Part shown: positions 1-64,000 of the stretch, in pieces
How positions within the stretch are numbered: position 1 is the first letter of the stretch
Layout of the letters: each line of letters begins with the position of its first letter
DNA from: Craspedostauros australis
Lineage: Eukaryota
Length of the DNA: 64,000 bases
Assembly: GCA_030167865.1 (NCBI GenBank)
Contig: JALAGF010004526.1
Location: forward strand, 1-64,000
Direction of reading: 5' to 3'
Translations under genes and position numbers: made by a program
The notes under the pieces: model-generated
Told to the model about the DNA's origin: nothing
The model's database searches: none
The model's input: the letters and a program-made list of their open reading frames with translations, nothing else

Positions 1-254
1 ACCTGAAACCCACAGCAGCCCATAACTTATCTAATATAATGATGATCCACCTCGGACATTTTTTTATATATACTTCACAACACGTTGCATAATATTCTGC
101 AATAACCTGAAAACGCATGTAGACTGCTCCCCCCGCGACTCGTTGGTTTGTGACTGAATGGGCTCTTATAGGTAGAGAAATAGGCCGCGCCTTTCCGCTA
201 TCGTGGACGGTTTCAATGTTCGGACTGAACAAGTTCTGCCACGCCGTATTCCTG

Positions 255-941
255 ATGGCGACCCACCAGCAATCAACGACGGACACATCATCCAACATGA
301 AACGCGTCCTCTGCCTTCATGGCAGGCTGCAATCTGCATCCATCATGTCAAACAAGATTGCGGGCGCACGCAGGAAGCTCGAACGCAGATACGAGCTGCA
401 CTTCCTGGATGCCCCCCTTCGCATGGAGGCAGATGCCGAGGGTGGCGTACGAATCTCCCCATCAGCGGACGCCGTGATGGAAGATGATAAACGATCCTGG
501 TGGGAACGGGATGCCAATGGCAAGCACGTTCAGGTCCAGGAAGCATTTGAATACGTCGTCGACCAAACGAATGGCAGGGAATACGATGCCGTGATCGGCT
601 TCTCGCAGGGTGGTTTGCTCGCGACGGCCCTCGTCATCTCCGGCAAGGTGCCGGGCAACATCAAGGCCGTCGTGACTGCCGGTGCCCCGATGGTCGACGA
701 CGTCTTCCATGTGGCCAACGCTTTGTGCGAGGATGGCGAGCAACGCGAACGAGGTCTCAGAATACCCAAGCTCCACATGGCAGGGCGGACCGATAAGATG
801 GTGCCGGTGGAATCCACGCAGCGGCTTTGCACTGAGGGTGGGACCGGGACGCTCATCGAGCACGAGAAGGGACACCTGTTCCCAACTCGTGCCCTGTTCG
901 TCAACCAGATGCTCGACTTTTTGGAAGAACACTTGGTTTGA
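255..941 (+). CDS. FSH1/OVCA2-family serine hydrolase
   Basis: N-terminal RVLCLHG motif, nucleophile elbow GFSQG, catalytic Asp in AGRTDKMVP and His in GHLFP. First in-frame ATG is at 255; alternative start at 297 (MKRVLCLHG). The ORF-track start at 150 is a GTG. Confidence 0.88.
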   Translation: MATHQQSTTDTSSNMKRVLCLHGRLQSASIMSNKIAGARRKLERRYELHFLDAPLRMEADAEGGVRISPSADAVMEDDKRSWWERDANGKHVQVQEAFEYVVDQTNGREYDAVIGFSQGGLLATALVISGKVPGNIKAVVTAGAPMVDDVFHVANALCEDGEQRERGLRIPKLHMAGRTDKMVPVESTQRLCTEGGTGTLIEHEKGHLFPTRALFVNQMLDFLEEHLV

Positions 942-1263
942 TCCAGTCTACGAGTACTGTGACAGGCGCCCGTTGATGACAAGTCTCATTCGATCCCTGC
1001 TTCCGCAGAATCGGCCGGCGCAATCTCGGCTTCAACTGCGTGCCGGTAGGCATTCTGGGCACGGATTCAAGCACGAACACGCTGTTCGTACAGAATCGGT
1101 GCCGTGTGTTCATGCTGTATGGCACTGTCCAAAGGTCATCCATGATATTGCATACCTGATGTACTTACACACGAGTAATCGTGCGATTACACAATTGGGA
1201 CTCCGGTAGATCATATAATAGAATACATCATGTACTCTACTTGTATTCATGGGCATTTAGCAT

Positions 1264-1282
1264 TGTGTGTGTGTGTGTGTGT
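1264..1282. repeat. (TG)n microsatellite
   Basis: About 9 TG units between convergent genes. Confidence 0.85.
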
Positions 1283-1459
1283 ATTTCTATGCATGGTGTT
1301 GAAAAATTCATTGAAATGGTCCTCTGTTGTTCTCTCGTTCTCGTCGCTCACGTTCAAGGGGGATGCAAAACGTACAGTTCCTCCCTTCCGTTCGTACACG
1401 TATCATGTCACTTTTTGCAATGGCACAGCCCAACCACGCGGCCATCGTTTCATCAAAGG

Positions 1460-4400
1460 CTACGCGCACACCATCCCAAGTTGGAATTCATCGATGATGG
1501 CCTTGTGGCTCAGCGTGATCTCAGCCTTCTCCAACAGCTCATGGATGTTCGCGGCACGGTGACAGACCTCCACAGTCTGGACGATGCGCGAAGCTGCTTC
1601 GTCTATCCTTGCATCTTCCAGGTTCAGCACGTACTCCTCGGACATGGCATTGATGATCGCATAATATGTCAGCATGGGACGCAAGGCGGCGCCGAAGTCA
1701 TCCACGTCTGCCCCACTCAGCGCGCTGCTGTTGTTCGATCGCTTGCGTTGCCTCTCGCTGTCGCTTCCACTCCCACGGCTGCTTCTGCTGTTACCACCGC
1801 CATCATCATTGTCGTCGTCGTCGTCATCTAGATAGTCCCAGTCCGCAAATGAATTGGATCTGTTGCGACTAGGTGTGTTGCGGCCGGATGCGCATCCGCT
1901 TCCCGCGATGCCAAGTGCGTGACGTCGGCCAGCGCAGTTGATCAAGGAACGAAGGAACAGGTCCTTCCCGACGACCCAGCGACGCTTGGGGCTTGGCTTG
2001 GATTCTTCGGTCCCCAGCTTGTCGATCGACCCCAGGTCAGGCGATTCGTTGTGGAATAGGATGCACGTCAATGCCGCCATAGGAGCTGAATCTGCGACGC
2101 CTCGGGTCAAGGGAGACGGGGAGCAAGCTGCTTTGCCAGACTGCCCCGACTGTCGCATGGATTTCGCAGCGAGAAGACCTGCGCTTAGCACCCGCGCATG
2201 CTGCGACGTCTTGGGGTCGTCGATCTGGGCATCCTTATCGAACATATCCGCCATGAACAGCTGGTAGAACACAAGCTGGATGTTTGATGCCAACGACCCT
2301 CCTTCGCAATCGACGCTCAAGGACTCACCGTGCGCCACGCGTAATAGCAACAGACGGACGTCATGAAGCACCTGCCACAGCATCGACTTGGGCCTCGCCC
2401 CCAGGAGGTTTGATATGGCGGTTTGATGGTCGGTAAGTCCAACATCGACTGCGACAAGCGGGACTTTGGACGACACGAGAGGCAAAATGACGTTGCAGTT
2501 GACCCTGGAGTTGCGCAGGCTGGCACCTTCCCACTCGCTCTTCGGTGCCTTCGGATGGTTCCTATCAGCGTGCCGGGCCTTGGAATGGCAGCTCATGTGA
2601 ATCGCATTGCCAGCTGAAACAGTGGTGACGAAATGGTTGGAGCGTCGGCTGCTGGAAATGCTGCTCGAGAATAGGCCTTCGCTTTTGGACGAGCGCAAGA
2701 TGTCTTGGCTGGCAGCCTTCGCCGCGGGGTACCACTCCATTCCTGCATGCGAATCCTCGAGTTCTTCTGGCATCGTCTTTGGGAACGCAGCCATCAGCGT
2801 TGTGCCATCGATGCTCTCCCGGCTTCCGCACTGGTTGGATGGGATCGACACCTTCTTGATGTACGCGTACAGTCCAAGCAACTCCGTTGGTTGAAGTGTT
2901 CGGCCTTCCTGACAGACGGCACACGTCAATCCCGTCTCATCTTCCATGTTCTCCATCTCAAGCATCCAGTCAGGTTTGGTGTTGGCGTTGGCGTCAACAT
3001 CTGGCGTTGCAAGTTTGCGCCGCTTCTTTGATCTGGTCGATGCCGCATCTGAACCTGGCTCTGACGGTGACTCCGCATCCGCCTCGCCGGTTGTCGCATC
3101 CGTGCCACCAGAAGGACTCGATGCTGTGCCCATGCCGGCTGCCTGGGTGGGCGAATCTGCGGATAGAGATACAGCGGCGTTTACGGCTGCATCGCTTGGT
3201 TGACTTGCAGCTGAAGATGTATGAGGCGATACGCCAGATCCAGGGCTCCTGCTCATCCTGGAATCACCGTCACCGTCACCGCCACCAACGCGACCGCCAC
3301 CGCCGCTGCTATTACGAGTCGGAGTGCCCCCACCGGAGCCGAAGCTGGATTTCTTGAAGAGGCTCTTGCGCCGTTCCATGGCGATCTCCTTCTTGCGGTT
3401 CCTTGTCTTCTGGCGCAGTTTCTTGATCTTGTTCGTGGCGAATTCATTTCCTTTCGACAATTCATCGAGCAACGTCTCTGCCGTCAGCCCCAGACCGTTC
3501 ATGGACACCTTCGCAGCCTGGTTGTCGGACGTCGCCTCCAACCAGTGGCAGATCTGCAGAAGGGAAACAGTGCCGGTGGGGTTTTTGTACGTCGCGATGA
3601 CATTCTGGGTCGGAGGGTGGTGTTTCGCAAGGCCGATCAGCATATTCAACGCCACGTTGATACCTCTTCTGTTGAGGTAGTTGCGCCAGTCGCACTGCAG
3701 CGCGGCCCGCTGATTGCCTGATGGTTTCTGGTCCTTTCCCCACAACGACGGCGACCATGGCGGTGGTTCGATTGGGATATGCTTGATTAGAACGCTGGCC
3801 ACGTTTGCAAGCATGCCGCATTCGACGAGCGCAACGCGGAGAGCGTGGCAAACCTCGTTTGCTGGGAGACTGACAGTCGTATGGACGAAGGTCTCCATCA
3901 TGACGGATTGGTTACTCTCGGTTGCATGTGACGCCGTCCCGACAACGCTCAGACAGTCGACATCAACATTGCGGGCAAACTGTGACGCCAATTCCCTGCA
4001 CAGGGCAGGTGATCCGTAGGTGAGATATGGGAGGAGCTTTGCAATGATGTTGCGCAATGGCCGGCCCAGCAACGTGTTCTTGATGGACGATAGCACCAGC
4101 CGAAGCGTGGACGCATCTCTCTCCGAATCTTCGACGATTTCATCCGTCGTCGTGCTGCTGGTTGCAGCATCGACGGTGGAAATGTCCGTTGCCAGCACTT
4201 CGATCATCTCTTGCAGCATCTTCGCTGTCGCGTTGTTCTCGGACTCCACCTGCGAATGTCCATCTTCCAGCGCATGCAGGACATCTAACAGCAGTCTGAG
4301 CAGGATGGTGGGCGCTCTGCATTGCAGCAAGAGGTTGCGGTTGCCTTGCAAGCGCGAGCAGCACCAGAGAAGGCTCAGTCCGGCATGTGGTGAACTCGCC

Positions 4401-6194
4401 TTGAAGGAGATTCTGGACACGTTGCTGCTCTTCTGATCCAGACCCACATCGTCTCTGCGGATTCTCTTGACGGTGTCGGTGATATAGTCCTCCACTGCGC
4501 GCAGTACAACGAAGATGCCGGACTCGGCGGTGACAAGGCGAGTTATCCCGTATTGGTTCTCCAGAAGTCTTTCGGCTTCCTCAGGAGTCGCCGCGTCGTC
4601 CACTTTGTCCGGATCCTTCAGGGTCTGCACCGTATCTTCGGTGGCCTCTCCATCCACCCCAGTCAGACGATACGTCACCACCATCGGCGGCAGCGCCGAA
4701 ATGGGCGTGCTCGCTGACACCTCGCTTCGGCTTTGGCGCCCGGAACCCGAGCCAGGCCAATTGGAGGTGAAGATCATCGACAGCCCTCCGGATCCTGCTG
4801 ACAAGAAGGACGAGCCACTTCTGGAGTTGAGGCCAGCCAGTATGGAGGACGGGTTCGATTGGGAGTTTTCCATCAGGAAGTTCTTCCACACCACCTGATT
4901 GACGACACGCAACTTCAGATCCAAATCCAATATCTTATTCGCGACGAGAAGCTCGATCAGCTCTGCGCTGTCCCCCATCTGCAGGTCGTTCGCGATGTGC
5001 TGTCGCAACTCGCGCACGGTTGGTTCGGCAGTCTCGCCGTCCACAGTCGCGCTGCACTTCTTCGACAGCATGTTGAGCGAGACAGGGTTTTGCGACAGGT
5101 TGCCTCGGAAGAACTCTTCTTGCGTTGGTGCTCGGCGAAGGACGATCTTGGCGTTGATGGGCTTCTTTTGCGGTTTGACTATTGTCATGATGGAGACGAG
5201 CATCTCCTTGCGCACGGCGATTCCCAACGTGCGATGGGACTTGAGTACCTGCATGCATGCGCTGATGTACGCTTCCTTCCGATCAGCAGTCTTTTTGCTA
5301 TCGACATTCTCTGCCGCAATTCGGGTGTGGGATGATTCATCACCACCTCCGATGCCTGCGTGCGTACTTGATGGCATGCCCAGCAACTGCGGTTGCCCGA
5401 GCTGCACCATGTCGTCAACGTCACCATTGGTATCAACCCCAATTTCGTCGTCTTCATTATCCTCGTCGTTGATGATGATGTCATGATCTGATCCGTGGAC
5501 GTGGACATCAACTTCGCCATCATCATCATCATCTTCTTCATCATCGTCATCGTCATGATGCACGTCACATTCAAGGCTCTCTATGCCCTCGTCTTTGTCC
5601 ATGATATCCACGTCATGCTCGTGGTCTTCCTCTTCTCCATCATCTTCGTCATCCTCGTCATCTTCATCATCATCCATGTCATCATGTATGTCGTCGTCCA
5701 TATCATCATCCATGTCGTCATCCTCATCGTTTTCATCATGGTCATTGTCGATGTCATGATCATCGCTGTCGAGCTCAGCATCAACATCAACGCCGGTATC
5801 ATCTCCACCATGTTCCATGTCATTTCCTCCATGCCCTTCGCTGTTGGTTGAAGCATTGGCTGTGTTGCGATTCCTGTCCCCGTCATTGCCTTTCGCATCG
5901 TCGCCCTCTCGGCTGCGGATATTGCCAGCATTGGCCCTGTTGCTTGCGACCTGCAGATCGGCGCCCATCAGAATATCACGAAGGATGATCCCTGCATCGT
6001 CGTGTGAACTGCCATCATTTCCGATCATATCGGCGTTGCCATTATTGCGACTGTTGCCTTCTTCCTGCTCCTGTTCCTGTTCCCCGTCGAGATCGTTATC
6101 GTTATCGTCATCATCCTCATCATCTTCGTTGTCGCTATCCAGCTCGTCTATCAAGGTGTGTATGTGGTCGTTGCTGTCATTGTTTTGATCATTG

Positions 6195-6227
<33 letters not shown>

Positions 6228-8197
6228 TCCTCCTCGTCCTCATCTTCTTCGTCGTCCTCATCATCATCGTCCTCATCTGAATGAAGTTCCCTGGTGTGTT
6301 CGACATCGTCGTCCTCGTCCTCATCATCGTCGTGCCCTTTTCGGGGTTGCATACCGAACATAGCATCTCGAAGGAGTCCATCATCAAATCGAACATCGTC
6401 ATCGTCGTCATCTCCGTCGTCATTGTCTTCCAGCCCTTCATTGTTCCTGGGATCCAGGGAAGAATTTCTGTACATCGCGGAGAATAGCCGGGCAACAGCG
6501 TTAGCCGTGCTTCCGGTTTGGCTGTCACGTTGTTGCTGCAGTTGCTGGCGAAGCCGGTGCCGTTGTTGCTGCCGACGTCGTCGTTTGGACTGCAGGATTC
6601 GCTGTGCCCGCAGTGACGCGGATTCGGCTGCTGACGGCATCTTTTCTTGCGCAGGTGACGTCGTAGAAAGGAAGGTGTCCACGAGCCTTTTCGAGGACGA
6701 TGCTTGGCTGCCACTGCTGAGAATCCCGGGCTTGCCTTCGCTGCGATGCCGAATCCGCGTGACGGATGGGCTCTGTTTGGGATCCACAAGAGTCTTCAGT
6801 ACGTCGATGCAGTCTGTCAACGGCGATATCCACATCGCGCTCGCGTTGGACTCGGTCTGCTGATTGGGCTGCGTTCGGACGGAGGTGGACGATAACCGGT
6901 TGCGATCGATGCATCTTGCCTGCAACAGATGGTACGTGCCAATGAGACATGCCAACGGGGACAATCGTCCGCCGCCGTCGCCGACTCTGCCTCCATCCGC
7001 GGTCAGCGACGAAAGAGATTGGACGGACTCCGACAATGATTGCGAGCTGCGACGGTCGTCCCAAAGCTCGCCGTGCAACACCTTGAGCGTGTGGAGCTTG
7101 GATCGTTCATCATCTTTGGGCCCCACTGTGTCTGAGCGCACGATTTCCGTCGAACGAAGCAGCATCGAGTGCACCAGATCGACGTAGGCAAGCAGCAGCC
7201 CATCGTGATCGACACTCTCCTGCTTGTGGAGATGGCGAAGCCTTCCGCGCTGTCTGCCGCCATCGTCATCATCAAGGTGAACGGCGAGACGCCAGATCAT
7301 GTCGCACAACCACGACAAACCGAACCGTCTTTGGTGGCCGAGGGCAAGACAGAAATCGGCATCCAGGTGAATGATGTGCTTGATGATTGCCAGCCACTGG
7401 ATGGAGACGGTGGGATCGACTTCTGGGTTGGTTTCCATGATGGTGAAGAAGAGCTGCACCAGCTGCCATCTCCTGTGTTCCGTGACATCACATCCATTCA
7501 TCAGGATCCGGGTAACCACGTTGCGGTGAGAGCTGCATGGCGATAGCAGGCCCTGCACGAGCCAGTGATGGCTTGTGGTTGTCATCATCCCCGTTGTGTG
7601 CGGTATCTCATTTCGTGCTTTCGGTGCGATTCCATGGTCGCCACCTGATGGTGCGGCGACGGAGGATGTCTTGGTCCGCTGCGTCCTTCCCCTGCCTGCA
7701 TGACCCTTCTTGGCCCTCTTGGGAGGACCCTGCTTGCTCGGCGTGGTGGATTTCTTGCTGCCCTGTGTGTTGGCCTTGTGGCTGGCGTTGCGGTTGACGC
7801 TTGTGACTGGCTTGGGAGCGGAGGTCAAGCCGGCCTTAGCCGTCGTGGCAGATGAGGTGGGCGATGGCGCAGATCCGCAGACCTTCGTTTCCTTTTTGCC
7901 GGCTCTCGCGCGTGCCCTGCGTGTCACCCAACCTGAGATCTTGAGACCCGCCTGGAAGCGATCCAGCGATTGCCTCGTAATTTCGTCGACGATGCCAGAT
8001 CGATGGGACAGGGCATCGAGCAATGGCAGCGGCAGGGACATCGACGAACGCAGGATGCTGAGGCGCGGGTCCGTCTTGCTGGTGCCTGATGACCCAGATG
8101 GTGCCTTGCCTTGACCCGCGGATGGAAGCGCAGATGATGGTTCCGCGGTCAGATTCCTCCGAGACGATCTCCCATCGTTCGCCCCTGTGCGCGCCAT
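1460..8197 (-). CDS. UBR4: UBR4/BIG-type E3/E4 ubiquitin ligase, C-terminal half (ARM repeats, acidic insert, UBL domain, hemiRING-UZI); 2245 aa, apparently intronless
   Basis: UBL segment IVLRRAPTQEEFFRGNLSQNP...IELLVANKILDLDL...VVTYRLTGVDGEATED (~5170-4640). HemiRING CAVCQEG..QPTELLGLYAY...TVSAGNAIHMSCH...SEWEGASLRNSRVNCNVILP (~2923-2480). ARM segment HWLVQGLLSP...RRWQLVQLF resembles UBR4 WLRQVLFTP...RKQQVLDLL. No UBR box in this ORF. Confidence 0.9.
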
Positions 8198-9221
8198 TCT
8201 CGCGCCCTATGATCGCTGCTGATGTCGTGTTGCGTGAGATCTATGGTGCCAATACTCTCTCGGGTACCAACACTCTACTGTTCTATTACGCTATTCTTCA
8301 CGGACCTGCGACTGGTGGTATGCCGCTTGTGCAAGTCTTCCTTTGCGTGCTGGTACGTGTGATATGTGCGATATGTGTGCTATTTGTGCTAGGTGTGCTT
8401 GAGATCCGACTATCTCTTCGGAGCATGATATTATACTTGTTGCCTGGACCATTACAAACTGCACACCAAGGCGCAGTCGATTGGTTGTGTTTTGGCTCTT
8501 CGATGGCTCTCTGGATTGTCGTTAATCCTTCAGAACAAATCGCAGAATTTATGGCCCCACACGCGGCTCGTGTGGATGTGGCAGTATCGCACGCTGGTTG
8601 CCATCAAGTGTCCGTCGTTGTTGCGGCTCGCGTCGTTGCCATCTTCTTCGCTTCTCTTCTCGCCCCTTGTTCCTCCCATGTGTGCGCGCGTTTGCGTTGC
8701 GCCTCTCTCTCCTCTTCGCCGATCGCCTCGACCCAACCGGACGAAATGGGACAGAGCATTCCCACCAATCAAACGAACAAATCGACCAACAAACACAAAG
8801 AAGACAGAGAGGAAAGAGAGGAATTGCCACCAAACACGGTGTCACCGATGTCGAGTCTGTCTGTCAGTCGTTCAATGTGTCAATGAACGACTTAGTTAGT
8901 CTCTATGTTATGCTGTGAACATAGACTTTGAACGAAAATAGAAGCATACATTCGATGTTGGGAATGATGACGTTGTTGCGCGACACGATCTTCTTCCCTT
9001 GTTTGCGCCACACAAGCATCACCAACGCACAATTGGGAATCATGGACGACAACGACAACAACCACAACGCTTCCATCTGACACGAAATCAGAACCGGAAC
9101 AACAACAACAACAACGACAACGACAGCAATAGAGCACTCTACTCTCTCTCTCCCTCTCCACACTCGCATAGCAACGATAAGCACCCACTGCACTCCAGCA
9201 CCAAATATACGAGCAACCACC

Positions 9222-10349
9222 ATGGCACCAACACAAAAGACTTCGACGCTGATTGCCGCCGGCCTTCTGCTGCTGGCAGGAGATGGATTAGCATTCACGG
9301 TGATGACGCCGAATGGCTCGCGGCTGTCGACGTTCAGCACAACGACCCAGCTGCATGGCATCACGAAGCGGGGGAAACTTGCAAAGACGTTGGAGGGAAC
9401 ACCCTCGAAGACCCGCCGCAGCAAGCCCTCCGCCGCAAGGAAGAAGGCGGCTCCGACCGGCAAGGCAGGCGACAAGGATGTGGCCATCGCACCAGGTCTG
9501 GCCGCATGGATGGCGCAGCAACCGGATGATGCAGATGGCAGTCAGGGTGCCGCCGCCACGCTCACACCGGCGATGGAGCAGCCCGCGGAAGTCGACGACA
9601 GCGACGCGGCCTCGTTCCAGCCATTTGAAGACGATGACGCCAAAACCAAGAAGGGCAAGGGCAAGAAGGGTTCCAGACGTGTGAAGCAATCCGAACGCAA
9701 GGTGCTGGAGGAGCAGCGCAAGGTCAACGTGGACGCTGCGGTCAAGAAGCTGCTCAAGACGTTGAAGGAAAACAACAACCTGGATGCCACGCTAGCCGCA
9801 ATCCGATCCATCTTGTCCATCGAATCCTCCAACCTGCGTCAGGTCGTGGCAAGCGCGAAAAAGCTCGACTACCGTCTGGCATGGGTGGGCGGCGACGACG
9901 CTGTGTGCCACGTGGGAACGGGATTGCACAAAGTACCACTGGCCCGGCTGCAGGAGGTCTTCCTCAGCTCCCTCGGCCGCAGCCGCATCGAGCTGCTCGA
10001 GGTCATCCGCATTCTGGGGCCCTTCCCGAATGTCAAGAACATCCTGCAGGGCAACTCCAAGGTGGGATCGCTCAACGATCCGTTCAATCGCGACGTCAAC
10101 TCGTGGCAGATCACCATGGATAGCATGGTCGACGGAACTGGCAAGGAGATCCTGGCCGGTTCGGACGACAACATCCGCAGGGTCCTGCTGCATGTTTACT
10201 TTGCCGACGAGAACGCCATCATCGCATGCGTGCCTGGCGAGGACGACGAAGTGCGAGACGACCCTCTGGATGAGAGCGGTGCCAATCTCCTCGTTTTTGT
10301 GCGCGAGGATTCTCTGGATGAGAAGTTGGAAGCTCTGCGTGTATTGTAG
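9222..10349 (+). CDS. Plastid-targeted protein of unknown function, possibly with a PAP/fibrillin-like C-terminal domain
   Basis: Signal peptide LIAAGLLLLAGDGLA followed by F (diatom ASAFAP-type cleavage), then a S/T/R/K-rich transit peptide and a globular C-terminal domain (GTGLHKVPLARLQEVF...ILGPFPNVKN). The fibrillin call is tentative. Confidence 0.7.
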   Translation: MAPTQKTSTLIAAGLLLLAGDGLAFTVMTPNGSRLSTFSTTTQLHGITKRGKLAKTLEGTPSKTRRSKPSAARKKAAPTGKAGDKDVAIAPGLAAWMAQQPDDADGSQGAAATLTPAMEQPAEVDDSDAASFQPFEDDDAKTKKGKGKKGSRRVKQSERKVLEEQRKVNVDAAVKKLLKTLKENNNLDATLAAIRSILSIESSNLRQVVASAKKLDYRLAWVGGDDAVCHVGTGLHKVPLARLQEVFLSSLGRSRIELLEVIRILGPFPNVKNILQGNSKVGSLNDPFNRDVNSWQITMDSMVDGTGKEILAGSDDNIRRVLLHVYFADENAIIACVPGEDDEVRDDPLDESGANLLVFVREDSLDEKLEALRVL

Positions 10350-10973
10350 GTTCGAGTGGAGTAGAGTACGCACATACTCATCCTACTTACTCGTATGGTA
10401 AGCTCCGGATAAGGAGAATCCAAGATACTCGAGAGAAACTCGAGCAGCCTCCAACCAAGTATGCAGCAGCAGCCTTCATCCCCATGGACATTGAAGTAGA
10501 GTACAATGGGGCAAAACACTCCTTATCGGGTTGCTTTGACTCTCACGAAAGCACATCCATGCCTACTGCTACAGAGTGCTCTCCTGGAGACTGTTGACCA
10601 TTGACGCAGTTTACCACGAATACGGTTGCACTTCTGAATCCTAAGTATACCGCAACAACAACATTAGTGCACTGCTGCCCTTGGTACTCGTGCGCTTACG
10701 CGTAGTGATGCCAGACGGCCCCAACTCCAGTAACGACTTGCCGATTCTGTGTCAACGCAAATCGGTATCGTTCTCCAAACGCTTCGTTGCGTGCGCACGC
10801 AGGACACGAATCAGCAACACAGCCATCCAAAAATATCACTTCCATGTACATGTGTCTTCATCGCATTATTACCATACGTGCGAGTATGCCAATCTCTAAA
10901 TCTACAGCGACGGTCTGGTTGTCATAAATTGTGGCCTTGCGCAACCAATACCCGTACTTGACGTCGCAGGTCT

Positions 10974-11657
10974 CTAGCTGCTCATGTACATGTCCTGTAT
11001 CTCCGCCAAATTGGCTCGAATGTTGGGATCCACAGGAATACCCATATACACTTGCGGTTTGCTGAGACTCTTGAGATGCTCTTGCAACCGGCCCTGCTGC
11101 TCCTGCTCCGCCGCGACATCCCGGTTCCACACGTCGTGCACAGGTTGGACGTTGGAGACTGTCTGAAAGTTGGTCGCCTTTTGCGCCTCCCACAGCGCTT
11201 CGCGCACGGATGGGGTTTCCAATGCGGCCTTGACGCGGGCGTAGTCCTCCCGGAAGAAGTGCCACGAGCAGCCCATCATAAAGACGGTGGCGCTCTTGGC
11301 CACCTCCAACGGTGTCCTGTTCTCCTTGTTGACGAAATCGACGGTCGCTGGTGCCATGTTGACGAACGCCAGCAGCGTGGTGATGCTCATGCCAAATTCG
11401 CAACCGCTGTGAAGCGGCAGATCCCCCTCGTCGTTCTTGACAGTGAGGACCGCATGGTTGAGCTCGATGAGGTCCAGCACGATGTCTGTCGGCGCACCGT
11501 ATCGCATGGCGTAATGCATCGGCGTTTGCTGGAACTGGTTCTTAACGACAAGACCGGCCGGGTTGCCTCGGGCCAGTTCCAGCAGCCTCTTGAACTCGCC
11601 GTTCTTGGCCGCCGTGTGCATCTCAGACCCGCCCCATTGTTCCTTTGCCGATGCCAT
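10974..11657 (-). CDS. Ankyrin-repeat protein (~227 aa)
   Basis: Ankyrin consensus copies SEMHTAAKNG, QTPMHYAMRYG, GDLPLHSGCEFG, NRTPLEVA. ATG at 11657 (the ORF-track start at 11669 is TTG). Confidence 0.85.
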   Translation of the reverse strand: MASAKEQWGGSEMHTAAKNGEFKRLLELARGNPAGLVVKNQFQQTPMHYAMRYGAPTDIVLDLIELNHAVLTVKNDEGDLPLHSGCEFGMSITTLLAFVNMAPATVDFVNKENRTPLEVAKSATVFMMGCSWHFFREDYARVKAALETPSVREALWEAQKATNFQTVSNVQPVHDVWNRDVAAEQEQQGRLQEHLKSLSKPQVYMGIPVDPNIRANLAEIQDMYMSS

Positions 11658-12760
11658 CCTGACTGGCAATTATTCTCGTCGTCGAAGAATCTTCTCCACT
11701 GTGCAAGAATGGCACTCGTATCGTGGAGACAACTGCTGATGATATCGCAGATGTAATGGTGAGACTACGGCGTGACAACGGTGTGACAACGACGATCGAT
11801 GGTAGCAGGACTGGTGCTCCTCGTGTGAAGGTAGTAATGCACGTAAGTAGTCGTACGGAGCGGGAGTCACTGCTTGACGTATCGCTCGCTCTCTCTCTCT
11901 CTGTTGGGAGAGAATGCGAGTGTTGTTGCAGTCCAGAACAATCGTGATATTTGGAGTCAATGCACAAGCTGCAGGGACTCCGCTTCTTCAGGTCGTAGGT
12001 CGATTCGTTGCGTCGCAACCAAACTTCTTCCCCTCTTCTGATGATGATGTGTGTGTGTGTGTGACATCAACCAATGCGGAACAAGAAGAGTCTGAGGCCG
12101 CGTCAAGAACCCGCTGCGGAAGAGAAGAGAGGTGACTCAGAACAAAGATGGGAATTGTTGTTGTCGTTGTTTGCGCTTCGGCAAAGTGTGGCAAACAGTG
12201 CGCAGACCCATGATTGATCATCTTTTCGAACGAATCGAATCTTGCAGATTCATGACTCCCACCAACTCCTATCGTCTACATGCACGAGTGCAGACGACGG
12301 TTGTAAACGGCCACCCTGTTCTGCTCCGCTTCACTCCACTCCATTCTTCATGTTTTCATCAGAAAACTATTCCATAACACTTGCAGCTTTCTGTGCATGG
12401 AGAGTGTACATCGTCTGGGTGTGAGAGTGTCCAATACAAAGATCTTCGCCAGCCTCTTTCGCATCGATTTGTCACGCTTTGCGTGTTCAGATTTTGTATT
12501 CGATCTTTTATGTATGGTATGCGTGCGATCACGCAAGTATGATCAGTTGTGGTACTATGCTTCAAGGCTGACCAAGTCGTTGAGTGGCGCGTCCGCAGAT
12601 CAACCACCTTCTTGGTAGACATGTGCGACAGCTGAGCGTCATGGACTTGCTCACCCATCATTCACATCTATCATTCACGACGTGATGCCATGAAGCATGC
12701 AAATTTGAATACATCACTCTCTGGTCCCATGTTGCTTCTGTGTTGCCTTATCGTTCCACC

Positions 12761-13861
12761 TCACTTCATTTTGCCTCGCTTTTCTTTACCTCGCTTCAAT
12801 CTCCTCGAATCTATTCTCTGCTGTACAATCTTTTCTTCCAGGATGAACGTCGACGTAACGTTGCAAGCCAAGTTTTGCTGCCTCCGACGCTGCTCGATGT
12901 GAACAGAAGACGGCGGCGAAGACGAGGTTTGCTTCTGCAGATGTTCGGACTCATCGTAACTTGCGAACCCATCGTGGGTGCCGCCCTCGATCCAGAATCG
13001 CTGCGTTGTTTCCGTTGGGAACAGCGAGTCGAACGCTTTCTGCCACCCCATGGCGAGTCCGTACTTCACCATGGCATCATTCGTGCCTTGAATCATGAGG
13101 AGTTTTGGTGACTTCGTAGCTGCCGTGAGATCTGCTGTGATGGAGGGGAAGGCGCCCATTCCCCAAAGCACAATCCGATCGACGCAATCGAACTTCGTCC
13201 ACAACTCGCAAGCGGCAAAGGTGCCCATGGAATGCCCCAACATGGTCCAACGCAGACTGGACTTGCCGACGGCCGCTTGTGTCTTCGTCATGATTCGGCG
13301 GATGGATCGTGAATCCGCCCCCAAGTGGCGGTGAGCGAGCCTTGTCGGTTCGAAGGATGCAACCACCACCACAGAGCCAGCGTCAGAGAGGCGTGCAGCC
13401 ACCTCAGCGTACGCCGCGTGCGGCACGAGCGCGCCTGGAATCAACAGAATGGCATCAGCTCCGCCTTCGGCGTCGACAATCTCTGTTGGTGTGAGCAGAA
13501 TCGGGCTGATGGTAGATCCATGCTCTCCCATGCTCTCACCATTTTGATGCGCCCGGTGTTCATCGAAACCAGTGGGCAGATAGATGTCGAATCTTCGAGA
13601 GCGTTGCAATCGCCGCACCTGAACTCGCTGCTCGATGGTGTCGATTGCCGATGGCAGAGCCGTAAATCTCCCAGCTTGGAATTTGGCGAGTTGCTGGGAT
13701 ATCTTCTTCACGTAGGGCACTGCGGTGCACATGGAATGAATGGCCCATGGCGATGCCATAGCCGGTAGAAATGGTATGCTCGCATGCCGCGAAAGGCAAC
13801 AAGTGTTGAGCAACCCGATGACAGCGAAGGGAAGTAACAGTCGCATGAAGCTACTCATCAT
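12761..13861 (-). CDS. Alpha/beta hydrolase (Abhydrolase_5-like) with N-terminal hydrophobic targeting peptide
   Basis: LLIPGALVP oxyanion region, GHSMG nucleophile, IQGTNDAMV (Asp), IEGGTHDGFASY (His). The start is uncertain (13861 MMSSFMRLLLPFAVIG vs upstream ATGs to 14002). Confidence 0.85.
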   Translation of the reverse strand: MMSSFMRLLLPFAVIGLLNTCCLSRHASIPFLPAMASPWAIHSMCTAVPYVKKISQQLAKFQAGRFTALPSAIDTIEQRVQVRRLQRSRRFDIYLPTGFDEHRAHQNGESMGEHGSTISPILLTPTEIVDAEGGADAILLIPGALVPHAAYAEVAARLSDAGSVVVVASFEPTRLAHRHLGADSRSIRRIMTKTQAAVGKSSLRWTMLGHSMGTFAACELWTKFDCVDRIVLWGMGAFPSITADLTAATKSPKLLMIQGTNDAMVKYGLAMGWQKAFDSLFPTETTQRFWIEGGTHDGFASYDESEHLQKQTSSSPPSSVHIEQRRRQQNLACNVTSTFILEEKIVQQRIDSRRLKRGKEKRGKMK

Positions 13862-14733
13862 TGCGGCGCTGTCAATCTGAAGGAACGGGCTCTCGACCAT
13901 CACTCGATACAGGCCATACCATGTTCGCGGAAAGAGGAACATGGTATGATCCATGATCTCCCACGTCAGATGCCTGTTGGCTCGGCATTTCGATCGGCCC
14001 ATCCTCGCAGCGTTTTCGGCATCAATGTTAGTGTCGTGGTTGGTATTATTGTCATTTCCCCGATCATCACAACGTTCCTGTCGTCGATGTTGCTTCCACC
14101 ACCACTCCAGAGGCTTCGCGCAAAAACGTGGATAACGGACTAACGGACAAGACCGATCAAAGTAAACCAGAGTTGGGACACACTATCCCCACAACTTTCA
14201 AATCCCCAACGCTTGTTGAATCAAGTGACTCGTCCGAATCAATTGGTTTCGTTGGTGGCACCTCAGCCAAACAGAATCTGGTCGAACGCAACCGAAAATC
14301 GCGTTCTGCCCACACAACTCCCAGCACGGACTACCGACTTCACACTACCACGAAACTGAAAGACACGCACTGAGCCGCAGTTGCGGAGAAAGCCTCCTTG
14401 TTCGCGTCATTGGGACATCACAAAGAGGGCACCACAGACATTGCGATCGAGCGTTGAGCGTGGATCAAGCCTTCTCCTCTCTGCAGAGATCATCAGTGCT
14501 GGTACTCGTACGAGTACGACTGACGAGGACACGTATAGTTGAGCGGTGTCAACAGACTTCGTCCTCCATCAACCAGACTACCATTGCACATCGGGGATCG
14601 ACGCGACGACAACTGCATCATCGACGATCGAGGCAGCAGCAGCAGTAGCGGCGGCGGCGGAAGCAACAATATCACCCTCCTTCACCCAAGCAGGTCTTAA
14701 ATTGAGTTGAAAAAGGATTGATATCTGTAGACG

Positions 14734-17700
14734 ATGAGCGGCAGCGCAGGGGACGGCGACGAACCGGCCACGGCCGCCGATGCGGCGCTCTGGATCGACC
14801 GCTTCCAGTCAGCATCTTCGTCCAAGGACGCCGTCGACAGCCTGAAGTGGATGCTGAAGACGTCAAAGGCGGGGCAGCTCGAGAGCTCCTGGTTGCTGGA
14901 CAGCGACGGCCTGCTCAGCCACTTCATCAATCTCCTGCGCACGGAGCGTCATGACAATGACTTCCCCTGCGAGGAGGGAGTGCCAACGATCCTCCAGATT
15001 CTGGCCGGCCTCGCCAAAAACAGCGCCAAGCAGTGCCTCAACAACCCATCGAAGGGTGCGCTGCTGGAATGCCTGCTCGACGTCATGGGCGCCAAGGAAC
15101 GCACCGACTATGACAGGGTGCTCGCCCTGCAGCTGCTCCGACAGCTCAGCCTCTGCCGAGAAGCGGAGAACCAGTGGCTGCAGGCACCAAACGGCCTTCA
15201 CAGACTGGCTGACGTGCTTGCGGAGTCTTCGGCCGAGGTCGTCCGCAACGAGGCCCTTCTCGTGGCCAGCGTGCTGGCAAAGTACGCCGCTGCATCCAAG
15301 GTCTGGATCTTTGCCGAGGTCGAGACGCAGCTCCTGGATTTGTGTTGGCAGGAGGGTGGCCTCACCAACGGCAACCCCATCGTCATGGACGCTCTGCGCC
15401 TGGTCAAGCAGATTCTCAGAGCGGCCGACAAGTCCCTCCTCGCGCTCGTGTGGCAGCGCCCCAACTTGCCACTGCGACTCACGCAGCTCATAGACCTCCG
15501 GGGCGGATCGGACTTCCGCTTTCCCGATGCCGCCAGAGCACGCGCAAAGCAAAAGAATGCCAAGCAAGGAGGTCAGCAGAAGGCCAAGCTGGGACAGAAC
15601 GACGATGACCTCGATAATCTCCTGCAGTCGGGATCATCCAAGCCCGCGTCGGCATCATCATCGTCGAAGGATGCTGCTGCATCCAATCAACCGAAACCCA
15701 TCACGCAGCAAGAGGAGGTCTTCATCCCTCGGCTCATCCCAGCAGAAGAAGATGTGGTCCAGATCGTGCTCGAGATACTCGCACAGCTGCTGGATGTCGA
15801 ATCCATCAGACGCAGCGTGTGGACGGAGCAGCCGGCGCTGTGCAGTTTGGTCTGGGAACTGGCGCTCTGCCAGCCATCGAATCCTCCCGTTTGCGCACTG
15901 CCGAGTCCCGACCTCCAGAAGAACACCCTCGAGGCAATCTCCGAATTCTTCAACGACGAGGCCACCATGGACCGACACGCGGGGCTAGATCGTCTGCTCG
16001 CAATCGTTTGCACCGGCGGTGTCGTGCAAGGGTACGACGACAGGCTGGGTCTATCCCAAGCTGCGTTGAATGTGCTTCGAAAGACAATGGCCAAGGAAAG
16101 GATCAATGAGTACCTTTCCCATACGTTGGCGCCGCCACCTCCCTTGGAGGATGGAAGTCTCGCAGTCGCTGCCGGACCAACCGTCGTCCAGAAGCTATGG
16201 AACACAGTTGCGGAGCAGTTGCAGCAAGTGAACGAACCGCTTACTGAAGATCGTGCTCTCTTCCTCTCGGGCGCGCTTGGTGGACTGTCCATCTTCCTTG
16301 ACGACATCCCCAGCCGCGAAATCATGCTGCGCGTCACACCGAAGGCAGCGGACTTTGGCACCATGCTGACGGTCCTTCAGCAGCACGCCACATCGAAGGC
16401 GACGGGGCCAGCCGAACACGTGCAGCTCAGCATCGTTCGATTCTTCTGCCAATGGGCGATCGATGCCCCGCTGGTCATTCAGACGCTGCTGCAGGCCAGC
16501 GAGTCATCGTACCTCATCGCCATGTCGTCGTCGTCGGGAGTCTCGGAAAACGTGGCCACGATAGTGCGCCTGCTGCTGGGTTTGGCAATGGAATTCATGG
16601 GAGATGAGAGCCTGTGCGGTGGATGGACCCGATCGGGCTTGCTCCAAATCATTGAAAAGATCGGCATCCCCAAGTTCATGCAGAGTCTGGAAAAGATGAA
16701 GACCGTCACTGATCTGCCATGGTCGGCGTGCGAACCTGGCTTCAAGGAGTGGAATGCGTGGTACGCGCGGTCGGTCTGGAAAGTGCGAAAACGAGTTGTC
16801 GCAGAAATTACGCACTCCGTGCAATCCGCCGACGAAGGCCAATCCGATGACGACAGCGACGCCCGTGCTGAAGGCAACAGCCGCAGCGCTGATCCAGCAA
16901 CATCCGCAAGTGGCGCAACCACCGCATCAAGCTCATCGAAGGCCTTGCAGCGGATTGTGGCGCAGCAGGCTGCGGAGATCGAAGAATTACGCTTGAAGCT
17001 GGAGTTATCCGAGAGCACGGCAACGTCGCAGCTCAGCCAGCTGGAGACGTGGAAACGCCGCATGGAGAGCAACCCGACAGAACTTGACACCATGCTGACA
17101 GATCTGACGACGAACAATGCCGCCCTCGAGGACAGGGTAGCAGGCCTGGAGAAAGAACTCGCAGATGCCAAACAACAGCATCAGGCTGAGATCGAGACTC
17201 GCGAGCAAAAGACGCAGGCGGTGATGAACGACCTTGCCGAGTCTAACCGGCAACGCACCGAAGCGGAACAAAATCGCGAGCAGATGGAGCAAGAGCTGCA
17301 GGCGTTGAGCGGGGCGTACTGCACGCTCGAGGAGGAATGCAGAAAACTGCAAAACCAAGCGTCGGCGCCATCAACCGCCCCAGCCCAAGGGATGCCTTCA
17401 CCAGAACTTCCCGGAGCAGGAGCAGCGACGCAACCGGCATCATCAGCAACACCAACAGCGATGGGAACGCCAACAGATGCTGCAGCAGGTAGCTCGATGG
17501 AAGTCACGACGTTGCGGTCGGACATCGCGAGACTTCGTGAAGATGCGAAGAAGGCGGATGAATGGATGGCGATGGCGGTCACTCGAATGAACGATATGGC
17601 ATCGCACAATTCAACCATGGAACAGGAGTTGGCGACCTGCCGCGAACAGCTCGAGCAAGCGAAGCAGAGCCAGGCGACAGCAATCGAATTGGTTGACGTT

Positions 17701-20700
17701 ACATCCAAGTTGAATTCGGCTGGGCTCATCGAGACTCAGTTGAGAGAAGAGCTTTCCGTCAAGGATGACACCTTGCGCCAACTTCAGGCGTCGATGGAAC
17801 AGGCCAAGCAGTTGCATGCTGACGAGTTAAGCAGGATCGCGACGGAAGTCGAATCCAAGGAAGCCCAGCTCGTGTCAATGACATCGGCCCTGCGAACAGA
17901 TGATACCCAAAAGCAGGGTCTACGAACCCAGCTTGACGAAGTGCAAGCACAACTTGACAGTGCTCGCAACCAGCTCGAGCAACTTACATCGATCAACAAC
18001 GACTTGCAGCAGCAGTTAGCCAGAACATCTGCGAATGCAGTTGGTGCCAATAACACAGCTCCTATGGTCAGCAACGCTCCGGCCGAGGGATCAAACGAAG
18101 TAGTTCAGCTCCAAGAACAACTTGCCGCAGCAAGACACGACCTTCAAGTCAAGACCGATGCTCTGCAACAACAGCTGGATCAACGCGAAAGCAGGGCGAA
18201 GGAATTGGAGCAGGCTGCTGGTTCCACCGGTATCGAGCAGCACAATCCATCTGATGCACTGGAAAAGGACAGCCGCATTTCAGAACTCGTGGCCGCCAAC
18301 GATGCTGCACAGGAGTGGATGGCGAATGCCGTCCAGCATCACAATGAGCTCCAGTCCAGCATTGCTGCTCTCACCACAGACAAGGCCGCACTGGAACAGC
18401 GGCTCCAGGATGCACAATCCAACACGACCAACTCAACCCTCTCGGCTGAACTGAAGGCCAAGTTGGAAGCGCAAAAAGCAAACCTGGCCGCGGCTAACGA
18501 AAGATGCAGAACCCAAGAAGCCGAAATCAAAATGATGAAGGACGAGGCCACTCGGCTGGAGAATGCCGAGCAGCAATACCAATCAGCATTGCAGGAGATC
18601 AGCGGTCTTCGTCAACAATTAGCAGAGGCAAACCAGCAAATTCAAATGCGTTCCGACAACGCGCGTGAACAGTACACCGCCGCGCAGCAGGAAAATATGG
18701 GACTGAAGAGCTCGAACGAGGAGTTGCAAAAGAGGTTGGCTGGATTCGAGAGCTGGTCACAACAAATCCAGGTCAAGATTGCAGAGATGCTTTCCGAAAG
18801 GTCTTCGATGCAACAGAGCATCGACGAAGGGAAGATGAAAATGCAGGAGATGGATGCCAGCAACGGCGGTCTTGTGGACCAGATAAAGCAAACGACGGAA
18901 GCTTTGGCCAAGGCCGTGGCAGAACGAGATGCTGCTGCAGATGAAATCATCCATCTTTCTTCCACCATCCAAGGCTTGCAAGACGAACTTGCCTCGATCA
19001 AGATATCCAGCAGCCCCACCGAAGATATCATCGAACGGGAAGTTACGAGTGAAGCTGGCGTCAGCGCCGATGCGAACGAGGGCGTGACTGCCAACGTGGA
19101 CCAGCATGCCGATCTGCATGGCAAGCTTATCCACGAAGAAGCGAAGTCGAAATCGAACCTCACAGTCGAAGAATTGGAAGGGACCGTACAGCAGCTTCAG
19201 GAAGAGCTGAAGCAGCAAGCGCGGCAGTCTCATGAGGCCCTGCAAGAATTGCAGGCAGACCACGCAGCTGCACTTGACAGATGCGCTTCTCTGGAGGCGC
19301 AAGTCAACACCTCAGATCAACCGAGCTTCAACGTCGAAACGAAGCAGGCGTCTGCGCCGCCAAATGCGGCCGATTCGCAAGCAGATTGCAACGCGCTGGC
19401 CGTGGCTCTTGCCACTCTGCATGCTGAGCTGAAAGAGAAGGATGGTGCTTTGAGATCAGCCATCGCAACGGTCAATGGGGATGAAGATGTCATACAGGAG
19501 TGGGAAGGTGAGTTCGCTGGATGTTTGGGAAGCGGCACTGATCACTGGTGCTTTTTGACCTGCATTATGTTCGGCCCGTGGTTTGCTGGTCATGATCTGC
19601 GCTGTGTCACCACATTCCAGTTGACGTGACCGACTTGCCGAAAGGAGCTTGCATCGTGCTCTCAGCAGGATTGCAGCAGCAGTGGCTCTCGCCGTCATGT
19701 CTGATACTTCTCCGGGCATGGTATTCGTATGCACTGTTCCGCAACATACGATTATTCACTCACCAAATTTGGATTTTCTCGCCCAACTTCCCAATCGTAC
19801 CTACGGCATGCTTTGCATGATACAGCTCAAATCCGCAGCCTAGAAGACGTTGTCTCCGACCTCAAGACTCAGTTGCTGGACCAGGGGACAGAAGCCGAGA
19901 GAGTCATTGCACAGTGGCAGGACTCCTGCAACAACATCGAAGAACGTTGCTCCAAACTGGAGAAGGAATTGCAGGAGAAGGGACAGGAGACTGTGACCAT
20001 CACCCAGCAGCTTGAAAGCTTGGTCGAAGTAAAGAGCCAAGAGGCTGCCGGCGTCCAACAACAACTCGAACATTTGGCAAAAGAAAAGACAACTTTGCAG
20101 GAGCAGCACGAAGTTTTACAAGCCACGCTTCAACAAGAGCAGAAGCGTCACGCAGATATTGTTGAGACACACAGCAAAAGTTTGGCGGAAACTCAATCCA
20201 GCTTGGCAGAAGCTTTGAATGCAAAGAAGGCATCGGAGACCAAATTGGAAGAGCATGAGAGCGGAAGCACTGTGCTCAAGACCGAGATCCAAGAGCTTCA
20301 AGCTCGGCTGAGCTCGTCCGAAGCCATGGTGATTGAGAAGACAGCGGCCATAGACGTGCTGAAGATGGAACTATCGATGACCGAATCAACTTTGCGGGAG
20401 GCGCAGAACATGGTGGACGAGGACGAAAGCGTGGTCGGCCGATGGGAAGGTAGGTTGGAACTGTGGGCCTTGGTTGTAGCAGCAAATTCGCCGGGGCCAC
20501 AAAAAAGAAGCCCTACTCCACTCCTCTGCAGCTTGCTGCAATTGTGCTTACCTTGTCTTTATCCCACTTCCTCCATTCATTCATCCCCCCACTGACTCAC
20601 TCACTCTCGTCCTCATTCTCTCCCAACCTATTTCCAATCCAAACGCAACCGCAGCTCGAGTGCATGATCTGGAGACGTCCCTCTCTGAGATGCAGGCGCA

Positions 20701-23700
20701 GCTTAGCGAACAGGAGGAGGCAGCGAATGCAGCCATTGCTCAATGGCAGGAGAGCTACGACGCCGCCGATTCCAGATGTGCAGATTTGGAGGCTTCCATG
20801 GCACGAAAGGATGAGGAGTTCGCCACCCTCGCCGCTTCCAACGACAAGCTCGGCGAAGATCTACGCGCAAACCAGAAAGCAGTCGCTGAAAGCAAGGCTT
20901 TGTGCCGCAAGCACGACAACGAAAAAGAGGCAGCCATGAAGGACCTTGAGGTTGCTCAGCAGAGACTACTGGATATGACCAGTCTGCTCAAGATCGCCCA
21001 GATGGACAGCGCTGACGGGGATTCGGTCCTCACAGCCTGGCAAGGTACGGAAAAACTGCCGCGTTCGCATGCTCATACTTCCACATGTGACAACATCAGA
21101 TTTGCGGGCCCAAATTGCATTGGCGTGGTTGTATCGTGGCAGTTGAGACAGTTCTACTCGACACCATTGTTCCATCTGCTATATACCATACCATAACAAA
21201 CCCATGCCACACACAGGGCACCAATGGAATGCATCACAATGCGCTGCGGCGATCGATTCGTAACTCACACAATGTCATCTATCATTCGGACTCACATTTG
21301 TCGTCTTTCAGAGCGATGCGAACGCTTTGAGCTTGAAGTGCAAGACATGGAAAAGATGTTGAGAACTCAGGAGGAGGAAGCCAAGGCTGTGATCGAGCAG
21401 TGGGAAGAAGCCGTTGGGCAAGCTGATGCCCGATGCACCGAGCTAGAGGCAGAGACCGAGGGGATGCGCCAGAAGATTGCGCTTTGCGAGACGAAACAAC
21501 ACGAGACTGACACAAAACTCGAAGCAGCCTCCAAACGGTCAGAAAAGCTCAAGAAGGATGTGCAGAAGAAGGAGGAGGAGATGCAGACCTTGATCATGGA
21601 TCGCTTATCGGACGAAGCAGAGATGGAAGATCTGAAGAATGTCGTCAAAACCAAGGATGTCACCATCAAGGATTTGGAAGCGATGGTCGAAGACCTGCAA
21701 ACCAAGCAACGCGCTGCGGAGGGGAACATCCACAAGATGGAAGGCCTACTCGTCACATTAAAGTCGACTGACCAGGATGTCGCCAAGTACCAGAAGGAGC
21801 TCATCGAGCTGAAGGGCGAACACGAAGACATTCGATTGCAGCATACGGAGGCGCTGAAAGCGAGGGACGAGAAGGCAGAGGAGATCGAGCAGCTTCGCAA
21901 AGAGTCTGAGGAGGCAATTTCCCAATGGTCAGGTGAGTGATGGCAAAGCGCTCGTATGATAATTGCAGGGTTGCAGGTTGGCGAGTGTGAGAAGCAACTG
22001 CGTTCTGGAAAGAAGGACAGGCAATACAATCGGGATCTTTTCGCGCCGATTCAGCAGCTTGCGCTTATTTCCTCCGCATGCATACAAGTGTGCTTGAATC
22101 GAATGCTCTTTTGTGTGGTAGCTCGGATGAACATGATACACATTGGCTCACATTCATGTCGTTTTATTGCTCTACATACAAACGTCACGAATATTGCTTG
22201 ATCAATCTCGACCTTCACCAAAACCTACCAACCTAACTATGTACGTATTGGCACATGATTTCGTGCACTGGCATATATACCACACTCAAACTTCGGCACA
22301 TGAACTCACGCACTGACGTGCTCACGGATACTCTTGCCTGTGGCGCAGATAAATCGGAAGAGCTACAAAAGGCAGTGTCAGCTTTGGAGCAGCAGCTGCA
22401 GGAACAGGAGGCAGATGCTTCGGCTGCGATCCAGAGCTGGGAGAAGAAGGCGGTCGATCTTGAGCAAGATCTGGACGCGCTTGAAACCACAAAGGCAGAG
22501 GTCCAGTCTCTGAGATCTCAGCTAGTATCCATGGAGGAAGGCAAGCGGATCGCAATCATGGAACTCGAATCGGCAGCGGCCAAAAAGCTGCAGGCGGAGC
22601 GAGAAAGACTTTCTCTTGTTATCGAGAAGCTGGAGGAGGAGCTGAGGGAACAAAATGACTTGGTCCAAGCGTTTGTCACAGACGAGATATCCGACAAGGC
22701 AACCGAGGTTGCGGCGCAATCGCTCCGATTCGAAATTGACCAACTGCGTTTGCAACTGCGAGAGACCCGGGACGCTCTGTCGAAGGAGATGGCCAGAAGG
22801 GAAACCTCAGAAAGGGATGCAGATCGGCTTAAGGAAGAGCTGAGCGCGTTGCTGTCCCTCGAAGGTGACGATGATGGCATCAGCGAAGGCAAGCTACTCA
22901 CCGTGAAGGCTGCAGAGAAGCTCCAGAACAAGGAGCGGATCGAGCTTGAACGTCTGCGAAAGGGCCTCCACCGCTCTCTGAACGATCTAGAGAGCTCCAG
23001 GAACTCGGAGAAAGAGGCAATTGAGAAGTTGGCGAAGGCACGGCTTAAGGTGTCCGTTTGCGAGCAGGAGACCATAGCTGCCAAATCCGACTTGAACTAT
23101 CTGGCAGAAGCCATGGAGGAGCTGCGCGAGGCAGAAGAGAGTCGTCGGACGTCGTTGGAGTATCGCATCAGTTCGCTGGAGAATGATAGGGAGGTGCAGG
23201 GCCGGTACAACAAGAACGAAGTCGAGAATCTGAGAAACGAAATCTCGCAGCTGTCCATGGAGAAGGACCGCATCCTGCAGTCGCTGAAGGAAAGCGAGAA
23301 GACCAATTCTGCGCTCATGTTCGCTTCGTCGACAGCCTCTGTGGAGCGCGACTCGGATCCTCGGGATGCCAAGGCGCTTGTATCCCAGCTCCGTATTGAG
23401 AACGCTCACCTCTTGGCTGTCGCAGCCGACGATGCATCGAAGGCAGAACGGAGACTTCGAGAAAGCATGGCAGCCCACACCTCATCCGTCGAGGCTGATG
23501 TTATTTTGGAACGCGAGCTTCGCGTTGCCGCAGAGTCAGCAAACGAAAGTCTGATGTCGCAGATTGAGAAGATTCGGGAAGAGCTGCGCAAGAGCCAGAT
23601 GGGCCACAGCAGAATCGCTGCTGGCAAAGATGGTTTGGCCACCACCACAAACATGAACGCGGCATCATCCGACGCCCAAGGCAACCTCGGGGAGGAGGTG

Positions 23701-24258
23701 GAGAAGCTGAAGACGAAGCTCGACGAAGAAATCGACAAAAAGATTGACATGAAGCGGCAGCTGGCGGATTTGACGGCCAAGAGCAAGATGGAGGCGCAGT
23801 CATTGAAGGAGGACTGTCGCAAGGCTCAGGCGAAGGCTCATCTTCTGGAAAGGGAGGCCCGCTTCGACAGCGCCGTGCACACCGAGGTGTCCAGACTTCG
23901 CCTGCTCGGAAATCCGGCGGATACCGATATGCCCACTGAAGACTGGACGCTTGTTGAGTCCCAGTCGCAGAAGAACCGGGAGGGTGAGATCCAGCTCTCT
24001 GTTGCAAATGCATACGACATCATCCGAGAGCAGCGCGAGGCGATCATGGAGGAGCGAAAGATGCACATGGAGCTGCTCGAGGAGCACGAGGACCTCCTAG
24101 CCCTGCTGACGCAACAGGACACCCAGAAGGAGAGCCTGATGTCCGCACTGCAATCGGTGGGAGGCGAGAAGGCCGTGAACGCAGCCATCCAAGAGGCCGA
24201 GTCCAAAGCCCTCAACGATCATGGCGGATACGTTCGCGTGGCGTCAGCAACGGAATAA
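14734..24258 (+). CDS. USO1: Uso1/p115 vesicle-tethering protein, ~2772 aa; exons 14734-19507, 19826-20449, 20655-21044, 21312-21932, 22349-24258
   Basis: Uso1/p115 head motifs (QAPNGLHRLADVL..SAEVVRNEALL; EGGLTNGNPIVMDALRL), a very long coiled coil, and the C-terminal motif EEHEDLLALLTQQD. Four GT-AG introns (GTGAGT, GTAGGT, GTACGG, GTGAGT donors; CAG acceptors) join five ORF-track segments in frame. Confidence 0.88.
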
Positions 24259-24355
24259 GCAGGAGCGACGTATTCTTTCGAAACGCTTGTCCTTCCAGTG
24301 AAGTTGGTGGAGCAGAGGCCTGTGCGACCGCAAGCATGGTAGTATCTCAACAAGT

Positions 24356-24379
24356 AGAGAGAGAGAGAGAGAGAGAGAG
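24356..24379. repeat. (GA)n microsatellite
   Basis: About 12 AG units in the 3' flank of USO1. Confidence 0.9.
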
Positions 24380-26900
24380 GTCGTAGCAACGGTTGGAGGA
24401 AGAAGGGAATTGGTGTGCTCGATTGGCAATCTTCTCTTCGTATCGAATGTGATAGTAGTCGTACTCAACTCTCTGCTCTATCTCAAGTCTTGTTGGCTCT
24501 GTCCTGATTGCTCGCCTGATGTGGCCTTGTTTTATCCTGAATTGGCGCCTGTGCTTCTGGTGGATTTGCCACCAACAAAACCACGAAAAATCCAAGGAGG
24601 ACGCACAATACTTGCGATATTAGACATTTTATCGGACATTATGCCGCATTGTTCGATTTTGGATTCACTTTGATCGTACTTTGGTTAGCAGTTGGGCACA
24701 TGTCGGACATCGTGTATTTCGGCGTCATCCAATGTTGGTCCTACATAATGTCCGTTAGCACGTTCGATGAATATCTGTTCGAGAGGAGATCCTTGGTTTC
24801 GAACTGCTGACCAAAGTAGGATGTGTTTCATGATTTCCGCCACAACATCAACAGCACCATCATCATCTGATGTGTTGATTGATAGGAGTTCTCTGTGTGG
24901 CCAACTGTACTATGTCTGAGGGAACGCACGTTGCCACCGCACCAATGATTGCGTAGAATGATGCTGTACCACAATCAATCCAACACAAGCAATTCAAGTG
25001 AAACACAAAACGTCATACAATCGGACCGTGGTTTTGCCGGACCAAAAATGTCTTGACACAACACAGAGGAAATGTCAAGTCATACCGTACCCGCACAATG
25101 CTTGTATCATGTTTGAGTGAACCACACAACAGCCATTGCATCAGTGGTTGGGGGAATGTCACTGTGACTGTCATGGCACTATCATCTGCGGAAGCGCAGT
25201 TGTCCATGTAAACAGGCAACAACGACACCTGCGGGTGGAACATCTTGTGCGACTGAGGACTGCAAAGCACACAACAGTGGTTGCGAAGGAACCAGCCCGC
25301 TGCCGTGTCCATCGCAGTGTCTTGTAAGATGACTGTCGTCCTACTGTTTCACCAGAATACTATGGATCATGTCAAGAGTACAGCATTGCTGGAGAGGTGT
25401 TGCTCGCGGTTTCGTTCGCAGTCGTACCGCAACTGTAGTTGCCTGGTGATACATCTGTCTGGAAATCGATGTTGCTTGTGATGTCGTGGATGATAGATGT
25501 TGCACGAAACTCCATGTCTGGTATTTGTATGATATCGCCCAGTACACAGACACGTACGCAGTTCAGCCCTTCCTGGGCTACCCCCGTTCTGCGCCGAAAT
25601 GACATGCGCAAATCGTGATCGCCCACCACTGCAGACCTATGACTATTGACAGAAAACAATGCAAACTACCTGGTCGTAAAGATAAAGCACTTCTACTTCT
25701 TTTGGTGCACCACGACTACCATCGAATATCAAACCGCAAGAGAATGCCAGATTCTGCTCAACCTTGTGTGATGGCGAGATGTGAATGGTTAATTGTTGTG
25801 CTTGCTTGGTGTGGAACAAAACGGACATGTCTCACGCAAGGACAACTCATTTGCTACCGCGAGGATGATGAACATCGCTGCTTCGTTGATGTTGTGTATG
25901 TAGGCATGTTTCCGCACAAGACAGACACAAGTGCGTTGTTGTGGCAAACAGTCACGTCGCCATGAGGTCCAGTCGACGTCGTACGACGTTGGTCGGACCA
26001 GCATGCACAGCAAGCCAACATACATCCGACGTCAGTATGCAATCAGCCGACAAACATCATACATTGGTATGATGTATGTCTGACATGTGAATGACGTAAT
26101 TGACATTTTTGCTAGGAGTAAGGCTAATCACACCAATTTAGACACCCCCTGTAGAGATAACTATAATATTAATGGCAACAAAAGCACCATTACGTGATAG
26201 GGGAGGCCTCCTTTGGTTATTCTATGTGTCTAGTTGCGAACTAATCATACTAAGTGACCGCAGAGGGGGGTGGCAAGTTGCGCCTTCGAAACGTGGAAAA
26301 AACCTGTCACCGCAATGTCATACATTGCGGTAACATTGGTCTGACATTGGTCAAACATTGATCGGACGTCAGATGACGTAGGTTGGTTGTTGAGATGACA
26401 TGATCCGACGGAGGTACGACTTTGGTCGGATGTTGCAACGACATCGTCTTCCCCAAGCAGGGTGTTGGAAAGGCGCGGCACACCAACATCACACACACAT
26501 CCAAGAAACACGAAGCAGCAGACAGCCAGTATCCCACAACGCGTGGATGAACTTGACACCGGCTCGATGGTAACGGACAGAAGTGGTGGTCGCTGTACGA
26601 ACTGGTGTCGGCGAAGAATGACCGTATTTCTGTACATTGATGTGCTAAGTTGGAATTTTGTTCGCAGATGTACGACTACGAGACATTTGTCATGGTCACA
26701 ACATTTGCTTGTGACAACAATTATTTCCATTGCGTGTATCTCCGCTACCATCAATGCCCACACATATTCACCATCAGCAAGGAACAAATTATGTGACGGA
26801 CATGTTTGTTCGGCACTACAACGTGGTGCGCTTGTTTTGCCTGTTACGTGTGATGTGGTGTGTGTTAGCAACAAGACCTGCTCAGACGCACTTTCCCATG

Positions 26901-26948
26901 NNNNNNNNNNNNNNNNNNNNNNNNNNNNNNNNNNNNNNNNNNNNNNNN
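26901..26948. other. Assembly gap (N run)
   Basis: 48 N bases. Confidence 0.99.
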
Positions 26949-27161
26949 GCCACAGGGAATCTACGAACATTTGCTGCGCCTGTGAATCAGTGACAGTCTC
27001 GAGCAATTACGACCACAGCCAACGATTATACGTGACAAAAGGGGTATCAGGATAGAGTGGAACCCGTCGTGCTTCACATATCTTGTGATTTGGAACACAA
27101 CTCATCAATTGGTGATTGCATGCAGAAAGGGTATTGCATTTCTGTCACGGCATCTCTCTCT

Positions 27162-27273
27162 NNNNNNNNNNNNNNNNNNNNNNNNNNNNNNNNNNNNNNN
27201 NNNNNNNNNNNNNNNNNNNNNNNNNNNNNNNNNNNNNNNNNNNNNNNNNNNNNNNNNNNNNNNNNNNNNNNNN
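27162..27273. other. Assembly gap (N run)
   Basis: 112 N bases. Confidence 0.99.
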
Positions 27274-28499
27274 TGCAGCGCAAGTTATTCCACATTTATA
27301 GTAGTTTCAATACCACGATCAATGTTGACCGATCCGGGTGGTGCCTTACATGTCCAGCATTCGAAGATAGAACTCTGATTGCAAACATCTTCGACGCTAT
27401 CGACATCATGAATCGCATAGATGTCTTGATTACTTGTTTCCGACCAGTGGCCAGCCTTGAAGCAGGCATCTCACATTCACTGGCATGCTTCTTATTCCAT
27501 TCAACGATGTCAATTGTTGGAAGAAGTGCGGATGTAGCAATGAGAAGGAGGCCATTGATGCTCATTGATATCCAGTATACTCTACGATAAGAAGTTCAGG
27601 TGATTTTATGGTGGACGAACATACGATGGAAGTATGCTTTTGACATGGAGCAGTGCAACCGAGTGCATGCCTAAGTACGATGTACACTTTTGTGCTAATC
27701 AAACTCGAGACTGCATTTTCAGAAGTCTACCCTTGTGTCTACTTTGGGTAGACATTGGTCGTCTGTCGTGCATACGTCAGGTTCTTGAGCACACCACAGT
27801 GTTCTGTGTGATTTCCAACTATTGTGCGTCCTCCAAGCCCTGGAGCACAAACACAAAGAAACAACTCTCTGTGGTGGGAACAGATCGCGGGGCAGGTTTC
27901 GAAGATTTCGCCCGCTCTGTCCTCTGATGAAGCAGACCGAAGACGTGGGAGAGCACCTTGGCACAACCACCCAAAACCAATTGACCAATCAATCAATCAA
28001 CCACACCAATCCAATCCAATCTATCAGCCTTTGATCTCCAAGACTCGTGCCATCGCTCGCACTAGTATATGCCACATGCAGCGATCGGCATTCCATACAT
28101 TACTCGATCACCTTTTTGTGACTTCGGAGCAAACGCAACCATAATTTCGTTCACTGGAGGTGGACGTGGAACCGAAACCCACACATTTGAAAGAGAGAAG
28201 GAAGGAAGCGAGGAAGCAAGCAGAACCGGCCGGAACCGCAGATAGAGAGAGAGTGCGAGAGAGGGAGAGCATTCATTCTGGCACTCGTTACCAGCGAGAT
28301 CAAGGTCAACACTCAGCACGTCAAAGCTCGAGATTCGTCCTTTGAAATTGCGCTCTCGATCTGCAGATCCTCACGGACACACACAGAGAGGCGGAGAGCT
28401 GCGGTACCAAAGCTGCGCGTAGCCGCAGGGAGAGGAAGACACAAGCAGCGAGAGATCAAGGCAGGGAGTACCACGAGACAGGAAAAGAGCAATCATACG

Positions 28500-31400
28500 A
28501 TGGCTGGAACCAAGCGTCGCAGAGGATCGTCCAAATCTTCCCCCCGAGGGGCATCCGCAAGGTGAGCGCGGATGGAAGCACTGTGTTGATGTTCGCAAGA
28601 TACCTTGGTGCTTGCTTTCGTCTGATTCAACCCTTTCCAAAAGTGAGAGAGGTACTTCATGAGTTCGTACCGATGGCTACTACCTTGATTCCTGCAATGC
28701 TCCTCATTCGCTCACATCTTCCATGTCATTCTTCGAGCACAACCGCTCTGAACCATGTGCCATACAACGTACGCTATACACTCTGCCATACGCTATCCCT
28801 TCGCAGCCAGAGAAGCACGCCGGATGCTGCTGTGGGGGATGCTGTCGCCAAGAACAGCGACCTCGAAGTGGCGATGGAAACGTTGGCGTTTCTGCTGCAC
28901 CAAACCCAGTCAGAGCAAAAGTCGTTGGGACTTCTTCAGGCATTTGCAGACAATCCATGCAGCTTGCTGAACAGCGACGCTGAAGGAGTCCATCCTGGAT
29001 CGTTACCGGATGATTGCGGTTGGCTGGTTCTTGCAGTCCAGATCATGAACCATCTTCTCCCACTCGTCAAAAACAACGAAGATTCCGCACCACTTGCATG
29101 CTTGTTGACCGCATATGCGCACTGTGTCGGAAGCGTGCTGCGAAGCGACGAGCACAAACTTGAACGGGCGACTGCGGGTTCATCTCCGAGCAGGAGTATC
29201 CTCGGACGCTGCGTCATGACAACCGTGGCGGCATGTTCCACGGCCTTGGATAGGTTCACGCAGCTGAGGCCAGACGTGGACACTGTTGGCAACGCGGAAC
29301 AACAGGTCCGCTGCCAAATGTTGTGCATGGCTTCTAGTACAATGGCGTCGCTGTGCCACCTGCACGCAGCTCCGAAGCCAAAGTCGCAACAGGTGGCGAG
29401 CAACGAGACGCTTTCGTGGGCGATCCCGACGGATACGCGCGCGTTGGCGAATGTGATATCCAGTTCGAACACCTGCCTGTCGCTGCATGAGAACATCACG
29501 AAATGCTTTCAACATCTCAAATCAAAGCCACACACTGCGTCTTCCTCAACAGCCATTCTCGCCGTTCCATCGACCGAGTCGCCGCAATCCTCAAATCAAA
29601 GCCCAATGAAGGAGACTGGAGATTCAGCTGCGACAGCTGAGACCACAGCATCGCCGATAGCGCAAGGGAGCGATCCTCCTGCGAAGAGGACCCGGAGAAC
29701 CAGGGCCAAATCCTTCAGAGCCGACGGCAAGTTCAACGCCGCCACAAAGGCTCAATTCCATGCAACGGAGGAGAAATTCCGAAGCATGTTGGATGTCCAC
29801 AACATTCGGATCGATGGCCGCAGCACGGCAAAGAAATGGCCGGCGGCCACTTTGGCTTGGATGAGCCAGGGCGAGAACCGCATCGCCCAGATCCTGCGGA
29901 GACTCATCGAAACGCAAGAGAGCTGGTTCGCCGCGTTCGCGAGCAGCGGCTTGCCGGTGCTCGGTCAACGCGCGATTCTCGTGGTTTGCTGCGATTTGGC
30001 GATGCTCTTCGCGGAGGAGACCTCTAGCTCTGGCAAGGCAGCCGGGGGTGGAGTAGAGCAGTACTTGAAGGCCATCGTGGGCGGGGAACGAATCACGAAG
30101 ACGAAGAAAGTCGACAACCCGGCCATCGCGGAAGTGGCGATGCTGCTCATTTGTGAGATGGTGAGGTTGGAAGCAAGGTATCGATCGGCAATTGCACCAA
30201 GCGATCCAATCATCCGGAACCTGCACACATCATGCGGCAAGCCGGATCTGGTGGCAGCCATCAACGCAATCTCCGAGGGTGTCGCTGGTCTCGTGAAAAC
30301 TGCGCAGAGAGCTGTGTATTCAGAATCCTTGTTGAACTGGGGCGCGGCATGGGTTTTGAGCTCCACGGCTACCTCCAAGACGCACGTCAATCCGGAGCTC
30401 CTTTCCTTCGCTCTCGATCATCTGGAAACATCCATCATGCTGCTGGAAAGCTCGAAAGCTCCCAGCGCCAAGAAAGGGCAGCGGAATCTGATAGAGGAGT
30501 TGCGTCTCAACACCCCGCTCCAAGTCCCATCGCCAAGCGTGGTTGTTGCTTCGCCCGGCAAGAAGTCTAAAACTGCAAAGCGCACAAGAAAGCAAAGCAA
30601 AACAGACGTCGTGGCTGATCGAGTATCCCTCTTCGCTGCACAAGATTCCCTTCGGCGGGAGTCACACTTCGCTCTCTTCATCCGGGCCTTTGCAACGGAG
30701 ACATCACGAAACATCGCACCGGCACCAGCGACCCCCACGAAGACGAAGACCAAGGCGAAGGGCAAGGGCAAGGGCAAGGTGAAAGCAGAACCACCAATGG
30801 CCGACAGCGAGGCAAGATCAGCAGACGATGCAATCATTGCGATGTATTCAACGATCCTTGGTGTTATTGAATCTGCAAGCGGGTACAACGGAGCATTGTC
30901 CTTCTCGAGCGACAATGCTCTGAGTGACGGAGATGGCGCAAGCATAGCGGCAAAGGGCAAGGCAGGATCTCCAAGTCTGCGCAACCGAAAGCGAGCGAAG
31001 ATCGAACAACCATCGAGCGCTAGAACGGCGGAGGCAACACTGATGACCATGACAGAGCAACGGACGCAACTCGTAACGTCTGCATTGAATGCTCTTCTTG
31101 ACTGCCTCATGATCGGCAGTTCCGAAGAATCGTGCTTCAGACAGCTCATGCAGTCGGCGTTCGGTCTGCCTCTCGTCAGGCGTTTCCTTCGATTTGGCAC
31201 GCACGCTGATTCGGTCATAATCCGCGGCCATTTGAATGATCGGCGAAAGGCACAGCCTGGTTCGGTAGATGAAGGACGTGCCGTCGGAGGCCTGAAAATG
31301 CAAGCGCAAACAGCGACAGTCGCGGTGGATGACGGCGCACCTGGGGATTGCATATCGCATGGAATCAAGATGGTGTGGTCCATGTTGATCAACATATGCC

Positions 31401-34400
31401 AAGTCCTGGGACGAGGCAACACGGCCACCAACCTGATACAGATGGTCATGCGAACTGCAAGTCGCACCATGGCTGACGACGTCGATACAAGGACCGCATT
31501 TTATTCCTACTTCATCGACTCGGACAACACGGCTGAGCCACCTGCCAAACGCAGCTGGGGGCTGTCCCTGCCGATCCCACACCAAGTGATGTTGTTGGCC
31601 CGATTGAGCGCCAATCCAATCTCAGGCTTGTTGGATGATATTGCCCCAGAAGCCAACATCATCGAGGGCTACAGAACGAAGATCGAGGGACACGTATCAC
31701 ATCTCCTCCGCGTGCCTTCTGGTGATGCCATGATGGACGGCGGCGGCGATGACGACTACAATATTCATGAATCTGCCAACGGCTCAAACATGACCCCTCT
31801 GTCACGTTTGGATGCACAGATCTTCATCATGCTATTTTTGAAGTTGCCACGAAGTGACCAGCTCGTCGTTCTGCGCGAATTTATCGAAAGCGCGTCGGGA
31901 TCGTTTTCCCACTTCACAGCGTGGCTGGAGCAGCGGCAGGAGCCCGTCACCGATGGTTCAGTGGCTTCGTTCCTCTCCCGACTGCTGATAACTTTGGCCA
32001 CAATGGTGGATGCTGTGGCCATGGGAGACAAATTCAGAGAAACTTTTGCGAATGCTATCAGTGGAATCTCGTTCTCAGTCCCGTCCATCGTTCCATCGCA
32101 AGCGTCTCATTGCAGTGACAATCGCTACAGCAGTCTGTGCGGTCGGTGGGATGCTCCTTGGCTAGCAGATGTCACCATGTCACGCATTTCCATCAGTGGC
32201 AACATCGTGACCGCCTGGAAGGATCTGCTGCAGCAAGCATTCGCAGCAGGCTTCACGACATCGCAGAGTGACGATTGCCAGCTGCTGTATACCTCATGGA
32301 GCATGATGGGGAAAATTGAGAATCAGACAAGGAAGTCACACACGGAGACCCAGTTGCCGCCGGCGCCACTTAGAACACCCTTCTGCCTCAAGGACCCCTC
32401 AGTCCACATCTTGGAACTGAGGGAAGACATCTGCTCCATCTTCACAATGTTGCAAAGAAGAACAACCGCTCCGAGCAGATTGAAAGCCTTCATTCAGAGC
32501 CTCACGAAGAATGCAGAAAGTATGCTGGATTCGGTGTTGAAGAACGAGGAGCGGATGCTGCAATCGGAACAGCCTGGGTTATTCTTTTCCTTGCTCTCTG
32601 CACTGTCCGTGGCACTATCTGCAGCGGCCGCAGCATGCACCACCACCGGTAGTCTTGCAGGCACATCCACTTCGAACAGCATGTCCGCCGCCCGAGCACT
32701 GCTGGGACAAGCCGGGATTTTCACCAGCGAAACTGATTACGGGAACATTTTGGACGATGCCGAGCCTTCCCAGTCCCTGAGCACTGTCGACGAAAGCAAA
32801 CCAGAATCGACCCGCTTACGGGCATTCTGCGGCAAATATGGCAGCGCACCAACGCATCCAGACTACTTGGACATTTCCTGCAAGTTGCGAGAGGGAATCA
32901 GCAAGACTGAGGCTGTCAACATCGCCGAGCTGGCGTTGCGATGTCAAACGAAGCTGGCTTCAACTGCAGTGCAACAGATGAAGCAGATGCAGAAAAATAT
33001 CATCGCGGCTGCGAGCATTCAAGCTGCCAGCTCAGGCAGCCAAGACAAGAGAGAAGATATGGAAAGTGTCGTCGCCGCGTTGCTGCGATGGTCTTCTGAC
33101 CACCATCCCGCGCATCCGGGCGTACCACAAGACTGGATCAAGCTCGTGGCGGAATGCACCGGGTTGGAGTATGACGCGATCAGGCGTCTCCCGCGTGACC
33201 GAGAAGCTCCCGATCTCGCATCAATCAAGAACAACTGGGGCCAGCATGCATCACAACAGCTCCGAGGCAGTCTCCAAAAGCTAATCCACCAGAGCAAGGA
33301 ATGGAACGTCTCGGCAGCGGAGCTGAGAGCCTGTGGTGAGTGGGAACTGCTGCTCGCGGAAACGTTGGCAGTGTCCATTTATGGTGGTGCGGATCCTTCG
33401 CTGGCGCATTCTTCGAGCCCTAATTCTACCATGAGACAAACGTCGACGAAGCAGAAGCAGCCGGAAAAGAAACGAGCAAGGTCGGTCGCACGGATGGCAA
33501 CCGGATGGCATGTCGTGTGCACGTCCGCCGTGTCCAACCTGCTATCGGCATCTGCCTTGCTCCGTCTTGTGTTGGGCAAAGTCGGAAGACGGCCACACCC
33601 CGCCTTGTCCATGCAGGATTCAATTAGCGCCACCGATTTGTCGCAGTTCCGACAGAGCGAGTCATTTTCGGTAGCCATCCAGGTACCGATGTCAGTCAAG
33701 TTGACAATACCGACCACATGCACAACGCTGGCCACGCTGTGCACAGTGCTCCCCACCACTCTGACCCCTTTGTGCCATGCCGCAGCAAGCAACATTTTCC
33801 CGGAGTGGAACCACTTCGATCGCATCGAAAGCAGTTCCAAGCTGGCCTCCGCATTTGACGCAATCTCGTGGATTCAATCAACCATGCCTTCTGCCGACAG
33901 CAACGAAGCGATGGCTAAAGCTTCTGCGACATTGGTCGAGACGCTTTTGACAGTTGCGTTCCGCCGCGGGCTTGTCAGATCATCATCGTCGACAGAAACC
34001 GACCGAGAGAAGTACATTCCTCGGAAGCGTCTCCTATCCTGTCTTGGGACCAGCGACGGCATGACAGTTTGGACAATTGCCGATGCAGACACCCGAGAGT
34101 GGACAACGACGCTGCATACGCTGGACAAGCTCATTCCGGCCAAGCCTTCCCACGCATCAGGTGCCGGAAGGAAGAACGAACAGACATCAACTCCCTTACA
34201 TCATTCCGATCCTGTTTCTTTGCTTCTGGATATTATCATGTCAAGCAGGTCCACAACGACGCACACAAGTCGGGTGCTTGCCGCATGCATGATCACGAGC
34301 TGTTTGGAGGAGGAACAGGCAAACAGAACGGTGGCGGACCAGGGAGATCAAGCGAAGCAATCTCCGAATGGTGTGATTCCGATCAGACTGAAGTGTCTGG

Positions 34401-37400
34401 AGTACTTGAACAATATCGAAGGCAGCAGCATTGAGAAATGGTTGGTGGCAACCATCTGCAACGAGAATCAGCCGCAGCAGGACCTTGACCAACATCACGA
34501 TACCTCACGACTGCGCAAGTACATGCACGATGTCACCATGCTCTTGGCAATGCTGTTGGTGCCATTCCCTGGAAAACCAGATTTCCAACACGGCAATCGG
34601 ATTGCATCGGTCTTGCTGCGAACCATGGATGAATGGACTTTAACCCCCTTCGCTGAAAAGCGAGACGTGGCCTCGGTGACGTTCCTCTACTGCACGATGT
34701 ACGACAGGATCGCAGAACTGTTCCATAGTTTTGGCTCTCTCAAGGCCACCCTCGTGGCTTCCAAGACCGAGCCAAAGACAAGGCCCAAGGTGGTCAGGAT
34801 GGAAAAGATGAAGTACTTGGCCCACGCATTGACTTACTTCTGCAAGCTGAAAAACACGATGAGACACGTCAGTACAGGATCGGTACGCAAGAACCAGTCA
34901 CGTCAGACCATTGACGAAGCCGAAAGCACGGGGCAATGGCCGAACCCGTCGCACGCTCCAAACAAGAGCATCGAAGACATGAAACGTCACGCAACGTCGA
35001 AGGTCCCCAAGCTATGTTCGTTCAAATTGAAGAAAGGGTTCCACGGGCAGCACTGGTACAATTGCTACACGTGCGACCTCGTTTGGGACAAGGGGTGCTG
35101 CACGCTTTGCGCGGTGCTGTGCCACCAAGGCCACGACGTCTCCTATTCACGTTACAGTTCATTCTTCTGTGATTGCGGTGCCGATGATGGCGGGGTGTTG
35201 GAGACTTCTCGAGTTTCATGCCAATGCTTGTCGCCCGTCCCAGAAGGCGCATACAAAAGCTTGTTCGACATTGGCGACGAGGATGCGAACAGGGCAGCAG
35301 AGCCGCCTGCCATAGTCGACCACCTGGACGCCATAGTCGGAATCGCATCGATGCTGTCCAAGGAAAGCCACTCAACGATCGACATGTTGCTCAACCACAT
35401 CGACTTCGAGGCGATGAAGAAGCTCGTCTTTCCCATCTTCAAGGAGCATTTCCAGGAATGGCAGGCGCTCACGCCTCCACAGCAGTCCATGTCTCGTCTT
35501 GGCACGGATGTCCCAGCGAGCGTCACCGAACGGTCACAATCCGCTTTTATCAGCCTTCAGGCAAGAGTACGACACTCGGACAACACCCACCTCACGGCCA
35601 AGCTCTTGAATCCATGCGATTTCAAACTTCTTCTGCAAGTCTCGGGGTTCGAAGTGGATTCATTCCGTTCTCACGCATCCACTCTCTCACATGGCAAAGC
35701 CGCCACTCCGCTGAGTGCATTCGCTTTTGACAGCCGTGGACGCATGGCCCTGATCGGCACAACCTCTTTAATTTTCGCAAGCTTGTCTTCGTCTGTTCGC
35801 AGCAATGCAGGAGGCGAGGGCACGGCAAGCGAAAAGCTGCGCCGATATGGAGAAACTTGGTTACGACGAGAACATGTATCTATCCTGGGGGTTTCACAAC
35901 TCGCTTTCCAGGCAACCAGCGTCAGCATCTGCCCTTCGAACGAACGCCACCTCTTGATTTGGAACGCAAATTCGGCGAAATGCTGTGTGATCAAGCCGGG
36001 TTTTGACGGAGTCGAAGCCACTATTTCGTTGAAGGCCACCACGGCCGATGGTGACATACTGGAAGGCACTGTGCGTCAGTGTGAATGGATACCGCAGTCC
36101 CAATCGCACGTTGTGGTCTGTTTGGAGCATGCTCTGAGCCTCTTCGATCTGCGGCGGATTGACCGGGAGAACAACTGCTTCCCCGTATCGCAGTGGCAAG
36201 GCAAGTCAACTTCATCACTCGTTCGCATCGCAAACGTACCATCCAGCCACTCTTCCGACATGGGCGTGAGTGCCCAGAGTGGGCAGAACTTCAGTCGCAT
36301 GTACGCCCTGACGAATGAAGGTGCTCTGTTGGAGACTGTGATCAAAGTAACGAAGGATGGGAAGTTGGACACCGAGCTCCTGCAGACTCGGACAGAGGCT
36401 CAGCTGGGGGAGTCCATGATCGACAAGAATTCGATGGAGGTCGAGCTCGAAGATGCCAGCAGCGGCAGTATCGATGCTGTTCGTGGTACTGCCGATGGCA
36501 GCACAGCTCATGAAGGGGAGAAAAAGACGAGATGTTTCACTCTGCGATACTTGCAACAGAGCCGGCTGCTCCTGCAAGAGATGTCGGATTTGTCCATGCT
36601 GGCACACAGGCTCAGTGACGATGGCGCAATCTTAGATACTTTTGAATTCATCCCTGCGCAGGTGCCAGACGAAGGTGATGGCGAAGCGAAGCCCGGTGAG
36701 GATGTCACTGGCCCATTCACGCACTGGGTGGAGCTTGGTGTCGTCAAGCGCGATGAGCTTCGATATTTTCGTGCTTCATGCCTTGCGCGAACGTGTGCCA
36801 GGAAACGCGCAGTTCCACTTGTTGTCGAATTCAACGACCGTGAGATCCATATGCGCACAATACGTCCTGCGGTTTCAGACAAGCCTCACGGCAACCAAAG
36901 CAGCCATGGGCGTGACAACCGCAGCCACAACAACAGCCACATCGGGAGCGGAATCGCCGTTCCAACGTTAAGTCGAGACATGCGAAGAACGCGCAATGTG
37001 GAATCGCTGTACTGCCTGGGGGCATTCACTGTGCCCTCCGAAAAAGTGAACGCGTCGGGAGAAGCAACATATGATGATTGCCCTGTGCTGTGCGGCTACA
37101 GCGCCGACGGGACGTTGCTGTTGTTCGGAGAACAAACGCAGCATGACGAATGCGACGCGACCGGGCTCGTGAGAAGGAACGAAGATTTGCATCCAACCAA
37201 GCGAAGCAATCTGCAACAGGTCTACGAGCTCACAGCCTTTGAGAGGATGGAGAATATTTCAGAATCGAACATGTTGCAGTTCGGAGGACACGGCTTGGGC
37301 TGCGACCCTGGTGACCTCAAGCGACGGCTGCTCGCGCGGGATGGGTCACTCTTCCTCATGTGCCCCAACGTCAATGGCTGCACGTTCACGATATCGCTCT

Positions 37401-40400
37401 CAACAGACGAAAGCGCTGGTGGGCGTCCATCGAAGAAGGTCGGTGTTGCGAAGCCCAAGCTCGTCATTGGTGGTGTTAGAATTCTGGTCGGCTCTTCGTC
37501 GCTCGATTCGATTCCCAGACACATCATCATCCAGGGGCGGCGCATCGACATCACGCCGCGCTTGAAGAAGTGGTACAGCATTCCACTCACCGTCGAGGAA
37601 ATCATCGTTGGCGTTCGCACGGGCAGTGTATGTGTCACCATCACCGATGCGTTCGGGTCATCCTTTGAGTCATCCTTGTCAAACCCCGTCATCGATGCTC
37701 TAGAGGTGTGCGCGGTTGGGTACGATTCTATTTCAGACTTCGTTTCGACTGCACCAGCTGATGACGGCCAAGACTTGGCGGGCGAGCTCATTCGGTACGA
37801 CAATCGGCGTCTACCAAGCATTGATCTTCGTCGTGACGGCGCCGGATTGGTATCGACCATGTGGGCGATGGCACAAATGACCGATCTATGCGCGTCGCCG
37901 CCGCTGTCTCTGGATGACCACGAGGGCTTCCTACAGGAGCTCGTTCGCAAAGTCATGTTGGGTTCCGATTCCGCTCTGCAGGATTGCACGAAGTCTCTCA
38001 TCACGCGTTCCATACGAGATGAGAAACGGTGTGCGTCATTCATTGATGAAGGTCTCCTCAGCGGATGCTCGGACGTCCTCGAGGGATACCTGGCTTCATT
38101 GCAACAGTCCGGGGGCGCGCAGGTGCCAACTCAGACGATGCAACGGATCGTTTCGATCGCTGCAAGCGTGGCAAGAGAGCGGCCCATGAACTACCTCCAG
38201 ACAACAGAGATCATTATGGAAAGGCACCACGGCCGCGCTTCAATTGCCAATAGCGCCTGCAAGATCGTAGATGGTCTTGCTCGGCAGTCGAAGTTCAACG
38301 CTTTCATCGACGGAACCCGCGGAGGCGTCGTTGACCTGGCGCTGACGGAGCTTGCCATCAACCTCTACGCCGAGACGTTGCACACGAAGAAATTTGCCAA
38401 ATTCGATGCGATCCGTCCCCTGCTTGAGTCAGAAGAAGTGTCGGTTGTTGCAGGCTGCTGTCGCACGATTTCCGACTTCTGCAGACGCGGCGATTTTCAC
38501 GAAAGCGACAGCACGCGTCCCGACCTCTTTAACCTGCTGCAACGCACCAGGCTGGTCATGTATCGCTGTGACAGCTGCATGCTGTACCCCATCAAGGAGG
38601 TCCGCTACTGCTTCCCGGAGGATATGCTCGACATCGATATCTGCAAGACATGCTGGGCATCCGGTTCACAATACGCCAAGCTACACAATCATTCCAAGGA
38701 CGAACCGCTGCGTGTGGAAGGAAGGACCATCCAAAACAACGGCCAGCAGCTGTCATGCTTCCAGTTTCAACAAATGCGGGCTGTCTCCTTGCTCCGCGTT
38801 GACGTGGAACAAGTGGACATGGAGGTTGATGACGATGGCGACGCCGGCGATGCGCTCGGTGATGGGCCAGGCGGTCAAGCCAAGGTGCCTTCCACCAGGG
38901 CTTCAAAACCGGTCGGGACATCGGGGAAGGACAGCAAGGCTCACAGGTCCACAAAGCAGCTTGGCGACGAGTCGTACGAAACTTTCACCAACCACCTGTT
39001 CTTGCTGGTTTCCGAGGTGTTCTCTCGTGGTGTGAAGAATCACAGAAGCGCGGCGTACTCAGACGTCGTGCTGCGCTTGCTTCTTGACTTGGTCCGGTTC
39101 TCCAGGTCTGAGCACAGCGTGCTCGACAGGGCAAAGAGGCTGGCAACAAGCATTGTGCACACTCTGTCTTACACCTTCATGCAACCGACGATGAAGAACT
39201 CCTTAAATTTCCACGAGCAGTCCCAGGTGGAGATTGGATTGCGAGCTCTGGTCAATCTTCTCAAACCGGAGTGCGACCTTGCATTTTACCTCCGATCATC
39301 CATTCCACATGAGGGAGTAGAGACAGCAAGCGCTCCGCCTTTGACGTTTGGGTCCGTATCGACAGCCTCAAAGGCATCTCAGCCACGTTGCGAAGACCAC
39401 AACCACCCAACCATTCGTCGGAAATGTACGTACGGTGAGAGGAAGGGCAGATCGTTCCACGTGTGCGGCATGGAAGCGGATCAACGTTGCAAATTCATGC
39501 AGTGGGAAAATGAGAAGAAGACAACAACATCGACAAGATTGAATGTAACGCCACCGCTGACGGGGGCGCCTCAGCGCAAACAGCCTCACGCAACATCGTC
39601 TAAAGCGAAGGTCGCTCTGAAATCGCATATTTGGACACTGCTGTCTGCGTCGACACCTTCGCTTCATTCTCATCTGTGCCATTTGGTTGGTCTCAAGACG
39701 CCGCCTGAGACAGAACGAGCGGAAGCTCCGCGCTCGCGCACAGTTGCTTCAACTGCCGGTGGCACAGGAGACTCGTGGACATCATCGAAAGATGTTCTGT
39801 GCAGGTATGGTCGCGCCCAGATCATGGAGGATCTTGCCTCCGGGATCTTTGCCTCTCGTCAGATTCTGGCAGGCCCTGCGAGCATGCCGATCAGAGGGGA
39901 TGAATGCCAGCAGAGCTGGATGGATGTGCACGCTGGCGCCAAAAGGAGCGAGTCGCTGCTGAGAGGCACGCTCCAACTGATCACAGAAATCGCAAGCCAC
40001 CAAACCAAAGGGATGTCGCGCTGGCTCTCGCTGCTCTGTAGCATCAGCATTTCCACCGACAGTCCCCCAGAGGTGCAAGCTGCCGCCAAGCACGCGCTGA
40101 AGAAGCTTTGCGGAGGCAAGAAGGCTGTTTTCAACTCCGTGCGTGACCATTTTGCCTTCGGACACTTGGTCCGGAAGCTCCTGTCGAATGCGCTGCCATT
40201 GCTCAACGCCGCGCTGGTGCTGAAGGAAAAGTCCCGCGTCTGCCGCGATGATTTCGACAGCACAGAACCGGTGCGTTGGGAACATCTCACCTCATTTGGT
40301 CTGGTCGGTACGTCGCAACTCATTTCGGAAAGCACAGTCCACACCGTCGACCATTCCAAAATAAATTCCCTGCTAGACAGTCTGTGGACGATGATAAAAG

Positions 40401-43360
40401 TGCGCCCGCAGAATTGGATGCAATTTTGTGGACTGCAGAGCCTTCCGTCGACGGAGCAGATCGACGGTGGATCCACGACGGAGATGGAAGCGGCGGCTGC
40501 TCCCCTGGTCACGTTGCTCTGGATTGCATCGGTCCTGTGTGGCACAGTCCAAACCAAATCCTTCCGATTGATTGGTGTGGCATTTTCGTCAGCAGCAGCA
40601 GCGGCAGCAGACGGACCAAAGCCTGCAAAGAGCACATCAGGCAACCAATCATCTGTGAAGTCTCCCGGTCGCAAATCCTTGGCAGTGACTTCCGCCGTCG
40701 CCACTACCACCACCAACAACAACAACAACACTACCACCGAAACACCCTTGTCGCCTCCGCTGATCCGAAGCCATGAACAGTCGTCACCCGAGGACATCGC
40801 GCTGTTGGGTACGCACAAGGTCTCCTCCGATGACATCGTGATGTTTGTGGTCGAATTTGTTCTCAATGGCAAGACGCCAGAACTACGAAGAGCAGCCCAC
40901 ACCATCGCCGCGAGGATCCAACGAAATCTCGACAAGGACCGTGCAGGGGCTGTGACCACGCGGCTTTTCGCCTGGTTGGATTGCGTCGGGGTGCATGGCA
41001 AGGCGTCTATCGAATTCCTCAACCTTCTCCAAGTGATGATCAAACACCTGGGTGGCATTCATTTGATCGTGCAACTAGCGTCCACGGTATCAGATAACAT
41101 GATCAAACAGCTGAACTGCCTGCGGTACGACCGAGGCAATGGCGCATGGCTCGTTCTGGAGGGAGTGAGCAACACGCCTTCGGCGCACATGGGGCAAGGA
41201 AGGAAAAAGTTCGATCTGCATGATTGCGCACATTGCAGCTGGCATTATCTATCCCAATACACTGAACGAACCAACACTGATCCAGCGAAGGAGCATGAAC
41301 GTCCACGGAGATCTGCGGTCCGATCGGCAAACGACTCACAAGTAACCAGGGTGCCGCTCCTCAAGACGCTTCGCCAGTCCAACAAGGAGCCCGAATGGCA
41401 CCCTTCGCAGGTCTCTCCATTTACCAGGATGCGGTTGGATTCGATCAAGAGCGCAGCATTGAGCAACGAATTCTGTGCCTTCTTCTCCTTGAAGCATCGG
41501 GTCGCGATGAGCAGCCTGATTATGAATGTGGGCAACCCACGCGGTCGTTTCGTCAAAATGGTGACGATCTACGCTACCGAACGTCCCGTGTCAAAGGCTG
41601 TGCAGCTCAAGTCGGACGACTATGCCCCACAGTGGCGGAAGTGTGGGGTGCTCAAGTTCTCTCGAGGAGCTCCACAAGGCAACGTGTCATTTGACGAGCC
41701 CGTGCTTGCTGCCAACCTCAAGATCGAGTACACAGAGTTCTACGATCGTCCCGGCAGCTCGTCGTCAAAGTCTTCAGAAGGCGCCCTTGTCGTCCACTGC
41801 CCACGCTGCACACGGATTGTCACCAACGCGCATGGGGTTTGCGGGAACTGCGGAGAGGTGGCATTCCAATGTCGAAAATGTCGACACATCAACTACGACC
41901 GCCTCGATGCCTTCCTTTGCGTCGAATGCGGTTACTGCGCATCGGGCAGCTTCTCATTTGAAATCAAGGCCGGCGATGCGTCGAACGCAATCGCAATCTG
42001 CACAGACGACGACCGAGAACGAATGTCGCAGCTGCTCTTCGGCTGCACATCGTTGGCAACCAAGCTGCGGAGCAAGCTGAAGGCACGCGTGACGTCTGTC
42101 GCCTCTGATCAGCCTGTGGTGAGATTCAATCCATTCCCCGATCATGGAAAGTTTCAGTCCCAGATGGTCCGAGCTTTCCAGGGCCTCCCACCACGCGTGT
42201 CGCCAGACCCAAAGAAGGGCGATTCGAGAGACAGCAGAGGTCTTTCCATCTTTCAAAAGCGAGGTGCCGTGGTCAGGTACATCGCGAGTCCCGAGAAGCC
42301 AAGGCGGCACCCCGGTCGGTCTTCATCAGCATCGTCCGACAGGACGAGATCTGTGTTGCGCCTGGCGCGCCAAATTCGCTCTCAGACGAATTCGTTGGAC
42401 CGCCGTCGGTCAGGTGATGTCATCATCCACCACCTTGGACGCGGCCTGACGATCGAGCATGGCGACGATGACAACGATCTGCTTGGGTTGCTGGAGGCGA
42501 ACATGCTTGAGTCCACGACAAGTCGCCTTGGGCAACAGGTGGAGGAATCAGGATTCCGAGGGGTGCTGGGAATCGGTGATGATGGTGCCGAGGGTGATCT
42601 GGGCCGTTCTGGGGGCACAAGGCGCGGCTCTGCAGGCGATGACCAAGACAACCCGCCGGGGTCATCCAGGATCTCCGGAGGTCGTTCCGGCGCACGTTCA
42701 TCATCGTCAACTCCACCATCAAATAGAGCGGGCGCGGCAAGCCAGGCTTCGGAGGAATGCGAGCGCATCCACATGCTGATGAGAGAGGCTGACAGGGAGT
42801 GTCGCGAACTGCAACGCCGGTTGGATGCGTGGCGCATCCTGGAGGAGGGATCATTGTATCAATACGATGGCGACAGGCAACGTGTGCAGCAGCAGCACGT
42901 TGAACACGAAATCCAAGGAACAGGGCAGGCGCAGATGGGAGCACTGCCTGCTGCTCTCTTCACTCCCTCGCACTGCTCAGTTTGTGGTCCGTCGGTGGCG
43001 GTGCACCTGTTGAGCGTTTGGGTCACGCTGTTCTCAATATCACCATCGACCGTTCAGATCGATCCCAACCTCTTGAGAGTGCTATTGGAGGACGTACGCA
43101 GTCACCACCCCAGCAAGCAGCTGCAGGAGTACCGGCTCAAGGCGGTGGTGGAGATCGCAAGCAAGTCGGAAACAGGCGCCGGCCTTGTTCTGCGGAAGCT
43201 TCGCGAGCTGTTGCAGGCAACGCACGATCCTGTGTACGCCGAAGTGCTTGGCAGGATCCTTCGCGTGAAGAACTGCGTTCGCATGAAAGATTTCGAGGAG
43301 CTTGCTTTGGACGTCCTCGCAAACGAGCAAGCTGGGGCGGGCGCATGGCGAAGTGGATGA
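28500..43360 (+). CDS. UBR4: UBR4/BIG-type protein, N-terminal/central half, ~4871 aa; exons 28500-28561 and 28807-43360
   Basis: UBR box CSFKLKKGFHGQHWYNCYTC...[20 protein letters not shown] (~35015-35230). Beta-propeller-like region (~35700-37150). DOC-like VRILVGSSS...WYSIPLTVEE (~37220-37720). ZZ finger (~38561-38700). GRF finger (~39389-39508). Second DOC-like domain (~41420-41750). Cys-rich domain CPRC...CGNCGE..FQCRKCRHINYD...FLCVECGYC (~41798-41938). The ORF-track start is a GTGAGC donor; a phase-2 intron at 28562-28806 joins an upstream ATG exon (MAGTKRRRGSSK) in frame. Confidence 0.9.
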
Positions 43361-45097
43361 AGCAACCCTGCAGTTTTTCCGACTGCTCGGTCCTCGTGGC
43401 AACGACCAACAGCACTGGTATGCTGGCGGGACACCCACGAAAAGAAACGCATCAGCGAGATGATGAGAGCAGCCAGCAGCCATCCCAACGAAACAAAACC
43501 AAATGAAAGGAAAGGAAACGGAATGAAACACACGAAATAGAATGCAACACAAGATAGAGAGTACGGTACTGCTCCATGGCTGGCAGTACCTGGTGCTGTT
43601 TCACACGCAGGCGCGTAGCTGCGTGAGCACGGGATGACACAGCGTATTCGGTGATCCTCGTCGAATACTTGTCGAGAAGCTCACCCTCACGAGCCATTAT
43701 GTAACAAAGGGGCGGTACACACCAACAGGGACCATCCAAGCACAGAACACAACGCGATGGTAGTCTGCGCCGCCATTCTGGGAATAAACACTGCACGCGC
43801 AGAGCTCAAGGAGAGAGAGAGAGAGAAAGAAAGAAACGATTCCTCTACTCTGCTACGACAAATACTCTCAAGTCGTAGTAGTACTAGATTTGCATTTGTG
43901 CTCCTCACCACATCTCCGACCAAGCCGTGGTCGGCACCAGGGGGGGAATTGTAGGTAACTCTGCACTCCTCCATGCCATGCATCGCCAAGTAGAGAACAC
44001 GTAGTCTACTATTCTATTCTATTATATGGTATTCTATAATATTACATTAGAGAATAGTCAACACTCCTAACTTTAGCCTGTCTATGTCCGTCGCCATTCC
44101 AGCTCTCAGGCCTGACTGCGTCTGCGGCTTATTTCGCATGCAACCTCCATGATCCAGCCTGGGCTCGATGAGGCAACACTGGGCTAAGATCGTCGAAGGG
44201 AAACACGATTGATGTTGACCCATCCAATTTGACACGAATGGGAAGAAAACAGAAGCTGAGTACCGTTTATGTACAACTCACTGGTACGTAATTGTCCTTG
44301 CGACAAGAACACGATATGGATGGGACATGCCAAACAAATGGATTGCCCACAACAAACACACGATCACAACAGCAGGATGCGGACGACCACAGCGATGCCG
44401 TGGCCAAAAGAGAACAGAACAGAAACCAAAGCGTGGAGAGATGGAACGCAGAAACACCTGTCCACAGAGAGAATGGGGGGAGACAAGAGACAACCCAAGC
44501 AAGAACCGGCGACCACCACGTTGACAGCAACAACAACAACGGCAGCGGACGGCAACTGCGGCACCCCACACACTTCAATCTTCTCCATCCTCCATCCTCC
44601 ATCCCAAACCCACCGCAGCAACGGATCCAACACCGATAGCCACGCACAGAGACAACAGCAAAGCCCGAGACGAAAACAGAGGCAACTGGTCTGCTGCGAT
44701 TTCCGCCTCAGCACACGCAGGCTTGCGAAGAGAGGGGAAGTGTGAGCTCCAACGTGCTTGCATGCATGGTACCATAGGTCGCACTGAGTAATACGCACCA
44801 AAGCTCGTACCATAGCAGAGCAGCGCACGGCGGATAGCGGATAGCCTCAGTCGGTTGGCCGCAAACCCCATCCCTTCGGACCATTGGTGTGCAGTGCAGT
44901 GCAGTGCAGTGCCCCACATCCGTGCCACACGAGCGACGGCGTCAGCGCTCGAATCCACAACCTCTGGATTGCCAGCAGCGAAGAAGCGTGTGGAGACCAC
45001 CGTCCCCGCGCACTTTCCCTCAAACCTCAAGCAGACACCCCCGGTATCGCAGCACCATCCGAGGAAAGACGCTCACGTGCGAGTGCAAGCCGACAAC

Positions 45098-47020
45098 ATG
45101 AGTTCGTGGCTGCAAACCATCGAAGAAGACCGCTCGACCAGATTCCGTCCACCCCACAACACGGACACCGATGGAGCCCGCTCGGCCTTGTCGGGGGGCG
45201 CTTCGTCTCTGAACGCGGACGTTGGATCTGGCCAAGCGTCTGCGCCGTCAGACCAGACAGGCAACTCGCAGAGAAGCGACGCGCAGGCAAAGCGCAGATG
45301 GCAGCTCTCGTGGAATCAGCCTCGTGCCGCTTCGAGCGACGGCGGAATTGAAGTGGGTGTGGCGAACGGCTCGCCCTCTTCGGATCTGCTTGCAGCGTCC
45401 GTGTATGATGCTCAGGCACCTCGAATGGGGTCCCGCACGGCGGTCAGCGTGGCCGCGGGCTCCGATACGAACGCGATGCTGGGAGGGCAGAACGCCACCA
45501 GCGAGGCTCCATCCGAGCAATCTCCTCACCAGGCGTCTGACGACGGCAACGCGCCAGCGAACAGGTGCGGATCCCAGAACCCAGCCATGCGGAGATTCGC
45601 CATCGTCGTCGCGGTCTTGGTCGTGCTGGCAATCGCGGCCATCATCGTCGGCGTGGCGCTGGACGACGGCGACTCAACGGGCGCATCCAAAATCGACGTC
45701 GGAGTCACGCAGTCGGAAAAGCCAACCATGGCGGCATCGGTGCAAGCTCCCACCGCGGCGCCGGTCGAGGTTGCCCCGACGCTCCCACCCTTCGACTGGC
45801 CGCAGGACTCCGAGATGCCGACCATCCAGCCAACGCGCAATGACCAATTCTTACAGCTTCTGGATGGAATCATAGATGCCATCTCCAACGAGGACAGCTT
45901 GCGATCTCCCACGTCGCCTCAGTCGCAGTGCAAAGAGTGGTTGATCAACCTGGACGGTATGGACAATTCAGCGCAAAACCTGCGACAGCGGTACGTCCTC
46001 TGCGTCTTGTACGCCACAACAGGCGGGGACGTTCTTGACGCCAGCAGCGGAACCTGGGAGATACCGTTCCTGGATGTCGCCAGCAGCGAATGCACCTGGG
46101 AAGGCATCGTCTGCGACAACGGCACCATTGCCGCCATCGGATTAGAGTCCATGGGCCTCGTCGGTTCCATCCCCGAGGAGATACTGAGCCTTACCGACCT
46201 GGGCTTCGTCGGTCTCAAGAACAACAGCATCAATGCATCCCTGCCACCGAATTTATTTGCCAGCTTTCCCAAACTGCTGTGGTTCGATGTCTCCGATAAT
46301 AGTATTGGAGGACAGATACCAAAGCTTCCGGAGACGGCGGTGGAACCGCTCACGAACGCTTCGCAGTACGGCCTGTCGCACCTTATCCTCAACAACAACT
46401 CATTCACAGGGACCCTGCCCTACTTCCCTCACATCGAGGAAGTCTGGGTCCGGTACAATGCGTTGGAGGGATTCGATGAACGGTACACGGAGTCGCAAAC
46501 GATGACAACATTCATCGGTTACAACAACGCAATGTCAGGGCCACTGCACAGCGACTGGGACACGCCAAATCTCAGCATCCTAGATCTAAGCCGGAATCAG
46601 TTGGGAGGACAGCTACCAGAGAGCCTGTGGGATCTCGAAAAGCTCACGTTTCTTTCCCTGCATCAAAATCTCTTCGAAGGGCAGCTTCGGGCGGGCAGGA
46701 AGGGCAAGGCCATCGAAAGGTGCTGGCTGCACTCCAACAAGCTCAGCGGCAAGATCCCCGACAACTTCGCCAAAGCCTGGACCAACCTCACCAAGATGGA
46801 GCTGCACAACAACAAACTCACGGGTTCGATCACTCAGGAGCAGTGCGATGCTTGGCAGAAGCTCGAAGTGTTGGCCGTGGACTGCAACACCGAGCCGCCG
46901 GCCGTCTCGTGCGCGTGCTGCACGGCCTGCTCCGATGAGAGGACCAGTCCTGATGAGGGCAGGAAAAATGACACCATCACAGGGGACGGTGCCAGCCGGA
47001 ACGCTTCGAACACCCCGTAA
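45098..47020 (+). CDS. Type II single-pass leucine-rich-repeat (receptor-like) protein, ~640 aa
   Basis: Disordered N-terminus, TM helix FAIVVAVLVVLAIAAIIVGVAL, P/T linker, QRYVLCVLYATT and ECTWEGIVC cap, plant-type LRRs (LDLSRNQLGGQLPESL, LHSNKLSGKIP), C-terminal CxCCxxC. This architecture is typical of expanded diatom LRR families. Confidence 0.88.
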   Translation: MSSWLQTIEEDRSTRFRPPHNTDTDGARSALSGGASSLNADVGSGQASAPSDQTGNSQRSDAQAKRRWQLSWNQPRAASSDGGIEVGVANGSPSSDLLAASVYDAQAPRMGSRTAVSVAAGSDTNAMLGGQNATSEAPSEQSPHQASDDGNAPANRCGSQNPAMRRFAIVVAVLVVLAIAAIIVGVALDDGDSTGASKIDVGVTQSEKPTMAASVQAPTAAPVEVAPTLPPFDWPQDSEMPTIQPTRNDQFLQLLDGIIDAISNEDSLRSPTSPQSQCKEWLINLDGMDNSAQNLRQRYVLCVLYATTGGDVLDASSGTWEIPFLDVASSECTWEGIVCDNGTIAAIGLESMGLVGSIPEEILSLTDLGFVGLKNNSINASLPPNLFASFPKLLWFDVSDNSIGGQIPKLPETAVEPLTNASQYGLSHLILNNNSFTGTLPYFPHIEEVWVRYNALEGFDERYTESQTMTTFIGYNNAMSGPLHSDWDTPNLSILDLSRNQLGGQLPESLWDLEKLTFLSLHQNLFEGQLRAGRKGKAIERCWLHSNKLSGKIPDNFAKAWTNLTKMELHNNKLTGSITQEQCDAWQKLEVLAVDCNTEPPAVSCACCTACSDERTSPDEGRKNDTITGDGASRNASNTP

Positions 47021-47794
47021 GACGGATGATCAAAGCACAGTGCTCCTACTTCTCCATGGTAGTCGCAACCGTTTGTCCATTCACTGCAAAGCTTCGCGCG
47101 GCGCGGATCGCCTTGACGGTGATCCTCGTCGAAGTGGACGAGAGCGGGATTCTTGCCACGCTTTGTGTTGGGTGGCCAGCTCGGAGACTGTGCCATACGA
47201 ATACGCATGGCGCGCCAAGGCTGAGATGATCCCACAATTACGTACGTTTCCTCAAATAGAGTAGCAGAGTGCTCTCGTTTTTCATTCCGTTCCATTGTAT
47301 TATATGGTATCGTGTTATAGCCCGAATTGCACCCCCTTTGCAGTGTTGAGCTTATAGCGTTTGCGTATAGTCCTTGTCTCTAGAGTGCATTTGGTTTTGA
47401 GAGGATGCCCACCCCGCCAGTAGTTCTCATGGCAGGCTACGCACGCAACGGGTGAGCATGATGTGGTCGATTTGTGTGACATCAAGGATCTACGACTGCC
47501 ATACAAACAACAGCCCCACCCACGACAATCTTCGGTCATTTTTCTGTGTTCCCGCAATCCATCCAAAACCAATCACAAATCAAACATAGAAGACAAGGAG
47601 GGGAGAGACAAGACAAGATCCGTGGAACCATCGCAAGGGGGGACGCCGACGAGGAACCTGAGATCCACCTCAATCCGTTCATTCGAGCACACCGCAGTGC
47701 AGTCGTTCGATAGTCATCAAACAAGACAAGACTCTGGAGGAGTCTACTCTCTCTGTTCCAGAGTACTCATAGTCGTACGTCAGACTGCGACGCC

Positions 47795-50700
47795 ATGCCG
47801 TCGACCGTGAAAGTGAGGGTGAAGGCCGCCCGCAGCCTTCCCGTGATGGACAGGTCGATGGGGGCAACGGCTGCTCGTGTCGCGGTGACAGTGGCGTCGA
47901 CGCCCAGCACGGATGCCTACGTCCTGGTCACACTGGGCGGGCACCAGAGCCTGACAGACCACCAGGATGGCGAGACCCAAGACAAGCAGAAGCGGTACAC
48001 CGCCAAGACCAAGGTGTGCCGACGCACGCTCAATCCCGTGTGGGAGGAAGAATTCAGATTCGACGTCTCGAGCGACACGCTGCTGCAGGATGAGCCCCTC
48101 ATCTTCAAGGTCTGCGATTCCGAAGCGCTTACTCAGGACGAGTCGATCGGATTGGTCTACATCGACTTGAACCCGCTGCTCACGCAGACCACGCGTCAGG
48201 ATGACGGTGATGGCAAGGACAAAGCTGGGATGCTCGACGGCTGGTTTCCCATCTACGACACGCTCGGCGGCGTCCGCGGCGAGCTCAGACTGACAGTCAA
48301 GCTCAACTTCATCGGCGACGTCAATCCTTTTCGTGACTCTTCCGCCGGGGTTCAGCTCTTCCCGTTCTCCAAACTGGACCCGGCTTCTGGATACAACATC
48401 GTCCACATCTTCGGGTTCGTGGAGGAGCTGGTCGTTGCCGATGATCCGGAGTTTGAATGGGATGAGAACTTCCGCCGTGCCCGCTTGTCCCATGAGACCA
48501 GGCAGACCCTGATGTACCTGCTCGACGCCGCGGTTCGCCGGCGGATGTGCAAGACCGTTCTGGAGAAAGGTGGGAACGCAGTGCTCGGCTACCATCAGGT
48601 ACGTTTTTTTTGCCGAATGAGCGCTGCAGCTTTGGGGTGCGGTGGCAAGAGTTTTCTCAAGCTTGATGCCGCTGCTCTGCGGGTGTGTCCTTCAGGTCGA
48701 TCTCACTCAATGCATCCCGCTGCGCTCCTTCTTATCGCCCTCAATCCACCATGCGCTGGCTGCAATCGGCAACCGTTCTTGTTCAGAACTTCGACGTGGA
48801 AGGAGATTCGGGAATTGTGGCGCGCACGTATGGAACTTGCGTCTTGCTGGAACGGAAGCAGCACGGGGTGGATATAAACTCATCGAAGGGCAGCACCACG
48901 ATACTGGACAGCGATGTCGATGACGCGCCCAGTCGACGGATCAAGCCAGACATGAAGGCCCAGTCGGCAGGAGAAGTCAGGAGGGCATCGACGTTGTTCA
49001 CCATGTCCGAAACGAACGGGCATCACCATCATCATGTGCATCACCATCATCACCAAGGCTTGACAAGTTCCGCCACGGAAGAAGTGCAGCTCCTGACACT
49101 CAAGGACTTCGATCCGAGAGTCAGAGTTCGTATCGGGGGTCTGGTAACAGCCAGGAGCGTGAAGTATCTGGGAAAGCTGCAGGCCAAGTTCTCCGACCAG
49201 GAGACTCGAGATTCTTGGTGGACGGAACTCAGAGATGAGATTCGTTCCCACGCGAAGATATTGTGTTGCAGCCATGTTGTCGGCTACATCGAGGCATCCA
49301 CGATTCACGACGATGTTGCCATCCTCTCGATCACGGGGACGGCATGTACAGTTCGAGGGTTGCCCGACATCACACAGCAAAATCAACCCAGGCTTTGGGA
49401 TCAGCAGACGTGGCAACAGGAAAAGCCGCCGCTGATCGAGCCTGACATGTCGGAGCAATCGAACCCAGAACAGCCAACGTTGGCACTGCGCAAGATGCGC
49501 AAGGCACGTCGCGCTGATAGGCTGCATCGACGCATGCGAAGGGCGGCCGGCGGAGGTCGTCGAGGTAGGGGTGCTTCTGCCGTTGACTCAGACGATATCA
49601 CAGCGACGCATGACGATCCCCCGCTCTTGGCTTCGCCGCGGGCTGCGAACAACACAAGGATTTACGAACGACGGCCACTCATTCGAGCTCGCAATGCCAA
49701 GCCTTGTTCCTACTGCCATGTGCCTTATCATCACCGAATCGCCCCTTTCAACAACATGAAGGTACGTATCACATTGGCACGAGCAATAAAGTGCAACCAA
49801 AGCAACAGCATCAGCATCAGAAACAAACAACGAGCTATTTCTGTGCACTCTTGTCACGTTGCTCCAAGTTGAGCAATCCAACTGTTCCCGACAGTCCATC
49901 ACGAGAATCTCACAGGTACCTGTCGCGTCGTTACTCACACTCATCACTCTATCCATACAATGCGCTATCCCCGTACTCTGCACTTGTTGTTATTGGTATT
50001 GGTATTGTTGTTGTTAATTCAACTCATGCATATGCACACAACGGCTGTGTTCTCTGCTGCGTTTGGACATGGTTCCTTGCACTTCGCTTGCTCTCTACTC
50101 GACATACGTGAAGCTGGTGCCATGCTTGATGTGCGGTAAGAAGTGGGTGCCCGAGGTCGTTCTTGCGACGTGCGAACCGCCTTCGCGGCTACCGATCCGA
50201 GGATCCGGCGTATTCGTCCAGGCTCGCGTCTGTCGTTCACGGCCGGCTTCTAATGGAGAGACTGATGCGCTCGCAGTGAGCGAAGCGTTGCCATTTTTGG
50301 AATACGAGTTAGCGCGACAGATGATGCTCAAGCTGAAGGTGCTGGGACGCAATGCTGCATTCAGCGTCAAGAGCGAAGTCGATGTTGGTCGGCAGCTCAT
50401 CGTCGCGACGCTCACGGCCACTGCCGTGTACTGCACCGCCATGCCTGCGCCCAGGTTGCTTGAGATTTCGCGAAACATCGCCATCCAGGATGAGGAGGAT
50501 TTTCAGCTGGTAGAACTGCAAAGCAAAATCGAATGGGTGTCATCGAACAACCGGCAGAGGCTGGCCCAGGCAGCACAGCGACACATCGGGCGCGTGAGGA
50601 AGCGGTACCTTAGCAGGATCAAACAGGCGAAGATGAGAAGGGCTGCTGCCAAGCTGGAGAACAAACGCAAGAAGGAAATGCTACGATTCAAGGAGAGGCA

Positions 50701-52672
50701 CACCAGGGAGTCCACCAAGAGTCTGAAATCGAGCGAGGACAAGCTTCTGGAGGAACCAGGAGGCCGTTCACCCAACGAAATGAAACCGGGCAATGAACTC
50801 AATGATGTGGTGTCATCGTCATCGTCAAGTCCATCCGATGACAGCACTTCGTCATCAAGTTCATCATCGAGCAGTTCCAGCGATGAGACTGACAGCGACA
50901 AGGAATCCGCCGCAGGATCGGAGGATCGTCTGTCGATCTCTCCCACGCCCGCAACTTCAAGCGTCGCCTCTTCGCGCGCAGGATCGCCGGTTACTGACCA
51001 TCTGGGAAGAGAGGATGAGAACGGACTCATCGAACAGCTGGATTTGGAGTTCGGTGACGTCTTCGTCTCTGGCGATGAAGATTCTGAAGCAGGGAGAAAC
51101 GTAGACAAACGAACGGGCCTGGGGACGGTCCCGGATATGGAAGAGCTCGACGACCTGGAAGAGAATGTCCACAACGACCAGCTCGTCTCGGACAAAGGCC
51201 GTGACGGCCAGAGACGACGGCGGCGCCGCATGTACCGTGACGACAAGGCCCCGTTCGTGCTGGAGATTGACGACGAAACAGACGAGGATCTCCTAAGCGT
51301 GCTACTGGAGAAAAAGTTGCCGGAAGGCGTGCGGATGAGCACTTGTGAACACATGCCTGACTTCGGATCGGGCATGGGAGGAAAGGAAGATGAGGTGGTC
51401 GATGCTCAGATGGTCATGTCGATGCTCCGATTCAAGTGGAACTCGGCCTCCCTGCGTGGCACCAGGAGCAACTTGCTGTTCTCTCGTCTGTTCCAGGATC
51501 TCTACGCGAAGCTCTGCACCTGCATCAAGGACATCGCCCCAGCGGTCATTTGTGGAGTTCGAACCCAAGTGAACCTGACGCCGGACGATATGATCGAACT
51601 TATCTGCACCGGCAAAGCCATCATCGGACGCCGGATCGAAAAGGACGAGAAGGGTCGCAGCAGCACTGGCTTCGATTCGGACACGACGAGGATGGACGAA
51701 TTGGAGCTACGGCGACAAGAGGGTGCGGATCAACGCGAGCTGGAGGTTGAGGTGGAGAAGGAAGCTCTGTTCAACGTTGGGCCGGCGGTGAATCAAAATC
51801 GTGCGACTGTCATCGTCGACACTCTCAGCGAAAGGATGAAGCATCTGCACCTCGCCGCGGACGGGCTTGGCGATTCAGGTCAGCAGCAGGCCAGCCCCGC
51901 AATCCCCATTTCCAATCCCAACAACCATGCATCAGCAAGTCCGCAATCAGCGAAGAAATTGACCACGATTGTGTCGGCATCGAGCGGTGAATCGCCCCGC
52001 GTGAGATCGCGCTCAATCATCGCCTTCGCGTCGCCCAAACCGCTCAATCTGTCGAGGAGCAAGACAGAGGGCCGCGTTGATACTGTGCAATCGCCCAAAG
52101 TAAGCGAAACGAAGGTGGAAACGCGAAAACTGAAGAATTCGCCAGGCGACCATCTCATCTCATCTCTTCAGCCTTCACGTCCCACAAAACCGAATGGGAT
52201 GGATACTCTGGCGCTTGGTGTTGACATCAAAGGCGCAGTCGCAGAAACACAATGGATGAACGTGACGGAGGTCCCAGTTGAACTCACTCCGCTGCACCAG
52301 ACGACGGGTGGCAGAGTCGTTGAGTATCTAGGATGGGTGCCGATGCATTTCATCCGAGAATCGTCGGGTTTGGAAGCCGCGGAATTCCATCGGTTTGTCA
52401 CAGAATGTAACGCCGTCGCCAGAGCCCACGTCGCTTCGCTTGGAGGCAACGCCATGCTGTCCTACAGGCTGGTCCCTGCCGAATCCGGCGGCCGCGTCTA
52501 CAAGTCGCAAGTGTACAATGTGATATCATTGAGCGGGTACGCGGTCAAAGTTGAGTACCCCAAGATGCATCGAACGGGCATGCATGGCAGGCCAGGTCAG
52601 CACGACGAGCAAGGGGATTTCGGTACGTCGCCAATGGGTGACAGTCTCCAACCTCGGTCCACTTCGTTGTGA
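47795..52672 (+). CDS. C2CD5: C2 domain-containing protein 5 (C2CD5/CDP138/KIAA0528) homologue, ~1445 aa; exons 47795-48598, 48787-49761, 50114-52672
   Basis: N-terminal C2 domain (VKVRVKAARSLPVMDR, TDAYV, LNPVWEEEFRF, DEPLIFKV). YbjQ-like repeats (GGNAVLGYHQ|NFDVEGDSGIVAR; TRDSWWTELRDEIRSHA; ARAHVASLGGNAML). Zn motif PCSYCHVPY...|LVPCLMCGKKWVPEVVLAT. Two phase-0 introns restore the conserved motifs. Confidence 0.9.
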
Positions 52673-52941
52673 GGTCCTGCGTTGGACAACCGCTTCAGAG
52701 AGCGGGCGATGTACGAGGATGATCGTGGCGCATAGTAGAGAGTAGAGGAAAAAAAAACCTTCGAAACAAGACAAGCGCATCGACTGCTCCGGAGTATTAC
52801 ACCATGGATTGGAACTAAATTGCGACACAGTTTTGTGACGTATGTTACGTGGTATTGTACGAGAATAGATCACGGCTGGTACTCTCTCTCTCTCTCCCAT
52901 TGCGACTCGGAGTGTTCAATTCCACCGCAGCAAAAGTTCGC

Positions 52942-53733
52942 TCACGACACCATCGCTTCCACATCCTTCAAGAATTGGGTGTACAGTTGCTGTTCCTTGT
53001 AATCTGTGTACATGGCAATGAAATCAGTGACGTCCGAGCTAACCTTGAGCTCTTTTTCGAGGTACTCGTAGAAGGATGACTGGAGGCGCTCATCGAGGTC
53101 GAGAAACTCTGGCCCTTCGTACGAGGATTTTTCCAAGGTTCCCTGCTGAGCGTGAATGGCATCGACATCCTGCTTGGACGTGGCCACGCCTTCAATCTGA
53201 ACCCCCTCCTCCGCGGTGATGCAGTTGAACACCAGCGTCTTGCCTGCCTTTGTTTGCGTCACGGTGAACCTCACATCTGAAGCCGGTTCATCCTCCTCCC
53301 CGTCTTCTGCCTCCATGTCATCTTCCTCCTCTTCCAACGGGTCCGGAACGGTGTCCTGGCAGTGGAACGAGAGCTGCACCTTCTTGTCGTTGAGGTAGAG
53401 CTGGATCGTGGCCGAGTCTTCGTCGTCCACGATCTTCCAGTTGACGGTGAGCTGTCTCTTGAGATCCGAGAGTTCCTCGGGCATCTCCATGTTCCCAGAC
53501 GACACCTCCACATCGATCTCGGATTTCACGATGTCCAAGATGTCGTCCTGCAGCGGGGACGTGGTGGAGTAGGCATGGGCGGATCTCCCGTTGTGGAATG
53601 CTGCCCAATCCGAACCGCGCTTTGCGCCAGCGAATCGTGTGATGTTGCGGCCTGAGGCCAATCGTGGTCCAGCACGGCAGGAAGCTCTCGCAAAGCGTGG
53701 CAGACTGCGCGCCGCAAATGCTGGGATGATCAT
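52942..53733 (-). CDS. Mitochondrial acidic matrix glycoprotein (MAM33/p32/C1QBP family), ~263 aa
   Basis: Arg/Ala-rich presequence from ATG 53733 (MIIPAFAARSLPRFAR), acidic core, and C-terminal YEGPEFLDLDERLQSSFYEYL...YTDYKEQQLYTQFLKDV signature. Confidence 0.9.
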   Translation of the reverse strand: MIIPAFAARSLPRFARASCRAGPRLASGRNITRFAGAKRGSDWAAFHNGRSAHAYSTTSPLQDDILDIVKSEIDVEVSSGNMEMPEELSDLKRQLTVNWKIVDDEDSATIQLYLNDKKVQLSFHCQDTVPDPLEEEEDDMEAEDGEEDEPASDVRFTVTQTKAGKTLVFNCITAEEGVQIEGVATSKQDVDAIHAQQGTLEKSSYEGPEFLDLDERLQSSFYEYLEKELKVSSDVTDFIAMYTDYKEQQLYTQFLKDVEAMVS

Positions 53734-54398
53734 GGCCGTCGACAGGGAGGTGCTTCTTCTTGACTGAACCTTGTTTCGTGTGCTTCCGAGCAGGACGCAA
53801 GTCGGTTGCAAGGATGCTGTGTACGGGTATCTGTAAGAGCTAGTCGTAGGTCGTACTATGTGCTTGATCACGACGCGAATCGCCTCTCCTCTCTTCGTGC
53901 CCTCGCCAAGGTGTTGTGCGAGGGGGCAGCGCCGTGAGAGGAGGCTGTTGTGGGTTTGGGCGTGTGCAGATTCGCTCGCGTGGAAGAAAGCGGTGGTTGG
54001 TGGAAGCGATGGGTATGGACACGATCTGTCTCCGAAGATCCAAAAGGACTGGAACAGGCCCCCGTCTGTCCGTCGGTCCGGGGCTCTCATACGCACGGTA
54101 GACTTCTGCTCTATCCCCTTCCATCAAGGGCGTGCGACTATCCCAACAGTGCACGAGCAGAATAGAACAGAATAGAGTAGAGCACGTAGCAATGAAAAGA
54201 ATGCGAGAGAACTACACCTTGATTACAGCAAACTCCGTGCTCGATTTGAGTACTGGTGTCCCCAACATCCGTACTTGTGGCTTGTCGCGAATGACGACTT
54301 GATGGCGTGGCAGGAGATGCAACCATATCTACGGACTACTCATACGAGCTCCATGTGGCGACCATGTATTATTATGATTACTTCGATAAATTCCCACT

Positions 54399-56549
54399 TC
54401 AGGTTTGGCAGTACTGCAAGGCCCGGAGAATGACCCGCTTCTCGTGTTCGGTGGGCGCCTCTTCGCGGCCCTGCTCCAGGGCCATGTAACAACCAACGAT
54501 GGACGAGATTTGGCTCCGAAGCTTGGAGCTGTCACTTGCCTCGGCGGCCGACGGCACAGATGCCTTCATGATCAACCCTTGCACGAATTGGACGATCGCC
54601 AATGCAACGGGCCGCGCTTTGGAACGGTAGTCGGAATCGGAAGCTTGCCACATCTCGGTGCAAGAGTATCCCCAGTAGATCGCGCTGTCGGAAGGTGCGT
54701 CAGGTCCAACCGGATTCCTTTGCCAGAAAATGACCAAGAAGTTGGACAGCGGTTCCCACAGCGGGGCGAGCGCCTGCGTCCGGTCGGGGAAGCCCTCTGC
54801 ACCGGCCATGATGGATGCAACTCCCGGCAGTAGCCTGGGGTCGTTGAGCTCGTCCAGAAGGTACTCCATGCATTCAATCACCTTGTCGTGGGCGAGGTGA
54901 TCGCCGGGCTTGGACGGCTCAGGCTGGGATTTGCCATCTTCCCAGATGTCGATTTCTTGCAGCACGACGCTGAAGAGTTGGGAACTCATGATGAAGTACT
55001 TTCGTTCTGCTGCCTGTCTGCCTGGGCTGGCCCGATACAGCAGCAAGTACTCGGCGGTGGAGCGCAACGAATCGATGAACGATTTTTGAATGTGAAAGAG
55101 CGCGTTGTGATCGAAATGGGCCGCGGAGGAATTCTGTTGCTCCTCCATGTCGACCAGGTACTGGACAAGACCAATCATGAGCTGCGCGCACGAGAGGCCT
55201 GGCGCATACACCCCATTGTCCATGCCGCCAACATGGTCCGTCGCAACTTCGTCCAGCGATTGGAGACTGATGCGCCATTCGCCGCTTGCGAGCCGTGCCC
55301 ACGTGCAGATATTGACGGCAGGGCCCAGCCGAGACGACGACGATGACGACCGATTCGTGGATCGCATCAGCATCCAGTCCCATCCGCATTGCGTGATTGT
55401 CAACACCAATGTACTCCACGCCAATGCCCTCAACCTCGAATGGCTCTTTTCCGGTGACACGACCTGCGCGAGCAGAATCTTATTGAAGCATGACGAAAAT
55501 GCGCTGTCTTCGACGTATTTCATTCTGAATTCGGGGCTGAGCTGCAGCAGGTGCTGGGATACATGCAGCAGCCATTCGTTCCACAGGGTTCGCGTCTCCT
55601 TATCGGAGAGCTGAGACGCGGATTTGGAAGCCATCCATTTTGCGATGGACACGATCAGTGTCGGCGTGACCAGCGCCCCCGATTGCCCCTGCAAGAGCAA
55701 GAAGATATGCTTCACGAAATCGTCGTGCTGTTCGGCGTCATCCTTACTCGTGCACAACAGCCCATCCAGTGTGTCGCAAACGAAAACCCAGTCCGCATCT
55801 GGAGCATTTTCAGCTTTTTGGGAAGACTTGGTGTCGTCAGATTCCGCTGTGCCGCTAGCGTTGATGTCCGCATCTCCAGCAGCCTCCTGCTTCTGGCTAC
55901 CTACATGCTTGAAGTTTGAGAGGTGTGTCGAGAAAGTTTCCCAAATCGTCTCCGTCCACGCCTGACATTGCATGCTGATGTTGATATTGCTGCTTTCGTT
56001 GTTAGTCGCACTGTCGTTGTTGCTGCCGCCGCTGCTGCTGCTGCTCGCATTCGTGGCAGCTACGCCACTTGCTGCCGACAACTCGCTGATCCATTTCTCC
56101 ACCAGCTGCACGATGTGGCAGTGCGTTTGCCAAAACGACTTGCTTGACGAATGTGCTTGAGCACCGCGCTTCCATGCATCCAGCAAACCGTTCCGAAAGC
56201 TCGAAGAAAGAGAACTTGCTGGCACGCGATCCAGGACATGGCAGATCAACGAAAGGAACAGCGATTGCAGTCGGCCTTCCAACTTGGTGCTGAGCTCGTT
56301 GTGGTTGAAGAATTGGAGTGCAAAGTGTGTCAGCCTGGTGCCATGCCGTTGAAAGATACCGCTCAGCGTCTGATCGTCCACGCGAACCAGCAGCAACCAC
56401 GATGCCATCAGGCGCTCTGCCGGGTACAGTGCCTTCGCTCGTCCTGCTCCATCATCCCTGGTTTTGATGCCAACATCGAGAAGGATCTCAAGCTTCCTCT
56501 GCACGGACGCTTCGTTCGGATGCTGCGGAACTGCGTCGGTGCTCGCCAT
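54399..56549 (-). CDS. Neurochondrin-like helical-repeat protein, 716 aa
   Basis: Long intact ORF. Helical motifs (ERLMASWLLLVR; TWARLASGEWRISL; HIQKSFIDSLRSTAEYL) resemble neurochondrin; the family assignment is tentative. Confidence 0.55.
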   Translation of the reverse strand: MASTDAVPQHPNEASVQRKLEILLDVGIKTRDDGAGRAKALYPAERLMASWLLLVRVDDQTLSGIFQRHGTRLTHFALQFFNHNELSTKLEGRLQSLFLSLICHVLDRVPASSLSSSFRNGLLDAWKRGAQAHSSSKSFWQTHCHIVQLVEKWISELSAASGVAATNASSSSSGGSNNDSATNNESSNINISMQCQAWTETIWETFSTHLSNFKHVGSQKQEAAGDADINASGTAESDDTKSSQKAENAPDADWVFVCDTLDGLLCTSKDDAEQHDDFVKHIFLLLQGQSGALVTPTLIVSIAKWMASKSASQLSDKETRTLWNEWLLHVSQHLLQLSPEFRMKYVEDSAFSSCFNKILLAQVVSPEKSHSRLRALAWSTLVLTITQCGWDWMLMRSTNRSSSSSSRLGPAVNICTWARLASGEWRISLQSLDEVATDHVGGMDNGVYAPGLSCAQLMIGLVQYLVDMEEQQNSSAAHFDHNALFHIQKSFIDSLRSTAEYLLLYRASPGRQAAERKYFIMSSQLFSVVLQEIDIWEDGKSQPEPSKPGDHLAHDKVIECMEYLLDELNDPRLLPGVASIMAGAEGFPDRTQALAPLWEPLSNFLVIFWQRNPVGPDAPSDSAIYWGYSCTEMWQASDSDYRSKARPVALAIVQFVQGLIMKASVPSAAEASDSSKLRSQISSIVGCYMALEQGREEAPTEHEKRVILRALQYCQT

Positions 56550-57192
56550 CGTTGCGGGAGTAGATCGTATAATATGATGTTGCTACGCTTCGCACTCGTG
56601 TAGCAGAGGAGTGATGTACTCTCCTCTGCTTGATGTTACTGCCATGAGTCTTCGGCTCCTTCCCCCTTTCGGTGGCACCCGTGGATGTTGTGTTTCGCAT
56701 CAAGGACGTCTCACGTTGCGCGGTTTCGCAGACACATTTCTTCTTTGAAAATCTCATGGCGAAGCGGTTGGATCCCGAAGCGGTGATTGATGTTTGGCGG
56801 GACGGTGGGCGGACGGACGGATTTGTGCAGTCGACGACAACTTGATAGGATGTCCCGCAAAATTTGACCGTTGAAACCCGCACAGATTCTAGTCGTGAAT
56901 GGAGGGCAGACACGATCGATACAATCACGACTGGACTCTTGATAGGCTGCGTGTTGAGTGTAGGCTAGTATCTGAAACGTGTCACACAACTCCACGTCAT
57001 CGCAGAAAGGAAGACATTTTGATGTAAATTCAAATATTACCGCATGTACCGATTATTCCTTCAAAACCTGAGAATGAGACTGACGGTTGTTGATGGAACT
57101 CGACTTGGACACAAACGACACAACGCAAAGCAAAACCAACGAAAGACCAACACAAGAGAAAGGCGCCGTCATCATAAAAGAAGAAAGAGGCG

Positions 57193-58167
57193 ATGACAGC
57201 TGGGCAGAGACCAATTAGTTGCGTGGATGGATTGATGATGGCAACGACGAAGAAAACAACAACAATGCAGGACATTGCTGACTCCACGTCATCGCGGCAC
57301 CGCAGCATGGCCATGATGCGATCGGGAAACGTGCGATCTCAGCGCCATCAGGAGCACGAGCATCGCGGTGTCGCTAAGGCTATGGCCATGGCCATGGTAT
57401 TGGTGGGAGCGATGATCAGCGGGTGCGCAGGTCCGCAGCCGTACATGGTCGCCGCAGACAGCACTCGGGCATCCTTTGCCTTCTGCAGGAAGACGATTAA
57501 TTCGTGTCCTCCTCTTCCCCTTGCTTTTCAGACACGAAGTGGGCATCGAGAGAGCCGAGAACAGCATCAACTTCATCGTCTCAATTGCCCCCAAGCGCAT
57601 GGGAACCTCAATCATAGGCCTGGACACCTCTCGTTGATGATGCCGCTGTCACGTGCAACAGCATTGTTCGCAACACAGGAGCAGAGCAGCGCGAGCGACG
57701 ATTACTACAAACTAAAGAAGCAGATCGATGCTGACGCCGTATGGAACGAGAACATCCCAAAATACATCTACATCCCGGAGGAGATGCTCGATCTGCAATT
57801 TACGCGCAGCGGTGGTGCAGGCGGACAGAATGTCAACAAAGTCAGCACGCAGGTCCAGCTCAAGCTCCGCGTGCAATCGGCCGAGTGGATACCGCAGGAA
57901 GTGAGAAGTCGTCTCTCCAGACAGGAATCGAACCGCATCAACAAGGATGGTTTCTTGGTGCTGATGTCATCGCAGCACCGCACGCAAACCGCCAATCGCA
58001 AAGCAGCCGTGGACAAGCTGAGGCAGCTGATACTGCAGGCATGGAGACGACCGAAGAAGCGCAACATGAAGACTGGGATCAGCGCAAAGACGAAGAGACG
58101 CCGCAAAGAGGACAAGCGCAAACGAGGGCAGGTCAAGCAGAATCGCAAGTCCGTGCGCCTGGAATGA
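57193..58167 (+). CDS. ArfB/YaeJ/ICT1-type peptidyl-tRNA hydrolase (RF-1 domain), probably organelle-targeted
   Basis: FTRSGGAGGQNVNKVSTQV GGQ motif, RINKDGFLV..SQHRTQTANRK, and a basic C-terminal tail. The true start is probably downstream (~57310-57390), ahead of a hydrophobic stretch. Confidence 0.88.
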   Translation: MTAGQRPISCVDGLMMATTKKTTTMQDIADSTSSRHRSMAMMRSGNVRSQRHQEHEHRGVAKAMAMAMVLVGAMISGCAGPQPYMVAADSTRASFAFCRKTINSCPPLPLAFQTRSGHRESREQHQLHRLNCPQAHGNLNHRPGHLSLMMPLSRATALFATQEQSSASDDYYKLKKQIDADAVWNENIPKYIYIPEEMLDLQFTRSGGAGGQNVNKVSTQVQLKLRVQSAEWIPQEVRSRLSRQESNRINKDGFLVLMSSQHRTQTANRKAAVDKLRQLILQAWRRPKKRNMKTGISAKTKRRRKEDKRKRGQVKQNRKSVRLE

Positions 58168-59163
58168 GGAGGAATGCGTTCTTGGGGATGTGTTATGGTC
58201 GTGGATAGAGTAAAGCCACACATGCAGAGCTCACTTACCAATTCTATTATACGTGTGGTACGATCGTATGTTCCAAGAACTTGTCTCCCAGCGAGTACTT
58301 GTACAGACAGACACCACCACGAATGTCATTGTTACTTCGCCACCACTCGTACGTATCGTTGGCTCGAACGACTCTATCAACATACATGGTAGATCATGTC
58401 ACTTGTGCACAGCAAGAAGTGCTTTATTGCATTCGGATGGTACAAAGTATTTTAATACATGACAGAGGATGTTTGGCTTTGATTACATACTTGCACAATA
58501 CAATACTTCACAAGTGCTCTCTGCACTTCTCTATCCTCGCTGGCACTAGCATCTTGCTGGCTTCCGAATTGACAAGAGTCATCGATTAGTCCCAATTTCG
58601 AACGAAAGATACCCATTCCTGACGAAAACACTCACTCCGACCAACAGGCGCAAACGCTCCCACTCTTTGCTCGATTGTGACCAACTCAAGTCGAGGAATC
58701 CGTTGATGAAGCGGCCTCTTGCCCCTTCTTCGGCAGCTTCAGCTCGTATCTCCATGAACAGTATTTGAAACTTACCATACCATATCATATTAGTACGACT
58801 GCTAATGCACACGTAGCAAGCTGCAATTCTTCATACTCGTGCACACTCATCCGGCGGTTATTGAGGCCACAATTGGTTTGCGGGAAGCACATTTGAAGCA
58901 TCGTGCACAAGCTGCCAAAGACACCATTGTCATTGGCTGCATTCGTGGAGCATCGTCAAGGGCGTTCCGAGAGAAATCAACGAGTGTGGACATACAAACC
59001 AATAACACCAGCAAACGATACGAACGGAAGCACCGTACTCGTGCGCGACCGCATCTCTCCAAGTCTAACCCGTACACGAAGTGACTCAAGCTCCATCAGC
59101 TGTCATCTGCTCCATCCAGCAACACAGCATACAAACAAACGCAACACCACAGCAACGCCCACC

Positions 59164-59574
59164 ATGAACAGAGCAGCGGGCCTGCTGACGGAGGCCGAAG
59201 TCATCAAGGTGGAGCACATCTACAAATTCCAAATCGACGAGAAATGGGATCAGCCCATTCGCAAGGCGGTGGATTCCATCTTGCACATATCATGGCAATG
59301 GGCTCAGTCGTCAACCATCGTCGCGTACGGCATCGCAGGCTTTCTCGTTCTGTTTGGCACATCCAAATTGATTACCTCCATCCGAGGCGGTGGCAATAGC
59401 AGCAGCAGTAGCAGCAGAAAAAGTAGTAGTAGCAGCAGCAGTGGCAGCAACAACAACAGCGGCGGGACCAGCAGTGGCAGCAGCCACAAATCCAGCAAAA
59501 AGTCCAGCGGGAGTAGCAGTGGAAGCAGCAGCAGTACCAAGAGCACAAAGAGCAGCAGTTCCTCGTCGAAATGA
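59164..59574 (+). CDS. Small single-pass membrane protein with Ser/Gly/Lys-rich tail (136 aa), unknown function
   Basis: ATG in ACCATG context, TM segment IVAYGIAGFLVLFG, and a poly-Ser tail encoded by AGC/AGT repeats. Confidence 0.6.
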   Translation: MNRAAGLLTEAEVIKVEHIYKFQIDEKWDQPIRKAVDSILHISWQWAQSSTIVAYGIAGFLVLFGTSKLITSIRGGGNSSSSSSRKSSSSSSSGSNNNSGGTSSGSSHKSSKKSSGSSSGSSSSTKSTKSSSSSSK

Positions 59575-59932
59575 TTGGTGGCGTCGTTCAGATCGAATGT
59601 ACAGCAATACTCTGACAGAGACGCACAAAATGAGTGCTTGAATTAACACGCGAAAATCGTCGGCGACATCAAGGCCACGTGAGGGAAGAGCATCCACACA
59701 AGAACATCCATGAGCACCTGTGCGTACATAGGATGTCATACGTGAGGAGTGCTACGCACGATACTCGTATGACACAAAGCCACCACATACTTCACATGCT
59801 TCAGATACCATCACTACAATACTCTACATAGAATACTGTACAGGCATAGACCTGTCGACATTGCATCGTGTATTGATTCAATTTGCCGGGTGGTGACAAC
59901 TAGTCTTTCTAATGACGCATTGCTATTGCTCT

Positions 59933-61909
59933 CTATCTACTCGTATTCCCCCCTCGTCGTGATCGTATTGACGATGCCGGGTCTTGAAAGCGTGGCACCA
60001 TCACATCATCAGCGTCGTCAAATTCATCGTCCATGTCACCGATAATCGGTATCTGATGCCGCATCTGATTTCTTGTCGCGTTCGGACCACGGTTTACGAA
60101 ATGCTGCTGTTGGGATTGCTGCGATCGACGGTGGCGTTGTCGTCTGGAAGACTGCGCACCTTGGCGATTTGCCATTTCGATATCGTAGTCGTCATCTGCC
60201 ACGGATCGGTCCAAGGAATGATCACCGCTATTATTTGACGATGTTTCGCTGGGGCTGCTGTCGCTCATTCCGCTGTGCTCGCTCCCGCTGTTGAGTTCGG
60301 ACGGTGTTAGTGCGCTGTCTTCGTCATGCGACGCGTTGTATCGCAGGCCGGTTTGGGGGTCCAGGTCGTAACCGCTGCTGTCCCATGACACGTAATCGAT
60401 GCACGGTATCCACGCCGACCAGCCGTTCACCTTCAGCGACACAAGCACAAGCATGCAGATCAATCCAATCAGGCCGCATCCCCAGTACGTCTCCTTGAAG
60501 AATGAGGTGATACCAAGGGACCAAAGGTAACCCGAGAGCCATCCAAAGATGATGCACGTGATGGAATGGGTCGGCATCGAGAAGGCCAGCAGCAAGGCCA
60601 TGCACAGCATGTACGATAATGTCGAGTTGGACAGCAGCGGCAGGCCCTCTGGGAGGAACGGAAGGAAAGGGTACGAGGCGTATGGGAAGACATGACCGTA
60701 GACTTGGAGTAGAGCGCATGCCGTGATGGCCAGCGATCCCATCTGCTTGTTGGTGAGGAATTTCTCCCGCTCCGAAATAAAGACCGACTGATTGCTGCTC
60801 GCCCGCTGGCGGTACTGCGATGGCCGATCATCAATCCATATGGGCGACGACACGCCGTGACTGTGATGGCGTAGAATCTGCAAAATCCCGTACGTTGCCC
60901 ACACCTCCAACGCAATAGCCACGGCTGTCAAGGCAAACAGGACGCAGGCGTATCTCCATGGAAAGTTTCCGTTCTTGGAGTACCAAACCTCCAGCGCGCG
61001 ACATTTCCACAGGATGTGCGAATTGTAGAACAGCAGCGGGAGGCCGCTGAGGTGGCCACCAGGCAAGAGCGACGGGATATAATTCGACAGGCTTGCCCGC
61101 ATTCGCCCTCCAGCATCCCTTCCCATACGATGGAAGCTCTGCGTTGCGGATTGCGAAGGCGCTGGCTCAGTGCCATTGCCATCGTCTGTTGGGAATGGCG
61201 TGAACAAGCTGCTCGTAGGCCGCGTGTCCGTGCTCTCCGCACGGTTTGTAATCGGTGTCCGTGACACGCGCGAAGGGTGTGACAGGAATGCCACGATGAC
61301 TCTGTGGTACCGCCGTCTCTGTACCAATTGCTTGTACGTCACCGTGATGCGCTTCTTTGATGTTCTGGCATTCCATTGGTACGCAAAGAGCACATGGATG
61401 AGCAGCAGGAGCGATATGGTGACAGGGTAGTCTGCATACGTTGTCTGCACCGCCAGGCGCTCATGTGCATGCAAACCCAGCGGGCTCCCATCCATCATTG
61501 CGGTAGCAATACCAGCATCATCCGCGCCGCTCAAGTTGTGACCGAGCGTGTGGATGTCGGTGTGATCGCCGGGGTTGCTGAGCGTTGCGACGGACTGATC
61601 CATCGAGGAGAGATGTCTTTGCGTTGGATTCAGTCTGTGATTCGTTCCACGGAGATGCAAAGCGCCATCGTGGTAATTCATTTTTGGGTTTGTTTCGTTG
61701 GAAAGGAGGTCATTTTCGTCAACCCCGTACGAATGATCTGCCGACACGTTGCTCAGACGGCTGGCGCCATTCGTCTCGCCGGCAACCATCACCTCATGCG
61801 ACGAGGATCCGATTTTCAAGATCTCCTCCGGTGCCATTGCCGCAGTACTCGTATGATTGGCATTGGCATTGCTGGGGTTCCTGATGAAAGAATTGTCATC
61901 GCTCATCAT
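59933..61909 (-). CDS. Rhomboid-superfamily multi-pass membrane protein, probably catalytically inactive, 658 aa
   Basis: PVTISLLLLIHVLF (TM1), YHRVIVAFLSH (WR..H loop equivalent), LLFYNSHILW..RALE (TM2), and further TMs with GWLSG. The canonical GxSG and TM6 His are not present. Confidence 0.65.
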   Translation of the reverse strand: MMSDDNSFIRNPSNANANHTSTAAMAPEEILKIGSSSHEVMVAGETNGASRLSNVSADHSYGVDENDLLSNETNPKMNYHDGALHLRGTNHRLNPTQRHLSSMDQSVATLSNPGDHTDIHTLGHNLSGADDAGIATAMMDGSPLGLHAHERLAVQTTYADYPVTISLLLLIHVLFAYQWNARTSKKRITVTYKQLVQRRRYHRVIVAFLSHPSRVSRTPITNRAESTDTRPTSSLFTPFPTDDGNGTEPAPSQSATQSFHRMGRDAGGRMRASLSNYIPSLLPGGHLSGLPLLFYNSHILWKCRALEVWYSKNGNFPWRYACVLFALTAVAIALEVWATYGILQILRHHSHGVSSPIWIDDRPSQYRQRASSNQSVFISEREKFLTNKQMGSLAITACALLQVYGHVFPYASYPFLPFLPEGLPLLSNSTLSYMLCMALLLAFSMPTHSITCIIFGWLSGYLWSLGITSFFKETYWGCGLIGLICMLVLVSLKVNGWSAWIPCIDYVSWDSSGYDLDPQTGLRYNASHDEDSALTPSELNSGSEHSGMSDSSPSETSSNNSGDHSLDRSVADDDYDIEMANRQGAQSSRRQRHRRSQQSQQQHFVNRGPNATRNQMRHQIPIIGDMDDEFDDADDVMVPRFQDPASSIRSRRGGNTSR

Positions 61910-62243
61910 TATGAGCGAGATGACGACAGAGCCTCGTTCAGATAACCTGTCTCAAGCTGATCAACTCTTCCCCAATTGCCCAATCGCCACGTTGCTGGAT
62001 TGCTGAATTGAATTCACACCACGTCTCTTGTTCAACCACTTGCGAAACGGGCCGACAGCTTGCGAGAGGCAACGTCTGATGCGAAAGTCGTCTGTGAATG
62101 CCGCGCAATGCAGCCACGCTCTCAAGGATCGATTCCTCGGCTGTGCTCGGACGAGCAAGAGTCCTCGGAGCCTTGTATTAGTGAGCCCTGGCCTGGTTGG
62201 CGTTTCGTCGTGCTATTTTCCAAGGAATGAGTGAGAGTGCGGG

Positions 62244-62819
62244 TATTAATAGTAAGTATGTGTGGTTCGAGTGCAGCCTGAGTGTTGTCCGAATGTTTGC
62301 ATCCGTTGGTTGGTACGACTACTCTTCCTGTTTCTGTGATCATCGGCTTGCTTCTCTTTGTTGACTTCTGACACATGGCGGTGGATGTCATCATTGACCT
62401 GTGTGCACACTCGTGATTGAAATTCACGGGCGTGATTTGATTCGCGTTGTTGTGATTCCTGTTGTTCGGCTGTCCACGTTTGGCCTCTTGGTTGTCTTTT
62501 GGTCGTGTTTGCGTTTTATCGTCAGTTCCGGTTCCACGATTGTTCCTCCGTTGGGTCCTGCCGTCGCCCGTTTCCAGAGTTGATGAGAACCAGCCAATCA
62601 ACGCAAAATTGAAGTCAAATGAATCAGAACAGATACCTTTTGCGTTTCTTATTGGAACGTAGGTATAGTCGTAAGCGTGTAACTTGATGTATTGATTGGT
62701 TTGAGGGATTATGGCTATTCCATCTCGTTGTGTTCTTGTTCTTTTTCTTGGTGTCTGCTGCTTTTGTTTTGGATACGGTTTCCGACTCCATGGACTCGAT
62801 CGATGCTCAGGCTCCAATA
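62244..62819 (-). repeat. Putative 3' LTR (~576 bp) of the copia element
   Basis: On the minus strand, the polypurine tract TGAAGGGGCG (62829-62820) is followed directly by TATTGG. The sequence is A-rich and a candidate end ...TTAATA falls at 62244. The left boundary is inferred. Confidence 0.5.
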
Positions 62820-63997
62820 CGCCCCTTCAGCACATGCATGGTGGATGCACCTTGGTTGGGCTGATCGATGTATACAAAGTGAATCGTCTTCGTTGATTCC
62901 ATGTATGTTGCGGTAGGATCAGCTGGTTGACTCGTCGTGGCTTTCTTGATTTGTGCGAGGTGATGCGGAGTTCGGAATAGTGTGGCGTTGACGACGCGGT
63001 AAAACGATGCCTTTGATACGGGTTTTGTGAGGATGTCGGCTTCGTTATGATCTGATGGAATGTGAATGAAGCGAATGGCCTTGGCGGCGATGGCTTCTCG
63101 GATTCGATGGTACGCAATACCGCAATGCTTCTTTTTGAGAACGCTGGAGGGTATGCTTGTGTTCAACACGACCGACTTGTTGTCACCGAGGAGCAAAGCT
63201 GGTCCAGCAAGAGGAACCCCAATGACGCGTAGAGCGGTGCGGATCTCCATGATCATATCGGTTGCAATGCGAGCGGCGACGAGTTCAGAACCATACGTAG
63301 ATGATTCCACTGTGCGTTGGCGTTTGCAGTAGGTGCGAACGATCATCCCATTGATCTTGACGATGACACCTGTAACCGAGCGGCGAGTGACGGCATCGTG
63401 TGCATGATCGGCATCCACATGAACGGTAATGTGTGCTTCCTTACCCCTTGGAGTAGGCATCTTGTGTGGTAACTCCTCATGGGCGTATGGGTAGTACTCC
63501 GTCCATTTGTCACTCTCATGTGATGTGTATTGGCGATGGTCTGGTATGGTAGGATCACACAGGATGCGGCCGTTGCGATGCGTCTTCAGGTACCCAAACA
63601 CTCGGAGTATAGCTTTCATGTGGCCTTCACGCGGAAGCATGGAGAATCTTGATAGGGCCATCGTGGCAAACTGGATGTCAAACCGACCCAATGTGATGAT
63701 CCAGTTTGCGCATCCAATCATCGTACGGAACTTGTTGGCCGCCCCTGAATCCAACAAAGGTGAGTCATCCAGCTCGGCGTGGTAGGATTCTGCCATCGGG
63801 GTACTGTATCGTGGGAGTTGTTGCTGAGTCAGTGATTCGATCTTTTCGCATGCTGTTCCGATGTAGGTTCGCGCCGACAATGCAGTGAAGACCCCGTCTT
63901 GTTGCCATGCTTCGTCCAGTTGCTCAATGTTGCCTCCAAGATAGTACATCGGGGTACCAACGCCTTTCATCACGTATTTCGACTTGAGCACCTTCAT
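62807..63997 (-). CDS. Ty1/copia pol polyprotein, C-terminal part (end of RT + RNase H), truncated by the window edge
   Basis: YYLGGNI, FRTMIGCANW..GRFDI, RVFGYLK, VDADHAHDAVTRRSVTG, KRQRTVESSTYGSE, GDNKSVV, LKKKHCGIAYHRIREAIA, NEADILTKP. These motifs match diatom CoDi-type elements; the frame is uninterrupted. Confidence 0.95.
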   Translation of the reverse strand: MKVLKSKYVMKGVGTPMYYLGGNIEQLDEAWQQDGVFTALSARTYIGTACEKIESLTQQQLPRYSTPMAESYHAELDDSPLLDSGAANKFRTMIGCANWIITLGRFDIQFATMALSRFSMLPREGHMKAILRVFGYLKTHRNGRILCDPTIPDHRQYTSHESDKWTEYYPYAHEELPHKMPTPRGKEAHITVHVDADHAHDAVTRRSVTGVIVKINGMIVRTYCKRQRTVESSTYGSELVAARIATDMIMEIRTALRVIGVPLAGPALLLGDNKSVVLNTSIPSSVLKKKHCGIAYHRIREAIAAKAIRFIHIPSDHNEADILTKPVSKASFYRVVNATLFRTPHHLAQIKKATTSQPADPTATYMESTKTIHFVYIDQPNQGASTMHVLKGRIGA

Positions 63998-64000
63998 GAC

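Follow-up and report, generated by a model that had tools for sequence, protein, structure and literature searches.

The window analysed here, a 64,000-nucleotide stretch of Craspedostauros australis contig JALAGF010004526.1, probably holds both genes of a naturally split UBR4/BIG ubiquitin ligase whose two products reassemble into one enzyme. Protein quality control depends centrally on UBR4, a ring ligase of 1.3 MDa whose size hampers dissection. While the UBR4/BIG family is characterized by all domains lying on one ~5000-residue polypeptide, the window contains two uninterrupted ORFs on opposite strands, 20 kb apart, which together provide UBR4/BIG coverage with the domains divided between them and none in common. 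The N-half gene (protein P0002; 28562-43360 (+), 4932 codons) encodes a scaffold with a UBR box, a GRF zinc ribbon and a beta-sandwich/Cys-rich region, and the C-half gene (P0001, 2245 aa; 8197-1460 (-), 2245 codons) encodes head ARM repeats, an acidic insert, a UBL domain and the hemiRING-UZI catalytic module. The halves are arranged head-to-head, and the 20-kb spacer between them (8198-28561) is occupied by other genes, including an alpha/beta hydrolase ORF (12761-14002 (-)), a 1631-aa ORF (14734-19629 (+)) and further ORFs. We found no description of a diatom UBR4 split in print.

The C-half ORF starts with ATG and is preceded by an in-frame TAG four codons upstream, and the N-half ORF closes with TGA at 43358-43360, in agreement with a sequence-only reading of the same DNA that had given the C-half its own ATG and the N-half its own stop and had seen no frameshift in either. 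The two ORFs that this reading placed at 8197-1460 (-) and 28500-43360 (+) are both present, the former exactly as described, but the N-half ORF opens at 28562 and its size is approximate. The length of 4932 aa is reckoned from the first possible start, a GTG at 28562. Met codons are located at ORF residues 10, 38, 46 and 105, similarity between P0002 and other N-halves starts near 28862, and the real start probably lies between 28589 and 28874. Owing to the uncertain start, the ~4871 aa initially proposed for the N-half is only approximate.

Both the UBR box and the Cys-rich region assigned to the N-half from the sequence are borne out by profile comparison. The UBR box (P0002 residues 2149-2211; 35006-35194 (+)) matches 8j9r_A with E 1.8e-18, and 18 aligned N-halves show no variation in its Cys and His columns; the Pfam zf-UBR profile (PF02207) matches P0002 with E 4e-5 and 24.0 bits, slightly below the cut-off of 25.2. 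The beta-sandwich and Cys-rich zinc-finger region (residues 4285-4487; 41414-42022 (+)) corresponds to human UBR4 3541-3734 and Arabidopsis BIG 3322-3502, with E 2e-48 to the former and 6e-52 to the latter (hhalign E 1.5e-52). The proposed ZZ finger stands in part: a ZZ-like Cys pattern is conserved in N-half alignment A2 and PF00569 is present in three homologues, but Pfam reported no ZZ in P0002 at E<=0.1. The chain ends in a helical bundle (residues 4809-4931; 42986-43354 (+)) that diatom N-halves conserve as their C-terminus, is modelled with pLDDT 87-94 and presumably serves as the docking surface for the C-half.

P0001 matches the Pfam family E3_UbLigase_R4 (PF13764) with E 2.3e-96, and its residues 970-1993 align with residues 4091-4855 of Arabidopsis BIG (9qt9_A) and likewise with human UBR4 4302-4994. 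Neither half has a better sequence match than BIG (E 6e-52 for the N-half and 5e-40 for the C-half). The strongest PF13764 stretch is the hemiRING-UZI E3 module (residues 1735-2193; 1619-2995 (-)), which aligns with the hemiRING crystal chain 8b5w_A (E 2.2e-23), the CxxC and H..CH motifs included, and residues C1759, C1762, H1867, C1870 and H1871 are invariant in 29 C-halves. The UBL-domain region (residues 970-1122; 4832-5290 (-)) aligns to BIG 4091-4234 and human UBR4 4302-4430 and has many invariant columns among the same 29 sequences; its own fold is poorly predicted (pLDDT about 50-60). Upstream of it lies a low-complexity insert rich in Asp and Glu (about residues 580-950; 5348-6460 (-)), predicted to be disordered, with pLDDT <50 across residues 655-964 of the structure model. 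The ARM-repeat head (residues 211-478; 6764-7567 (-)) consists of confidently predicted helices and opens with an HWL motif; H211, R225, W379 and L415 are invariant across the 29 aligned C-halves. Together with the fold match of the ARM head, these alignments confirm the earlier assignment of an ARM segment, UBL and hemiRING-UZI to the C-half. Ahead of the ARM head, the new N-terminus carries a motif (residues 56-105; 7883-8032 (-)), conserved in 19 aligned diatom heads and in the consensus of C-half alignment A1, composed of a short helix followed by a long basic helix with Trp, modelled at pLDDT 83-91. Fold comparison places it at human ~4006 onward, with no match to UBR4 at the sequence level, making it a candidate counterpart of the UBR4 calmodulin/lid segment.

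P0001 and P0002 cover collinear, non-overlapping parts of 13 fused reference proteins, as expected from the earlier claim that the halves share no domain and are adjacent in coverage. In fold comparisons, the model of the N-half tail maps to human UBR4 3548-4007 (Z 9.8, rmsd ~13 A) and BIG 3349-3796 (Z 11.3), and that of the C-half head maps to human UBR4 4006-4340 (Z 14.9, rmsd 3.3 A over 236 aligned residues), with UBR4 entries filling all top five rows of the head search; helical repeats can by chance yield Z-scores as high as those of both models. Three human entries put the head start at 3949-3962, and in the alternative alignments the tail and head ranges share about 50 residues. In sequence-profile comparison the two sides of the break are weakly linked, with hhalign E of 0.07 (tail) and 0.0019 (head), and the head region was not aligned when the C-half profile was compared with BIG. 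The models thus place the break near human UBR4 ~4006 and BIG ~3796, to a precision of about +/-50 residues given the chance-prone Z-scores, the tail rmsd and the spread of head starts, and this position agrees with the forecast of human ~3950-4080. The break would be located in helical scaffold, past the Cys-rich appendage and before the UBL domain. In the human protein as described in PMC12286842, residue ~4006 belongs to the C-terminal dimerisation scaffold and precedes both the calmodulin-binding helix (Trp4105) and the Gly4301 hinge.

The same end points recur across diatom sequences. The diatom-type N-half tail is found in 80 of 305 related proteins, most of which are metagenome proteins and some of which may be fragments; it is C-terminal in all 80, with 1-12 residues left in 56, and none of the 80 shows C-half homology. 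The P0002 tail itself is matched by 22 of 23 diatom N-halves, 21 of which end at most 27 residues past the match. On the other side of the break, the C-half head is alignable in 29 sequences, Thalassiosirales among them; all 19 aligned heads open with Met, and an LPLLEGL-type motif is recognisable in most, about 30-85 residues in for the 17 heads with a leader. Both halves are found in named diatoms including Seminavis, Fistulifera, Epithemia and Cyclotella cryptica, and transcript-derived proteins of both halves from other diatoms (P0017, P0046, P0075 and P0146) are labelled 'type:complete' by their source. In a tree built with FastTree only, and with long-branch warnings, 31 split forms constitute one clade (support 100, one label change) with the fused forms of Aureococcus and plants outside it; no member of the Bolidophyceae/Parmales, the sister group of diatoms, was identified among the hits. 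As far as sequences can tell, the split thus appears general in diatoms rather than confined to the present genome, and the data are consistent with a single break before the sampled diatoms diverged.

The linkage between the two genes is variable. In loci L010 and L011 the halves are head-to-head as in the window, about 780 bp apart, and in L029 they are on the same strand with two unrelated genes, for VKOR and an amine oxidase, between them. Eleven diatom-type loci extend 5 kb or more upstream, and none of them shows a collinear contiguous N-half. In most of the low-identity loci L041-L080, the UBL match is preceded on its own strand by a Cys-rich match about 1.4-3.5 kb away. Because the arrangement varies among diatoms, the halves are independent genes, and the three arrangements, together with the conserved end points and the single clade, support the gene fission suggested at the outset, with one product gene for recognition and scaffold and the other for catalysis.

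In the mechanism that we favour, the ancestor would have had a single gene, a fused state kept by the pelagophyte Aureococcus and by plants, and that gene would have been broken once. The ring scaffold would stay with the N-half (~4900 aa), as would the domains that face the substrate, namely the UBR box, ZZ-like finger, beta-sandwich and zinc fingers; the C-half (2245 aa) would retain the final ARM repeats together with the UBL and the E2-recruiting hemiRING-UZI. The two proteins would be made separately and reassociate non-covalently, with the conserved terminal helical bundle of the N-half stacking onto the C-half, against its conserved N-terminal helices and its ARM head. PMC7618180 and PMC12286842 describe UBR4/BIG as a dimeric ring that carries a KCMF1/DI19 pin helix and calmodulin and extends K48 chains with UBE2A/B. 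By analogy with these human and plant complexes, a pin helix of the KCMF1/DI19 type probably clamps the junction, along with calmodulin and the partner protomer at the C-terminal dimer interface. We infer that the halves reassemble in trans.

The halves may instead no longer cooperate, with the C-half acting on its own as an E3/E4 module, perhaps alongside different partners, and the N-half as a non-catalytic scaffold or receptor. Variable or lost gene linkage, the long disordered acidic insert of the C-half and a UBA-like domain gained close to the new N-terminus by five of six scanned Thalassiosirales-type C-halves, a sign of independent domain evolution, would fit such a divorce. We nevertheless consider it unlikely, since the conserved, confidently folded helices on both sides of the break model as adjacent parts of one human UBR4 scaffold, named diatoms, the four above among them, keep both halves, and neither a ligase module lacking substrate-binding domains nor a scaffold lacking the ligase would keep the known function. 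Joining of the halves at the RNA level into one polypeptide, by trans-splicing or read-through, is far less probable in view of the conserved in-frame N-half stop, the C-half's own Met with its upstream stop, the transcriptome-derived ORFs labelled complete for each half and the opposite strands here and in L010/L011. An assembly or annotation artefact, in which a mis-join, inversion or missed introns broke a single gene, has still less to commend it: collinearity could formally be regained by one inversion that breaks near 8.2 kb and 43.4 kb, but this would not account for the same stop position in 80 independent proteins, the same start region in 19-29 C-halves, the TAG ahead of the C-half ATG or the metagenome contigs with divergent orientation or other genes between the halves.

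For the split, reassembling ligase, we also entertain a more speculative extension, itself rather doubtful, in which fission made the catalytic arm an exchangeable, separately regulated subunit. The supply of C-half would then set ligase activity, and in some lineages the arm would have gained targeting or ubiquitin-binding parts (for example, the UBA-like domain of Thalassiosirales) and would also act off-ring or dock on other scaffolds. The suggestion in the sequence-only reading that the catalytic half might pair with other adaptors is pure speculation. Whether separation of scaffold and catalytic arm permits separate regulation is a question that the split raises.

In the diatom genes, an enzyme that animals and plants make as one chain occurs naturally in two pieces. 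The split, apparently fixed in sampled diatoms, would show where the chain tolerates a cut, with both genes under selection. The predicted cut adjoins the calmodulin/KCMF1-binding segment inside the C-terminal dimerisation scaffold, suggesting a design for a two-piece recombinant UBR4. For annotation, two 'BIG/UBR4' gene models in a diatom would be halves of one enzyme, neither paralogues nor fragments.

Human UBR4 with KCMF1 and calmodulin forms the SIFI / UBR4 E4 complex (PDB 9nwd, 9d9z, 9qws and others). The UBR box, beta-sandwich/Cys-rich region, UBL and hemiRING-UZI of human UBR4 recur in the same order across the diatom pair. In contrast to the one human chain, the diatom form comprises two genes and two polypeptides, its C-half has a ~400-residue acidic insert before the UBL, its N-half has a GRF zinc ribbon, and its scaffold has diverged strongly in sequence. 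Among fused forms, those nearest in the tree are the Aureococcus anophagefferens UBR4 P0155 (5058 aa) and P0154, P0230, P0241 and P0290, which carry PF02207 and PF13764 on one protein and have no detectable diatom-type tail. Gracilaria P0297 (2872 aa) is unbroken from the Cys-rich region through the hemiRING. Arabidopsis BIG (AtUBR4; PDB 9qt9) resembles the diatom form in having a ZZ-like finger, which in diatoms lies inside the N-half (PMC7618180 for plant BIG), but forms one chain of about 5100 residues, whereas the diatom protein is split at a position corresponding to about BIG 3796.

The two parts of UBR4/BIG, a single giant ubiquitin ligase chain in human and Arabidopsis, are encoded in the window by two separate genes. 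The catalytic half (C-half, P0001) is an uninterrupted ORF of 2245 aa in the standard code at 1460..8197 on the minus strand, and the scaffold/recognition half (N-half, P0002) is an uninterrupted ORF of 4932 codons, counted from the first possible start, at 28562..43360 on the plus strand; neither contains an internal stop. An in-frame TAG lies 4 codons 5' of the C-half ATG at 8197, and the N-half terminates at a TGA codon (43358-43360). Homology to other N-halves begins near 28862, which leaves the Met codons at ORF residues 10, 38, 46 and 105 as the predicted candidates for the true N-half start. The 5' ends of the two ORFs are oriented toward each other, 20 kb apart; further ORFs lie in the spacer, among them one for an alpha/beta hydrolase and one of 1631 aa without a Pfam family. 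The possibility that the two are pseudogenes is ruled out by stop-free ORFs (4932 and 2245 codons) and invariant catalytic and zinc residues. GC content, ~0.55 elsewhere, falls to 0.43 at 26001-28000, directly upstream of the N-half gene, in a stretch likely to be intergenic or to hold the promoter of that gene. On the plus strand at 47795-52672, C2CD5-type C2 and YbjQ-like domains (PF00168, PF23025, PF23028) are spread over three consecutive or overlapping ORFs, which probably represent a single gene broken by introns or frame changes.

P0001 matches the Pfam family E3_UbLigase_R4 (E 2.3e-96), is alignable to residues 4091-4855 of Arabidopsis BIG (9qt9_A) and 4302-4994 of human UBR4, and its CxxC and H..CH motifs line up with those of the hemiRING crystal chain 8b5w_A. 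In P0002, residues 2149-2211 form a UBR box (8j9r_A, E 1.8e-18; Pfam zf-UBR falls slightly below cut-off), and residues 4285-4487 a beta-sandwich/Cys-rich region that corresponds to human 3541-3734 and BIG 3322-3502. Against 13 fused references, in which both parts lie in one protein, P0002 matches stop at the Cys-rich region and P0001 matches start at the UBL region; the coverage is non-overlapping and the two proteins have no domain in common, in agreement with the earlier claim. P0001 and P0002 are complementary parts of UBR4/BIG. P0002 also carries a GRF-type zinc ribbon at residues 3621-3652 (39422-39517, plus strand; PF06839 E 0.0032; NEIL3 GRF chain 7jl5_A E 1.6e-5). Precomputed annotation gives PF06839 to 13 of 23 diatom N-halves and to no fused relative listed in the same tail search; the ribbon may be a diatom-lineage insertion. 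P0001 in turn contains an Asp/Glu-rich low-complexity insert of ~400 residues between the ARM head and UBL (residues ~580-950; 5348-6460, minus strand), which is predicted to be disordered; the alignment consensus of other diatom C-halves has acidic runs at the same position.

A C-half search returned 120 proteins of 1237-2802 aa with PF13764 only, among the matches listed, and several of them are transcript-derived with the source label 'type:complete'. Named C-halves include Seminavis robusta, Nitzschia inconspicua, Fistulifera solaris, Epithemia clementina, Cyclotella cryptica, Conticribra weissflogii, Thalassiosira profunda, T. exigua and Leptocylindrus danicus. The search with the N-half tail, the conserved C-terminal end of P0002, returned 23 proteins without PF13764, among them Cylindrotheca, Seminavis, Epithemia, Fistulifera, Cyclotella cryptica and Thalassiosira sp., together with 9 fused proteins with PF13764, including Aureococcus anophagefferens and Selaginella. 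Among 10 clusters of the nearest fused relatives, Gracilaria domingensis is the one species identified. No diatom-named protein was found among hits of 3930-5000 aa, and the Epithemia halves bear consecutive locus tags (012973, 012974). The survey finds both halves as separate proteins in named diatoms and a fused form in Aureococcus and Selaginella; the UBR4 split is shared by the diatoms sampled. Both halves have already been entered in public annotations as 'BIG' or 'UBR4' proteins; the gene models are therefore known, and the fission appears to have gone unremarked. Literature on UBR4/BIG with diatoms, Phaeodactylum or gene fission yielded no split UBR4/BIG in diatoms, and the split form is mentioned neither in the text of the UBR4 structure paper PMC7618180 ('split' occurs 0 times) nor in passages of PMC12286842.

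Several proteins carry further domains or shortened matches. P0143 (5087 aa), a diatom-type N-half cluster, has ankyrin-repeat families (PF12796, PF13606, PF00023, PF13637) besides the UBR box, which suggests that the scaffold half, too, has accreted domains in particular lineages. In 5 of 6 scanned Thalassiosirales-type C-halves (P0097, P0103, P0105, P0114 and P0115), a UBA-like domain (PF14555, E 8e-8 to 8e-11) precedes the segment that corresponds to the conserved C-half N-terminal motif; it is a lineage-specific gain at the new N-terminus left by the fission. About ten proteins of ~930-1090 aa (P0211, P0222, P0223, P0226, P0231, P0240, P0242, P0249, P0253 and P0259) resemble only the first ~150-180 query residues (the beta-sandwich), with ~47-59% identity, and stop at that point; they may be exon-level fragments or members of a separate family that has this domain at its end.

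The split probably arose once, and the halves are independent genes. A tree built with FastTree from the conserved C-terminal part (56 rows, including 30 of the 120 C-halves; P0127 was omitted for short coverage), which carries a long-branch warning, unites all 31 split rows in one clade with support 100 and one label change. Outside this clade are the fused forms: unnamed proteins, Aureococcus, and after these the plants. The window protein is placed by FastTree with Nitzschia- and Pseudo-nitzschia-type sequences. Among 39 diatom-type metagenome-contig loci (L001-L039), N-half sequence is present in only three. In L010 and L011, the halves are head-to-head with ~780 bp between the ORFs; in L029, both are on the same strand, and the interval from the N-half stop (4311) to the C-half ORF (from 7964) contains a VKOR-family gene and an amine-oxidase gene of two exons. 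A collinear, contiguous N-half was found in none of the 11 diatom-type loci with at least 5 kb upstream. In most of the low-identity loci L041-L080, the UBL match is preceded at ~1.4-3.5 kb by a Cys-rich match on the same strand, the layout that a fused gene would give.

The end points on both sides of the break are conserved. The last 453 residues of P0002 are matched by 22 of 23 N-halves, and the match ends at most 27 residues from the subject C-terminus in 21 of these 22, the exception being the Cylindrotheca model. Searched without an index, 1.84 billion representatives yielded 556 hits to P0002 4272-4932. The diatom-type tail occurs in 80 of 305 pooled proteins and is C-terminal in all 80, with 1-12 residues left in 56 and at most 136 left in the other 24, which are truncated matches. 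None of the 80 has C-half homology, and the tail is absent from all 32 proteins among the 305 that join the Cys-rich region and the C-part. As for the C-half, each of the 19 heads aligned (the N-terminal part, before UBL) starts with Met. A motif LPLLEGL...RW-basic helix, followed by HWL..SL.S, is discernible in most of the 19, ~30-85 residues in for the 17 with a leader, and is degenerate in the Fistulifera copy. Residues H211, R225, W379 and L415 are invariant in a 29-sequence C-half alignment, and BLAST with the head alone detected 24 of the 120 C-halves. Trimmed-head alignments A3 and A4 were set aside because MAFFT stretched the fragment end over full-length rows.

Sequence profiles locate the break weakly, and passages of PMC13721120 contain no domain limits. 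Comparison of the tail and the head with 13 fused segments by hhalign yielded collinear but only weak matches, including P0002 4801-4890 on Macleaya BIG 3649-3738 (E 0.07) and P0001 207-474 on Macleaya BIG 3934-4110 (E 0.0019), and when 29 C-halves were used as a profile to search PDB sequences, the head region aligned to neither BIG nor UBR4. The tail model (mean pLDDT 59.9; 87-94 across the last ~125 residues) matches BIG 3349-3796 with Z 11.3 and human UBR4 3548-4007, 3546-4006 and 3548-4006 with Z 8.9-9.8, at an rmsd of ~13 Å because the domains are flexibly linked. The head model (mean pLDDT 53.1; confident at 56-105, 212-355 and 414-471) has UBR4 complexes as its top five rows, the best being human 4006-4340 (Z 14.9, rmsd 3.3 Å, 236 residues aligned); matches in other human entries start at 3949-3962, and the highest-scoring unrelated repeat protein reaches Z 11.8. 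The modeled ranges meet at about human residue 4006, +/- ~50, within the 3950-4080 interval anticipated by the sequence-only reading.

Two intact genes, conserved catalytic and zinc residues, conserved end points and variable linkage are observed. In the proposed mechanism, the two proteins would reassemble via the helical elements retained at either side of the break, assisted by cofactors and the antiparallel partner protomer. The outcome would be a rebuilt UBR4-type ring with the catalytic arm attached non-covalently. Complex prediction with C-half head 50-500 and N-half tail 4735-4932, folded without alignments, scored 0.01 against a mark of 0.34, a value that counts neither for nor against binding.

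The 66-residue C-half N-terminal motif alone gave no UBR4 match, its sole hit being a chance-level ribosomal protein (E 0.87), so the placement of the basic Trp-containing helix at the new C-half N-terminus in the position of the lid/calmodulin segment is by inference only, as a candidate equivalence. In UBR4, the KCMF1 C-terminal pin helix and the lid, which also mediates calmodulin binding, are located at the C-terminal interface (PMC7618180), and the diatom break therefore lies inside the dimerisation scaffold and not at the hinge.
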